This document shows positions 1-33,482 of a stretch of DNA of 33,482 nt, piece after piece (the first letter of the stretch is position 1; every line of letters starts with the position of its first letter). The notes beneath the pieces are model-generated. The model was not told the origin of the DNA and did not search any database. It saw only the letters and a list, made by a program, of their open reading frames with translations. The stretch is taken from the NCBI GenBank assembly GCA_043798045.1, contig JAZDPD010000112.1:1-33482 (forward strand). The letters run 5' to 3'. The stretch is from Candidatus Omnitrophota bacterium (GTDB lineage Bacteria > Omnitrophota > Gorgyraeia > Zapsychrales > Fredricksoniimonadaceae). The position numbers were made by a program, and so were the translations under genes.

Positions 1-170
1 AAGAAAGAGAAAAAGAGTTATGGAGTAAATGAAATTAATGTTATTTAAAACCGGGGAACAGATGAAGGGGCGAATAAATATAAAGATTAGAAAAACTTTA
101 AACATAATTATATAGTATAACTTATAATTTAGAAACATGTATGAGAGAGACGTTAATTTATTTTATAGAA

Positions 171-198
171 TTGTTGTCAGGCAGGAACGGAATATAAA
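171..198 (+). promoter_or_regulatory. candidate sigma70-type promoter in the AT-rich leader upstream of the first gene
   Basis: Positions 1-213 are visibly more AT-rich than the rest of the window and hold no long ORF. TTGTTG (171-176) and TATAAA (193-198) are separated by a 16-nt spacer. Several other TATAAT-like strings occur at 100-130, so the exact promoter is uncertain. Confidence 0.2.
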
Positions 199-225
199 TC
201 TGATGGGCTGGAATTGAGGATGCGG

Positions 226-1212
226 ATGTTGGACTATGTTTTGATTTGTACAGGTTGTTTTGTGCTGAGTTTATCATTGATTGTGGCTTTGCGTTTTCTT
301 GCGTTACGCTTTAAGTTCTTAGTGGTTAAGGATGTGGCTTTGGTTGGAGGGATTGGGGTTTCTTTTGCGGTTATGGCGGCTTCTTTATGGGCCGGGTATG
401 TTTTGGGCGGTGATTTGCGCTGGATTTCTGTTGTGGTGGGCACATCGGTTTTGATGTTGTTGTTTGGCGTTTGGGATGATTTCAAAGAACAGGGTGTTGC
501 GCAGAAGTTTTTATTTCAAGCCATTTGTGCCGGGGTTCTGATCGCGTTCGGGATAAAGACGCATATTGTTTATTTCGGGCTTTGGGGTAATGCGGTCGTA
601 TCCTTTCTTTGGATTTTGGGTGTAACCAATGCGTTTAATTTGCTGGACATAGCTGATGGCTTGAGTGCGGGGGTAGCTTTTATATCAACAGCCGCTTTTT
701 TCATTGTTTCAATGGTGCATCCCAATTTGGAAGTTCAGATCATGTCCATGGTTTTATGCGCCGCCTTGGCAGGCTTCTGGATTTTTAATTTTCCGCCGGC
801 TAAGATTTATTTGGGAAATGCGGGAAGTCATTTCCTGGGGTTTATGTTGTCTGCCCTGGCGTTGACGATCAGCTATGCTTCGGTGGAAAGGCCGCTGGCC
901 CTTATCAGCCCTATTATCATGTTGTGGCTGCCATTGCTTGAGACCGCGGTGCTTATTTATTTCAGGCTTAAAAAAGGGATTCTTCCATTTTATAAAAGCA
1001 GGGATCATATTGCGTTAAAACTTGTATCGGGTGGTTTTTCGCATAAGGGTGCTTTATTTCTGATGTTGGGCCTTGCTTTATTTTTTGCCTGGGCCGGTAT
1101 TTTGATGAGTGTTGTTGATGGGTGCATGTCTGTCCTTATTTTATTGGCGGTGCTGCTTGCCAGCGGTGTTATGTTTGTATTTCTCAGGAGGATGGCTTCG
1201 GATGTCACATAG
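226..1212 (+). CDS. polyprenyl-phosphate sugar-1-phosphate transferase, MraY/WecA family (initiating glycosyltransferase)
   Basis: The ORF opens at TTG 214. ATG 226 lies 6 nt after GAGG (216-219), and ATG 220 is also possible. The protein is multi-pass and hydrophobic. Family motifs present: GVWDDFKE...KFLFQ (DD motif), NAFNLLDIADGL (NxxNxxDxxDGL) and FNFPPAKIYLGNAGSHFLGF. Confidence 0.85.
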   Translation: MLDYVLICTGCFVLSLSLIVALRFLALRFKFLVVKDVALVGGIGVSFAVMAASLWAGYVLGGDLRWISVVVGTSVLMLLFGVWDDFKEQGVAQKFLFQAICAGVLIAFGIKTHIVYFGLWGNAVVSFLWILGVTNAFNLLDIADGLSAGVAFISTAAFFIVSMVHPNLEVQIMSMVLCAALAGFWIFNFPPAKIYLGNAGSHFLGFMLSALALTISYASVERPLALISPIIMLWLPLLETAVLIYFRLKKGILPFYKSRDHIALKLVSGGFSHKGALFLMLGLALFFAWAGILMSVVDGCMSVLILLAVLLASGVMFVFLRRMASDVT

Positions 1213-2497
1213 GAAGATTGTTATATTGGGTGCGGGGCTGGCGGGGTTGAGTGCTGCGTGGCATTTGCAGGAAAAGGGGATTTCCTGTCAGCTATATGAA
1301 AAAGAGCCTGAAGTGGGGGGGCTTTGTCGTTCCAAGCAGAAAAATGGGTTTACGTTTGATTATGACGGGCATTTGCTGCATTTCCGCCACAAGGAGATGT
1401 TTGGCCTGGTCAAGGAGCTTTTGGGGGATAATCTTGTTGAGCATAAGCGTTACGCCTGGGTGTATTCATTCGGCCGTTTTACACCGTATCCTTTTCAGGC
1501 GAATCTTCATGGGTTGCCCATGGATGTGATGAAGGAGTGCCTCTCCGGTTTTGTTGCAGCTTCCAATAACGGGGAAGTGGGTAAGGATGAAAACTTCCTG
1601 CGCTGGATCAAGGGGACTTTCGGTGAGGGTATTGCGAAATACTTTATGGTGCCGTATAACACCAAGTTCTGGACAGTGCCCCTTGGGCAAATGACGTGTG
1701 AATGGCTGGACGGATTTATTCCACGGCCGACCATGGCGCAGGTGATCGAGGGTACGCTGGAAGAGGGGCGGCGGCAGCTGGGATATAATGCCCATTTCTG
1801 GTATCCCCGGGAAGGCGGTATCGGCCGCTTGCCGCAGGCGTTCAAGGAGCGCCTAAGGCAGGTGCACACGGGGCATGAGGTCAGGAAGATTGACATCAAG
1901 TCCAAAGAAGTTGTTTTTTCAAACGGCGTTATAAGAAATTTCGATCATTTGATTTCGACAATTCCCTTGCCGGAGTTGGCGCGCGTCATAAGGGATGTTC
2001 CCGCCGGTATCAAGGCCGAGTTCAAGAAGCTGCGGTGGAATTCTGTCTATAATCTTAATTTGGGCTTTCGCCAGGAGCGTCCATCAGATAAACACTGGGC
2101 GTATTTTCCCCAGAAGAACATCAGTTTCTTTCGCGTGGGGTTTTATCATAATTTTGCCCGCGATCTTAATCCGTCCGGGACGGGGTCGATGTATGCGGAG
2201 GTGGCTTATGGGGCACATGCGCCCATCGATAAGAAAAGGATTGCCGGGCGCATCGAACAGGATTTGCGGAAAGTGGGTTTTCTATCCCGTGAGGATAAGG
2301 TTGTGCTGCGGGATATTAATGATATCAAGTATGCCTATCCAGTTTATGACAAGAATTATGCTTCTGCCAGGAGCCGGATCATTGAATGGCTGGCAGCACG
2401 AGATATTGCGCTTTGCGGCCGTTATGGGGCGTGGAAATACATGTCCATGGAGGATGTTCTTCTGGATGGCCAGGTGCTGGCGCAGAAATTTATTTAA
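1202..2497 (+). CDS. FAD-dependent oxidoreductase, amine-oxidase / UDP-galactopyranose-mutase-like fold (paralog 1)
   Basis: The track ORF starts at 1109, but its first 31 codons overlap the upstream gene. ATG 1202 gives MSHRKIVILGAGLAGLSAAWHL (GxGxxG dinucleotide fold) followed by YEKEPEVGGL. The C-terminus reads CGRYGAWKYMSMEDV, a GR-x-G-x-W/Y-K-Y-x-x-M-D type ending. The 11-nt overlap with the upstream stop suggests translational coupling. Confidence 0.75.
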   Translation: MSHRKIVILGAGLAGLSAAWHLQEKGISCQLYEKEPEVGGLCRSKQKNGFTFDYDGHLLHFRHKEMFGLVKELLGDNLVEHKRYAWVYSFGRFTPYPFQANLHGLPMDVMKECLSGFVAASNNGEVGKDENFLRWIKGTFGEGIAKYFMVPYNTKFWTVPLGQMTCEWLDGFIPRPTMAQVIEGTLEEGRRQLGYNAHFWYPREGGIGRLPQAFKERLRQVHTGHEVRKIDIKSKEVVFSNGVIRNFDHLISTIPLPELARVIRDVPAGIKAEFKKLRWNSVYNLNLGFRQERPSDKHWAYFPQKNISFFRVGFYHNFARDLNPSGTGSMYAEVAYGAHAPIDKKRIAGRIEQDLRKVGFLSREDKVVLRDINDIKYAYPVYDKNYASARSRIIEWLAARDIALCGRYGAWKYMSMEDVLLDGQVLAQKFI

Positions 2498-2620
2498 TAG
2501 CTTGGGTTTATATGTGTGGTGGTCCGGGTTTGGAATCAGAAATGAGAAGGTGATCTTTCTGTTTCCGGGATATATCAAGCAACAAGGCTGATTTGGACAA
2601 ATGTTCAAGATGGTTCAAAA

Positions 2621-3457
2621 ATGATCTCCATAGTAATTGTAACGTGTAATAGTGAGCGCCATATTCGTGCCTGTCTTTTGGCGGTGAAAGCGCAGCAGGT
2701 GGGCGTGGTTGAAATTTTTATTGTTGATAATGCGTCGCTGGATTCGACGAAAAAAATTATAAAAGAAGTGTGTCCTGAAGCTGTTTTGATTGAGAATGAA
2801 TGTAACAGGGGTGCGGCTTATGCCAGGAATCAGGCCATTATGCGTGCCCAGGGAGATTGGGTGCTGACGCTGGATAGTGATGTGGTCATCACGGATGGTT
2901 TTATCGGGCTTTTTCTGGGCATTCAAAATTCATTGCCTGACCATGTGGGCATGATTCAGTCAAATATTCTGAGCATGGATCACCGGCGGGTTTATTCGCA
3001 GGGGATATTCTTGAGCCCGATCCGCCGTTTTTTTGATGTGAATCAGGGGCGGCCCTGGCCATGTTCTTGTGCTAGAACGGAAAGGATCATTGGTCCCTGC
3101 GCAGCGGCGGCGTTTTATAGACGGAGCATGCTGGAAGAGTTGAAAGAGCCGACGGGATATTTTGACGAAAGGTTTTTCTTCCTTGTGGAAGACGTGGATT
3201 TATCCTGGCGCGCGGCCCGAAAAGGATGGAGGGTTGTTTTCAGGCCGGAAATGGTTTGCGGTCATGACGGTGATGGATCAAGGACTGGCGCGCGCCATCG
3301 AAGATATTTGTGCTGGCGCAACCGGCATTGGATGATTGCCAAGAATGAAAGCGGTTTGCGCCGGTGGCTTGTGTATTTGTTGGCTGCGCCGTATGAAATT
3401 CTAAGGATCATGGATATGTGGGCAGGAACGCGGGACCATATTAAAGGGGACACATGA
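2621..3457 (+). CDS. glycosyltransferase family 2 (GT-A fold)
   Basis: The N-terminus ISIVIVTCNSERHIRACL...VDNASLDST is a typical GT2 start. It has a DxD motif (LDSDVV) and the FFLVEDVDLSWR motif common in the rhamnosyltransferase-like GT2 subgroup. Confidence 0.85.
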   Translation: MISIVIVTCNSERHIRACLLAVKAQQVGVVEIFIVDNASLDSTKKIIKEVCPEAVLIENECNRGAAYARNQAIMRAQGDWVLTLDSDVVITDGFIGLFLGIQNSLPDHVGMIQSNILSMDHRRVYSQGIFLSPIRRFFDVNQGRPWPCSCARTERIIGPCAAAAFYRRSMLEELKEPTGYFDERFFFLVEDVDLSWRAARKGWRVVFRPEMVCGHDGDGSRTGARHRRYLCWRNRHWMIAKNESGLRRWLVYLLAAPYEILRIMDMWAGTRDHIKGDT

Positions 3458-4524
3458 AGCATATTCTTATTACGGGGGGGTGCGGGTTTATCGGGTCGAA
3501 TCTGGCGGTGAGCCTGATCGGGCAGGGTTACGCTGTGACCGTGCTGGATAATTTGAGCCGACATGGTTCTGATATTTTGTTAAAGAAAGTTTTGTCGTAT
3601 GGCGCCACCTTTATTCAGGGGGATGTGCGTAATCCGGGGGATCTTAAGGCATTGAATGAAGATTATGCCGCCATTATTATTGCCAGTGCCGAGCCCTCCG
3701 CGCTGGCCGGGGCCAGAGGGGAGGAGGCGAAGTATTTGCTGGATGTGAACCTTCAGGGATCCATCCATTGTTTTGAGTGGGCGCGTCAGCGGCGCGTGCC
3801 GGTGATTTTTCTGTCAAGTTCGCGGGTATATCCCCATGATCGGCTCAATGCGTGCCGATTCCAGGAGAATGCAACCCGGTTTGATTATTTAGACGGCTGT
3901 TCTGGTGTTGGTCGCGGCGGCGTGAGCGTTGAGATGCCGCTCTCGGGCGTGCGCTCACTTTATGGTGCAACCAAATTATCAGCTGAGTTGATTTTGCAGG
4001 AATACGCGTTTCAATATGAACTTCCGGCCATTATCAACCGTTGCGGCGTTGTTTCCGGGCCGTGGCAATTGGGCAAGGCGGAACAGGGTGTTTTTGCGTT
4101 TTGGTTGGCCAGTCATTATTTTAAAAGGCCGTTGAATTATATTGGTTTTGGCGGTGAAGGGAAACAGGTGCGCGATATTTTACACATTGATGATTTATCG
4201 GCACTGGTGGGCCGCCAGTTGGTGGCGTTGGCCGAGAAAAGGCCGTTTTGCAAGGGGGAGGTTTTTAACGTGGGAGGGAGCGGGACTTCCAGCCTGTCAC
4301 TGGCCGAGGCGACGGCTATCTGTACCCGTTTGACGGGGAACAGGATTCCCATTGGCCGTATTGCAGAGAATCGTCCGGCGGATATGATCTGGTATATGAC
4401 GGATAATGGGCCAACGGAGGATGTTTTCGCCTGGAAGCCCTTAAAGTCTGCGGAGTGCATTCTGGAAGATATTTATTTGTGGGTGCGTGATCATGAGCCG
4501 GAGTGTCGGAAGATATTTTGTTGA
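3454..4524 (+). CDS. NAD-dependent epimerase/dehydratase (extended SDR), CDP-paratose/tyvelose 2-epimerase-like
   Basis: ATGA overlap with the GT2 stop. It has the Rossmann motif ILITGGCGFIGSNL and the catalytic motif SLYGATKLSAE (YxxxK). GKQVRDILHIDDL and the C-terminal SLSLAEA segment resemble RfbE-type 2-epimerases. Confidence 0.85.
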   Translation: MKHILITGGCGFIGSNLAVSLIGQGYAVTVLDNLSRHGSDILLKKVLSYGATFIQGDVRNPGDLKALNEDYAAIIIASAEPSALAGARGEEAKYLLDVNLQGSIHCFEWARQRRVPVIFLSSSRVYPHDRLNACRFQENATRFDYLDGCSGVGRGGVSVEMPLSGVRSLYGATKLSAELILQEYAFQYELPAIINRCGVVSGPWQLGKAEQGVFAFWLASHYFKRPLNYIGFGGEGKQVRDILHIDDLSALVGRQLVALAEKRPFCKGEVFNVGGSGTSSLSLAEATAICTRLTGNRIPIGRIAENRPADMIWYMTDNGPTEDVFAWKPLKSAECILEDIYLWVRDHEPECRKIFC

Positions 4525-4574
4525 TGGTGATGCCGGGATGGAAGTGTTTTATGGAAAGGGGTGATGCATGAGCC

Positions 4575-5609
4575 ATGAACGCGGGGGACAAAAAAATGGT
4601 TAGAAATGTGTGCAGTCGGTGTGTTTTGCCTGAAAGCAAGCCGCATCTATGGCTTGATGCCGGGGGTGTTTGTAATATATGTCATGCGCATGATGAGCAA
4701 AAGCGTGCGGCAGCGCCGGTTAAGTTTCTGGAAAGCGATTTCATCAAGATATTGAATCAGCATAAGAGCCGGGGAAAGTATGATTGCCTGATCATGTGCA
4801 GCGGCGGGAAAGACAGTACAGCCGCGCTTTATTATATGAAAAAACGCTATAAACTTAATCCGCTGGCGTTTACGTTTGATCACGGCTTTGAAACCGAAGA
4901 GGCGTTGACCAATATTCGCCAGGCGGTTGAAATCCTGGACGTTGATTTTATGCTTTTCAAGTCTGATTTCATGAAAGACATGTTTGCTGATATTGTCAGG
5001 GGTGATGAAAAGGCGGTGCTGTGCCACCCGTGTTCGATCTGGTACATGGGGCTTACGTTTGAAATGGCGGCCCGGTTTGATATACCCATTATTGTGGCGG
5101 GATGGACACGCGGACAGGCCGCACATCAGCCGCTTGTGCCGCATTGTTCCAATGATGCTTGTCAGCCGGAATTCGCTGCCATGTCCAAAGCAACGCAGGA
5201 ATTTCTCGACAGATACACGAAACAGAACTCCAAGTATAAGGGGTTTGCCTGCAGCATGGAAGAGGTTGTTCGTGCCGCCGGCAGGCGCCATAAAGCGGTG
5301 GTTGTATCGCCGCACTGGTTCTTGCCGACAGATGCGGGTTCTTATGTCCAGATGCTTCAAAAAGAATTGAAGTGGAAATACCCAACACAGAGTTATCCGG
5401 CCAAGTCCACGAACTGTTCCCTGAATTTTCTTTCTGTCCAGCAATCGATGAAGCACTTTGGCTATACGCATTATCATGTGGAAATGAGCAAAATGATCCG
5501 GGAGTCTCTTTTGTCACGTGAGGAAGCCCTGAGGCTGCTGGAGATAAATTTTGATGAAGGGGTTATTAAAGAAGTGATGGCCAGGTTGGCGGTGGGCGGA
5601 AAGGGGTAG
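4575..5609 (+). CDS. N-acetyl sugar amidotransferase (PP-loop ATPase, WbuX/PseA-like)
   Basis: N-terminal zinc-ribbon-like CSRCVLPES...GGVCNICH, followed by the PP-loop motif YDCLIMCSGGKDSTAALYY (SGGxDS). ATG 4596 is an alternative start. Confidence 0.75.
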   Translation: MNAGDKKMVRNVCSRCVLPESKPHLWLDAGGVCNICHAHDEQKRAAAPVKFLESDFIKILNQHKSRGKYDCLIMCSGGKDSTAALYYMKKRYKLNPLAFTFDHGFETEEALTNIRQAVEILDVDFMLFKSDFMKDMFADIVRGDEKAVLCHPCSIWYMGLTFEMAARFDIPIIVAGWTRGQAAHQPLVPHCSNDACQPEFAAMSKATQEFLDRYTKQNSKYKGFACSMEEVVRAAGRRHKAVVVSPHWFLPTDAGSYVQMLQKELKWKYPTQSYPAKSTNCSLNFLSVQQSMKHFGYTHYHVEMSKMIRESLLSREEALRLLEINFDEGVIKEVMARLAVGGKG

Positions 5610-5615
5610 CTTTTT

Positions 5616-5846
5616 ATGGTGCAGCGTATTCGCCGTGTGATGCAGGTGGTTTCGGCTGTTGTGCGCAAGGTTTTGATGACGGTATTTCTCATGGCCTTAT
5701 ATGTAACCGGCTTTGGATTAACAGCCTTGTTCTTAAGGTTTTTCAAGCGCGCGTTGCTGGTCAAGGGGTGTGTGGTGGATAATGCACGCTGGGTAGATGC
5801 GTCGGGTTATGATGCTGATCATGAGGATGTTTTACAACAGTCGTAG
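5616..5846 (+). CDS. small membrane protein, possibly SxtJ-like partner of the carbamoyltransferase
   Basis: 76-aa ORF with a basic N-terminus and a long hydrophobic stretch (VLMTVFLMALYVTGFGLTALFL). It sits 7 nt after the upstream stop and just upstream of a DUF5989-like ORF and a carbamoyltransferase. The family call rests mainly on position. Confidence 0.45.
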   Translation: MVQRIRRVMQVVSAVVRKVLMTVFLMALYVTGFGLTALFLRFFKRALLVKGCVVDNARWVDASGYDADHEDVLQQS

Positions 5847-5865
5847 AATATGAGGAGTGTTTGTC

Positions 5866-6027
5866 ATGAAGAAATTAAAGTATGTTCTGGGGCAAATGGC
5901 TAATCTGATCAAGAAACACAAGCTGGCATTTCTGTTGCCGATTTTTATTGTGCTGGCGGTGCTGGTTTTGCTGGCTTATTATATCGGGCCGGCGATTGTC
6001 ACAACATTTATTTATGCCGGGATTTAG
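5866..6027 (+). CDS. DUF5989 / SxtK-like small membrane protein (absent from the supplied ORF track)
   Basis: GAGGAG (5852-5857) lies 8 nt before ATG 5866. The 53-aa product is MKKLKYVLGQMANLIKKHKLAFLLPIFIVLAVLVLLAYYIGPAIVTTFIYAGI, ending at TAG 6025-6027. It has a basic head, one TM helix with LLPI, and a FIY tail, as I recall for DUF5989 proteins found next to carbamoyltransferases. Confidence 0.6.
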   Translation: MKKLKYVLGQMANLIKKHKLAFLLPIFIVLAVLVLLAYYIGPAIVTTFIYAGI

Positions 6028-6048
6028 TAGCCGGATGGGGTGGATTTT

Positions 6049-7749
6049 ATGAATATATTGGGAATAGCGTGTCATTACCATGATGCCGCGGCGTGCTTGA
6101 TCAAGGATGGCCAATTGTCCGTGGCTGTCCAGGAAGAACGATTTAACCGGCAAAAGAATACCTCTGCTTTTCCGATCAATGCAATCAATTATTGCATTCA
6201 GGCGGGCGGGATATCATTTGCGGATATTGATTGTGTTGGTTTTTATGAGAAACCTTTTCTGAAATTTTCCAGGGTTGTGATTGATCATTTGCGCGCATGG
6301 CCGTTTTCATTTCACCACTACCTTCAGACCATGCCGCATTGGCTGCAGGATCGTCTGGTGCTGCCTTTTACGCTTGAGGAAGAGATCGGGTTTAAGGGTA
6401 AGGTTTATTTTATCAAGCATCATTTGTCGCATGCGGCCAGTGCTTTTCTGGTGTCGCCGTTTGAAGAGGCGGCCATTTTGACGGGAGATGCTGTCGGGGA
6501 GTGGGCGACCATGACCTTCGGGTGCGGCCGCGGGAAAGATATCAAGATTTGGAAAGAAATACAGTACCCGCATTCTCTGGGGCTGGTTTATACAGCCGTC
6601 ACGACATATTTGGGTTATGCCGCACATGAGGGGGAGGGTACGGTGATGGCGCTGGCCAGTTGCGGCAAGGCGCGGTATCTGGATAAATTCAGAGAAATAG
6701 TCAAAGTTGGCGTTGATGGCAGTCATGCGGTTGATCAGCGGTATTTTGGATTCAATAAGAGCGGGCGGATGTACGGCTCCCGGTTTGTTAAAATGTTTGG
6801 CCCACAGCGAAAGCCTGGCGCGGCGGTGGATGAGCGGCATTGTGATATTGCCGCCAGCCTGCAAAAATTCACGGAAGAAACCCTGTTGGCTGTCACGCGC
6901 CACATTCATCGTGAAACAAAAATGGATAAATTATGCCTGGGCGGGGGGTTGTTTTTAAATTGTGTGGCCAACAGTAAAATCCTGGAAGACGGGGTCTTTA
7001 AAGAAATCTTTATTCAGCCTGCGGCCGGTGATGGCGGCGGGGCCCTGGGTGTGGCGACGTATGTGAATCATTGCATCCTGAATAATCCCCGGCAAGATGT
7101 GATGCGGCATGCGTATTGGGGGACATGTTATTCCGATGAACAGATCCGGCGTGTTTTGCTGGGCCAGCACATGGTGTTTGATGAGTACACGGATGATGCC
7201 CTGTCCAAGTTTGTGGCCCGGCAAATTGCGGACAGCAAGATTGTGGGTTGGTTCCAGGGAAAAATGGAATATGGTCCCCGGGCGTTGGGCAACCGGTCCA
7301 TTTTAGGCAATCCGTGTAATCCGGGCATGAAAGAGCTTCTCAATGACAAGGTGAAGAAAAGAGAACCTTTTCGCCCGTACGCGCCCGCGGTTCTTGAAGA
7401 GCGGGCCGGCGAGTTTTTTGAATTGACCGGCTCTTCTCCATTTATGCTTTTGGCGCCGATGGTTCGCCAGGAAAAGATGGGCGTTATTCCCGGTGTTGTG
7501 CATGTGGATGGAACGGCGCGTGTTCAGACGGTGGGTAGGGCTGAGAATCATAAGTTATGGCAGTTGATCAAGGATTTTGAAAATATAACGGGTGTTCCGA
7601 TCATCATCAATACATCTTTTAATTTAAGAGGTGAGCCGGTGGTGTGTGCGCCGGAAGATGCCATTGCTTGCTTTAGAAAGAGCGATATGGATTTCCTGGT
7701 TCTTGGGAACTTTGTCCTGAGCAAACAGAATAACAGGGGTTCGGTATGA
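6049..7749 (+). CDS. carbamoyltransferase, NodU/CmcH family
   Basis: [37 protein letters not shown] is the classic N-terminus of the family. [10 protein letters not shown]...GDAVGE and the C-terminal [19 protein letters not shown] are also family hallmarks. The track start GTG 6040 is possible, but ATG 6049 matches family N-termini. Confidence 0.92.
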
Positions 7750-8816
7750 AAATTGTTTTGGTGACAGGGGCGGCGGGGTTGGTCGGGTCTGAGGCAGTTC
7801 GGTTTTTTTCTGGGCAGGGGTTTAAGGTGGTTGGCATTGATAATGATATGCGGCAGTATTTTTTTGGCCGTGAGGGATCGACCGGTGATTCGTTGCAAGC
7901 GTTAAAGGGTGTGTGTGAAGGGTTTGTGAACCATGCGGTTGATATCCGCGATGCGGCGGCGGTTAACAGGATTTTTGAGGAATACGGAGCGGACATTGAC
8001 CTTGTTGTCCATACAGCCGCCCAGCCCAGCCATGATTGGGCGGCGCGTGAGCCTGCGACGGATTTTGGTGTTAATGCGTTAGGGACATTGAATCTTCTGG
8101 AATCGGTGCGGCAATATTGCCCCGGGGCCGTTTTTATTTTTACGTCGACCAACAAGGTTTACGGGGATCGTGTCAATGGGCTGCCTTTGATGGAGCTTGA
8201 AACGCGCTGGGAACTGGATCCGCAACATCCTTGTTTTCAAGGGATCGATGAGAGCATGTCGCTGGACCAGTGCAAGCATTCTCTCTTTGGGGTTTCCAAG
8301 CTGGCAGCGGATATTCTGACCCAGGAATATGGTCGATATTTTGGGATGAAAACGGTTGTATTCCGCGGGGGGTGTTTGACGGGGCCTTGTCATGCGGGTG
8401 TTAGCCAGCATGGATATTTGTCGTATTTGATGAGGTGTGCGATGAATGGGCAGGAATATCAGATCATCGGGTATAAAGGCAAGCAGGTGCGTGATAACAT
8501 TCACAGCCATGACCTGGTGCGTGCTTTTTATCAGTGTTATCAAAAGCCCCGAAGTGGTGAGGTTTATAATATCGGCGGCAGCCGTTATAGTCATTGTTCG
8601 TTGATTGAATCGATCGGTTTGTGTGAAAAAATAACGGGTAAAAAGATGAGGACGGTGTATGTCGATACACCGCGCAGCGGTGATCATATCTGGTGGATTT
8701 CGGACATGTCAAAATTTTCCGGGCATTATCCGGAATGGAGGATTACCCGGGATGTGGAATCAATTCTGGCTGAAATGTGTGTGTATCATCAATCCAGCGG
8801 GATGTCCGGCGCTTGA
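7746..8816 (+). CDS. NAD-dependent epimerase/dehydratase (extended SDR), CDP-paratose/tyvelose 2-epimerase-like; catalytic Tyr position reads Phe
   Basis: ATGA overlap with the carbamoyltransferase stop. Motifs: [38 protein letters not shown]. It is a paralog of the 3454 gene, but the YxxxK position is [11 protein letters not shown] (ttt at 8287-8289). Confidence 0.8.
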
Positions 8817-8849
8817 AGAGGGTGAGATGAAGAAGGTGGGGTTGTCGTG

Positions 8850-10313
8850 ATGAATATAAAAACGTCTTTTGCCGGAAAGATCATGCTTGTTTTTTTTGGC
8901 TTGGTGTTGAGCCTGGTTCTTTTGGAATCAGGTTTGCGTTTGATGAGTTCTGTCCTGGGGTATTGGCATGCCTATCATGTTAATCTTTTGGCCAGGAAAC
9001 AGGCAGATATCCGGATTTTATGTTTGGGGGAGTCAACGACAAGAGGGCAGTATCCGCGATTTCTTTAGAAATACCTGAATTATAATAATGCCGGCATCAA
9101 GTTCACGGTCATTGATGAGGGTGTGCCGGGCACAAATACGAATGTTATTGCGGCGCTGTTGGAGCAAAAAATTGATAAATACAGGCCGGATCTGGTTATC
9201 ACGATGATGGGGGTTAATGATAACGGGGGGCATTTGCCGTATACCGTTGATTCCATGTCGGGTGTAGAGCGGTTTTGGGATTCTTTCAGAGCGTATAAGT
9301 TATTACGTTTGGTCGGGATGCATATTACGGCCAGGATAAAAGGGGTGCCTTTGCCCCTGAGGCGGGACAATGGCCTTGTTAAAAAAGGACATCCGGCGGG
9401 CGCTTGGGATGAGGCTCATGCGCAGGATGAACAAATGTCTTTTTTGAAGCGAGAAAAAGAATGCCGGGATGCCATCGCGCTTAATCCTGGGGATGATCAG
9501 GCTTATGTGAGGTTGGGGGTCGTTTTGAAAGAGAGGGAGGCTTTGGCGGCATCAGAGAAGGCTTTCCAGAGGGCCATTGAGATTAATCCTCAAGGCGATG
9601 TGGCGTATGCAGAGCTGGGCTGGTTATACGGAGCCCATAGCAGAATGCCTGAAGCGATTGCTGCGTTTAAAAGGTCAACGGAAATTAATTCCGGGAATAC
9701 CAGGGTGTGGGATGCCTTGGCCGCAGCCTATCAGAGCACACATCAGTACGCTTTGGCGGAGGCGGCGTATCAAAAAGAGCTTGAGATTGTGCCGCAGGAA
9801 GATGAATCATTCGGGAATATGGGGATGTTTTATTTAAGGCAGGGGGCTGCCATTAAAGCGGAGGCTATATTCGAGAAGGCCATTGAAATTCATCCGGATG
9901 ACGATCGTGCTTACGCCAGACTGGCGCTATTGTACTGTGAAATGGGCAAAGATGATTTATGCCGGGAATATACGCGCAAAACAAAAGAAATGTCCGGGGA
10001 TGTTTATGGCCCGATGACACGGAATAATTATCAAAAGGTTAAACAGGTTCTTTTGCAAAAGAAGGTTGGCTGGATTTGTGTGCAGTATCCTACATTGAGC
10101 GTTGCATCCCTCCAGGAAGTTGTTGGTTCGGGGGAGGGAATTGTTTTTGTAGATAATGAGCGGTTATTCAAGGTGGCTGTGCAACGGGAAGGTTACACGC
10201 AGTATTTTATTGATACCATGGGCGGAACCTGGGGGCATTGCACGGATGCGGGCAACAAGCTGCTGGCCAAGAATATTGCCAATGTGATCAAGGAAAAACT
10301 GGGGGTGCAGTGA
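8850..10313 (+). pseudogene. membrane-anchored SGNH-like hydrolase with TPR insert (family A, copy 1), interrupted by an in-frame TAG at 9066-9068
   Basis: Track ORFs 8847-9068 and 9123-10313 are in the same frame. Together they align end to end with the intact paralog at 10339. TAG 9066-9068 sits where the paralog has CAG (RFL*KYL versus RYLQEYL). The downstream piece has no independent start or signal anchor. Motifs: LCLGESTT, GTNTN, GVNDNG, about 5 TPRs (roughly 9470-9975), and WGHC. Confidence 0.65.
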
Positions 10314-10338
10314 TGATGTTGACGGGGGTTTTGTTGAC

Positions 10339-11757
10339 ATGAGAACATTATTTTCTCAAAAGGTTGCACTGGTGTTTTTTGGTTTGGTTTTGAGTCTTTT
10401 TGTTCTGGAGGCGGGATTGCGTCTGGCCAGTTTTGGGTTGGCGGCCTGGCATGAATATCAGGTTAATGCTGCGCTTAAAGTAAAGGCGGATATCAGGATT
10501 TTATGTTTGGGGGAATCAACGACCAGGGAGCAGTATCCGCGTTATCTGCAGGAATATTTGAGAAATAGTCAGGGCATCAAGTTTACGGTTATTGATGAGG
10601 GCATCTCCGGTACAAATTCTAATATTATTGTGTCTTTGCTGGGCAAGAATATTGATAAATATAAACCGGATTTTGTGGTTACCATGATCGGAGTTAATGA
10701 TTACGGGGGGCATATGCCGTATACGGCTGCCTCGATGACGGGGGTGGAGCGGTTTCTGGATGTTTTTAAAACATATAAATTAATGCGACTGGTTTGGATG
10801 CATGTTACGACCAGGATTAAAGATGACCGTATGTCTTTGAGGCACAGAGAAGGCATTTTTCCTGGCGAATATAGCAAGGAGGTGACGGATGATGCGTTGG
10901 GGCCGGATCATCGGGATGACACTAATCAGCCGCAGCAAGTTCGCGGGCCTGATGTGTTACGGAAAACTTCGAAGGATCACATATATGTCCGTCTGGGTGA
11001 TGTTTTAAGAGACAGGGGGGATTATTTCGGGGCAGAGAAAATGTTCAGGAAGGCTATTGAGATTAATCCTCGCAATGATCTGGCCTATACAAAGTTGGGA
11101 TGGTTGTATTGGCTGCATGCTGTGGATAAGAGATTTCCTAATGGGGTTGTTGATTCGAGAAAAGCATTTGAGCGGTCCCTGGAAATTAATCCTGAGCAAA
11201 GTGGCGTTTGGATGGTTTTGGCAGGTGTGTATATGCATCAGGATGAATACGTATTAGCCGAGGCGGCGTATAAGAAATACCTTAAAATGTCTCATCGCGA
11301 AGATTCTGCGTTTGAGATGTTAGGTGTGTTTTACTTCAGGCGTGGAGACAAGGTTAAGGCAGAGGAAACTTTTAAGCGGGCGTTTGAGCTCTATCCAGAT
11401 AATGTGCGCGCTTGTTCCCGGTTGGCCAATTTGTATTGTGAAATGGGCAGGGATGATTTGTGCCAGGAGTATACTCGGAAAATGAAGGCTTTGCCCAAGA
11501 GTGGGTATGCGTCAATGACACTGAGAAATTATCAGAAGATCAAGAAAATCCTTTCGGAAAAAAAGATTGGCTGGATTTGTGTGCAATATCCTACGTTGAG
11601 CGTTGCCTTGTTAAAAGAGGTTGTTGGCGCGGGTGAGGGAATTGTTTTTGTTGATATGATGGGTGGTACCTGGGGGCATTGTCAGGATGCGGGCAACAGA
11701 TTGCTTGCAGGGAATATTGCCGATGCCATCAAGGAGAAGCTGGGGATTCGGCCGTAG
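10339..11757 (+). CDS. membrane-anchored SGNH-like hydrolase with TPR insert (family A, copy 2)
   Basis: N-terminal hydrophobic anchor with LEAGLR. SGNH-like blocks: ILCLGESTT (I), DEGISGTNSN (II), MIGVNDYG (III) and VDMMGGTWGHC (V-like). TPR-like repeats lie between blocks III and V (AIEINPRNDLAY..., LEINPEQSGVW..., FELYPDNVRAC...). Confidence 0.75.
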   Translation: MRTLFSQKVALVFFGLVLSLFVLEAGLRLASFGLAAWHEYQVNAALKVKADIRILCLGESTTREQYPRYLQEYLRNSQGIKFTVIDEGISGTNSNIIVSLLGKNIDKYKPDFVVTMIGVNDYGGHMPYTAASMTGVERFLDVFKTYKLMRLVWMHVTTRIKDDRMSLRHREGIFPGEYSKEVTDDALGPDHRDDTNQPQQVRGPDVLRKTSKDHIYVRLGDVLRDRGDYFGAEKMFRKAIEINPRNDLAYTKLGWLYWLHAVDKRFPNGVVDSRKAFERSLEINPEQSGVWMVLAGVYMHQDEYVLAEAAYKKYLKMSHREDSAFEMLGVFYFRRGDKVKAEETFKRAFELYPDNVRACSRLANLYCEMGRDDLCQEYTRKMKALPKSGYASMTLRNYQKIKKILSEKKIGWICVQYPTLSVALLKEVVGAGEGIVFVDMMGGTWGHCQDAGNRLLAGNIADAIKEKLGIRP

Positions 11758-11785
11758 ATAGAATGAGTCCCGGGGTATCAAAAAA

Positions 11786-11793
11786 GGGGGGGG
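11786..11793 (+). repeat. G8 homopolymer tract within the ribosome-binding region of wzm
   Basis: aaaaaGGGGGGGGcgaggcATG; the tract ends 6 nt before ATG 11800. Confidence 0.9.
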
Positions 11794-11799
11794 CGAGGC

Positions 11800-12585
11800 A
11801 TGTGGGGAGGATTGTTAGGTTCAACGTCTGGTTTTTCGCAGCGGGCTGTGCTGTGGAGTTTGGTCAACAAGAATATCAAGGCGCAGTATGCGGGTTCTGT
11901 TTTGGGTTTATTGTGGGCATTTATTAATCCATTGTTATTGGCACTCATCGTGGGTTTTGTGTTTACCAATATCCTGAATGTTACTGTGTCTAATTTTTAT
12001 ATATACATCATATCCGGAATGTTGCCCTGGGGCTTCTTCTCGGTGTCTTTGCTGGAGGCTTCGTTATCTATTCCCAGGCATGCCAGCTTCCTGAAACAGT
12101 TTCCCTTGTCCAAAAGCTTTATTCCGGCGGCAGCGGTTTTGTCGAATTTTATTTTGCTGCTGTTCAGTCTGATGATTTTGTTGCCGCTGTTTATCCTGGT
12201 TTCTCCCAAGATCGTTTTTATGTTGCCCGTGCTCGTCATGGCCTTGGTTTTGTTTTTATTGTTCACGTTCGGGATATCATTAATAACGTCAGTCATGTGT
12301 GTTGAATGGCAGGATATGCGGCAAGTGTTGAATATGCTGATGATGTACTGGTTGTGGCTGACGCCGGTATTTTATAGTGTGGATATGGTTCCTTCCAAAT
12401 ATAAAATTCTTTTGTTGTGCAATCCGGTTAACGTTTATTTGAGCTTGTTCAGAAATGCGTTGTTTGATGGAAAAATGCCCACACCCTGGGCCTGGGGGGT
12501 GGCTGTCGTTTTGGCGCTGATAATGACGGCCGGAGGGCTTTTCCTGTTTAGCAAAAGGGAAGGGGGTTTTTTAAAGAAAATATGA
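11800..12585 (+). CDS. wzm: ABC-2 type polysaccharide export permease (Wzm/TagG/KpsM-like)
   Basis: LVNKNIKAQYAGSVLGLLWAFINPLL is the characteristic ABC-2 permease N-terminal motif. Multiple hydrophobic helices follow. The gene lies directly upstream of, and overlaps by ATGA, an ABC ATPase. Confidence 0.85.
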   Translation: MWGGLLGSTSGFSQRAVLWSLVNKNIKAQYAGSVLGLLWAFINPLLLALIVGFVFTNILNVTVSNFYIYIISGMLPWGFFSVSLLEASLSIPRHASFLKQFPLSKSFIPAAAVLSNFILLLFSLMILLPLFILVSPKIVFMLPVLVMALVLFLLFTFGISLITSVMCVEWQDMRQVLNMLMMYWLWLTPVFYSVDMVPSKYKILLLCNPVNVYLSLFRNALFDGKMPTPWAWGVAVVLALIMTAGGLFLFSKREGGFLKKI

Positions 12586-13799
12586 ATATGGAAGAAGACC
12601 TTGCCATTGAATTAAGGGATGTGAGTGAGACGTATGAAATAGAAATAAAGACCGATGAAAAAACGGTGCGCGAGGAAACCGAGGTTTTAAAGAATATTTC
12701 ATTGAAGGTTAAAAAGGGCGAGTCCATTGCGATCCTTGGGGCCAATGGTGCCGGCAAATCGACGATTCTAAGAGTTATCGCCGGACTTTTGAAACCGGAT
12801 AAAGGGGATGTTTGTGTGCGGGGGGTTGTTGGCAGCCTTCTGGATCTTGGGGCAGGCTTTCACCCGGAGTTGACCGGGAGGGAGAATCTTCGGCTAAATG
12901 CCGGTTTTTATAATTTCAATCGGAGTGAGTTTGAGGCCAGGTATGAGGAAATCCTGAAATTTGCTGATATTGGCAAATTCATTGATGTGCCGGTGCGGTG
13001 TTATTCCCAGGGCATGTATGTGCGTCTGGCCTTTAGCCTGGCCATTCATGTGAATCCCGACATCCTTTTGATCGATGACTGCCTTTCGGTGGGGGATGAT
13101 AATTTTCAGTTAAAGTGCATTGATAAGGCGCTTGAATTGAAAATGAAGAATAAAACCATTGTCCTGGTTACGCATAATTTTACATTGGCCAAACAGCTCT
13201 GCCAGCGTGGTATCTATATCCGCGACCAGGGGATTGCCCTGGATGCGACGGTTGATCAGGCGGTCTCGACATATTTGACGGTTTCCAAGATGGTTAAGGA
13301 TCAGTATCAGTATTTAAAAGCGCGTATTCAGGAAATTGAAGATTATGAAAAAACAGAGGCTGATTCCTGGCAGCGGAAAATAGACTTGCAACGTCAGACG
13401 GAACAGCTGCAGTGGGATCAGGAGGCTGGCCGCCGTCGTGAGGCTGATGACCGGCGATGGGAAGAGGAGACGCTTGCCCGGCGTCAGAAAGAAGAATTGC
13501 AATGGGATCAGGAGTTTGCCAGGGTGCGTGCACAGGAAGAGGTGCAGTGGCTGCAGGAGGTAAAGCGCCGGCGTGATGCGGAAGGGTTGGCGTGGGCGGT
13601 TGAGGTTGGGCAAAGGCGTGATGCGGATGATGCTGCATGGGAAAAAGCGGCGCAGGAGCGCCGTGCCAAGCAGGAACGTGACTGGGCGGATTCGTTTATG
13701 AAAAGGTGTGCCGATGAACAGGCGCGATGGGAGAAAGAAATGAACGGGAGGCGTGAGGTGGAAAAATCGGTTAAAGCTAACGAGAAGGGGGCGGCATGA
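12582..13799 (+). CDS. wzt: polysaccharide export ABC transporter ATP-binding protein (Wzt/TagH-like) with a non-canonical Trp-periodic charged C-terminal extension
   Basis: Walker A GANGAGKST, signature-like YSQGMYVRLAFS, Walker B ILLIDDCLSVGD, and an H-loop region LVTHN. Residues from about 250 to 405 form an Arg/Glu/Gln/Trp-rich repeat instead of a recognisable carbohydrate-binding domain. Confidence 0.9.
   Translation: MNMEEDLAIELRDVSETYEIEIKTDEKTVREETEVLKNISLKVKKGESIAILGANGAGKSTILRVIAGLLKPDKGDVCVRGVVGSLLDLGAGFHPELTGRENLRLNAGFYNFNRSEFEARYEEILKFADIGKFIDVPVRCYSQGMYVRLAFSLAIHVNPDILLIDDCLSVGDDNFQLKCIDKALELKMKNKTIVLVTHNFTLAKQLCQRGIYIRDQGIALDATVDQAVSTYLTVSKMVKDQYQYLKARIQEIEDYEKTEADSWQRKIDLQRQTEQLQWDQEAGRRREADDRRWEEETLARRQKEELQWDQEFARVRAQEEVQWLQEVKRRRDAEGLAWAVEVGQRRDADDAAWEKAAQERRAKQERDWADSFMKRCADEQARWEKEMNGRREVEKSVKANEKGAA
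13368..13772 (+). repeat. nine tandem 15-residue (45-nt) units, each beginning with Trp, in the Wzt C-terminal tail
   Basis: TGG codons occur at 13368 and then every 45 nt, ending at 13728 (both end codons checked in frame). The units are WQRKIDLQRQTEQLQ / WDQEAGRRREADDRR / WEEETLARRQKEELQ / WDQEFARVRAQEEVQ / WLQEVKRRRDAEGLA / WAVEVGQRRDADDAA / WEKAAQERRAKQERD / WADSFMKRCADEQAR / WEKEMNGRREVEKSV. Confidence 0.85.
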
Positions 13800-14095
13800 G
13801 GACATCATCATTATTAAAGAATGCGGCACATGTGGTTTTATTACTGGGCATTGTTGCCGCCATGCAGAAATTTTCTGTTGATTCGCTGATGTTTTGGGTT
13901 GTTATTGTCGTGGCGGGTGTTTTATGGCTGGTGTTAAGGTTGCTGGCCATTATAGGACAGCTTGTATATGAAATGCGCAATGATTCGGCCCGTGTTTTGA
14001 GCCAGGTCGAACGTTCGCTGTATCAGATCAATGCTTCCATGCAGGAAGTGCGGGATTTGATGGATTCCAATATAACCACGAAGGATGTGGCATGA
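13796..14095 (+). CDS. small membrane protein (two hydrophobic helices plus a polar helical tail), function unknown
   Basis: ATGA overlaps occur at both ends: with the Wzt stop at 13796-13799 and with the rSAM start at 14092-14095. Hydrophobic segments are AAHVVLLLGIVAAM and FWVVIVVAGVLWLVLRLLAIIG. No family was recognised. Confidence 0.55.
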   Translation: MRTSSLLKNAAHVVLLLGIVAAMQKFSVDSLMFWVVIVVAGVLWLVLRLLAIIGQLVYEMRNDSARVLSQVERSLYQINASMQEVRDLMDSNITTKDVA

Positions 14096-16920
14096 AGGTT
14101 TTTATAATAAATCTGCCGTGGGAAAAGGGTGGATTATGGGGTGTGCGCGCCGGCTCTCGATGGCCGCATATCAAGACGTCTCTGGAAAGGCATTACTCTC
14201 CGTTCCCATTCTTTATGGCGTATGCCGCGGCTCTTTTGAAACGGGAGGGCGTTGAGGTTTGTCTCATTGATTCTTTGGCTGAACAGATCACACTGGATAA
14301 TCTTTTGTCAATGATAGATGCGGGTAAGCCGGATCTTGTGGTGGCGGAAACATCTTCGCCGTCATTATTGAATGATTTGATGATCCTCAACAAGCTTCCT
14401 GCAAAGTTGCCGGTGGCGTTATGTGGTCCTGAAGTTAGTATCCGGGATTTGCATTTTCTTAAGGAGCGTCCGCGCATCACTTATGTGTTTGTGGGGGAAT
14501 ATGAGTTTACTCTTTTGGAATTGGTGCAGTGCTTGAAGGCGGGGCAGGATTTGTCGGGCGTTAAAGGGTTGATCTATCGGGCTCAGGGCCAATGCGTGAC
14601 CAACCCCCCTCGTCCTCTTTTGGAAAACCTGGATGATTTGCCCTGGCCTTTGCGTGACGGGCTTCCCATGGAAAAATACAATGATACGCCCGGGGGGATC
14701 CCATTTCCGAGTGTGCAGATGTGGTCTTCGCGCGGGTGTCCGTATCATTGTTTGTTTTGCAGCTGGCCGCAATTGATGTACCAGAGTCATCGGTACAGAA
14801 CACGCAGCGTGACTGATGTTGTTGATGAGATGGAGTATCTTGTGAATGTGAAGGGGTTTAAGTCTGTATATTTTGATGATGATACCATGAATGTTGGCAA
14901 GCAGCGGATGATGGCGTTGGCAGACGAGATCAAGCGCAGATGTTTGAATGTGCCCTGGGCGATGATGGCGCGGGCGGATTTGATGGAGGAGGATGTGCTT
15001 GAAAACCTGTGTTCCGCCGGATTGGCAGCCGTGAAATACGGGGTTGAGTCGGGTGATCAGCGGCTTGTTGATAACATTAACAAGAAGCTTGATCTGCAGA
15101 AGCTGGAACGGATGGTCCGGTTTACGCAATCTATAGGCATTAAAACACATTTGACGTTTACCTTCGGGCTGCCGGGTGAAACGCACGAAACGATCCAGAA
15201 GACAATTGACTTTGCCAGGCATCTTGATCCAGACACGCTGCAGTTTTCCATTACAACGGCTTTTCCCGGAACACAGTATTACAGGGAGCTTGAAACAAGG
15301 GGGCATATTGTTTCGCGGGATTTACAAGATTATGACGGGAATTCCAGATCCATGCTGCGGACAGCGTGTTTGAGCGCCAAGGAGTTGCAGAGGGCCAAGC
15401 AGGATGCGGACTGGCTTTGGCAGGAACATGTATGGGCAACACGCAAGCACGTTAAGTTGGATGCGGGTTTTCGTGAACGATGTGTGATGTTCGGGAAGAA
15501 AAATGTGTTGCGGCCATTGGTCTTGATGTGGCGATCTTTAATTCGGTATTGTTTGTTGATGGGCCGGAGATTGTGTTCACCGAATCTTAGCATGCAAGTC
15601 AAGGAGCCTGATCTTAGCCTGATTTTTCTCGCCCGGGAATGTTTTTTGAGGATGGGAAGGTGTGTATTAAGGTGGGGCCATGAAACGCTGGCCAGGGTAT
15701 GTGCCCTCAGGCACTGGTATGAGCCTCAGCGGGTATGGTTGAAAAAACTGAAGAATAATGTATTGAACCTGATGGGTGTGCATCATGGGGCTTATGCGTT
15801 TAAAGGCCCGGATTGTGTGCAGATTGATTTGACGAGTAATTGTAATAATAATTGCGTCAGTTGTTGGTGTAATTCCCCGCTCTTAAAAACAAGAATGTAT
15901 AAAGGGGCCAAGAGGTACAAGACCTTGCCGACGCCCATGGTTCTTGCCTTGATGGAGGATCTTGTTGGACTTGGGACCAGCGAGTTGTATTTTTCTGGCG
16001 GCGGCGAGCCGTTCATGCACCCCGATCTTATGACGATCGTGGCGCAGGCCAAGGCCAGGGGGCTGCACTGCTGCATCAATACCAATTTCACGCTTGTGGA
16101 TGAGGCGGTTATTAAACAGCTCATTGATCTTTCGGTGGATGCGTTGACCGTGAGTTTCTGGGCGGCGAATCCGGAGTCCTATGTGCGTACGCATCCTAAT
16201 AAGGATGCCGCCACGTTTGAGCGGATGACACAGATGCTGCGGCTTTTAAATACAGCCAAAGACGGCAGAAAACCGTACATCAAGATTTACAATGTGATTT
16301 CCAACCTGAATTATACAGAGCTTGAAGAGATGGTGGCTTTTGCGGAAGAAACCGGTTCTGAATCCGTGGAGTTCGCGGTGGTGGATACGATTCCCGGCGC
16401 TACGGATCAGCTGTTGCTCAATTATGAACAACGTCAAGCGGTATTGGCGCAGTGTTCGCGGATAATGGCGGCGGCGCATAAGGTGAAGGTGCTTAATCTG
16501 GATACCTTGATACGGCGGTTTTCCGATGTGAGTGCCCAGGAAGCACAATATGACAGCGGGATATTCCAGGAATCATCCTGTTATGTGGGGTGGGTTTTTA
16601 GCCGTATCATGTCCAATGGGGATGTGAATTTCTGCTTGAAAGCTCATCGCATGCCTGTAGGGAATTTGTATGAACATTCTTTCCGCGCTATATGGAATTC
16701 GGCCAAACAGCAGGAATTTCGCGGAAAGGCTTTAAAATTTGATAAGGACGACAGCTTTTTCAAGGCTATCGGTAATGATGAGAATTGTAAAATGGGTTGT
16801 TATAAAAGCTGTGATGATATTGGCAGGAATATGGTGGTGCAGGAGAAAATGAAGCGCCTGTCTTCTGTGCAGAAGACATTGTTGACAATAATGGCCAAAG
16901 TTATGGGGCGCAGGGTTTAA
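14092..16920 (+). CDS. dual radical SAM protein: N-terminal B12-binding-domain radical SAM fused to a C-terminal SPASM/twitch-like radical SAM
   Basis: The N-terminal half begins MKVFIINLPW...GVRAGSRWPH, a class B rSAM style start. Core 1 is SSRGCPYHCLFCSWP (14737-14760). The linker is basic and hydrophobic (about 15440-15770). Core 2 is DLTSNCNNNCVSCWC (15841-15864), followed by YFSGGGEPFMHPD. A C-terminal Cys cluster (16579-16812) contains C-x17-C with NGDVNFC (G-x4-C) and CKMGCYKSC. Confidence 0.88.
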   Translation: MKVFIINLPWEKGGLWGVRAGSRWPHIKTSLERHYSPFPFFMAYAAALLKREGVEVCLIDSLAEQITLDNLLSMIDAGKPDLVVAETSSPSLLNDLMILNKLPAKLPVALCGPEVSIRDLHFLKERPRITYVFVGEYEFTLLELVQCLKAGQDLSGVKGLIYRAQGQCVTNPPRPLLENLDDLPWPLRDGLPMEKYNDTPGGIPFPSVQMWSSRGCPYHCLFCSWPQLMYQSHRYRTRSVTDVVDEMEYLVNVKGFKSVYFDDDTMNVGKQRMMALADEIKRRCLNVPWAMMARADLMEEDVLENLCSAGLAAVKYGVESGDQRLVDNINKKLDLQKLERMVRFTQSIGIKTHLTFTFGLPGETHETIQKTIDFARHLDPDTLQFSITTAFPGTQYYRELETRGHIVSRDLQDYDGNSRSMLRTACLSAKELQRAKQDADWLWQEHVWATRKHVKLDAGFRERCVMFGKKNVLRPLVLMWRSLIRYCLLMGRRLCSPNLSMQVKEPDLSLIFLARECFLRMGRCVLRWGHETLARVCALRHWYEPQRVWLKKLKNNVLNLMGVHHGAYAFKGPDCVQIDLTSNCNNNCVSCWCNSPLLKTRMYKGAKRYKTLPTPMVLALMEDLVGLGTSELYFSGGGEPFMHPDLMTIVAQAKARGLHCCINTNFTLVDEAVIKQLIDLSVDALTVSFWAANPESYVRTHPNKDAATFERMTQMLRLLNTAKDGRKPYIKIYNVISNLNYTELEEMVAFAEETGSESVEFAVVDTIPGATDQLLLNYEQRQAVLAQCSRIMAAAHKVKVLNLDTLIRRFSDVSAQEAQYDSGIFQESSCYVGWVFSRIMSNGDVNFCLKAHRMPVGNLYEHSFRAIWNSAKQQEFRGKALKFDKDDSFFKAIGNDENCKMGCYKSCDDIGRNMVVQEKMKRLSSVQKTLLTIMAKVMGRRV

Positions 16921-16921
16921 C

Positions 16922-16929
16922 GGGGGGGG
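16922..16929 (+). repeat. G8 homopolymer tract within the ribosome-binding region of the 16936 radical SAM gene
   Basis: taacGGGGGGGGtgggatATG; the tract ends 6 nt before ATG 16936. Confidence 0.9.
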
Positions 16930-16935
16930 TGGGAT

Positions 16936-18729
16936 ATGTGGGGTGGGATAATTTCATATTTTGCTTCTTGGCTGGTGAAGCACTTGCAACGGCAGATGGC
17001 GTTGACGTGGATCCTGATCAAGGCTGTCCGTGCGAAGGCGATGTCCCGTGATGTGATCTTTCGTTGTTATGGCCAGCATGCGTATTTGCACATTCTTTCA
17101 TCGCAAAAGAATGATTTTGAATTATTTGTTCTGGCCATCGAGATCAACAAAATGGTCGGCAACAAGATCGGGTTTGTCATTAAGATCGACAGGGTCAATT
17201 TTTGTTACTTGGAAGAAGTGCTCAATTTTTGCCTTGGTGCTATCGGCGCGAAGTTGATGAATGTCAAGAGGCCCGACGCGGATGAGGCGAAGAGTTTGTT
17301 TGAGCGGTATGAAGGCCTTGTGGCAGGGTTGAACAAGGAGCTGTTGCCGCTCAAGGTGAGTTTCATTTTTGATGATAAAGACCGGCCTGTCTTGAAGCGG
17401 GTGTTGGATTCATTTGAAAACATAGGAAAGAAGTCGCCCGAGTTCGTGAATGACCTTTCTGCAGTGTTTCATCTTTTGGATGCCATCAAAGAGCAGAGGC
17501 ATTCCGCACCGACCACAAACCGGTATTTCAGCTTGTTGTCTGAAGAGCTTATCCTGGGCCCGCGGCAGGTGGTTTTGGACCTGTATCATAAATGCAATAC
17601 AGATTGTGTTCATTGCTGGATCCACAGTCCGACAGCCCGGAAGGTGCTGACCAAGGAGTTTGCTTCTCAGATGATGGATTATGATGTCGTCAAGAAGATC
17701 ATTGATGATTGTTTCAGCCTGGGCGTTGATACCATCACGCTTTTGGGGGATGGTGAGCCGATCCTGCACCCTGATTTTGTCCGCATCGTTAAATATATCA
17801 AGAAAAAGAATCCCTATATGGATGCGTTGACTTTTTCCAATGGCTTGGCATTGACGCCCAGGGTTAGTCAGGAGCTTGTTAAATCCGGGCTCAATGAGAT
17901 TTGGTTCAGTGTCCCGGCCGCCAGCCCCGAGGTTTATCAAAAGATATGCCCTTCCAAGAAGGCGAGGGATTTTGAACGCATAAAAAAGAATATTCACTAT
18001 TTATGCCGTTTGAAGAATAAGGTCAGGGATCTGGTGCAAAAGTTTGACCTTTCAGAAAAGAATGCGATCATTGCGCGAGGCGCCAGGGTAAAAACGTTTC
18101 CGATGCATTGTGTCATCACGTTTGTTTTGCATAATCTCAATTATCATGAAATCCTGGACATGGCCAATATGGCGGTTGAGCTGGGTGTGGACGAGATGCG
18201 TTTTCAACTGATACATTTGGACAGGGATAACAAATGGCTTCAATTGGATCAGGCGCAGGTTGATTTCCTGAACAGCAAGCTGCAGGAGGTGAGGGCTGTT
18301 GCTGAAAAGGGCCGTGTGATGCTGGGCCTGGCACTGGAGTTTCAGCTTTCGCATATGCATGCGCCCACAGGTGACTGGAGCCGGGGATACTATTTACAGC
18401 ATGGATGTCCTATCGGCTTTTTCTTTTCCATCATCAAGGCTAATGGCGATGTAGGTTTGTGCTGCAGCCTGAAGGTTGTTGATAACGTTCATAACAAAAG
18501 TTTTAAGGAGATATGGCTATCGCAGCGTTACCATCAGGCCAGGGTGGGGGCCAAACATCTTCGGGATAATAAAGATCAGCTTTTCCAGTCAACCACATAC
18601 CATAAGAATGAGGCAAGGGGGGATTATCTGTATTCGGAAAGGTGTGAGCTTTGTGATAATCATGATATGAACAATGAGGTGATCCAGTGCTTGTCCCGCA
18701 TCAAGCTGGCAGATCCGTTTATGAAGTAA
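16936..18729 (+). CDS. radical SAM protein with SPASM/twitch-like C-terminal Cys motifs and an uncharacterised ~200-aa N-terminal domain (paralog 1)
   Basis: CxxxCxxC motif YHKCNTDCVHCW (17593-17616, first Cys is residue 220). LLGDGEPILHPD forms the SAM-binding GGE-like strand. C-terminal motifs are GCPIGFFFSIIKANGDVGLCC (G-x4-C) and ERCELCDNHD (18406-18654). It is homologous to the C-terminal half of the 14092 protein and to the 25599 protein. Confidence 0.85.
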   Translation: MWGGIISYFASWLVKHLQRQMALTWILIKAVRAKAMSRDVIFRCYGQHAYLHILSSQKNDFELFVLAIEINKMVGNKIGFVIKIDRVNFCYLEEVLNFCLGAIGAKLMNVKRPDADEAKSLFERYEGLVAGLNKELLPLKVSFIFDDKDRPVLKRVLDSFENIGKKSPEFVNDLSAVFHLLDAIKEQRHSAPTTNRYFSLLSEELILGPRQVVLDLYHKCNTDCVHCWIHSPTARKVLTKEFASQMMDYDVVKKIIDDCFSLGVDTITLLGDGEPILHPDFVRIVKYIKKKNPYMDALTFSNGLALTPRVSQELVKSGLNEIWFSVPAASPEVYQKICPSKKARDFERIKKNIHYLCRLKNKVRDLVQKFDLSEKNAIIARGARVKTFPMHCVITFVLHNLNYHEILDMANMAVELGVDEMRFQLIHLDRDNKWLQLDQAQVDFLNSKLQEVRAVAEKGRVMLGLALEFQLSHMHAPTGDWSRGYYLQHGCPIGFFFSIIKANGDVGLCCSLKVVDNVHNKSFKEIWLSQRYHQARVGAKHLRDNKDQLFQSTTYHKNEARGDYLYSERCELCDNHDMNNEVIQCLSRIKLADPFMK

Positions 18730-18833
18730 AGGGATGGTGTATTGCCGCCTGAGGGATGTCGCACATTGTGTGTTTCAAGAAATAATGGTATGTCCGTGTC
18801 GGGACAGGGTTGTGTCGATTGGAAAGGAAGAGG

Positions 18834-20162
18834 ATGGTCCTTAAGCGCATGAACCGGATTTTTGTATTCTTCATTGGCATCATCATGGCGCTGTTGTTTT
18901 TGGAAACAGGGTTAAGGGTTGGAAGCCTTGTTTATATGTGGCGCCAAGACTCCCTGTCTTCTTCCGTTGCCACGGGTCAGGGGCAAAAATATGTCGTCTT
19001 GTGTTTGGGGAATTCATATACCAAGGGCGACGGGGCCCCGTTGTCCATGAGCTATCCGGCCCAGTTGCAAATTATTTTTGATGAAAAGATGCCTCAACGA
19101 AATATTAAGGTTATTAACAAGGGGCGGGGCGGGCAGAATACATCAGAACTGCTGGATGATTTGATTGTTAATCTTGAAAAATTCAAACCAGATCTTGTTG
19201 TTCTTCAGACGGGGCAGGCTAACCTGTGGAATTACTTACAGTATACGAAATATTTAGGAAAAAATGACAAGCACATGACGTTGTTGCGGCGATGGGCGTA
19301 TTTTGGGAGCGAATGTTTGCATGCCAGCCGAGTTTACAGGCTGTGGTTGTTGTTGGGCGAAAACTTGAAACAAATGAAAGATGGGGACGGCGGGGTTTTA
19401 ACAGAAAATGCTGATGGGTACCGGATTAGTCGTGCATATTTGGAAGCGGTGGATTTTATCAGAGAGATGAACACCGCTTTTTCTAACAGGGTGCCGGTTG
19501 TTCTGGATGAGGCCAGGGTGGCACAGGTGTTGTCTGTGTTGATGGGCGCGATTAAAACAGATCCGGGATATTCGGATAATTATGTACTTGTCGGGCATAT
19601 CTATCGTTTTCAGGAGAAGTATGAAGAAGCGCTGCGGTGGTTTATGGCGTCAGTAGATGTTGATATCAGGGGGCGTCGCGGGGAAGATCTTCATCGTGGG
19701 TATCGTGAAATACGGAATATGCGCAAAATGGACAAAGGGCCGGGACAGGAGCGGCTTAACAGGAAGATAGATGATTATATCAGGCAGTTTAATGCGGTGC
19801 ATCCTGAGGCAGCCGTTAACCTGTATATTTTAAGTGACGCGCAGATTGAGCAGTGGGTTGAGGCCGATATAAATGAGATGGTCCGGATCATCCGGGGGCA
19901 TGGGGCTGCTTTGATCCTGCAGGATTATCCCATTGATACCCCCTCGAATGAAATCCTGAAAAGAATTGCCGAAGAATGGCATGTGCCGCTTGTGAATAAC
20001 AGGGAGGTTTTTCAGGAAAAAATGAAAGCCGGCATGGTTTTTAAGGATTTGTATAGTGTCGATGGTCATTGCAATGCCAGGGGTTATGGTGTGATGGCGG
20101 AAAATGTATATAACAAGATTGTTGAAACGGTTTTTGATCCCTCAAGATTGGCAATCGAATAA
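18834..20162 (+). CDS. membrane-anchored SGNH-like hydrolase with helical/TPR-like insert (family B, copy 1)
   Basis: The track start is TTG 18810. ATG 18834 follows AAGGAAG, and ATG 18849 would match the paralog N-termini (MNRIFVFF...LLFLETGLR). Blocks: VVLCLGNSYTKG (I), NKGRGGQNT (II), LQTGQANLWN (III) and SVDGHCNARGYGVMAEN (V-like). A TPR-like segment reads DPGYSDNYVLVGHIYRFQEKYEEALRWF. Confidence 0.75.
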   Translation: MVLKRMNRIFVFFIGIIMALLFLETGLRVGSLVYMWRQDSLSSSVATGQGQKYVVLCLGNSYTKGDGAPLSMSYPAQLQIIFDEKMPQRNIKVINKGRGGQNTSELLDDLIVNLEKFKPDLVVLQTGQANLWNYLQYTKYLGKNDKHMTLLRRWAYFGSECLHASRVYRLWLLLGENLKQMKDGDGGVLTENADGYRISRAYLEAVDFIREMNTAFSNRVPVVLDEARVAQVLSVLMGAIKTDPGYSDNYVLVGHIYRFQEKYEEALRWFMASVDVDIRGRRGEDLHRGYREIRNMRKMDKGPGQERLNRKIDDYIRQFNAVHPEAAVNLYILSDAQIEQWVEADINEMVRIIRGHGAALILQDYPIDTPSNEILKRIAEEWHVPLVNNREVFQEKMKAGMVFKDLYSVDGHCNARGYGVMAENVYNKIVETVFDPSRLAIE

Positions 20163-20176
20163 AAATTGATGGTCGG

Positions 20177-21604
20177 ATGCAAATGAAAAAGTATAAATTT
20201 GTTATATTGGGCGCGGGTCTTAATGGACTGTCTGTTGCGTATGAATTGTCTAAAGAGCATCCGGGAGAAGTCTGTGTTCTGGAGAAAGAGGGCCAGGTTG
20301 GCGGGATGGCCAAAACCATCGTGCGCCAGGACCGTTGTTATGATTTGGGTTCGCACCGCATTCATGCCCAGGTTTCCAGAGAGATTTTTCAATATCTTGA
20401 AGAATTTGTCGGTGAAGATTTGATTTCCAACGTGCGTGGCGGAAGGCTGAGGATCAAGGATAAATATATTGAATATCCGATTAAGCCGGCTCAGTTCTTT
20501 ACGACGATCGGTCTCAGGAATCTTGGCAGTTTTATTTTTTCGTTGATTTATAACAGGTGCCGTGGTTTGTTGGCCGCAGGGCGTCCGGATCAGGGGAATA
20601 CATACGAGGGGTATTTAAGAAAACAGGTTGGCGACAGGGTTTACGGGCTGTTTTATGAGCCGTATGCCAAGAAGATTTTTGGTCTCCCCCCGGCTGAGAT
20701 TTCGATCACGGCGGTCAAGAAGAGGATGTCTTTATTGAGTCCGTTTGGTTTTGTGAAAAACATGCTTGTGCGGCATTTTGTCGGGGCAAAACCGGACCGT
20801 TATTATTATTTTAAAAATGGCATCGGAGAGCTGGCGCAGGAGTTGGAGTGCCGGTTGGCCGATCGTCATGTGGATATTTTTAAAGGAGTTCGCGAGTTTG
20901 TTCTAAATGGCGACAAGGATATTAAGGAAATCAGGTGGCTGTCCCTGGATGGGCGTCAAGAGGTGATCCGGTATGAGAAGCTGGTATCGACTATCCCTGT
21001 GGATGTGTTGTGCCAGAAACTCGCGTTTAAAGGTTGTGTGGATCAGAATATGTGGCGTGGATTAAGGCTTGTTTTTCTGCACATCAACCAGGCACCGGCC
21101 TTAAGTGGTGAAACGTTTTATTTTCCCGAGTTGAAGTATCCGTTTGGAAGGGTTTCCATTCCGCAGCGGTTTTTTGTTGGCATGCAGCCGGCTCATGGGG
21201 ATGTAAGTTATGTGTGTGAGGTTCCCTGTACGCAGGGTGATGCGTTGTGGCAGATGGATGATCAGGCCCTTGGCCGCATGTGCCATCAGGGTTTGATTGA
21301 GGCCAATCTTGTTACAGGCAGCAGCCGCATGAATGAAGGGCTGAATTTTACGCTCAAGATTCCTGAGGTATATTCAGTTTATTTCCTTGGTTGGGAGGAG
21401 CGCATGCAACAGATGGTGGATTTCCTTGACCAGCAGTATGCGGATATTTATACTTGCGGCAGATTGGGTTTGTTTTTACATTGCAACATCGATCATGCCA
21501 TTGAAATGGGGCAGCAATTGGCCGCAGGGTTGTTGCGCGGCATGACATCCCGGGAATGGCATGCGCGCAGGCATCTGTTTCATGAAATGAAGGTGAGGGA
21601 CTGA
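20177..21604 (+). CDS. FAD-dependent oxidoreductase, amine-oxidase / UDP-galactopyranose-mutase-like fold (paralog 2)
   Basis: KFVILGAGLNGLSVAYELS (GxGxxG), LEKEGQVGGM, and the C-terminal CGRLGLFLHCNIDHAIE. The overall layout matches the 1202 gene. Confidence 0.75.
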   Translation: MQMKKYKFVILGAGLNGLSVAYELSKEHPGEVCVLEKEGQVGGMAKTIVRQDRCYDLGSHRIHAQVSREIFQYLEEFVGEDLISNVRGGRLRIKDKYIEYPIKPAQFFTTIGLRNLGSFIFSLIYNRCRGLLAAGRPDQGNTYEGYLRKQVGDRVYGLFYEPYAKKIFGLPPAEISITAVKKRMSLLSPFGFVKNMLVRHFVGAKPDRYYYFKNGIGELAQELECRLADRHVDIFKGVREFVLNGDKDIKEIRWLSLDGRQEVIRYEKLVSTIPVDVLCQKLAFKGCVDQNMWRGLRLVFLHINQAPALSGETFYFPELKYPFGRVSIPQRFFVGMQPAHGDVSYVCEVPCTQGDALWQMDDQALGRMCHQGLIEANLVTGSSRMNEGLNFTLKIPEVYSVYFLGWEERMQQMVDFLDQQYADIYTCGRLGLFLHCNIDHAIEMGQQLAAGLLRGMTSREWHARRHLFHEMKVRD

Positions 21605-21656
21605 TGTCGGTTTGTTCTATTTTGTTGTGGCGAGCAACGGGAGCCCGGATTGCTGC

Positions 21657-22946
21657 ATGAAAAAATGTCTTGTTTTTTTAACGGGGATCATGGCGGCCCT
21701 GCTTTTTTTGGAGGCAGGCCTTAGCATCGGCGGGTATGGTTATCGCCTAAAATCCGTTGTATGGTCAGATGGGGCTGCACTTGGGCCGCGAGGGGATTTT
21801 GTTGTTTTATGTTTGGGGAATTCGTATACCAAAGGTGTCGGGGCAAGGCCGGGAATGGGGTATCCTGAGCAGTTGCAGCGTTTGCTGGATACGCGCTTGC
21901 CTGATCGGCACATGCGTGTGATTAACAAAGGCAAGGAGATTCAGAATACGGCGGAGTTGCTGGTTGATCTGAGGCCTTTATTGGAACGTATCAGGCCGGA
22001 TTTGATTATTCTTCAGACGGGACAGCCTAATGCCTGGAATTTTATGGGGCATATGAATTATTTAAGAAGAAATGAGAAGGTCGGGTCGCGTTGGCAGCAG
22101 GCCGTGGACTATCTTAAAGATTGTTTGTATGCCAGCCATGTTTATAGATTTGTTGTGTTGCTTCGGGAGAATATCAGGCAGAAAAATGAGAAGATCGTGG
22201 ATGGGGGTATTCCGGGAGGGCTTGATCCTCAAAGCAGCCCGGCGTATGTGAATGCAGAGGAATTTATCCGGGTTTCTTATGATGCCCTGTTTCGCATGGA
22301 GCCGGTTGTTATGGATGAAAAGAAAATCCGGGAAGTTAGTTTGGTTTTTATGGACGCACTCAAGAAAGATCCGTCGAATCCGTATCATTATGTGTATATG
22401 GGGGATGTTTGCCGGTTTCAGAACAGGTTTGAGGAAGCGTCGATGTGGTATATGAAATCGTTGAGTGTTGATGCCAGGACGTCGGGGGCACGGCATTTTC
22501 AGGGGGGATGGTACAGGCTTCGAGATTTGAGTAAAATGGGCAAGGGACCTCATGATGAGGCGATTAACCGGAAGATGGATGTTTTTATCAAACGGTTTGA
22601 TCGGGATTATCCGCAGCAGGCATTGAATTTCCTGTTTTTGAATGACCGTGAAATCAAAGAGTGGATGGCATCAGAAATGAACGAAATTGTCAGGATTATT
22701 CAGCAGATGAAAATTCGTTTGGTGTTGCAGAACTATCCGGTTGATACGCCGGCGAATTCGATCATGGAGGCCGTGGCCGTAAAGAAACGAATACCGTTCA
22801 TTGACAACAAGGCTGTTTTTGACGAGAAGCTGCGTTCGGGGATGCCGCGTGAAGCACTGTTTGTTCCAGATGGCCATTGTAATGAGGCCGGTTATGCGGT
22901 GATGGCGGAAAATGTTTATAGGAAAATCGTGGAAGAAAAGTTTTAG
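21657..22946 (+). CDS. membrane-anchored SGNH-like hydrolase with helical/TPR-like insert (family B, copy 2)
   Basis: The track start is TTG 21612. ATG 21657 gives MKKCLVFLTGIMAALLFLEAGL, matching the paralog N-termini. Blocks: VVLCLGNSYTKG, NKGKEIQNT, LQTGQPNAWN, VPDGHCNEAGYAVMAEN. Confidence 0.75.
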   Translation: MKKCLVFLTGIMAALLFLEAGLSIGGYGYRLKSVVWSDGAALGPRGDFVVLCLGNSYTKGVGARPGMGYPEQLQRLLDTRLPDRHMRVINKGKEIQNTAELLVDLRPLLERIRPDLIILQTGQPNAWNFMGHMNYLRRNEKVGSRWQQAVDYLKDCLYASHVYRFVVLLRENIRQKNEKIVDGGIPGGLDPQSSPAYVNAEEFIRVSYDALFRMEPVVMDEKKIREVSLVFMDALKKDPSNPYHYVYMGDVCRFQNRFEEASMWYMKSLSVDARTSGARHFQGGWYRLRDLSKMGKGPHDEAINRKMDVFIKRFDRDYPQQALNFLFLNDREIKEWMASEMNEIVRIIQQMKIRLVLQNYPVDTPANSIMEAVAVKKRIPFIDNKAVFDEKLRSGMPREALFVPDGHCNEAGYAVMAENVYRKIVEEKF

Positions 22947-22954
22947 GCGGGCAT

Positions 22955-24241
22955 ATGAAAAGAGTTGTTGTTTTTCTAATGGGTGTTGTTGTCGCCCTTC
23001 TTTTTCTGGAGGTTGGCTTAAGGGTTGGGAGCCTGATGGCTCAAATAACCGCGAAAGTTGTCTCCGGAAAGGTGTTGATGAATCCCGGGAAGACATTTGT
23101 CATATTGTGTTTGGGGAATTCGTATACCAAGGGCGTTGGCGCATCACCGGGAATGGGGTATCCTGAGCAGTTGCAGCGTTTGTTTGTTCGGCGTATGCCG
23201 CAGAAGAATGTTGTTGTTATTAATGAAGGCGTGTGTGTGCAGAATACGGCGGAATTGCTGGCGGCGTTGCCATTTAATCTTGAGAAATTTAAGCCTGATC
23301 TTGTTGTTCTTCGGACGGGGCAGCCGAATCAATGGAATTATTTCAAGTATGCAGATTATTTGAAAAGAAGGGCGGGACAGGATGGGTGGGTAAGCCGGTT
23401 GAGATTCTTTGTCATTGATTTACTGAGCAAGAGCCGTGTTTATCGGCTGATGTTGTTGGTGTGCGATCATCTCGGCCAGAAGAATGCTGGAAATCTGACG
23501 GGTGTGTTGAATTCGAGTGAGGCATATCAGAAAGAGTCGGAGTATTTAAAGATGGTGGAGTTTGTCGTAGAGTTGAATTCCCCGTATTTGAAGAAAAAGA
23601 CGGCTGTAGATCCGCTTCGGTTGGAAAGGGCGCGTGATGTGTTGATGCGGGCGATAAGGAAAGATCCGGCCCAGTCAGTTAATTATGTTTATTTGGGAAA
23701 TATAGCCCAGTTTGAAGGGAAATATGAAGAAGCGGCCAAATGGTTTATGAAATCAGTGACGGCAGATGTTCGGGTAAGGAATGGTGAGGATATCCATCAG
23801 GGGTATAAGGCACTGCGCGACATTAGAAATATAGATAAGGGAGTTCACGATGACAGGATTAATCAGGAAATAGATGTTTATATCGATCGTTTTCGACGGG
23901 TATATCCTGAGGAGTCGCGGCAGTTTTATTATTTGAGCCGTCATGAGGTTGATGTCTGGGTGGAGGCGGATGTGCGTAAGATTATTGATGTACTCCAACA
24001 GCATCATGTTCGTCTCCTTGTACAGGATTATCCTGTTAAGAGTTTTGCCAATGGGATTTTAAAAAGGATTGCGGAGGAAAAAAGGCTGCCGATGGTGTCT
24101 AACGAAGAAATTTTTGAAGAAATCCTCAAGGGGGGCGTTGCGTGGCAGGATCTGTTTGTTTCTGATGGGCATTGTAACGACAGAGGGTATGGCATCATGG
24201 CGGAAAATGTTTTCAGGAAAATTGTTGAGGAGAAGTTTTAG
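22955..24241 (+). CDS. membrane-anchored SGNH-like hydrolase with helical/TPR-like insert (family B, copy 3)
   Basis: MKRVVVFLMGVVVALLFLEVGLR, then VILCLGNSYTKG, NEGVCVQNT, LRTGQPNQWN and VSDGHCNDRGYGIMAEN. It shares a 36-nt identical stretch with copy 2 (23147-23182 versus 21849-21884). Confidence 0.78.
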   Translation: MKRVVVFLMGVVVALLFLEVGLRVGSLMAQITAKVVSGKVLMNPGKTFVILCLGNSYTKGVGASPGMGYPEQLQRLFVRRMPQKNVVVINEGVCVQNTAELLAALPFNLEKFKPDLVVLRTGQPNQWNYFKYADYLKRRAGQDGWVSRLRFFVIDLLSKSRVYRLMLLVCDHLGQKNAGNLTGVLNSSEAYQKESEYLKMVEFVVELNSPYLKKKTAVDPLRLERARDVLMRAIRKDPAQSVNYVYLGNIAQFEGKYEEAAKWFMKSVTADVRVRNGEDIHQGYKALRDIRNIDKGVHDDRINQEIDVYIDRFRRVYPEESRQFYYLSRHEVDVWVEADVRKIIDVLQQHHVRLLVQDYPVKSFANGILKRIAEEKRLPMVSNEEIFEEILKGGVAWQDLFVSDGHCNDRGYGIMAENVFRKIVEEKF

Positions 24242-24288
24242 GTTTAAACGTGTGGGTATGGATTGTTAATGGCGGCTGAGGGTTGTTA

Positions 24289-25602
24289 ATGAAAAGAATC
24301 GTTGTTTTTATGGCGGGGCTGATGGTGGCACTCCTTTTTTTAGAGGCTGGCCTAAGGGTGGAAGGCTATGTATATGGGGCAAAGAAGACTAAGGCTGTCG
24401 GCAGCAGCGCTATGTTGCCGCCGGGAGAGCATCCATATGTCATTTTGTGCCTGGGTAATTCCTATACGAAGGGCATCGGATCATCTCCAGGAATGAGTTA
24501 CCCTGAGCAGTTGCAGCGGTTATTTGATGCACACAGACCAAAGGAAAATATTGTTGTCATCAATAAAGGCCGGTGCGTGCAGAATACGGCAGAATTGCTG
24601 GATTCCCTGGAATCTGATTTGAAGCAATTTGAGCCTGATTTGATTCTTCTTCAGATTGGGCAGTCAAATGTCTGGAATTTTATAAAATATACAGATTATT
24701 TGAAAAGAAAGATCAAGAAAAATTCCTGGGTGAGACAGGTGAGGTATGCGGCGTATGATTTTTTGTATGCAAGTCGTGTTTTCAGGCTTGGGCTTTTGTT
24801 GGCGGATAATATCAGGCAAAAAGACAGGCGGCCTGTCCGCGGACGTTTGGTTTCGGCTGATCATCGTTACCGGTCGGATGACGCTTATCGGCAGGCAACA
24901 AAATTTATCAGAAAAACAGCCATCGACCTTTCCATGGATCCGTCCACAAAGGTTGACGTACAGCAGTGTCAGGCAGCGCTGAAGGTTTTGATGAGTGTGG
25001 TGAGCATGGACCCTGGGCATCCATCCAATTATGTTTTTATCGGGTACATTTACCGTTTTCAAAAGGATTATGAAGAGGCATTGAAGTGGTTTATCAAGGG
25101 GGTTGGCGTCGATCCTGAATTCAGGACTTTTGACGAGATCAATGAAGGGTATAAAGAAATCAGGGATATGAGAAGCGAGGATAAAGGGCTGGCCAATGAT
25201 GCTCTTAATAAGAAGATCGATGATTTTATTCAGGTATTTGAACGGGACCATCCGCAGCAGGCTGTTAATTTTTCTATTTTAAGCAAGGATGAGATTCTTG
25301 CATGGGTTGAATCGGATATTTTGGAAATCGTGCGTGTGATTCAACAGCATCATGTGGCGCTTGTTGTTCAGGATTATCCCTTGGCCATACCGGAAAATGA
25401 GGTGATCATGAGGGTTGTGATGGAAAATAATTTACAGTTTCTTGATTACATCAAGATCTTTCAGGATAAGATAAGCGGTGGTTTGAAGCGTGAAGATTTG
25501 TTTGTTCCTGACGGGCATTGCAATGATCGGGGGTATGGGTTGATGGCCGAAAGCCTTTATCGCAAGATCATCTCGGCGGGGTTTATAACGGGAGAGAAAT
25601 GA
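24289..25602 (+). CDS. membrane-anchored SGNH-like hydrolase with helical/TPR-like insert (family B, copy 4)
   Basis: GAGGG lies 6 nt before ATG 24289; the track start is TTG 24283. MKRIVVFMAGLMVALLFLEAGLR, then VILCLGNSYTKG, NKGRCVQNT, LQIGQSNVWN and VPDGHCNDRGYGLMAES. Confidence 0.78.
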   Translation: MKRIVVFMAGLMVALLFLEAGLRVEGYVYGAKKTKAVGSSAMLPPGEHPYVILCLGNSYTKGIGSSPGMSYPEQLQRLFDAHRPKENIVVINKGRCVQNTAELLDSLESDLKQFEPDLILLQIGQSNVWNFIKYTDYLKRKIKKNSWVRQVRYAAYDFLYASRVFRLGLLLADNIRQKDRRPVRGRLVSADHRYRSDDAYRQATKFIRKTAIDLSMDPSTKVDVQQCQAALKVLMSVVSMDPGHPSNYVFIGYIYRFQKDYEEALKWFIKGVGVDPEFRTFDEINEGYKEIRDMRSEDKGLANDALNKKIDDFIQVFERDHPQQAVNFSILSKDEILAWVESDILEIVRVIQQHHVALVVQDYPLAIPENEVIMRVVMENNLQFLDYIKIFQDKISGGLKREDLFVPDGHCNDRGYGLMAESLYRKIISAGFITGEK

Positions 25603-27395
25603 TGGTTCTTGGAATCTTGGCTTATTGTTTCAGAAGATTATTAATCAGGGTAGAATTCTTGCGGCAGCTTGCGGGGCGCCTGATGAGGATGCTGGGGTGC
25701 GGGCTTTTGTCAAGATTCCCTTCTGTAGATTATTATGCGCACAACGATTATCTTTTTCGTCTTATTGTCAAACGGGTGAATTACGGGTTTGACATGATGG
25801 TGTGGACGATCAGGTTTATGAAATTCCTGGGTTTTCGCGTGGTGATCCATATCCATGTGAACCGTTTTAATTATTTCTATATTCCTGAAATGGTTGATCA
25901 TTGTTTGTCCTTAAAAGGTTTGCCGCTAATAGACAGGCACAGGTTTTACGATAAAGACAGGTCTTTTTGGTGCGGGTATTTAAGGTTTATTGATAATTTA
26001 AATAAACATTTGGCATCCTTTGATATTAACATCAGCATTGAAGGGAATGATGAGCCATTGATCGCAGGGATATGTCATGCCATTGATCGTAAAATAACAG
26101 ATGATCCGGATAGTTGGGGGTCATTCAATAAAAAAGTGATGATTCTGGAAGATTCCAAGAAATTTTCGCCATCACGTGCCGGCAGGTATTTAAGTTTGTT
26201 GGCGGAAGAAGTAATGGTCGGGCCGGAAATTGTTGTGATGGATATTTATCATAAATGTAATACAGATTGTTTGCACTGCTGGATGCACAGCCCAAAAGCC
26301 AGGAAGCTGTTGACGCCCGAATTCCTGTCTCAGAAAATGGATTTTGAACGGATGCGGGGCATTGTGGATGATTGTGCACGCATGGGGGTGGATGCGATCA
26401 CGCTTTTGGGGGATGGCGAGCCGGTGTTAAATCCGGATTTCTTGAAGATTCTTTGGCATATCAAGAATGCGAATTCCAATATTAATGTGATGACGTTTTC
26501 AAATGGTTTGGCTGTGACACCAGGCATGAGCCATGAGCTTGTTTCTGCGGGACTTAATGAGATCTGGTTCAGCGTCCCGGCAGCAACGGGAGAAACGTAT
26601 GAAAAAGTTTGCCCGTCCAAGAAGGCGTCTGATTTTAAGAAGGTTCAGCAAAACATCGCGTATTTGTGCCGTTTTAAGAAAATTCTGAAGAGATTGCATC
26701 AAGGCTGGGATGTGGTCAGAGGGAAAAAGGCACTTAAGACCGTTGATCGGAAAAATTGTTTTTCGCCTTATTGTATCATTGCCTATGTTTTACACGCCGA
26801 GAATTACCATGAAATCCTTCCCATGGCTAAAATGGCGGTTGAACTGGGGGTTGATGAAATGCGTTTCCAGCTGATCCATCTTGATAAGGATAACAAGCAT
26901 CTGCAGCTGAGCCAGGAGCAGATTGATTTCCTGAATGAGAAATTGCCGGAAGTAAAATTGGTTGCGGAACAAGGCGGCGTTGCCTTAAGTTCAGCATTAA
27001 AGTTTCAATTGACGAATATGGCTGTTTCGACCGGTGATTGGAGCAAGGGATATTATTTGAAGCATGGTTGTCCCATCGGGTTCTTTTTTTCCATTATTAA
27101 GGCCAATGGCGATGTGGGGTTGTGTTGCGGACTTAAGGTTATTGATAATTTGAATCAGAGGTCTTTTTATGATATCTGGATGTCTTCGGGCTACCGGCAG
27201 GCGCGCATTGGCGCCAAGCACCTGTCTTCCAACAAGGATATGTCATTTCAGAAGACGGATTACCACAAGGATGAAAAAAGGGGGGATTTGCTTTATTCGG
27301 AACGGTGCGAGTATTGTGATAATCATGATTTGAACAATGAATATATTAATGGTTTGATGCACAAAGGTTTTTTTGACCGTTTTATGAAAAATTAG
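25599..27395 (+). CDS. radical SAM protein with SPASM/twitch-like C-terminal Cys motifs and an uncharacterised ~200-aa N-terminal domain (paralog 2)
   Basis: ATGA overlap with the upstream stop. YHKCNTDCLHCW (26256-26279, first Cys again residue 220), LLGDGEPVLNPD, GCPIGFFFSIIKANGDVGLCC and ERCEYCDNHD. By eye, roughly two-thirds of residues are identical to the 16936 protein across the core. Confidence 0.85.
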   Translation: MMVLGILAYCFRRLLIRVEFLRQLAGRLMRMLGCGLLSRFPSVDYYAHNDYLFRLIVKRVNYGFDMMVWTIRFMKFLGFRVVIHIHVNRFNYFYIPEMVDHCLSLKGLPLIDRHRFYDKDRSFWCGYLRFIDNLNKHLASFDINISIEGNDEPLIAGICHAIDRKITDDPDSWGSFNKKVMILEDSKKFSPSRAGRYLSLLAEEVMVGPEIVVMDIYHKCNTDCLHCWMHSPKARKLLTPEFLSQKMDFERMRGIVDDCARMGVDAITLLGDGEPVLNPDFLKILWHIKNANSNINVMTFSNGLAVTPGMSHELVSAGLNEIWFSVPAATGETYEKVCPSKKASDFKKVQQNIAYLCRFKKILKRLHQGWDVVRGKKALKTVDRKNCFSPYCIIAYVLHAENYHEILPMAKMAVELGVDEMRFQLIHLDKDNKHLQLSQEQIDFLNEKLPEVKLVAEQGGVALSSALKFQLTNMAVSTGDWSKGYYLKHGCPIGFFFSIIKANGDVGLCCGLKVIDNLNQRSFYDIWMSSGYRQARIGAKHLSSNKDMSFQKTDYHKDEKRGDLLYSERCEYCDNHDLNNEYINGLMHKGFFDRFMKN

Positions 27396-27418
27396 AATTA
27401 TCGACCGGATGAAAAGAT

Positions 27419-28975
27419 ATGGATAAGGATCTGCTTTTAATTCATTGCCCTTTGGCGTCTGTTGATTTGCCGCCTATGGGGGTGGCGTATATTGCCGCCT
27501 TTGCTCAGGCACAGGGGGTTGTGTGCGATATATTGGATTTAAATGCGTTGCTTCATATTCGTGGTACGGAAAAGCAGAAATGTCTCTGGGATGCGGAGAA
27601 TTATAATCATTGGATCGACGAGGGGTTGTTTGATGCCATTAAGGATGTTCTTAAAGAACCGGTGGAGTCCTGGATCAATTACGTGCTCAAGCAGGGGTAT
27701 CGAACTGTTGGTTTTTCGCTTACGGGAAGCAATCTTCTGTTTTCGATATGGTTAAGCCAGTGTCTGAAGGCCTCTGATGCGTCGATATGTATCGTTTATG
27801 GTGGCCCAACAGTTCATTTCAAACATATTAATCTAGATCCTTTTCGTTTTCTTTCTTCGGTAACGACAGGCGAGCTGTTGGTCAATGAAAAGATGGTGGA
27901 TTATATTGTTTTGGGTGAGGGGGAGAAGGCTATTGTGGATATCGTTCAGGCCGTTAAAGCCGGAAAGCCGGTGGATAATCCCAGTGTGGTGACAACGACC
28001 TGCAAGAAATTGAGTAACAAGCTTTCTTATGTTGATCGACTGGATGATCTGCCTTTCCCTGCCTGGGAAAAACTTTCTTTGAACCAATATACTGTTCGAG
28101 AGGAATTACCGATTCTTTTTAGCCGGGGCTGCGTTAATCATTGTGCGTTTTGTAATGACTGGCTGATCTGGAACGGTAAATATCGTTGCCGGTCAGCCAA
28201 AAATATTTTTCTGGAAATGAAAACAATGAGCCGGCGGTATGGCAAAAGGTCTTTTCGTTGCAATGACTTGATGTTTAACGGCAATTTGAACATGCTTGAT
28301 GAATTGTCGGGTCTGTTGATTGCCTCGGGGCTTGAAGTGAATTGGGGTGGCCAGGGATATATACGTAAGGATATGACGCAACAGTTGTTAGATAAAATGT
28401 ATAAGGCCGGTTTGCGGGATATTGTTTTCGGGGTAGAGAGTTTGTCTGATCATGTGCTTGTAAAAATGCGCAAACCGTTCACGTTTGATGATGTTTTGCT
28501 GGTGTTAAAGAGAACCAAGGCGGCGGGTATCCGAACGCATATAAATTTGATTGTGGGATTTCCGGGAGAAACCGAGGAGGATCATTTGTTGACACAGGAA
28601 CGGCTTGGTGTATTAAGCCCGGTGCTGGATACGGTGGCTAATATCAATTGCTGTCGTCTTATGGCGGATGCGCCGATTGAATCATGCTTTGATCAGTTTG
28701 GCATTGTGTGTGCGGACAAGCCTAATATGTGTGAGGCCTGGGGTACCATCGATGGTTTGAATAATCTTGACATCAGGCAGCAGCGGATGGATGAAATGGA
28801 ACATGCTGTGGCCAGGTCTGGCATCAAACGGGTGATTGAGCCCTTGAAGGCTCCAGCATTGTCGCAGGGGCATGGATGGATGGTTATTTGTGGGCATGTC
28901 TGGCGGGTGCTCTTGTGGTTAATTGCGGCGGTGTTATTACTGAAATTTGTTTTACGCGTATTGCACAGTAAATAA
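27419..28975 (+). CDS. B12-binding-domain radical SAM protein with a C-terminal hydrophobic tail
   Basis: The N-terminus DLLLIHCPLASVDLPPMGVAYIAAFAQAQG has a B12-binding-domain rSAM style. It has the motifs DDLPFPAW and FSRGCVNHCAFCNDW (28130-28153). The C-terminal WRVLLWLIAAVLLLKFVL looks like a tail anchor. Confidence 0.85.
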   Translation: MDKDLLLIHCPLASVDLPPMGVAYIAAFAQAQGVVCDILDLNALLHIRGTEKQKCLWDAENYNHWIDEGLFDAIKDVLKEPVESWINYVLKQGYRTVGFSLTGSNLLFSIWLSQCLKASDASICIVYGGPTVHFKHINLDPFRFLSSVTTGELLVNEKMVDYIVLGEGEKAIVDIVQAVKAGKPVDNPSVVTTTCKKLSNKLSYVDRLDDLPFPAWEKLSLNQYTVREELPILFSRGCVNHCAFCNDWLIWNGKYRCRSAKNIFLEMKTMSRRYGKRSFRCNDLMFNGNLNMLDELSGLLIASGLEVNWGGQGYIRKDMTQQLLDKMYKAGLRDIVFGVESLSDHVLVKMRKPFTFDDVLLVLKRTKAAGIRTHINLIVGFPGETEEDHLLTQERLGVLSPVLDTVANINCCRLMADAPIESCFDQFGIVCADKPNMCEAWGTIDGLNNLDIRQQRMDEMEHAVARSGIKRVIEPLKAPALSQGHGWMVICGHVWRVLLWLIAAVLLLKFVLRVLHSK

Positions 28976-28993
28976 AGGAAAAAAGGATTGAGT

Positions 28994-29155
28994 ATGGCTA
29001 CGTGGTTGCGCAATCATTTGTCGCGAGGCGTTTTTCGATTGCTGTTAAGCCCGGCACTTGTTTTGTTGTTGAGCTATCATTTGTTGTTTTCCGTGTATCT
29101 TCATTTGGTCAAGTGTTATCGAAGAACGGAAATGTTCCGGGGTTGTGAATCATGA
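28994..29155 (+). CDS. small hydrophobic protein (53 aa), absent from the supplied ORF track
   Basis: AAGGA lies about 7 nt before ATG 28994. The product is MATWLRNHLSRGVFRLLLSPALVLLLSYHLLFSVYLHLVKCYRRTEMFRGCES. Its TGA (29153-29155) overlaps ATG 29152 of the GT4 gene in the same ATGA arrangement used elsewhere in the operon. It fills an otherwise 176-nt gap. Confidence 0.4.
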   Translation: MATWLRNHLSRGVFRLLLSPALVLLLSYHLLFSVYLHLVKCYRRTEMFRGCES

Positions 29156-30306
29156 AAATACTCATGGTTCATCCGCATGATATTTATTCGCCCCTTGAGC
29201 CGTGGACGATCCGCGTGGTTCGGTTGGCGTGTCAGCTGGCCGCCAACGGGCATCAGGTGACGCTGGCGCATTTTCCGTATTCAGCCGGGGAAGTTCGTTC
29301 GCTTCCTGGAGTGTTTGTGGTGGGGATGGAACGAAAAATGTCGGCAGGGGCCTTTTGCCGCAATGGTTGGCGTTTGTATCAATTGGCCAGGGGCGTGGAT
29401 GTGGTTCATTTTCAAAAAAGCCAGTTTTACGCCGCACTGCCTGCTGTTGTGGCGGCATACCTGGCCGGAAGGCATCTTCATTATGACTGGGATGATTGGG
29501 AGGAAAAGATATTTTATAAGGCGATTGAAAGATCCAGCTTGTCGACATGTTTAACAGGGGCTTCATTTTTCTTTATGGAAAGGATGCTGCCGATTTTGGC
29601 AGATAGCACCTCTGTTGCCAGTGAGGCACTGAGGCAATTGGTTGTGGCACGAGGTGCTGACCAATCCAGGGTTGTTTGGATTCCGGTTGGCGCTGATTTG
29701 CAGCAGTTTAATCCGGGACAAGATGGTTTGCCGTTGAGGAAAAGGTATGATTTAACAACGGAAATCCTTGTATTTTATCATGGTCAATTGCATTCTTGTC
29801 AGTATGGGGGGCTTTTTCTGGAGGCCATCAAGTGTGTGTGTGCGGGGGATCAGGGCCGGAGGATGAAATTCATGATTGTTGGCAGCGGGTCAGATCTCAA
29901 CCGTTTGCGGGCCTTGGCCCAGGATCTTGGTGTGGCGGAGCGTGTGATCTTTACTGGATTTGTACCGCACCATGAGGTGGCGGATTATATTGCGGCTGCG
30001 GATATTTGTGTGGCACCTTTTGAGGATAATGAGGTGACGCGCTGCAAGAGTCCGTTGAAAATTGTTGAGTATTTGGCGTCGGGAAAGCCTGTTGTGGCCA
30101 GTGATGTCGGGGAAATTTCGCGCATGCTGGATGGTGCGGGTATTCTTGTCAAACCCGGCTGTCCTCAAGCGCTGGCTCAAGGGATGTTAAAGCTGGCTCA
30201 GGATAAACAGCTGCGTTGTGCCTTATCCGTTCAAGCGCGATTGAGAGCTGCAAAGTTCAACTGGAAGGCGCTGGCTGAGAAATTGGAAATGGCATATGTG
30301 GCCTGA
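29152..30306 (+). CDS. glycosyltransferase family 4 (GT-B fold)
   Basis: MKILMVHPHD...RVVRLACQLAANGHQVTL is a typical GT4 N-domain start. The C-domain has FTGFVPHHEVADYIAAADICVAPF and SPLKIVEYLASGKPVVASDVGE (an EX7E-like region). Confidence 0.85.
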   Translation: MKILMVHPHDIYSPLEPWTIRVVRLACQLAANGHQVTLAHFPYSAGEVRSLPGVFVVGMERKMSAGAFCRNGWRLYQLARGVDVVHFQKSQFYAALPAVVAAYLAGRHLHYDWDDWEEKIFYKAIERSSLSTCLTGASFFFMERMLPILADSTSVASEALRQLVVARGADQSRVVWIPVGADLQQFNPGQDGLPLRKRYDLTTEILVFYHGQLHSCQYGGLFLEAIKCVCAGDQGRRMKFMIVGSGSDLNRLRALAQDLGVAERVIFTGFVPHHEVADYIAAADICVAPFEDNEVTRCKSPLKIVEYLASGKPVVASDVGEISRMLDGAGILVKPGCPQALAQGMLKLAQDKQLRCALSVQARLRAAKFNWKALAEKLEMAYVA

Positions 30307-30358
30307 TGTGTTGTTTTTATGATGACGTCCCGGAATCTGTCAGCAGAAAGGTTTTAAA

Positions 30359-31963
30359 GTGAAGGATCGCTGGAGGAAGGGCGTAGACGTCTATTGTGTT
30401 TGGTTCATGTTTGGATTTCTTGTGTTGGCGCATTTGATCCTGGCCAAGGCCTGGATTGGCCAGCATTTGATCCTGCGGTATAATAATTCACATGGTTATG
30501 TCACAGCGATCGCGGCCGTGTTTCGTAACATGGTGGATTCTCATGCAGGCTTTCTTCATGGTGTTGTGACATGTCAGTTTGCGCAAGATGTGGGTGAATA
30601 TTGGCCATCATTGGTTCACCGGACCTATCTTTTGGGCCTTCTTTGCCTGTCCTACAAGTGGATGTTCCTGATCAATTTCGTCTATTTAATTGTCATCATG
30701 CTGGGGATATATTTCACCGTTCGGTTTTTAATTGGTGATCGTTTTTACAGCCTGCTGGCCGCGGCTCTTTTTTCTTGTTACGGTGTCATCGGAATGCAAT
30801 TGATTTCGTGTGAACTGCAATTGGCTGGTATGGCGAGTATTGTGTGGGGATTTTATTGGTACATTAGGTCAGCCTTCTTCACGCGTCTTTGGCCGGTCGT
30901 TTTCTTCACCGTGTGTGTGATCCTGGCATTTTATTGCGAGAGGGTGACGATGGGGCTCTATCTGGGTGCTTTATTTTTTGTGCCGCAGAATTTCAAGAAC
31001 AGGAGATCCGTTCTTGTGATGGCCCTGGCAGGGTTGGTTGTCCTGGCGAGTATTTGGCCGTTTTATTATCATTGGTTCATGATGCGGGATTGGTCTTCCG
31101 GGTTGGTGGAATTTTTTGATATAGCGGGCGATCAGTTGGGTGTCGTGGCCTCGTATAAGATGATTTTGAATAATCCTACGTTTGTAGGGATGCACATCCT
31201 GTACTATTTCCTTTGTTTACCGGAGATGTTGCTGGGTCGCGGGTTTACATTCTTACTGCTTGTGGGTTTCTGGTTTTTAAGAGGCTGGAAAGATGGCTGG
31301 CGATCAGTTTTGCTTTTTGCTCTCTTTGTTCCTTTGGCTGGTTTTATTTTAATTGCCAAGAAGCATTACCTGTTTATTATTCCTCTTTGTGTATATTTCT
31401 CCATGATAACGGCGATAGGCATCTTTTCGATATCACGACAGTCTGTTCGAAATCTTCTCGTTGGTCTTGCGCTGGTATTGTGTGCCGTGTACAGTTTTAA
31501 CACCTATTCATCGGGGCGTCCTTTGGAAAAAGTTTTGTTCAGTGGTAGTTTTCCGTTTATAAAGACCCTGGGTGTTCCCAAGCTTTTTTCCTGGGACTGT
31601 TTCGGAGTGGCTGATTATAAAAGGGTGAGGGAAATGGCCGAAAGCATCAGACCGTTTCTTTATCCATTGTCAGGTTCTCGAAAAGTTCTCATGGTTGATT
31701 TGAAAGAATATGTGCAACAGCATACGCTGGTGTATTTATTGCAGTTGACCTTGGAAAAGATAGCGGTTGTTAATGTGCGCTTCAGTGATCATGTGGATCC
31801 TGGTCAATGGCTGCAGGATGCGGACGGATATCTTTTATCCGATAAAATGAAATATTCGGATGCATTGGCTGCCAAGGATATCGGTGGCTGCGCCTATCGT
31901 GGGGTTGAGCCCGTATTTAATCTTTCGGGAAGTGAAGTCGTTTTATATAAGGTCAGGCGATAA
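30359..31963 (+). CDS. polytopic membrane protein with a ~130-aa C-terminal soluble domain; candidate GT-C-type glycosyltransferase or polymer-modifying enzyme
   Basis: GTG 30359 is preceded by GAAAGG 8 nt upstream. There are many hydrophobic helices through about residue 400, then a polar domain. The acidic first-loop motif QDVGEYW is loosely reminiscent of the ArnT/PMT families. No strong family motif was recognised. Confidence 0.5.
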   Translation: MKDRWRKGVDVYCVWFMFGFLVLAHLILAKAWIGQHLILRYNNSHGYVTAIAAVFRNMVDSHAGFLHGVVTCQFAQDVGEYWPSLVHRTYLLGLLCLSYKWMFLINFVYLIVIMLGIYFTVRFLIGDRFYSLLAAALFSCYGVIGMQLISCELQLAGMASIVWGFYWYIRSAFFTRLWPVVFFTVCVILAFYCERVTMGLYLGALFFVPQNFKNRRSVLVMALAGLVVLASIWPFYYHWFMMRDWSSGLVEFFDIAGDQLGVVASYKMILNNPTFVGMHILYYFLCLPEMLLGRGFTFLLLVGFWFLRGWKDGWRSVLLFALFVPLAGFILIAKKHYLFIIPLCVYFSMITAIGIFSISRQSVRNLLVGLALVLCAVYSFNTYSSGRPLEKVLFSGSFPFIKTLGVPKLFSWDCFGVADYKRVREMAESIRPFLYPLSGSRKVLMVDLKEYVQQHTLVYLLQLTLEKIAVVNVRFSDHVDPGQWLQDADGYLLSDKMKYSDALAAKDIGGCAYRGVEPVFNLSGSEVVLYKVRR

Positions 31964-31982
31964 TGGAAGACATGATGCGTAG

Positions 31983-33410
31983 ATGGGTGTTGACATGAAG
32001 ATTGCCTTGATCCATTGTCCTTTCGAGCACAGGGACTTTTCTGAGAATCTGCGGATCGTTGATGAGGAGTTTTGTCATGCGCCTCCGATTATCCTGGCTT
32101 ATGTGGCGGCGATTCTGGAGGGGGCCGGGCATGAGGTCATTATCGTTGAGGCCAACATTCTCAAGCTTACCAAGGAAAAGGTTCTGGATGTGCTCCGGCA
32201 TTTTTCTCCGGATTTGATCGGTTTCAGGGCAGATACATATTGGTTCCATCGCGTTGTTGAATGGGCTTCGTTTTTTAAGGCGAGGATGGATGTTAAGGTC
32301 ATTGTTGGCGGGATCAATGTTACGCTTTATCCCAAGGAATCTTTATCTTATGATTGTTTTGATTATGGAATCTCGGGTGAGGCCAATGAGTCCCTGCCAC
32401 AACTTTTGCAATGCTTGAAAAAGGGGGGTGACCCCGGTTCGATCAGCGGGTTGGTATATAGGTCGGGTCAAGGGGTGGTTGTAAATCCTTGTTCAGAGAA
32501 AAAGATACCTTTTGATGATTATCCTTTTCCGGCAAGGCATTTGTTGCCGAATCATCTTTATAGCTCGTTCACGTCGCAGCGGAAGAATTATACGGTTATG
32601 CTCACCAGCACCGGGTGTCCTTTCGGGTGTTCTTTTTGTGCTATTAGCCGCCAGTTTTTCAGACATCGATCTGTCCGCAGTGTTATTAAGGAGGTTGAGT
32701 GCTGTTGCAGGGAATATCAGGTGCGGGAAATTGATTTTTTTGCACCGTCATTTTTTGTTCACAGGGAGTTTGTGCTTGAGTTTTGTCGTGAAATGATCAA
32801 GGAAGATTTTGGGGTTGAATGGTCGTGCCGCAGCCGGGTGGATCAGGTGGATCAGGAGGTTTTGAGGCTGGCGCACGCTGCCGGTTGCCGCAAGATTTAT
32901 TATGGCATTGAGTCGGTGTCCCCGGATGTTTTGCAGAATATTGCCAAAGATATTAATGTGGCGCAGATCAGGGAGGCTATTCGTTGGACACATGAGGCCG
33001 GTATAAGTACGTTAGGGTTTTTCATGTTGGGTAATCCCGGGGATACCAGGGAAAGCATTTTGGCATCCATTGATTTTGCTAAAGAGCTGCAGCTTGATTA
33101 TGTTCAGGTTTGCCGGACTGTTGCCAAGCCGGATACGGTGTTAAATGATCTTATGATTGAAAAGGGCGGCAAGGATGTCTGGAGAAACTTTCTTTTGGAG
33201 CAAGGTTCCCAGCCACACATGCCCACGCCATGGACGTCGTTGTCCCGGGAAGAGTTGGATGGATATGTGAGGCTCTTTTATCAATCTTTTTATTTTCGTC
33301 CTGCCTATATTGTGAAAAGATTGCTGAAGCTCAGGTCGCCGGAAGAGTTGTTTCGTTTTATGTGGGTGGCGGCAAGGTGGCTTGTGGTTAGGGATCTTCA
33401 TAAGAAATAG
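31983..33410 (+). CDS. B12-binding-domain radical SAM protein
   Basis: MKIALIHCPFEH...PPIILAYVAAILEGAGHEVIIVEAN (ATG 31995 is an alternative start), YPFPARHLL, TSTGCPFGCSFCAIS (32616-32639), YYGIESVSPDVL and FFMLGNPGDT. Confidence 0.85.
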   Translation: MGVDMKIALIHCPFEHRDFSENLRIVDEEFCHAPPIILAYVAAILEGAGHEVIIVEANILKLTKEKVLDVLRHFSPDLIGFRADTYWFHRVVEWASFFKARMDVKVIVGGINVTLYPKESLSYDCFDYGISGEANESLPQLLQCLKKGGDPGSISGLVYRSGQGVVVNPCSEKKIPFDDYPFPARHLLPNHLYSSFTSQRKNYTVMLTSTGCPFGCSFCAISRQFFRHRSVRSVIKEVECCCREYQVREIDFFAPSFFVHREFVLEFCREMIKEDFGVEWSCRSRVDQVDQEVLRLAHAAGCRKIYYGIESVSPDVLQNIAKDINVAQIREAIRWTHEAGISTLGFFMLGNPGDTRESILASIDFAKELQLDYVQVCRTVAKPDTVLNDLMIEKGGKDVWRNFLLEQGSQPHMPTPWTSLSREELDGYVRLFYQSFYFRPAYIVKRLLKLRSPEELFRFMWVAARWLVVRDLHKK

Positions 33411-33432
33411 TGTGCTGAAAAAAAGGAACATC

Positions 33433-33482
33433 GTGATCCCAAGATCTATCTGGATTTCGCTGGTTTTAGGCATCATTGTGTT
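33433..33482 (+). CDS. possible 5' end of a further membrane-protein gene (truncated by the window edge)
   Basis: AAGGA lies about 7 nt before GTG 33433. The open frame VIPRSIWISLVLGIIV is hydrophobic. Only 16 codons are visible. Confidence 0.2.
   Translation, partial: MIPRSIWISLVLGIIV

What the first reader, a model, noticed from the sequence alone, without database searches (positions are those of the whole stretch)
13796..33410. Radical-SAM-dense tailoring module wired into a Wzm/Wzt glycan export operon
Directly downstream of wzm/wzt, and on the same strand with overlapping stops and starts, lie five proteins with six CxxxCxxC radical SAM cores. The cores are at 14737, 15841, 17593, 26256, 28130 and 32616. 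Three have B12-binding-domain style N-termini and three have SPASM/twitch-like Cys tails. They are interleaved with four SGNH-like/TPR paralogs, an FAD oxidoreductase, a GT4 and a GT-C-like membrane protein. Ordinary O-antigen or capsule loci rarely carry even one radical SAM gene. Characterised carbohydrate precedents exist: GenK, GenD1 and Fom3 for B12-rSAM C-methylation, and BtrN for twitch-domain rSAM sugar oxidation. From these I infer multiple radical-mediated modifications of an exported glycan, such as C-methylation, oxidation, epimerisation or cross-linking. I do not recognise this combination as a described system.
Basis: partly seen in the sequence, partly recalled or inferred. Interest (0 to 1): 0.85.

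Follow-up and report, generated by a model that had tools for sequence, protein, structure and literature searches.

The report
Radical-SAM enzyme cassette on glycan exporter
An uncultured Omnitrophota bacterium carries a sugar-polymer export operon that is directly followed by six radical-SAM enzyme domains; the same arrangement recurs in hundreds of related environmental genomes and has not been described, which points to unknown radical chemistry on a cell-surface glycan.

Summary
Five proteins carry six CxxxCxxC radical SAM cores at exactly the stated coordinates. Three have B12-binding-type N-domains and three have SPASM-type tails. They lie on one strand, translationally coupled to wzm/wzt, and are interleaved with SGNH/TPR paralogues, a flavoenzyme, a GT4 and a divergent GT-C-like membrane protein.

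It is not chance. The core is an HpnJ/AprD4-like B12-domain rSAM plus a twitch/SPASM rSAM, fused here into one 942-aa protein. That core sits directly downstream of Wzt in 27 of 35 assessable metagenome loci and 12 of 15 genome loci, almost all labelled Omnitrophota. Relatives carry fusions of three or four rSAM domains, and a B12-rSAM–TM–SGNH fusion.

No curated family cut-off is reached, and I found no paper describing the cassette.

Best reading (confidence 0.55): membrane-associated radical tailoring of a WecA-primed, lipid-linked glycan before Wzm/Wzt export, followed by periplasmic SGNH/TPR ester chemistry.

The chemistry is unknown. The closest characterised relatives (HpnJ, AprD4, DesII) rearrange, dehydrate or oxidise sugars.

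Verdict: new variant of a known kind, high interest.

The parts
214..1212 (+). WecA/MraY-family polyprenyl-phosphate sugar-1-phosphate transferase (initiating enzyme). Recurrent member of the wider conserved cassette.
   Evidence: PF00953, 112 bits. TIGR02380 WecA, 85.6 bits, below cut-off. A homologue lies upstream of Wzm/Wzt in L001, L004, L033, L039, L045 and others.
1202..2497 (+). Flavoenzyme 1 (amine-oxidase fold, PRK07208 group, UDP-galactopyranose-mutase-like). Recurrent upstream partner of Wzm/Wzt.
   Evidence: PF01593, 99.8 bits. NF005547, 187 bits, below cut-off. Seen as WecA-FAD-Wzm-Wzt in many loci.
2621..8816 (+). Sugar-precursor and decoration genes: GT2 (2621-3457), SDR epimerase/dehydratase (3454-4524), WbuX-like N-acetyl-sugar amidotransferase (4575-5609), two small TM ORFs (5616-5846, 5857-6027), NodU-like carbamoyltransferase (6040-7749), second SDR (7746-8816).
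   Evidence: Pfam and NCBIfam hits.
8850..10313 (+). SGNH/TPR paralogue, type A, interrupted by an in-frame TAG at 9066 (pseudogene, sequencing error or read-through).
   Evidence: Frame translation and 56% identity to the next gene, with Q at the aligned position. TPR hits.
10339..11757 (+). SGNH/TPR paralogue, type A, with N-terminal TM helix and canonical TPR repeats.
   Evidence: Lipase_GDSL_2, 38.3 bits; TPR_2, 68.5 bits. TM at residues 9-27.
11800..12585 (+). Wzm, ABC-2 permease.
   Evidence: PF01061, 49.3 bits. Galactan Wzm model, 73 bits, below cut-off.
12582..13799 (+). Wzt, nucleotide-binding subunit with a charged Trp-periodic coiled-coil tail. It lacks the long C-terminal extension found in most relatives.
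   Evidence: PF00005, 80 bits. TagH 172 bits and Wzt 155 bits, below cut-offs. The relative in L009 matches the Aquifex Wzt structures at 222 bits.
13796..14095 (+). Conserved 99-aa protein with two TM helices and a C-terminal helix, translationally coupled on both sides.
   Evidence: Orthologues in L001 and L003, and in L038-L040, L057, L058, L060, L061 and L104. TM scan.
14092..16920 (+). 942-aa double radical SAM protein. N-half is a B12-binding-like domain plus an rSAM core (HpnJ/AprD4-like). C-half is an rSAM core plus a twitch/SPASM tail.
   Evidence: The halves are separate adjacent genes in many relatives and fused in 44 of 80 metagenome loci. Invariant auxiliary Cys: C830, C848, C903, C907.
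16936..18729 (+). [quoted passage not shown]
   Evidence: AlphaFold model, pLDDT 88. Foldseek matches SkfB, DesII, SuiB, BlsE, PqqE. 513 representatives at E<1e-30.
18810..20162 (+). SGNH/TPR paralogue, type B, copy 1 (membrane-anchored).
20177..21604 (+). Flavoenzyme 2, UDP-galactopyranose-mutase-like.
   Evidence: PF13450 and PF01593. Best PDB match is UGM 4DSG, 46 bits, residues 6-448.
21612..22946 (+). SGNH/TPR paralogue, type B, copy 2.
22955..24241 (+). SGNH/TPR paralogue, type B, copy 3 (the one modelled).
   Evidence: Invariant S56, G92, N125, D404, H406. Model pLDDT 79. SGNH esterase fold with a ~230-aa helical insertion.
24283..25602 (+). SGNH/TPR paralogue, type B, copy 4.
25599..27395 (+). 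598-aa paralogue of the 597-aa rSAM (R597b, 49% identical).
27419..28975 (+). 518-aa B12-binding rSAM with a C-terminal TM helix. Orthologues in L001 and L008 continue into a periplasmic SGNH domain.
   Evidence: TM at residues 497-515. 790-791-aa fusions.
28988..29155 (+). Conserved 55-aa single-TM ORF overlapping the GT4 start.
   Evidence: Orthologues at the same position in L001 (14205-14360) and L008 (14190-14342).
29152..30306 (+). GT4 glycosyltransferase. Recurrent partner downstream of the rSAM core.
   Evidence: PF13692, 97 bits. A GT4 orthologue follows the rSAMs in 20 of 45 assessable loci.
30359..31963 (+). 534-aa polytopic membrane protein, a divergent GT-C (PMT_2)-like candidate.
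   Evidence: About 10 TM segments. No Pfam hit. BLASTP E=8e-8 to a PMT_2 protein of L033. Local jackhmmer link.
31983..33410 (+). 475-aa B12-binding rSAM (HpnJ/AprD4-like).
   Evidence: PF02310, 62.9 bits; PF04055, 79 bits. HpnJ model, 166 bits, below cut-off. AprD4 6FD2, 95 bits.

Best explanation
The region is the variable part of an Omnitrophota-wide cell-envelope glycan pathway of the ABC-transporter-dependent (Wzm/Wzt) type, and radical SAM enzymes are core components of it.

Proposed steps, each marked by its basis:
1. A WecA-family enzyme primes a polyprenyl phosphate. GT2 and GT4 enzymes extend the chain. SDR, WbuX-like, carbamoyltransferase and UGM-like enzymes supply or decorate unusual sugars. 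(Basis: homology.)
2. The obligate rSAM pair acts at the cytoplasmic face of the membrane on the lipid-linked glycan, or on its terminal residue. The pair is an HpnJ/AprD4-like B12-domain rSAM and a twitch/SPASM rSAM, fused here into one 942-aa protein. A 5'-deoxyadenosyl radical abstracts a sugar hydrogen atom. This is followed by rearrangement, dehydration, oxidation or alkylation. (Basis: inference from conserved synteny, fusions and nearest characterised relatives.)
3. Lineage-specific accessory rSAMs add further modifications. Here these are two 597-aa paralogues, a TM-anchored 518-aa B12-rSAM and a 475-aa B12-rSAM. (Basis: inference.)
4. Wzm/Wzt exports the product. (Basis: homology.)
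5. Membrane-anchored periplasmic SGNH/TPR paralogues remove or transfer ester-linked groups. A GT-C-like protein adds or transfers sugars outside the cytoplasm. (Basis: inference.)

The exact chemistry is not known.
For: - All six rSAM domains, the B12 domains and the SPASM tails are real.
- The genes form one co-directional, translationally coupled unit with wzm/wzt.
- In loci seeded with the 597-aa family, 12 of 15 assessable genome loci have Wzt directly upstream of the rSAM block.
- In an independent metagenome set seeded with the double rSAM, 27 of 35 loci with at least 3.5 kb upstream have Wzt directly upstream. In 66 of 67 loci the SPASM partner is fused or adjacent.
- WecA, the UGM-like flavoenzyme and GT4 recur around the core.
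- Two fusions link the parts: the B12-rSAM and SPASM-rSAM halves are joined, and the 518-aa orthologues are B12-rSAM–TM–SGNH fusions. The second fusion places the rSAM and the SGNH domain on opposite faces of the membrane in one polypeptide.
- The nearest characterised relatives act on sugars: HpnJ (257 and 166 bits), AprD4 (89-95 bits) and DesII/BlsE.
- The small ORFs in the operon are TM proteins, not peptide precursors.
- The SGNH paralogues keep Ser/Gly/Asn/His, have an N-terminal TM helix and fold like carbohydrate esterases.
Against: - There is no biochemical evidence. No rSAM here reaches any curated family cut-off, so every functional transfer is remote.
- Foldseek neighbours of the 597-aa protein include peptide maturases (SkfB, SuiB, PqqE, anSME) as well as sugar enzymes.
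- DesII, BlsE and AprD4 act on soluble substrates, not lipid-linked polymers. Action on nucleotide sugars is therefore equally compatible with homology.
- 8 of 35 assessable metagenome loci lack an adjacent Wzt.
- Cobalamin binding is untested, and AprD4 is classed outside the true B12-dependent enzymes.
- The window's 518-aa protein lacks the SGNH domain, and its Wzt lacks the long C-terminal extension of relatives.
Confidence: 0.55

Rival explanations
1. The rSAM enzymes make unusual nucleotide-sugar precursors in the cytosol (deoxygenation, deamination, decarboxylation, C-methylation of NDP-sugars). Glycosyltransferases then incorporate these precursors. On this reading the polymer itself is not the radical substrate.
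For: The closest solved or characterised relatives with sugar substrates (AprD4, DesII, BlsE, BtrN) act on small soluble molecules. SDR, amidotransferase and UGM-like precursor enzymes are in the same operon.
Against: - The 518-aa rSAM is TM-anchored and is fused to a periplasmic SGNH domain in relatives.
- The rSAM core is placed immediately after wzt rather than with the precursor genes, and this position is conserved.
- The 597-aa protein has an N-terminal amphipathic helix.
- Fusions of three or four rSAM domains fit processive action on a polymer better than single precursor steps.
Confidence: 0.22
2. The rSAMs modify a lipid: the polyprenyl carrier, a glycolipid anchor, or a membrane-spanning or hopanoid-like lipid. 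Wzm/Wzt exports a glycolipid rather than a polysaccharide.
For: - The best family hit is HpnJ, a hopanoid side-chain enzyme. There are weaker hits to ladderane-lipid B12-rSAM and to tetraether synthase Tes.
- Omnitrophota are reported to encode rSAM lipid enzymes (Mss, Hbs).
- L001 has UbiA and AA-kinase genes nearby on the other strand.
Against: - HpnJ itself acts on the sugar (glucosamine) part of the hopanoid, not on the lipid.
- Scores for Tes and ladderane models are far below their cut-offs (32-116 bits against 360-450).
- No lipid-synthesis genes are in the window.
- The conserved partners are WecA, GT4, GT2 and GT-C.
Confidence: 0.12
3. The SPASM/twitch rSAMs mature a peptide or protein (a RiPP, a cofactor-bearing enzyme or a surface glycoprotein). 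The ABC-2 transporter exports that product.
For: SPASM domains are typical of peptide maturases. Foldseek top hits include SkfB, SuiB, PqqE and anSME. NCBIfam's best hit is a 'tungsten cofactor oxidoreductase maturase'.
Against: - No precursor-like ORF is present. The two conserved small ORFs are hydrophobic TM proteins.
- The N-domain of the 597-aa protein has a β-α-β layout, not a winged-helix RRE.
- The conserved neighbours are glycan genes.
- All family scores are far below cut-off.
Confidence: 0.07
4. The rSAM genes and the glycan genes are merely neighbours with no shared pathway.
For: Eight of 35 assessable loci lack an adjacent Wzt.
Against: - Gene order is conserved across dozens of divergent loci (45-70% identity).
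- Start and stop codons overlap with wzt.
- rSAM and SGNH domains are fused.
Confidence: 0.02

Closest known systems
ABC-transporter-dependent (Wzm/Wzt) polysaccharide pathways: O-antigens such as E. coli O9a and Aquifex aeolicus, mycobacterial galactan, and wall teichoic acid TagGH
   Same: A WecA-family initiating enzyme, cytoplasmic GT2/GT4 extension, an ABC-2 permease and a Wzt/TagH-type ATPase. Relatives also have a long Wzt C-terminal extension, which parallels the cap-binding domains of some Wzt proteins.
   Different: - None of the described pathways has radical SAM enzymes as conserved core members. Here 3 to more than 8 rSAM domains follow wzt.
- The C-terminal extension of Wzt has no sequence match to solved structures.
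- The periplasmic partners are SGNH/TPR proteins.
HpnJ (hopanoid cyclitol-ether formation, acting with HpnI and HpnK)
   Same: HpnJ is the best-scoring curated family for two of the three B12-domain rSAMs, with near full-length alignment. HpnJ acts on a lipid-linked amino sugar. One relative locus (L037) places an HpnJ-like rSAM next to a YdjC-family gene, GT2 genes and a GT4 gene.
   Different: - Scores of 257 and 166 bits are far below the 577.6-bit cut-off.
- No squalene-hopene cyclase or HpnH context is present.
- YdjC is absent from the window and the other loci.
- The domain is fused to a second rSAM, which HpnJ is not.
AprD4 (radical SAM diol dehydratase of apramycin biosynthesis; PDB 6FD2)
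   Same: It is the best solved-structure match for both HpnJ-like proteins (89 and 95 bits). It has a sugar substrate and a B12-like N-domain.
   Different: - AprD4 acts on a soluble pseudodisaccharide in an antibiotic pathway.
- It is classed outside the true cobalamin-dependent enzymes.
- The NCBIfam AprD4 model scores 96-107 bits against a cut-off of 500.
Class B (cobalamin-dependent) rSAM C-methyltransferases: GenK, GenD1, Fom3, TokK, QCMT
   Same: Same domain order (B12-binding domain followed by the rSAM core). The 518-aa protein's best hits are RiPP C-methyltransferase TIGR03975 (121 bits) and QCMT 9CCB (40 bits).
   Different: All scores are far below cut-offs. For the other two B12-domain proteins, methylases rank below HpnJ, BchE and AprD4. 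No methyl-transfer evidence exists.
Twitch/SPASM sugar-acting rSAMs (BtrN, DesII, BlsE)
   Same: Same fold class. They are Foldseek neighbours of the 597-aa protein (E 1e-11 to 4e-7), and there is a weak DesII sequence hit to the 942-aa C-half.
   Different: - Identity is 12-15%.
- Peptide maturases score equally well.
- The 597-aa family has an extra ~200-aa N-domain and a distinctive Cys pattern (C491, C509/C510, C570, C573).
Extracytoplasmic SGNH domains of glycan O-acyl systems (OatA/OafA C-domains, PatB/Ape, AlgJ/AlgX) and carbohydrate esterases (Axe2, acetyl-mannan esterase)
   Same: Membrane-anchored SGNH fold with conserved Ser/Gly/Asn/His. The best structural neighbours include acetyl-xylan and acetyl-mannan esterases.
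   Different: - No MBOAT or AT3 partner is present.
- A ~230-aa TPR-like insertion splits the SGNH fold.
- Asp sits two residues, not three, before His.
- In relatives the SGNH domain is fused to a B12-rSAM rather than to an acyltransferase.
- The comparison with OatA, PatB and AlgX rests on my own knowledge and was not tested here.

Membership tests
Radical SAM superfamily (PF04055) | CxxxCxxC cluster motif inside an HMM match above the gathering score | tested here: met
   Six motifs at the stated coordinates. PF04055 scores 47.9-130 bits against a cut-off of 29.5 for all five proteins, with two stretches in the 942-aa protein.
Class B (cobalamin-dependent) radical SAM enzymes | N-terminal B12-binding Rossmann domain (PF02310) preceding the rSAM core | tested here: met
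   62.9 bits (475-aa protein) and 33.6 bits (518-aa protein) are above the 32.1 cut-off. The 942-aa N-half scores 28.1 bits (E=1.9e-6), just below it.
Class B (cobalamin-dependent) radical SAM enzymes | Actual cobalamin binding and use (methyl transfer or electron sink) | not testable with these tools
   No sequence motif is diagnostic. AprD4, the closest structure, is classed as unrelated to true B12-dependent enzymes. No cobalamin riboswitch is in the window.
HpnJ (TIGR03471 equivalog) | Score at or above the curated cut-off of 577.6 bits | tested here: not met
   257.2 bits (942-aa N-half), 165.9 bits (475-aa protein), 66.9 bits (518-aa protein).
HpnJ (TIGR03471 equivalog) | Hopanoid gene context (SHC, HpnH, HpnI, HpnK) | tested here: not met
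   None in the window. A YdjC (HpnK-fold) neighbour is seen only in L037.
SPASM domain rSAM (PF13186 / TIGR04085 type) | HMM match above cut-off | tested here: met
   39.8, 32.7 and 30.2 bits against a cut-off of 21.5.
SPASM domain rSAM (PF13186 / TIGR04085 type) | Full seven-Cys motif for two auxiliary [4Fe-4S] clusters | tested here: not met
   Only four invariant Cys in the 942-aa C-half (C830, C848, C903, C907) and five in the 597-aa family (C491, C509, C510, C570, C573). This fits one auxiliary cluster (twitch-like), or two with non-Cys ligands.
Wzm/Wzt ABC-transporter-dependent glycan pathway | ABC-2 permease plus Wzt/TagH-type ATPase, encoded together with a polyprenyl-P sugar-1-P transferase and cytoplasmic GTs | tested here: met
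   PF01061, PF00005, PF00953, GT2 and GT4. The Wzt of relative L009 matches the Aquifex Wzt structure at 222 bits. Curated Wzm/Wzt equivalog cut-offs are not reached.
Wzm/Wzt ABC-transporter-dependent glycan pathway | Wzt C-terminal carbohydrate-binding domain that recognises a chain-terminating cap (present in only some systems) | tested here: inconclusive
   The window's Wzt (405 aa) ends in a coiled coil. Relatives have 350-950 extra residues with no PDB sequence match.
SGNH/GDSL hydrolases | Blocks I, II, III and V with Ser, Gly, Asn and His, and an SGNH α/β/α fold | tested here: met
   Invariant S56, G92, N125, D404 and H406. Lipase_GDSL_2 scores 35-43 bits against a cut-off of 32.9. The model superposes on TesA and acetyl-xylan esterases with TM 0.69-0.78 normalised to the target. 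Asp is at -2, not -3.
GT-C glycosyltransferases (PMT_2 / ArnT-like) | Polytopic membrane protein matching a GT-C HMM, with an acidic motif in the first external loop | tested here: inconclusive
   About 10 TM segments. No Pfam hit even at E=1. BLASTP E=8e-8 over 325 aa to a PMT_2 protein at the same position in L033. The catalytic motif was not identified.
RiPP / peptide-maturase systems | Precursor peptide gene and a RiPP recognition element (RRE) in the maturase | tested here: not met
   The only conserved small ORFs are TM proteins. The N-domain of the 597-aa model has a β-α-β layout. No RiPP family cut-off is reached.
UDP-galactopyranose mutase | TIGR00031 cut-off of 303.75 bits | tested here: not met
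   41.6 and 37.2 bits. The best PDB match is still UGM 4DSG, 46 bits over residues 6-448. The proteins are UGM-like but are not shown to be UGM.

The most novel reading that the evidence does not exclude
Omnitrophota build their main exported envelope polymer by radical chemistry on a lipid-linked glycan. The obligate HpnJ-like/twitch rSAM pair converts sugar residues into carbocyclic (cyclitol-type), deoxygenated or C-C/ether cross-linked units. The fusions of three or four rSAM domains in relatives act as processive 'radical assembly lines' docked to the Wzm/Wzt exporter. The product would be a class of cell-surface polymer with no described counterpart.
Probability: 0.2. Interest if true: 0.92.

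Novelty: new variant of a known kind. Interest (0 to 1): 0.75.

Why it matters
Radical SAM enzymes are known from antibiotic sugar tailoring, cofactor synthesis, RiPPs and lipids. They are not known as conserved core parts of a cell-envelope glycan export pathway.

Here the association is conserved across a whole candidate phylum of ultra-small, mostly uncultured and probably host-dependent bacteria. At least 499 metagenome loci and over 800 homologous proteins show it, including single polypeptides with three or four rSAM domains.

If the substrate is the exported glycan, this defines new carbohydrate radical chemistry and a possible chemical signature (biomarker) of Omnitrophota surfaces. 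The compact forms of the cassette (GT4-WecA-FAD-Wzm-Wzt-double rSAM-B12 rSAM-GT4) are small enough for heterologous reconstitution, so the question can be tested directly.

Tried and rejected
- An exact-sequence look-up of the window's 597-aa protein found nothing on record, so the source contig is not in the collection.
- NCBIfam gave no hit above any curated cut-off for any rSAM, SGNH or flavoenzyme, so no equivalog naming is possible.
- RiPP reading: I looked for precursor-like small ORFs. The two conserved ones are TM proteins, so I rejected this as the main reading.
- Lipid reading (Tes, Mss, ladderane, hopanoid): scores are far below cut-offs and there is no lipid gene context.
- Six literature searches (Omnitrophota or Omnitrophica with radical SAM; radical SAM with Wzt, Wzm or O-antigen; Velamenicoccus) found no description of the cassette. 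The two Xanthomonas papers mention rSAM and wzt in unrelated places.
- Rfam and tRNA scans found nothing, so there is no cobalamin or SAM riboswitch.
- Pfam on the 534-aa membrane protein and on the two small ORFs gave no significant family.
- The C-terminal extension of Wzt in relatives has no PDB sequence match.
- A YdjC (HpnK-like) partner was sought in all loci and found only in L037.
- Foldseek of the 597-aa model did not discriminate sugar-acting from peptide-acting rSAMs.
Cobalamin-site geometry is therefore untested.

Full report
**What is in the window.** All long ORFs are on the + strand. G+C is 0.43-0.51 and GC skew is unusually strong, +0.19 to +0.35. The gene order, from Pfam and NCBIfam, is:
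- WecA/MraY-family transferase (214-1212)
- amine-oxidase-fold flavoenzyme (1202-2497)
- GT2 (2621-3457)
- SDR (3454-4524)
- WbuX-like amidotransferase (4575-5609)
- two small TM ORFs (5616-5846, 5857-6027)
- NodU-like carbamoyltransferase (6040-7749)
- SDR (7746-8816)
- two SGNH/TPR genes (8850-10313, with an in-frame TAG at 9066; and 10339-11757)
- Wzm (11800-12585)
- Wzt (12582-13799)
- a 99-aa two-TM ORF (13796-14095)
- a 942-aa double rSAM (14092-16920)
- a 597-aa rSAM-SPASM (16936-18729)
- SGNH/TPR (18810-20162)
- a second flavoenzyme (20177-21604)
- three more SGNH/TPR genes (21612-22946, 22955-24241, 24283-25602)
- a 598-aa paralogue of the 597-aa rSAM (25599-27395)
- a 518-aa B12-rSAM ending in a TM helix (27419-28975)
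- a 55-aa one-TM ORF (28988-29155)
- GT4 (29152-30306)
- a 534-aa polytopic membrane protein (30359-31963)
- a 475-aa B12-rSAM (31983-33410)

**Check of the observation.** B12-binding is above cut-off for two proteins and just below it (28.1 against 32.1 bits) for the N-half of the 942-aa protein. SPASM is above cut-off in three proteins. Intergenic distances from wzm to the end are -4 to 80 nt, with four 4-nt overlaps.
- Two conserved small membrane ORFs were overlooked.
- There are six SGNH/TPR genes, not four.
- The SPASM tails keep only four or five invariant Cys.
- The 'GT-C-like' call rests only on E=8e-8 pairwise similarity to a PMT_2 protein at the same position in a relative.

**Is it more than chance?** Yes.

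Homologues of the 597-aa protein are few in the word-indexed search (35), and the named ones are Candidatus Omnitrophota. A profile search finds 513 representatives at E<1e-30. The 942-aa protein has 829 homologues, more than 120 of them above 880 bits. Nearly all the named ones are labelled Omnitrophota/Omnitrophica; the exceptions among those listed are one 'PVC group bacterium' and one unclassified 'bacterium'.

I mapped every window protein onto ORFs of 27 genome loci seeded with the 597-aa family. Among the 15 distinct loci with enough upstream sequence, 12 have Wzt, usually as Wzm-Wzt, directly upstream of the rSAM block.

An independent metagenome scan seeded with the double rSAM found at least 499 loci. 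I mapped the best 80:
- 27 of the 35 loci with at least 3.5 kb upstream have Wzt directly upstream (26 with Wzm as well), and 8 further short contigs also show it.
- In 66 of 67 assessable loci the HpnJ-like B12-rSAM is fused (44) or adjacent to the same SPASM-type rSAM.
- Downstream partners recur: the 518-type B12-rSAM in 22 of 45 loci, a GT4 orthologue in 20 of 45, two or more small rSAM-SPASM paralogues in 13 of 45, and SGNH in 10 of 45.
- WecA and the flavoenzyme commonly precede Wzm.

The closest relative is a MAG labelled Candidatus Omnitrophota (JAZDJU010000100.1; 77% identity for the 597-aa protein). It has the same order, including five SGNH/TPR copies and both 597-type paralogues.

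**Anatomy of the cassette.** The invariant core is Wzm-Wzt followed by the HpnJ-like B12-rSAM and its SPASM partner. Around this core there are at least four architectures:
- Window-like: the 99-aa TM protein and the fused 910-950-aa double rSAM.
- Compact: Wzm-Wzt-double rSAM (1150-1210 aa)-518-type rSAM-GT4.
- Wzm-Wzt-597-type rSAM embedded in 1050-1290-aa proteins, then the B12-rSAM, the SPASM-rSAM, four to eight small rSAM-SPASM paralogues and SGNH.
- Forms with three tandem SPASM-type partners.

Some relatives encode single polypeptides with three or four Radical_SAM domains: 1818 aa in L108, 1429 aa in L109, and 1505 and 1497 aa in L085.

Two fusions are informative. First, the two halves of the 942-aa protein are separate adjacent genes elsewhere, so they work together. 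Second, the orthologues of the 518-aa protein in L001 and L008 are B12-rSAM–TM helix–SGNH (790-791 aa). An Fe-S/SAM enzyme must be cytoplasmic, so the SGNH domain should be periplasmic. The free SGNH/TPR paralogues have a matching N-terminal signal-anchor helix. The window's 518-aa copy keeps the TM helix but has lost the SGNH part.

**What the parts resemble.** No rSAM reaches a curated NCBIfam cut-off.
- The 942-aa N-half and the 475-aa protein score best against HpnJ (257 and 166 bits; cut-off 577.6), then BchE. Their best solved structure is AprD4, a sugar diol dehydratase (89-95 bits). HpnJ makes the cyclitol ether of bacteriohopanetetrol from a glucosamine residue. A 2026 review lists HpnJ among B12-rSAMs with 'other or unknown' chemistry and places AprD4 outside the true B12-dependent enzymes.
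- The 518-aa protein leans towards C-methyltransferase families (TIGR03975, 121 bits; QCMT 9CCB, 40 bits).
- The 597-aa protein gave a confident model (pLDDT 88). It has a long N-terminal helix, a three-stranded α/β N-domain, an rSAM core and a Cys-rich tail. Foldseek returns the SPASM/twitch group in general, both peptide maturases (SkfB, SuiB, PqqE, anSME) and sugar or nucleotide enzymes (DesII, BlsE, MoaA, viperin, BtrN), at 12-18% identity. The fold does not settle the substrate.
- The second flavoenzyme aligns over its full length with eukaryote-type UDP-galactopyranose mutase (46 bits). This hints at furanose formation.
- The type-B SGNH/TPR family is small (22 homologues). It keeps Ser56, Gly92, Asn125 and Asp404-x-His406. 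It models as an SGNH esterase fold split by a ~230-aa helical, TPR-like insertion. Its neighbours include TesA and acetyl-xylan and acetyl-mannan esterases.

**Most likely mechanism.** The following steps rest on homology: priming on a polyprenyl phosphate, extension by GT2/GT4, precursor tailoring, and export by Wzm/Wzt. The rest is inferred from conserved order, translational coupling, fusions and membrane anchoring.
- The rSAM pair and the accessory rSAMs act at the inner face of the membrane on the lipid-linked glycan or its terminus. They use 5'-deoxyadenosyl-radical hydrogen abstraction from sugar carbons.
- After export, anchored SGNH/TPR enzymes carry out ester hydrolysis or transfer, and a GT-C-like enzyme adds or transfers sugars.
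- From the nearest relatives, ring contraction, dehydration or deoxygenation, and oxidation are at least as likely as C-methylation.
- The pattern of a constant core with a variable periphery resembles serotype-like diversification of surface glycans.

I put this reading at 0.55.

**Rivals.**
- Action on soluble nucleotide sugars (0.22) fits the homologues' substrates. It fits less well with the TM anchor, the position next to wzt and the multi-domain fusions.
- A lipid substrate (0.12) is suggested by hits to HpnJ, ladderane and Tes models. HpnJ itself acts on the sugar, and no lipid genes are present.
- A peptide substrate (0.07) lacks any precursor ORF.
- Chance co-location (0.02) is contradicted by synteny and fusions.

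**Comparison with what is known.** The pathway type (Wzm/Wzt-dependent glycan export) is well known. A conserved rSAM core within it is not: no curated model names it, and six full-text searches found no description. I therefore file it as a new variant of a known kind. The system is not a member of the HpnJ, AprD4, class-B methylase or RiPP-maturase families in the strict sense, because the curated cut-offs and the context features were tested and not met. It may still work like the first two.

**Limits.**
- All relatives are MAG or metagenome contigs. Some carry implausible labels (Methanosarcinales, Patescibacteria, Planctomycetia).
- ORF maps come from a simple ORF caller plus phmmer.
- Cobalamin use, the number of auxiliary clusters, the substrate and the product are all untested.

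Noticed in passing
window 8850-10313 (stop at 9066-9068): The first SGNH/TPR gene is interrupted by a single in-frame TAG. The paralogue 10339-11757 (56% identical) has Gln at that position, which would be CAG if the difference is one base. This could be a pseudogene, a sequencing error or read-through. The ORF list therefore shows only a truncated 396-aa ORF from 9123.
   Followed up: partly
window 5616-5846 and 5857-6027: Two small TM ORFs sit just upstream of the NodU-like carbamoyltransferase. The second gives a weak DUF5989 hit (23.7 bits, cut-off 27). From my own knowledge, DUF5989 is a family that accompanies O-carbamoyltransferases (SxtK-like).
   Followed up: partly
window 1-33482: Every gene is on the + strand, and GC skew is very high throughout (+0.19 to +0.35 in 2-kb windows). 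This suggests strong strand-compositional asymmetry in this genome.
   Followed up: no
window 13300-13799 (Wzt residues ~240-405): The Wzt tail is a highly charged, probably coiled-coil region with periodically spaced Trp (…QWDQE…RRWEEE…QWLQE…AWAVE…AWEKA…RDWAD…ARWEKE…). Relatives have the same region followed by a 350-950-aa extension of unknown fold. That extension is missing here and in the closest relative, L006.
   Followed up: partly
L108 7242-12698; L109 11472-15761; L085 3493-8010 and 8003-12496: Relatives encode single polypeptides with three or four Radical_SAM domains (1429-1818 aa). Some combine B12-binding and SPASM domains. This is unusual for the superfamily.
   Followed up: partly
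L037 4152-6411 (GCA_015232235.1, Candidatus Omnitrophica): An HpnJ-like B12-rSAM is directly followed by a YdjC-family gene (the fold of hopanoid HpnK), then PMT_2, GT4, GT2 and two SGNH genes. This echoes the HpnI/HpnK/HpnJ logic of cyclitol-ether formation. YdjC was not found in the window or in the other loci held at that point.
   Followed up: partly
L006 2400-8335 (JAZDJU010000100.1, closest relative): No Wzm is detectable next to Wzt in this locus. The double rSAM is split by a frame change near 6560, which is either an assembly error or a pseudogene.
   Followed up: partly
L084 14257-16350: The cassette's GT4 orthologue is fused to about 300 aa of HEAT repeats (697 aa in total).
   Followed up: no
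L010, L011, L014, L019, L020, L022: Several contigs carrying the cassette are labelled Planctomycetia, Planctomycetales, Patescibacteria or Methanosarcinales archaeon. Given the otherwise Omnitrophota-restricted distribution, these are probably binning or classification errors.
   Followed up: no
L036 8311-11317 (GCA_028713995.1, labelled Deltaproteobacteria): A type-B SGNH/TPR homologue (43% identical) sits next to a carbamoyltransferase, with no rSAM or Wzm/Wzt nearby. The same carbamoyltransferase-SGNH adjacency occurs in L006/L008. This hints that these SGNH proteins might act on carbamoyl or related ester groups.
   Followed up: no

What the first reader, a model, noticed from the sequence alone, without database searches (positions are those of the whole stretch)
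13368..13772. Wzt ATPase ends in a tail with Trp at exactly every 15th residue, nine times (pentadecad repeat)
After the nucleotide-binding domain, the Wzt protein has about 135 residues made almost entirely of Arg, Glu, Gln, Asp, Ala and Trp. Trp occupies positions i, i+15, and so on to i+120 without a single slip (TGG at 13368 through 13728 in 45-nt steps). There is also a 30-residue super-period (LQWDQE recurs). Well-studied Wzt proteins (E. coli O9a, Raoultella terrigena/Klebsiella pneumoniae O12 O-antigen system) instead carry a C-terminal beta-sandwich that binds the capped glycan terminus. Fifteen-residue periodicity (15/4 = 3.75 residues per turn) is the signature of right-handed coiled coils such as the YadA stalk. 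It would line all the Trp residues along one stripe of a long helix. If fully helical, at ~1.5 Angstrom per residue, the tail would span on the order of 20 nm. I infer a stalk, a ruler (compare the coiled-coil ruler of WbdD), or a carbohydrate-stacking Trp ladder that recruits the downstream tailoring enzymes.
Basis: partly seen in the sequence, partly recalled or inferred. Interest (0 to 1): 0.7.

Follow-up and report, generated by a model that had tools for sequence, protein, structure and literature searches.

The report
Tryptophan-periodic helical tail on Wzt ATPase
A sugar-polymer export ATPase from an uncultured bacterium (probably Omnitrophota) ends in a long, charged helix with one tryptophan exactly every 15 residues. 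The tail is real, conserved and extremely rare, and it is an expanded version of the spacer that in sister proteins carries a large C-terminal domain, but its function is still only inferred.

Summary
ORF 12582..13799 (405 aa) is a Wzt/TagH-family ABC ATPase. All nine of its Trp lie at aa 263 to 383 in exact 15-residue steps (chance about 1.6e-11).

The repeat unit is R-x-x-[ED]-[ED]-x-x-W-x-x-E-φ-x-[RQK]-R. There is no DNA-level tandem repeat. An Omnitrophota ortholog (P0002, 69% identity) has the same repeats one-to-one, and the tail is under purifying selection, so this is not an assembly artefact.

AlphaFold2 predicts helix 243-333 (pLDDT about 83-96), a low-confidence break at 336-348, then helix 349-404. 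Opposite charges at i→i+4 are enriched (z 4.4). Ortholog conservation sits on one helical face that contains W (moment 0.71-0.73, null 0.27).

An exhaustive search of 1.84 billion representative proteins found only two relatives. One, P0121, is the positional ortholog. There a shorter F/F/W/W version of the repeat is the linker between the NBD and a roughly 420-aa all-β C-terminal region. Across the clade this linker varies from about 10 to about 200 aa.

The tail is therefore an expanded interdomain helical stalk that has lost its distal domain. I rate it a new variant of a known kind, of moderate interest.

The parts
11800..12585 (+). Wzm-like ABC-2 permease; its stop overlaps the Wzt start codon
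   Evidence: PF01061 ABC2_membrane, E 5.9e-13. Weak NCBIfam match to galactan Wzm/RfbD, below cutoff.
12582..13799 (+). Complete Wzt/TagH-family ATPase gene (405 aa)
   Evidence: ORF list and translation. Best solved relatives are A. aeolicus Wzt at 39-40% identity, then TarH/TagH.
12582..13301 (+). Nucleotide-binding domain (aa 1-240)
   Evidence: PF00005 at aa 36-168. PDB sequence and fold matches cover aa 27-246 only. AF2 pLDDT is mostly 86-98.
13062..13097 (+). Walker B motif ILLIDDCLSVGD, with Asp (D166) in place of the catalytic Glu
   Evidence: Motif scan. 23 of 121 relatives have DD and 98 have DE. Glu167 is the residue mutated to block hydrolysis in A. aeolicus Wzt (PMC6379404).
13308..13580 (+). 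Predicted helix 1 of the tail (aa 243-333, about 13.6 nm)
   Evidence: AF2 DSSP helix H243-333. pLDDT is 75 for block 241-250, 90-96 for 251-320 and 83 for 321-330.
13347..13751 (+). Nine 15-residue repeats (aa 256-390), consensus R-x-x-[ED]-[ED]-x-x-W-x-x-E-φ-x-[RQK]-R. The TGG codons are at 13368 + 45n.
   Evidence: column table and autocorrelation; per-column ortholog conservation.
13581..13625 (+). Predicted break or hinge (aa 334-348, EGLAWAVEVGQRRDA, with G335 and G343). This is the repeat best conserved between orthologs (13/15).
   Evidence: AF2 shows no helix at 334-348, and pLDDT is below 50 at 336-348. The linker of the long-form ortholog P0121 ends at the aligned position.
13626..13793 (+). 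Predicted helix 2 of the tail (aa 349-404, about 8.4 nm). It holds three more W repeats that have no counterpart in the P0121 linker.
   Evidence: AF2 helix H349-404, pLDDT 79-92. Alignment.
13796..14095 (+). Conserved 99-aa protein with hydrophobic (predicted membrane-spanning) segments, overlapping the Wzt stop codon (ATGA). It is part of the conserved cassette but is not specific to the tail.
   Evidence: 64% identical to L001 5345-5641. A 95-98-aa ORF sits at the same place in L128 and L132. No Pfam match above the curated cutoff and no NCBIfam match.
14092..16920 (+). 942-aa B12-binding / radical SAM / SPASM enzyme, the conserved downstream neighbour
   Evidence: Pfam. Orthologous 906-910-aa genes are in L128 and L132.

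Best explanation
The tail is a long, highly charged alpha-helical stalk on the cytoplasmic ATPase of a Wzm/Wzt-type glycan exporter. It is built from nine diverged 15-residue repeats.

**Origin.** It comes from the helical linker that, in the sister proteins of this Omnitrophota-type Wzt subfamily, joins the nucleotide-binding domain to a large all-beta C-terminal region. Here and in one ortholog the distal region has been deleted cleanly. The linker has been kept and lengthened.

**How the helix is held (inferred from sequence).** R(i)→E(i+4) and E(i)→R(i+4) salt bridges on either side of each Trp stabilise it, together with a W(i)-hydrophobic(i+4) pair. It therefore resembles a salt-bridged single alpha-helix (SAH) more than a hydrophobic coiled coil.

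**The conserved face.** Positions R1, E4/5, W8, E11/φ12 and R15 form one stripe at about 3.75 residues per turn. This is the only face conserved between orthologs, so it is most likely a contact surface.

**Inferred function, not shown.** The stripe zips helix to helix. The pairing could be helix 2 folding back on helix 1 around the conserved Gly-containing hinge at 334-348. It could also be the two tails of the Wzt dimer. In an antiparallel arrangement W would face φ and Arg would face Glu. The result would be a rigid keel or docking platform under the NBD dimer, taking the place of the dimeric C-terminal domain.
For: **Real and selected**
- Exact W spacing.
- Orthologous repeats in P0002, with tail pN 0.23 against a saturated pS of 0.74.
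- No DNA tandem repeat.

**Helical**
- AF2 helices 243-333 and 349-404, mostly pLDDT 79-96.
- No Pro and only 5 Gly in 162 residues; 69% helix formers.

**Salt-bridged**
- Opposite-charge pairs at i+4 number 32 against 17.6 +/- 3.3, z 4.4.
- Base→acid pairs at i+4 number 20 against 8.9 +/- 2.3.
- Around each W: E/D at -4 in 8 of 9 repeats, E at +3 in 6 of 9, a mostly hydrophobic residue at +4 (I/A/T/F/V/V/A/F/M), and R at +/-7 and +/-8.

**One-sided conservation**
- Columns 1, 4, 5, 8, 9, 11, 12 and 15 are 0.71-1.0 identical. Columns 2, 3, 6, 7, 10 and 14 are 0.38-0.5.
- The helical conservation moment is 0.71-0.73, against a null of 0.27 (95th percentile 0.50).

**Linker origin**
- Exhaustive phmmer of the tail found only P0002 and P0121.
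- P0121 sits in the same cassette: GT4, amine oxidase, Wzm, Wzt, 98-aa ORF, 910-aa rSAM, 597-aa rSAM.
- Its F279/F293/W308/W323 linker aligns to the window repeats. It is predicted as helix 243-346 followed by beta strands 350-766.
- Clade members have charged linkers of about 10 to 200 aa before the same beta module.

**Clean loss of the distal domain**
- The beta module is not encoded elsewhere in the window or in L001.
- The next gene overlaps the stop codon.
Against: - No oligomer or hairpin model could be computed. The helix-helix pairing and the keel or platform function are inference only.
- The AF2 break at 336-348 is low-confidence and could be a continuous helix.
- In A. aeolicus Wzt the two NBD C-termini are 40-48 Å apart (PMC6379404). 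An in-register parallel pairing cannot begin right at the NBD.
- The dominant salt-bridge orientation here is base→acid. From my own recollection of the SAH literature, acid→base (E(i)→K/R(i+4)) is the more usual orientation in SAH domains; I did not check this against a paper.
- AF2 often gives confident single helices for segments that are really coiled coils or conditionally folded.
- No partner protein is specific to the tail-only loci.
Confidence: 0.55

Rival explanations
1. The two tails of the Wzt dimer form a parallel right-handed (15/4) pentadecad coiled coil. The W residues stack pairwise along the core, giving a stalk or ruler of about 20 nm.
For: - Exact 15-residue period.
- The positions conserved between orthologs are a, d, e, h, l and o of a pentadecad.
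- Other clade linkers show a 7.5 periodicity (P0004) and possibly a heptad one; the 3.5/7.05 peaks of P0010 are below its shuffle threshold.
- Wzt works as a dimer (PMC6379404).
Against: - Only two of the core positions are hydrophobic. Position a is Arg and d/e are Glu/Asp, which would face like charges in an in-register parallel dimer.
- Non-Ala hydrophobic content is 19%.
- The 3.75 harmonic is not above the comb background or above shuffles.
- The NBD C-termini are 40-48 Å apart.
- AF2 predicts a break at 336-348.
- There is no distal domain for a ruler to position.
Confidence: 0.2
2. The tail is a glycan-binding Trp/Arg ladder. Each W stacks on a sugar ring, and the neighbouring RR cluster binds an anionic group of successive repeat units of the lipid-linked polymer. 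One 15-residue repeat spans 22.5 Å, roughly 4-5 pyranoses. On this view the helix replaces the cap-binding domain as a substrate recruiter or length sensor.
For: - W and R are typical carbohydrate-contacting residues (own knowledge).
- The tail occupies the place of the C-terminal substrate-recruiting domain of other Wzt proteins (PMC6379404).
- One conserved face carries W and R.
Against: - No sequence or fold similarity to any carbohydrate-binding module.
- 26% of the residues are acidic and the net charge is -5, which disfavours anionic glycans.
- W rotates 60 degrees per repeat on a straight helix.
- The long-form ortholog uses F as well as W in the same positions. That fits packing better than sugar stacking.
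Confidence: 0.1
3. The tail is a functionally neutral remnant or a flexible, largely disordered charged region. It was left behind when the C-terminal domain was deleted, and its periodicity is inherited from the ancestral repeat expansion.
For: - The distal domain is clearly lost.
- Linker length is highly variable in the clade.
- The tail evolves faster than the NBD: 62% against 75% identity, pN 0.23 against 0.15.
Against: - All seven W of the P0002 tail align with window W. The only aligned difference is window W383, which is Leu in P0002.
- Repeats have stayed one-to-one although synonymous sites are saturated.
- Conservation is face-specific.
- The tail is longer than the ancestral-type linker: nine repeats against four.
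- The AF2 helix is confident.
Confidence: 0.1
4. The repeat array is an assembly or frameshift artefact.
For: A related gene (P0003) does have a near-identical 45-nt DNA repeat on which its contig breaks.
Against: - The window has no DNA-level repeat.
- The frame is open and ends in an ATGA overlap with a conserved downstream gene.
- An independent MAG has the orthologous array.
Confidence: 0.02

Closest known systems
Wzt of the Aquifex aeolicus WzmWzt O-antigen ABC transporter (PDB 6AMX, 6M96, 7K2T, 8DKU)
   Same: - The NBD is 39-40% identical, TM-score 0.82-0.87 normalised to the NBD-only chains.
- It is paired with an ABC-2 Wzm permease.
- It carries a C-terminal extension after the NBD.
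   Different: - The A. aeolicus extension is a jelly-roll carbohydrate-binding domain that dimerises and recognises the glycan cap (PMC6379404). Here it is a helical repeat of about 160 aa with no Wzt_C match.
- The catalytic Glu is replaced by Asp.
Long-form Omnitrophota/Planctomycetes-type Wzt proteins (P0121, P0004-P0010; unnamed subfamily)
   Same: - Same NBD subfamily with Walker B 'DD'.
- P0121 and P0008, the two loci looked up, share the gene cassette with the window.
- A charged helical segment starts at the same YxYLxAKI junction. The P0121 linker is homologous to the window tail and has aromatic residues at 14/15/15 spacing.
   Different: They continue into an all-beta region of about 400 aa. 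In P0121 it is predicted as two modules. It has no Pfam or PDB match and no detectable similarity to Wzt_C. The window protein and P0002 stop after the helix, and the helix is longer, with strict W periodicity.
Single alpha-helix (SAH, ER/K) domains, for example in myosins, INCENP and CAF-1 KER
   Same: - Rich in E and R, stabilised by salt bridges, and used as semi-rigid linkers or spacers between domains, also in prokaryotes (PMC5347031 and PMC5378345 abstracts).
- Opposite charges at i+4 are enriched.
- There is no hydrophobic seam.
   Different: - E+R+K make up only about 39% of the repeat region (with D about 49%). From my own recollection SAH domains are richer in E/R/K; I did not check a figure in a paper.
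- Q, A and D are abundant.
- One invariant Trp and one hydrophobic residue occur per 15 residues, on a conserved face.
- The base→acid orientation predominates.
- The monomeric state is untested.
Pentadecad (15/4) right-handed coiled coils such as the YadA stalk segment (own knowledge)
   Same: 15-residue period. Conserved positions coincide with a, d, e, h and l.
   Different: Core positions a, d and e are charged and not hydrophobic or Asn. The 3.75 harmonic is not enhanced. The protein is cytoplasmic and not a trimeric autotransporter. The oligomeric state is unknown.
Coiled-coil molecular rulers of O-antigen chain terminators (WbdD of E. coli O9a; WbbB)
   Same: A long helical spacer in an ABC-transporter-dependent glycan pathway. 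WbdD regulates chain length (PMC3482155 abstract). The ruler role of its coiled coil is own knowledge. In this clade the linker length varies 20-fold between conserved flanking domains.
   Different: The helix is on the transporter ATPase and not on a terminating enzyme. In the window protein nothing is attached to its far end.

Membership tests
Wzt/TagH-family polysaccharide-export ABC ATPase | ABC_tran nucleotide-binding domain with Walker A and ABC signature motifs | tested here: met
   PF00005, E 3.2e-22. GANGAGKST and YSQGM are present in the sequence.
Wzt/TagH-family polysaccharide-export ABC ATPase | Closest solved relatives are Wzt/TarH/TagH and not other ABC classes | tested here: met
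   By sequence: A. aeolicus Wzt E 1.4e-51, TarH 4.8e-48, TagH 8e-44, mycobacterial Wzt 1.8e-37. Foldseek gives the same order.
Wzt/TagH-family polysaccharide-export ABC ATPase | Adjacent ABC-2 (Wzm/TagG-type) permease gene within a glycan-synthesis cluster | tested here: met
   Wzm at 11800..12585 overlaps the Wzt start. GT4, GT2, GT1, epimerases and a carbamoyltransferase are in the window.
Wzt/TagH-family polysaccharide-export ABC ATPase | Catalytic glutamate immediately after the Walker B aspartate | tested here: not met
   The motif is ILLIDDCLSVGD, with Asp at the Glu position. 22 other clade members share this (23 of 121 in all), and 98 other relatives have Glu. Glu167 is the catalytic residue in AaWzt.
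Wzt/TagH-family polysaccharide-export ABC ATPase | Reaches a curated NCBIfam equivalog cutoff (TagH, or galactan Wzt/RfbE) | tested here: not met
   Best scores are 172, 156 and 155 bits, against cutoffs of 538, 320 and 400. The protein belongs to the family at superfamily level only.
Wzt with C-terminal carbohydrate-binding domain (Wzt_C, PF14524) | Beta-sandwich Wzt_C domain after the NBD | tested here: not met
   No PF14524 hit on the window protein. AF2 predicts only helix after aa 243.
Single alpha-helix (SAH / ER/K) domain | Dense i→i+4 (and i+3) opposite-charge pairs along a long predicted helix | tested here: met
   32 pairs at i+4 against 17.6 +/- 3.3. AF2 helices of 91 and 56 residues.
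Single alpha-helix (SAH / ER/K) domain | Composition dominated by E, R and K, with no conserved hydrophobic positions | tested here: not met
   E+R+K are about 39%. W8 is invariant and position 12 is usually hydrophobic (V/A/F/I/M in 15 of 16 repeats).
Single alpha-helix (SAH / ER/K) domain | Monomeric, stable helix in solution | not testable with these tools
   Needs CD plus AUC or SEC-MALS of the purified tail.
Pentadecad right-handed coiled coil | 15-residue sequence period | tested here: met
Pentadecad right-handed coiled coil | Hydrophobic (or Asn) occupancy of core positions a, d/e, h and l, giving a dominant 3.75-residue hydrophobic periodicity | tested here: not met
   a is R (14/16), d/e are E/D, h is W and l is V/A/F. 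The 3.75 peak is 3.0-5.0, at or below the mean shuffle maximum of about 5.3, and no higher than the other comb harmonics.
Pentadecad right-handed coiled coil | Oligomeric helix bundle | not testable with these tools
   Only monomer AF2 was available, and coordinates were not returned.
Coiled-coil molecular ruler (WbdD/WbbB type) | The helical spacer separates two functional modules whose distance sets product length | tested here: not met
   The window protein ends after the helix, and no distal module is encoded nearby. In long-form relatives the spacer does separate the NBD from a beta region, and its length varies. Any effect on chain length is not testable here.

The most novel reading that the evidence does not exclude
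The Trp/Arg stripe is a new kind of periodic recognition surface on a transporter ATPase. One option is a charge-and-Trp 'zipper' that forms a previously undescribed W-cored helix pair or bundle with half-ionic core layers. Another is a helical reader that engages successive repeat units of the undecaprenyl-linked glycan every 22.5 Å, so that the exporter itself measures or recruits its polymer without a globular cap-binding domain. More broadly, the 'DD' Wzt clade, with helical spacers of 10 to 200 aa and novel beta modules, would be a transporter-borne ruler system.
Probability: 0.12. Interest if true: 0.8.

Novelty: new variant of a known kind. Interest (0 to 1): 0.5.

Why it matters
ABC-transporter-dependent glycan export is understood from a few proteobacterial and Aquifex models. 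In those, the Wzt C-terminus is either absent or a cap-binding beta-sandwich.

This locus shows a subfamily found here mainly in Omnitrophota MAGs, and one Planctomycetes MAG, with three differences:
- the NBD carries a variable-length charged helical spacer;
- it usually ends in uncharacterised beta modules;
- it has Asp in place of the catalytic Glu.

The window protein is an extreme derivative that keeps only the spacer, with an exact Trp period and a single conserved face. If the stripe mediates tail-tail or tail-partner contacts, it would be a new way to hold together or regulate a homodimeric ABC ATPase. It would also be a natural example of a Trp-periodic, half-ionic helix interface of interest to protein designers. 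Variation in spacer length across the clade also offers a testable link between transporter architecture and polymer length.

Tried and rejected
- **Tail-only word-indexed search:** 82 candidates, none significant.
- **Same search with the P0003 repeat:** no candidates.
- **The search for related loci with the tail in the 185,579 species-representative genomes of the genome-contig collection:** no relative.
- **Composition-free scan for TGG(N42) x7 in genome contigs:** six hits. All are closed frames or non-coding DNA repeats when translated in the TGG frame. No species-representative genome there encodes seven or more W in exact 15-residue steps.
- **Same scan x6 in metagenome contigs:** It was dominated by 5-aa-period WNGME/WSGVE repeats that look like (GGAAT)n-type satellite DNA (probably human) and by other DNA tandem repeats. 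None was E/R-rich, so the scan was uninformative and incomplete.
- **Identity of the long-form C-terminal beta module:** Foldseek of the whole P0121 model returned only NBD matches. There were no Pfam hits even at E<=10 and no PDB sequence hit. hhalign against a Wzt_C alignment gave 0.7% probability. It stays uncharacterised.
- **Foldseek of the window model:** only the NBD aligned, and nothing matched the tail.
- **TPR docking idea:** I considered that the neighbouring TPR/SGNH proteins dock on the tail. I set it aside because they begin with a signal-anchor-like hydrophobic segment, which from sequence reading probably places them in the periplasm, and because TPR genes are absent from the long-form loci L128 and L132. 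That reading of topology is inference only.
- **Membrane-binding amphipathic helix:** set aside because of the 26% acidic content and net charge of -5.
- **Literature searches:** searches for Wzt with coiled coil, pentadecad with tryptophan, and 15-residue repeat with tryptophan found no description of such a tail.
Full report
**1. Observation**

The ORF at 12582..13799 (+) encodes 405 aa. Its only nine Trp are at aa 263, 278, and so on to 383.

Nine residues falling in an arithmetic progression in a 150-aa stretch has a chance of about 1.6e-11. The period belongs to the whole unit, not only to W. With W masked, mean BLOSUM similarity at lag 15 is 0.88 against a shuffled mean of -0.09 +/- 0.19. 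Lags 30 and 45 are no higher than lag 15, so the proposed 30-residue super-period is not supported.

The consensus from 16 repeats (window plus ortholog) is R1-x-x-[ED]4-[ED]5-x-x-W8-x-x-E11-φ12-x-[RQK]14-R15. The repeat region is about 75% E/R/A/Q/D/W, with a net charge of -5.

**2. Real, or an artefact?**

- Tandem Repeats Finder sees no DNA repeat in 13200-13850. The periodicity is held at the protein level only.
- The closest relative, P0002 (380 aa, Candidatus Omnitrophota MAG, 69% identity), has seven W in the same register. Its repeats align one-to-one with those of the window.
- Synonymous sites between the two genes are saturated (pS 0.74-0.82). Non-synonymous divergence is 0.23 in the tail and 0.15 in the NBD. 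The tail is under purifying selection.
- The ORF ends in an ATGA overlap with a 99-aa gene that is conserved in related loci.
- An assembly artefact is effectively excluded, short of read mapping.

**3. The protein and its neighbourhood**

Residues 36-168 match PF00005, and nothing in Pfam matches the tail. The best solved relatives are A. aeolicus Wzt (39-40% identity), TarH, TagH and mycobacterial Wzt. All of these alignments stop by about aa 246. NCBIfam equivalogs are matched only below cutoff.

The gene is translationally coupled to an ABC-2 permease at 11800..12585. It lies in a glycan cluster containing:
- a GT4 phosphoglycosyl transferase;
- GT2 and GT1 enzymes, epimerases and a carbamoyltransferase;
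- TPR and SGNH/GDSL proteins;
- several B12-binding/radical-SAM/SPASM enzymes.

'Wzt' is therefore a fair family-level label, with one notable deviation. The residue after the Walker B Asp is Asp and not the catalytic Glu (ILLIDDCLSVGD). Among the 121 relatives retrieved, 23 share this, and 98 have Glu.

**4. How rare is the tail?**

- An exhaustive phmmer of the tail against 1.84 billion representative proteins found two proteins only: P0002 (E 9e-37) and P0121 (E 1.9e-4).
- Word-indexed searches and a scan of 185,579 species-representative genomes found nothing more.
- A similarity-free scan for seven TGG at 45-nt spacing in those genomes gave six hits, none an open reading frame.
It was swamped by short-period DNA repeats that look like satellite DNA.
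- A third Omnitrophota protein, P0003, has a different 15-residue unit, LEQEAWRHAQEERNR, repeated at least four times after the NBD. There it is a young 45-nt DNA repeat (87% matches) on which the contig ends.
- E at -4 and R at +7 relative to W are shared by the window, P0121 and P0003 units (and direct reading).

**5. Origin**

P0121 (767 aa) is the positional ortholog. Its locus has GT4, amine oxidase, Wzm, Wzt, a 98-aa ORF, a 910-aa rSAM and a 597-aa rSAM. This matches the window's Wzm, Wzt, 99-aa ORF, 942-aa rSAM and 597-aa rSAM. The P0008 locus has the same core cassette.

In P0121 the NBD is followed by a charged segment of about 100 aa with F279, F293, W308 and W323 at 14/15/15 spacing. 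This segment aligns to the window repeats (39% identity over 100 aa). AF2 predicts it as one helix (243-346), followed by beta strands to the C-terminus in two modules.

The retrieved clade members P0004-P0010 have the same junction motif. After it comes a charged linker of very different length, and then the same beta module. The linker is about 10 aa in P0006, about 30-50 aa in P0005, P0007, P0008 and P0009, about 75 aa in P0004 and about 200 aa in P0010.

The beta module has no Pfam match, no PDB sequence match and no detectable similarity to Wzt_C. It is not encoded anywhere else in the window or in the 15 kb around P0002.

The window tail is therefore the clade's interdomain linker, kept and extended from four to nine repeats after a clean loss of the distal region. 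The formal alternative is that the short form is ancestral and the long form gained the module. The window's P0121-homologous part ends at about aa 345, which is where AF2 places a break.

**6. Structure**

AF2 with a 35-sequence alignment gives mean pLDDT 87:
- helix 243-333 (pLDDT 90-96 over 251-320);
- a low-confidence break at 336-348 (GLAWAVEVGQRRD, with G335 and G343);
- helix 349-404 (pLDDT 79-92).

There is no Pro in the tail. Opposite charges are strongly enriched at i+4 (32 against 17.6 +/- 3.3), mainly in the base→acid orientation (20 against 8.9 +/- 2.3).

Each W has E/D at -4, usually E at +3, a mostly hydrophobic residue at +4, and Arg at +/-7 and +/-8. This is a roughly palindromic RR..EE..W..Eφ..RR unit in which nearly every conserved residue has an i+/-4 partner.

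Hydrophobic periodicity shows only the harmonics of a 15-residue comb. The 3.75 harmonic is not singled out and is not above shuffles. Non-Ala hydrophobic content is 19%. On an ideal helix the W would rotate by 60 degrees per repeat. These features fit a salt-bridged helix resembling SAH domains better than a classical hydrophobic coiled coil (PMC5347031 and PMC5378345 abstracts).

**7. A conserved face**

I compared the eight orthologous repeats of the window and P0002 column by column:
- Columns 1, 4, 5, 8, 9, 11, 12 and 15 are 71-100% identical.
- Columns 2, 3, 6, 7, 10 and 14 are 38-50% identical.

Projected on a helix, this gives a conservation moment of 0.71-0.73, against 0.27 expected (95th percentile 0.50). 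The conserved face is the one that carries W. This is independent evidence that the segment is helical and that one stripe (R, E, W, φ, R) is a contact surface.

The most conserved repeats are the central ones, aa 316-360 (12, 13 and 11 of 15 identical). They include the predicted hinge.

**8. Mechanism**

*Shown:*
- a conserved, selected, helical, salt-bridged 15-residue repeat with one conserved face;
- homology to the clade's interdomain linker;
- absence of the distal module.

*Inferred:*
- The stripe mediates helix-helix contact.
- An antiparallel pairing would put W opposite φ and Arg opposite Glu. It could be helix 2 folded back on helix 1 about the 334-348 hinge, or two tails.
- An in-register parallel pairing would put like charges together. 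It would also have to bridge the 40-48 Å between NBD C-termini reported for A. aeolicus Wzt (PMC6379404).
- The functional reading is a rigid keel or docking platform beneath the NBD dimer. It would replace the dimeric C-terminal domain that other Wzt proteins use to recruit substrate.

I give 0.55 to this package. About 0.8 applies to 'helical stalk derived from the linker' and much less to the specific pairing and function.

**9. Rivals**

- Parallel pentadecad coiled coil or ruler: 0.2
- Glycan-reading Trp/Arg ladder: 0.1
- Neutral or disordered remnant: 0.1
- Artefact: 0.02

Evidence for and against each is listed in the rival section.

**10. Comparison with known systems, and novelty**

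The NBD and permease place the system in the Wzm/Wzt (TagGH) family. The tail is not Wzt_C, not a canonical SAH, not a canonical pentadecad coiled coil, and not a WbdD-type ruler (see the membership tests).

No paper found in three literature searches describes a Wzt with such a tail or a W-x14 helical repeat. I classify it as a new variant of a known kind: a Wzt subfamily with a variable helical spacer, of which this is a tail-only, Trp-periodic extreme.

Interest is moderate at 0.5. The feature is verified, very rare, and shows clear selection on one face. Its function is unknown, and the organisms are uncultured.

Noticed in passing
window 13062-13097 (Wzt aa 161-172): The Walker B motif reads ILLIDDCLSVGD, so the catalytic Glu is replaced by Asp. 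Of the 121 relatives retrieved, 23 share 'DD', including every one with a long charged linker and/or the uncharacterised beta C-terminal module. The other 98 have 'DE', and many of those carry Wzt_C. A homodimeric ABC ATPase with both catalytic bases changed may be a slow or regulated enzyme.
   Followed up: partly
window 13796-14095 (+); L001 5345-5641; L128 12315-12611; L132 10082-10369: A 95-99-aa protein follows Wzt in every locus examined. It has hydrophobic (predicted membrane-spanning) segments and a C-terminal amphipathic helix. It is 64% identical between the window and L001, has no Pfam match above the curated cutoff and no NCBIfam match. It may be an unrecognised transporter accessory subunit.
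   Followed up: partly
window 214-2497 and 11800-18729; L128; L132: A conserved core cassette recurs across the clade: GT4 phosphoglycosyl transferase, FAD amine-oxidase-like protein, Wzm, Wzt, small ORF, roughly 910-940-aa B12/radical-SAM/SPASM enzyme, and a second rSAM. In the window about 9 kb of extra genes is inserted between the oxidase and Wzm (GT2, two epimerases, a carbamoyltransferase, TPR proteins).
   Followed up: partly
window 10339-11757, 18810-20162, 21612-22946, 22955-24241, 24283-25602: Five paralogous proteins of about 430-470 aa have an N-terminal hydrophobic anchor (read directly only in the first) and an SGNH/GDSL (NonGDSL-like) domain. The first also carries TPR repeats. 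That is an unusual number of putative glycan acyl-modifying enzymes in one cluster.
   Followed up: no
window 4575-5609 and 30359-31963: Two sizeable ORFs (344 aa and 534 aa) in the cluster have no Pfam match at E<=1e-5.
   Followed up: no
L001 2640-5300: In the ortholog locus of P0002 no Wzm permease gene lies directly upstream of Wzt. Only 97 nt separate it from the TPR-SGNH gene. The permease must be encoded elsewhere or is missing.
   Followed up: no
L131 4514-4705: The P0003 tail is a 45-nt DNA tandem repeat (4.3 copies, 87% matches) encoding LEQEAWRHAQEERNR, and the contig ends inside it. This is an independent, recent expansion of a different 15-residue Trp unit on the same kind of ATPase. 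Its C-terminus is unknown.
   Followed up: partly
P0004 aa 250-322; P0010 aa 248-440: Other clade linkers are also short-period repeats. P0004 alternates 7- and 8-residue EEE(R/K)x(R/K)φ units, so it again has a 15-residue super-unit (hydrophobic period 7.55). P0010 has a linker of about 200 aa with peaks at 3.5 and 7.05 (heptad-like, but below its shuffle threshold).
   Followed up: partly
P0121 aa 350-766 (L128 10001-12304): The C-terminal region of the long-form Wzt proteins is predicted as two tandem all-beta modules with a GLGxYTSL...WYDSxQAxW motif. There is no Pfam or PDB sequence match, and hhalign gives 0.7% probability against Wzt_C. This appears to be an undescribed domain family sitting where the cap-binding domain normally is.
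   Followed up: partly
window 13294-13829 (- strand): Two long antisense ORFs (114 aa and 171 aa) overlap the tail. They are Pro/Leu/His-rich and are most likely a by-product of the purine-rich GAR/CGN/CAG codon usage of the repeat, not genes.
   Followed up: no
L008, L019, L021, L022, L027 and many other metagenome loci: Many metagenome contigs consist of 5-aa-period WNGME/WSGVE translations, which look like (GGAAT)n-type satellite DNA. They probably reflect human contamination in public metagenome assemblies.
   Followed up: no
L006 7426-7701: A Metamycoplasmataceae MAG contig carries a 45-nt tandem repeat that translates to VSTLRWC*VSRCSYS units. If the in-frame stops are TGA, which genetic code 4 reads as Trp (the codon identity was not checked), this could be a genuine 15-residue repeat protein.
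   Followed up: no

Follow-up and report, generated by a model that had tools for sequence, protein, structure and literature searches.

Four paralogs with a split SGNH fold

The 33,482-nucleotide stretch of DNA analysed here (the window) carries an array of four genes whose products, judged by sequence and predicted structure, are catalytically intact membrane-anchored SGNH-fold enzymes, with Ser56 as the predicted nucleophile and His406 as the predicted base. They belong to a large SGNH clade that is labelled in databases but uncharacterised. Ancestrally, the genes of this family appear to have been partnered with an SxtI-type O-carbamoyltransferase, a WbuX-like enzyme and two very small membrane proteins.

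The four genes, c1 (18834–20162; 442 aa), c2 (21657–22946; 429 aa; ORF, Pfam and motif alignment), c3 (22955–24241; 428 aa) and c4 (24289–25602; 437 aa), were found where the initial annotation had placed them, on the plus strand like all the features described below. Their products share 43–47% pairwise identity. For three of the genes the ORF list gives an upstream TTG as the start (18810, 21612 and 24283); the ATG starts yield proteins that begin with MKR or MKK followed by a hydrophobic helix, like their homologs. The common layout consists of this N-terminal helix (LLxLE-GLR), SGNH blocks I–III, a helical insert, and β4/β5 with D-G-H-C. The motifs described earlier (LLFLE-x-GL(R/S), LCLGNSYTKG, QNT, TGQxNxWN and DGHCN..GY..MAE) were all recovered in c1–c4. 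As had also been noted, the array is broken between c1 and c2 by a FAD/NAD(P)-binding oxidoreductase of the amine-oxidase/PRK07208-like type (20177–21604; Pfam NAD_binding_8 and Amino_oxidase, NCBIfam PRK07208-type), and its position within the array is kept in the syntenic Omnitrophota locus L002.

Lipase_GDSL_2 scores exceed the Pfam gathering cutoff in all four copies (41 bits for c1 against a cutoff of 32.9). The AF2 model of c3 (pLDDT 81) places β1 at residues 48–53, β2 at 86–90, β3 at 116–120, helices at 128–349 and β4 at 353–357. In Foldseek searches with this model, its N- and C-terminal pieces together matched SGNH esterases of a single domain across ~387 alignment columns (target TM 0.72–0.76). 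The best matches to the reassembled core (target TM 0.71–0.76) are TesA (1u8u; 0.76) and the small SGNH esterases 9otv (0.74) and 7ddy. In comparisons with the PDB, SGNH chains were matched separately by the N-half and by the C-half of the family profile. The SGNH assignment is thus upheld, and in the model the two pieces form one core with the helices as an excursion, as had been surmised. The matched esterases differ from the array proteins in being ~180–200 aa long and soluble, without anchor or insert, and in having canonical GDS, Gly, GxND and DxxH blocks.

The excursion lies between block III (β3) and β4 and is a degenerate TPR. It is ~220 aa long (residues ~128–350 of c3) rather than the ~250 aa first given, while its helical, TPR-like character stands: the family profile matches consensus TPR proteins at ~218–280, about two repeat units. 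None of the individual Pfam TPR matches in c1–c4 reaches threshold (TPR_8 in c4, 25.4 bits against a cutoff of 25.7). Among the paralogs the core is better conserved (62% and 49% identity) than the insert (37%), which evolves faster.

Two upstream paralogs, ‘a’ (8847–10313; GES block I, in-frame TAG at 9066–9068, family D7) and ‘b’ (10339–11757; 472 aa), share the split layout and bring the number to the six counted earlier. Both have true TPRs at the insertion point used in c1–c4. Paralog ‘b’, which matches Pfam TPR families as well as Lipase_GDSL_2, consists of the anchor, blocks I–III (GES, canonical GxND), 5–6 TPRs and then β4/β5 with GHC; its AF2 topology is β3-[helices]-β4, like that of c3, and its insert matches TPR superhelices in Foldseek. 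The description of this layout as non-standard for SGNH proteins was overstated. The split is real, but at least 1,413 clusters (50% identity; E ≤ 1e-30) make up a family with this layout, already labelled SGNH/GDSL in databases (‘lysophospholipase L1-like esterase’, ‘GDSL-type esterase/lipase’).

Conservation of the catalytic residues

S56, G54, N55, T58, G92, Q96/N97, G122, N125, N128, D404, H406 and C407 are kept in all four copies, and the same set is kept in nearly all of the 34 family members examined by alignment. In the alignment of block I, Ser10 in the GDS of the TesA-type esterase corresponds to Ser56 in GNS. Asp404 sits two residues before His406. Among the array copies the oxyanion Gly of block II is found only in c1 (V/I in c2–c4), block III reads GQ(P/A/S)N versus the canonical GxND, and block V reads D-G-H versus DxxH. 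SGNH transferases such as TviD typically deviate from the canonical blocks in this way (PMC8760489).

Linkage to an O-carbamoyltransferase cassette

The cassette in the window starts with the WbuX-like PP-loop enzyme (4575–5609; TIGR03573 155 bits, under the cutoff of 203). It continues with a small membrane protein of 76 aa in the SxtJ position (5616–5846), which is kept in the cassette, and a DUF5989 single-TM protein of 56 aa (5857–6027; Pfam DUF5989 23.7 bits, cutoff 27), with the size and position of SxtK. The last gene encodes a NodU/CmcH/SxtI-type O-carbamoyltransferase (6040–7749; Carbam_trans_N and Carbam_trans_C, E ~1e-68 to 1e-70). An SGNH gene directly follows such a cassette in ~15 of 18 loci; in L002, L003, L005 and most of the others the carbamoyltransferase gene is directly upstream of the SGNH gene or overlaps it. 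The linkage is also present for a distant member, P0179, and the cassette is missing beside one Patescibacteria member and one other member.

DUF5989 neighbours on plasmids are named SxtJ/DUF5989 by PGAP. On a Methylosinus plasmid, a second, independent SGNH lineage adjoins SxtJ, DUF5989 and the carbamoyltransferase, and aligns to the family via the anchor E..R motif, blocks I–III and the start of the insert. A Paludisphaera plasmid has an LbH sugar O-acetyltransferase in the position that follows carbamoyltransferase-SxtJ-DUF5989, a hint of a transferase function.

In the saxitoxin sxtI-J-K-L genes, SxtL is a GDSL-type protein of 1281 bp (~427 aa) and a predicted decarbamoylase (PMC2679770). 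By size and annotation it is like the array proteins, being about twice as long as a plain SGNH domain, and it is encoded with the O-carbamoyltransferase SxtI and the small SxtJ and SxtK (165 bp, ~54 aa, DUF5989-sized), the gene content of the window and ~15 related loci. Lyngbya wollei has a truncated sxtI and lacks SxtL (PMC3037375). The saxitoxin genes, however, form a secondary-metabolite cluster rather than a glycan cluster, the function of SxtL is itself only predicted, and a search for homology between the 76-aa protein of the window and SxtJ detected none. The cassette linkage, the SxtL and TviD precedents, the large size of the family and the lack of an MBOAT or AT3 partner are additions to the initial annotation.

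Proposed function in a glycan-tailoring cluster

The gene content of the window bears out the glycan-tailoring context proposed earlier. It includes a Wzm/Wzt-type ABC-2 glycan exporter (11800–13799; Pfam ABC2_membrane and ABC_tran) and several glycosyltransferases. Paralogous radical SAM/SPASM enzymes flank the array (16936–18729 and 25599–27395), as in L002. A B12-binding radical SAM enzyme (27419–28975) ends in a hydrophobic helix (residues 497–515); its L002 ortholog (67% identity over residues 1–479) runs on into an SGNH domain carrying LLELALR, GES and DNWH. Recurrent neighbours in related loci are PMT_2/GT-C and sulfatase-family enzymes, whose active sites face the periplasm.

We tentatively propose, at slightly less than an even chance, that c1–c4 are periplasmic hydrolases that edit esters or carbamates on the exported glycan in a four-step mechanism. 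The N-terminal Lys/Arg and hydrophobic helix would act as an uncleaved signal anchor, so that the catalytic domain faces the periplasm. Each paralog would hydrolyse a particular O-acyl or O-carbamoyl ester on the glycan exported by Wzm/Wzt, or on its lipid-linked precursor, after the carbamoyltransferase and further tailoring enzymes had added these decorations in the cytoplasm. The conserved core would provide the chemistry, and the insert would provide site or partner specificity.

The periplasmic side is favoured by the K/R-rich N-flanks of the anchors, by the periplasm-facing neighbours and by the L002 fusion, in which anchor and SGNH domain follow a necessarily cytoplasmic B12-radical-SAM domain, suggesting that the SGNH domain lies across the membrane. 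The charge bias is not decisive, since the C-flank also carries 2–4 K/R, and tailoring in ABC-transporter pathways is usually cytoplasmic, which counts against periplasmic editing.

Hydrolysis is favoured over periplasmic transfer because neither the window nor any of the related loci encodes a donor-supplying MBOAT or AT3 protein. AlgJ/AlgX, PatB/Ape1 and the SGNH domain of OafA/OafB are periplasmic SGNH O-acetyltransferases/esterases of exported glycans; they resemble the array proteins in their SGNH fold and Ser-His(-Asp) centre and, on the proposed reading of the array, in their signal-anchored or periplasmic state and their action on exported polysaccharides, but they need an MBOAT or AT3 membrane partner. 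The earlier analogy to AlgX, AlgJ and PatB therefore lacks its defining partner. To our knowledge, none of these proteins has a TPR module between block III and β4.

It is unlikely, though credible, that the paralogs are instead acyl-CoA-dependent O-acyltransferases of the TviD type on the cytoplasmic face, each acylating a different glycan position before ABC export, with the helix as a tether to the inner leaflet and the TPR-like insert docking to glycosyltransferases or the exporter. TviD, the Vi antigen O-acetyltransferase of Salmonella Typhi and Bordetella, is a membrane-associated SGNH-family protein with atypical blocks I–III in an ABC-transporter-dependent capsule pathway, and its TPR domain attaches it to the membrane and binds the GT4 polymerase (PMC8760489). 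The atypical blocks II and III of the c1–c4 family, the exporter and glycosyltransferases of the window, and the acetyltransferase in the Paludisphaera slot are consistent with this type. TviD, however, is cytoplasmic and has no N-terminal anchor, whereas the array proteins begin like a signal anchor (K/R, then a hydrophobic helix of ~16–20 residues) and the L002 fusion has its anchor after the cytoplasmic radical SAM domain. TviD also uses Cys18 with His and has unrecognisable blocks II and III, and its TPRs are C-terminal, outside the fold; in the array copies the nucleophile is Ser and the TPR is inserted.

A periplasmic O-acyl/O-carbamoyl transferase relay is improbable. Here the carbamoyltransferase would dock, on the cytoplasmic side, to the two tiny membrane proteins and charge a lipid-linked carrier that is then flipped, and a Ser56 acyl/carbamoyl-enzyme would move the group onto different acceptor positions, like MBOAT with AlgJ/AlgX or PatA with PatB. 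Translational coupling or overlap of the carbamoyltransferase and SGNH genes, the retention of the single-TM partners (the 76-aa protein and DUF5989), the Glu..Arg pair in the SGNH anchor, common even to the Methylosinus-type lineage, and the transferase-like oxyanion-hole blocks fit such a scheme. It is, however, entirely inferential, an MBOAT/AT3 acyl-translocating partner is absent from every locus, and we know of no precedent for a trans-membrane carbamoyl relay.

The source annotations, and TesA/lysophospholipase L1 among the best structural matches, could suggest general lipases or lysophospholipases with membrane lipids as substrates and no link to the glycan cluster. We regard this as quite improbable: the labels are automatic superfamily names, the association with glycan-tailoring clusters and the carbamoyltransferase cassette is consistent across many genomes, and the arrays are multi-copy with conserved orthologs. 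Non-catalytic scaffolds, whose TPR-like insert only organises a biosynthetic or export complex, are very unlikely in spite of the non-canonical GNS, the block II Gly missing in three copies, the shifted block III Asn and a relative with Phe for Ser56 (L010_8670), given the near-invariant Ser56, His406 and Asp404 in 34 members, the purifying selection and the greater conservation of the core than of the insert.

Age of the paralogs

A 36-nt stretch shared by c2 (21849–21884; encoding PGMGYPEQLQRL) and c3 (23147–23182) had been taken to fit recent duplication or gene conversion. The identity is exact and extends no further. In a synonymous-codon permutation, with the amino-acid alignment held fixed and codon pairs shuffled, its p value was 0.0026 for the pair and ~0.016 after six pairs; identical runs in the remaining pairs are all ≤18 nt. 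The identity is greater, if only modestly, than protein conservation would give by itself, and of the earlier suggestion a conversion tract of no more than 36 nt could be retained. Recent duplication is unsupported, since the copies share ~56% nucleotide identity, dS is saturated, and two of them have orthologs in L002: in the tree, c1 pairs with the copy that opens the L002 array (bootstrap 66) and c4 groups with an L002 pair (bootstrap 84). The array copies are old, individually conserved paralogs. Between two L002 copies that duplicated recently, dN/dS is 0.34, which shows purifying selection.

A four-copy array of SGNH paralogs in a glycan-biosynthesis cluster

The window is a glycan-biosynthesis cluster in which every called gene lies on the + strand. 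The initial annotation had described four SGNH-like genes interrupted by an FAD oxidoreductase, and we confirmed these as + strand ORFs at 18834-20162 (c1), 21657-22946 (c2), 22955-24241 (c3) and 24289-25602 (c4), with an FAD/NAD(P) oxidoreductase gene separating c1 from c2. The encoded proteins are 428–442 aa long and share pairwise identities of 43–47%. All the motifs that had been listed for them (LLFLE-x-GL(R/S), LCLGNSYTKG, NxG..QNT, TGQxNxWN and DGHCN..GY..MAE) are present in the four copies, with (Q)DYP ahead of the last of these. Their N-termini carry 2–5 K/R residues, a hydrophobic helix of ~16–20 residues and then a conserved E..R, which together look like an uncleaved signal anchor.

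Two more SGNH paralogs, also on the + strand, are located upstream of c1–c4 at 8847-10313 and 10339-11757. They have the same type of anchor, blocks I–III (GES in block I and a canonical GxND) and a C-terminal GHC, with strong TPR repeats in between. The first of the two contains one in-frame TAG (9066-9068), where its neighbour reads CAG (Gln), and the reading frame before and after it is otherwise uninterrupted. The TAG is either a nonsense mutation, making the gene a young pseudogene, or a sequencing error; the stop codons of the window (TAG 10, TGA 10, TAA 6) give no hint of reassignment.

The SGNH core is split by a helical insert

All four copies scored above the gathering threshold of Pfam Lipase_GDSL_2 (PF13472; 35.3–42.8 bits against a cutoff of 32.9), and NCBIfam assigned no family to the SGNH proteins. 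The AlphaFold2 (AF2) model of c3, computed from a 21-sequence alignment (mean pLDDT 81), has strands at residues 48–53, 86–90 and 116–120, an all-helical segment at 128–349, another strand at 353–357 and a C-terminal helix. The AF2 models thus predict the three-layer α/β/α arrangement of SGNH proteins, in the order β1–β3, insert and β4(–β5). When the c3 model was compared with the PDB by Foldseek, the matches to single-domain SGNH esterases extended over ~387 columns of the query and covered both halves (target-normalised TM 0.72–0.76; TesA 1u8u/5tic, 9otv and 7ddy). As this alignment spans both halves, it supports a single SGNH core made of the N- and C-terminal pieces, with the helices as an excursion between block III and β4. 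The reassembly of the two pieces into one fold, as initially proposed, is therefore borne out by Pfam, the AF2 model and Foldseek. Alignment of the family to the lone TesA sequence by hhalign covered blocks I–III only, the C-terminal half being placed by Pfam, Foldseek and profile matches to PDB sequences. In the latter, SGNH chains were matched separately by family positions 54–128 and 342–422, and consensus TPR proteins were matched at ~218–280, corresponding to about two TPR units.

The claim that the insert is built of TPR units held in part. The helical excursion is there, with about two units by profile; the single Pfam TPR matches in c1–c4 were all below cutoff (the best, TPR_8 in c4, scored 25.4 vs 25.7). 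The upstream paralogs, at 9123 (within 8847-10313) and 10339, matched multiple Pfam TPR families with E-values of 1e-12 to 1e-24. The AF2 topology of the 10339 paralog is the same as that of c3 (β1–β3 at 52–116, helices at 135–408, β4/β5 at 411–438), and Foldseek matched its insert to the TPR superhelices MamA and CTPR (target TM 0.77–0.83). Relatives with short inserts also exist in the family. Since the TPR-rich and the short-insert relatives share the same site, this position is a hot-spot for insertion of a variable accessory module.

Conserved residues of the family

We surveyed conservation among 34 family members. Residues E19, R23, C52, G54, N55, S56, T58, N90, G92, Q96, N97, G122, Q123, N125, W127, N128, Q357, Y359, P360, D404, H406 and C407 show little or no variation, and c1–c4 keep every one of them. 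Block I is an invariant G54-N55-S56-Y-T58, in which S56 falls on TesA Ser10 (hhalign). The reading of GNS in place of the canonical GDS was correct: N55 occupies the position of the Asp in c1–c4, and this position is Glu in the TPR-rich paralogs. In block II, the invariant N90-x-G92 is followed by an invariant Q96-N97-T; the site matching TesA Gly44 is Gly in c1 alone of the window copies and V/I/N/C elsewhere. Block III reads G122-Q-(P/A/S)-N125-x-W-N128; relative to the canonical GxND that the TPR-rich paralogs have, its Asn is shifted by one residue towards the C-terminus. In block V, His406 is invariant and Asp404 near-invariant, with the spacing D-x-H (D-G-H) instead of DxxH. The TPR-rich paralogs have WGHC, without the Asp, at this place. 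Identity among the window paralogs is 62% in the N-terminal half of the core, 49% in the C-terminal half and 37% in the insert (30% in its first third).

Family size and distribution

Word-indexed searches yielded 23 and 47 relatives, mostly from Omnitrophota, and a genome scan for the motif [IV]LCLGNS[YF]T yielded 18 loci, nearly all from Omnitrophota. The tiny, Omnitrophota-specific family suggested by the word-indexed searches was overturned by an exhaustive HMMER search, in which 1,413 representative clusters passed E<=1e-30 and each of the best 150 scored more than 240 bits. Many of these members are full-length (400–450 aa); others exceed this length and carry additional repeats. Database labels of the relatives are ‘SGNH/GDSL hydrolase’, ‘lysophospholipase L1-like esterase’ or ‘TPR repeat protein’, and nothing more. 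The proteins form a large, uncharacterised SGNH clade, which numbers at least 1,400 sequence clusters and has a fixed insertion site for a TPR/helical module and a conserved anchor motif.

The array is old

A 36-nt identical stretch in c2 and c3 had been taken as a sign of recent duplication or gene conversion. The identity is exact. In a permutation test, where the amino-acid alignment was fixed and codon pairs were shuffled among columns with the same residues, the run had p=0.0026 for the c2/c3 pair (~0.016 after six pairs), and the longest identical run in any other pair is <=18 nt. DNA identity among c1–c4 is 56–59%, with synonymous sites saturated or nearly so. An array syntenic to that of the window was found in another Candidatus Omnitrophota MAG, GCA_043803685 (L002), in the order carbamoyltransferase, SGNH, FAD oxidoreductase, four SGNH genes, rSAM/SPASM, a B12-rSAM::SGNH fusion, GT1 and a gene of unknown function. 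In the NJ tree, c1 grouped with the first L002 copy (bootstrap 66), c4 with an L002 pair (bootstrap 84) and c3, weakly, with another L002 pair (bootstrap 34). This synteny and these groupings indicate that the array, including its oxidoreductase interruption, is older than the divergence of the two genomes. We rejected recent duplication and concerted evolution, given the low DNA identity, the saturated dS and the pairing with L002 orthologs; only the 36-nt run hints at micro-conversion, and it would support a conversion tract at most.

L002 also contains a recent duplicate pair (79% amino-acid identity, dS 0.35, dN/dS 0.34), which implies that the arrays are still growing and that new copies are under purifying selection. 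At a related multi-copy locus (L010), the family member at 8670-9989 has Ser56 replaced by Phe, and the member at 8823-10144 of L009 is split by a frameshift near its C-terminus. Arrays therefore accumulate inactive copies as well.

A carbamoyltransferase cassette accompanies the SGNH genes

We probed the fetched loci with the window's own proteins. In ~15 of the 18 loci, a cassette lies directly upstream of the SGNH gene(s), in the order WbuX-like PP-loop enzyme, ~75-aa membrane protein, ~55-aa DUF5989 protein, NodU/SxtI-type O-carbamoyltransferase and SGNH (1–6 copies), and the carbamoyltransferase and SGNH genes frequently overlap. One distant member of the family (P0179) keeps the cassette in permuted order, and two others (P0190 and P0194) are without it. 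In the window, an epimerase gene and the pair of TPR-rich SGNH genes come after the cassette (4575-7749); c1–c4 sit 9 kb downstream, flanked by two paralogous rSAM/SPASM genes. Other recurrent neighbours are B12 radical SAM proteins, PMT_2 (GT-C) and sulfatase-family (LtaS/EptA-like) proteins, GT2s and second SGNH copies.

Saxitoxin clusters contain sxtI (carbamoyltransferase), sxtJ, sxtK (165 bp) and sxtL, the last being a 1281-bp GDSL-lipase-like gene annotated with ‘decarbamoylation’ (PMC2679770); in Lyngbya wollei, sxtL is missing and sxtI is truncated (PMC3037375). By gene content, the sxtI/J/K/L set equals the cassette plus SGNH of the window, with the protein in the SxtJ slot lacking a Pfam SxtJ match. 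This 76-aa protein had no Pfam or NCBIfam match and no BLAST similarity to bona fide SxtJ, with which it shares only position and membrane character. No protein named SxtL appeared in the family profile search, among the cluster names of 10 distant members or in a Methylosinus-seeded search.

A plasmid tblastn search with c3 gave no match. Methylosinus plasmid pMSC49c encodes a 424-aa SGNH protein (split Pfam match) followed by SxtJ (Pfam PF19588), DUF5989 and a carbamoyltransferase (PGAP). The profile of this SGNH type aligned with that of our family (E=1.6e-5, probability 79%) over the anchor with its Glu..Arg pair, blocks I–III and the first insert helices only. Paludisphaera borealis plasmid PALBO1 (L025, 4992-8125) has the order carbamoyltransferase, SxtJ, DUF5989 and ‘sugar O-acetyltransferase’, and this cassette adjoins exosortase/EpsI and tyrosine autokinase genes. 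With their PGAP annotation, the two plasmids establish the SxtI/J/K-like module as a general unit of exopolysaccharide tailoring that is not confined to saxitoxin. The SGNH clade is linked genomically to this carbamoylation module, and in Omnitrophota glycan clusters it has expanded into arrays. Literature searches found nothing on DUF5989, on a carbamoyltransferase with SGNH in O-antigen or on O-carbamoyl polysaccharide with GDSL.

The addition or removal of ester decorations on bacterial surface glycans is chiefly the work of SGNH enzymes, and these decorations set antigenicity, recognition by phages and predators, and polymer properties. To our knowledge, the role of SxtL in saxitoxin biosynthesis has stood as a prediction ever since 2008. 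The recurrent partnership of O-carbamoyltransferase, DUF5989 and SxtJ-type proteins with SGNH provides a testable functional context for two orphan families, DUF5989/SxtK and SxtJ, and for SxtL. Omnitrophota are ultra-small, possibly host-attached bacteria, of which we know no cultured representatives for such tests; their multi-copy arrays, with as many as six members, suggest that surface glycans are edited combinatorially.

Membrane side and possible chemistry

The positive-charge rule is indecisive for topology because the downstream flank of the anchor also carries K/R. In L002, one gene (17099-19471) naturally joins a B12-binding radical SAM domain to an anchor helix (LLELALR), after which comes an SGNH domain with a short insert (GES, and canonical DNWH in block V). 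Its ortholog in the window (27419-28975) is 67% identical over residues 1–479 and ends right after the equivalent hydrophobic helix. The B12-radical-SAM domain must be cytoplasmic, and the fusion suggests that the radical SAM and SGNH steps are functionally coupled across the membrane. From this fusion and the recurrent GT-C and sulfatase-family neighbours, we infer the membrane side and favour a periplasm-facing SGNH domain.

In AlgX/AlgJ/PatB-type SGNH systems, an MBOAT or AT3 membrane partner supplies the acyl group. No Pfam match to MBOAT or AT3 (Acyl_transf_3) was found in the window or among the polytopic neighbours in related loci, which are PMT_2, MatE, unrelated transporters or proteins without a Pfam match; the family differs from that type in this respect. 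Hydrolytic editing of O-acyl or O-carbamoyl esters on the periplasmic side would be the simplest periplasmic chemistry, because there is no acyl-translocating partner, and it fits the prediction for SxtL. Function and substrate, like the membrane side, are what we infer from this context.

A serious rival is a cytoplasmic transferase like TviD of the Vi capsule, an SGNH-family O-acetyltransferase of an ABC-transporter pathway, which has a Cys-His centre, no N-terminal anchor and a C-terminal TPR domain for membrane association and glycosyltransferase binding (PMC8760489). Such an activity is favoured by the non-canonical form of blocks II and III, by the acetyltransferase that fills this cassette slot in Paludisphaera and by the fact that ABC-transporter pathways normally tailor their glycans in the cytoplasm. 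In our family the nucleophile is Ser, the TPR is inserted and the N-terminus carries a hydrophobic helix; with its Cys nucleophile and different domain order, TviD is a functional analogue.

It is quite improbable, in our estimate, that the SGNH proteins are the periplasmic arm of a hitherto unrecognised trans-envelope O-carbamoylation (or acylation) machine, with carrier loading and transfer through Ser56 to glycan sites. In such a relay, the two tiny TM proteins and the conserved Glu..Arg anchor of the SGNH protein would keep the SxtI-type carbamoyltransferase at the membrane; this enzyme would load a lipid-linked carrier, and the paralogs would pass the group via a Ser56 carbamoyl- or acyl-enzyme to distinct sites on the exported glycan. 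SxtL-type proteins would then be reassigned in general from ‘decarbamoylase’ to carbamoyl-handling partners of SxtI/J/K.

Other genes of the cluster

The 534-aa protein at 30359-31963 has ~10 predicted TM segments, and L002 has its counterpart in the same place, following the GT1 gene. We considered it as a hidden MBOAT/AT3 acyl-translocase and rejected this, as it had no Pfam, NCBIfam or PDB sequence match and, outside L002, is not conserved beside SGNH genes. Its C-terminus is weakly similar to a PMT_2 protein of a related locus (L001; E=5e-4, single comparison), so that a divergent GT-C glycosyltransferase is a possible identity for it.

The cluster has five radical SAM genes (14092-16920, 16936-18729, 25599-27395, 27419-28975 and 31983-33410), which together encode six radical SAM domains, a density of radical chemistry unusual for sugar tailoring. 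One encodes a 942-aa fusion of B12-binding rSAM (HpnJ/BchE-like) and SPASM rSAM, and two rSAM/SPASM paralogs of ~598 aa each have an N-terminal extension of ~200 aa. Of the two FAD amine-oxidase-type oxidoreductases, that at 1109-2497 is conserved beside SGNH pairs at two related loci (L014 and L015), and that at 20177-21604 inside the L002 array. The segment 13392-13559 lies within the Wzt gene (12582-13799); in Wzt proteins, this part frequently serves as the binding site for the end of the glycan. Every 1-kb bin of 1-33482 has a strongly positive GC skew (+0.15 to +0.37), an unusually strong excess of G over C on the coding strand.
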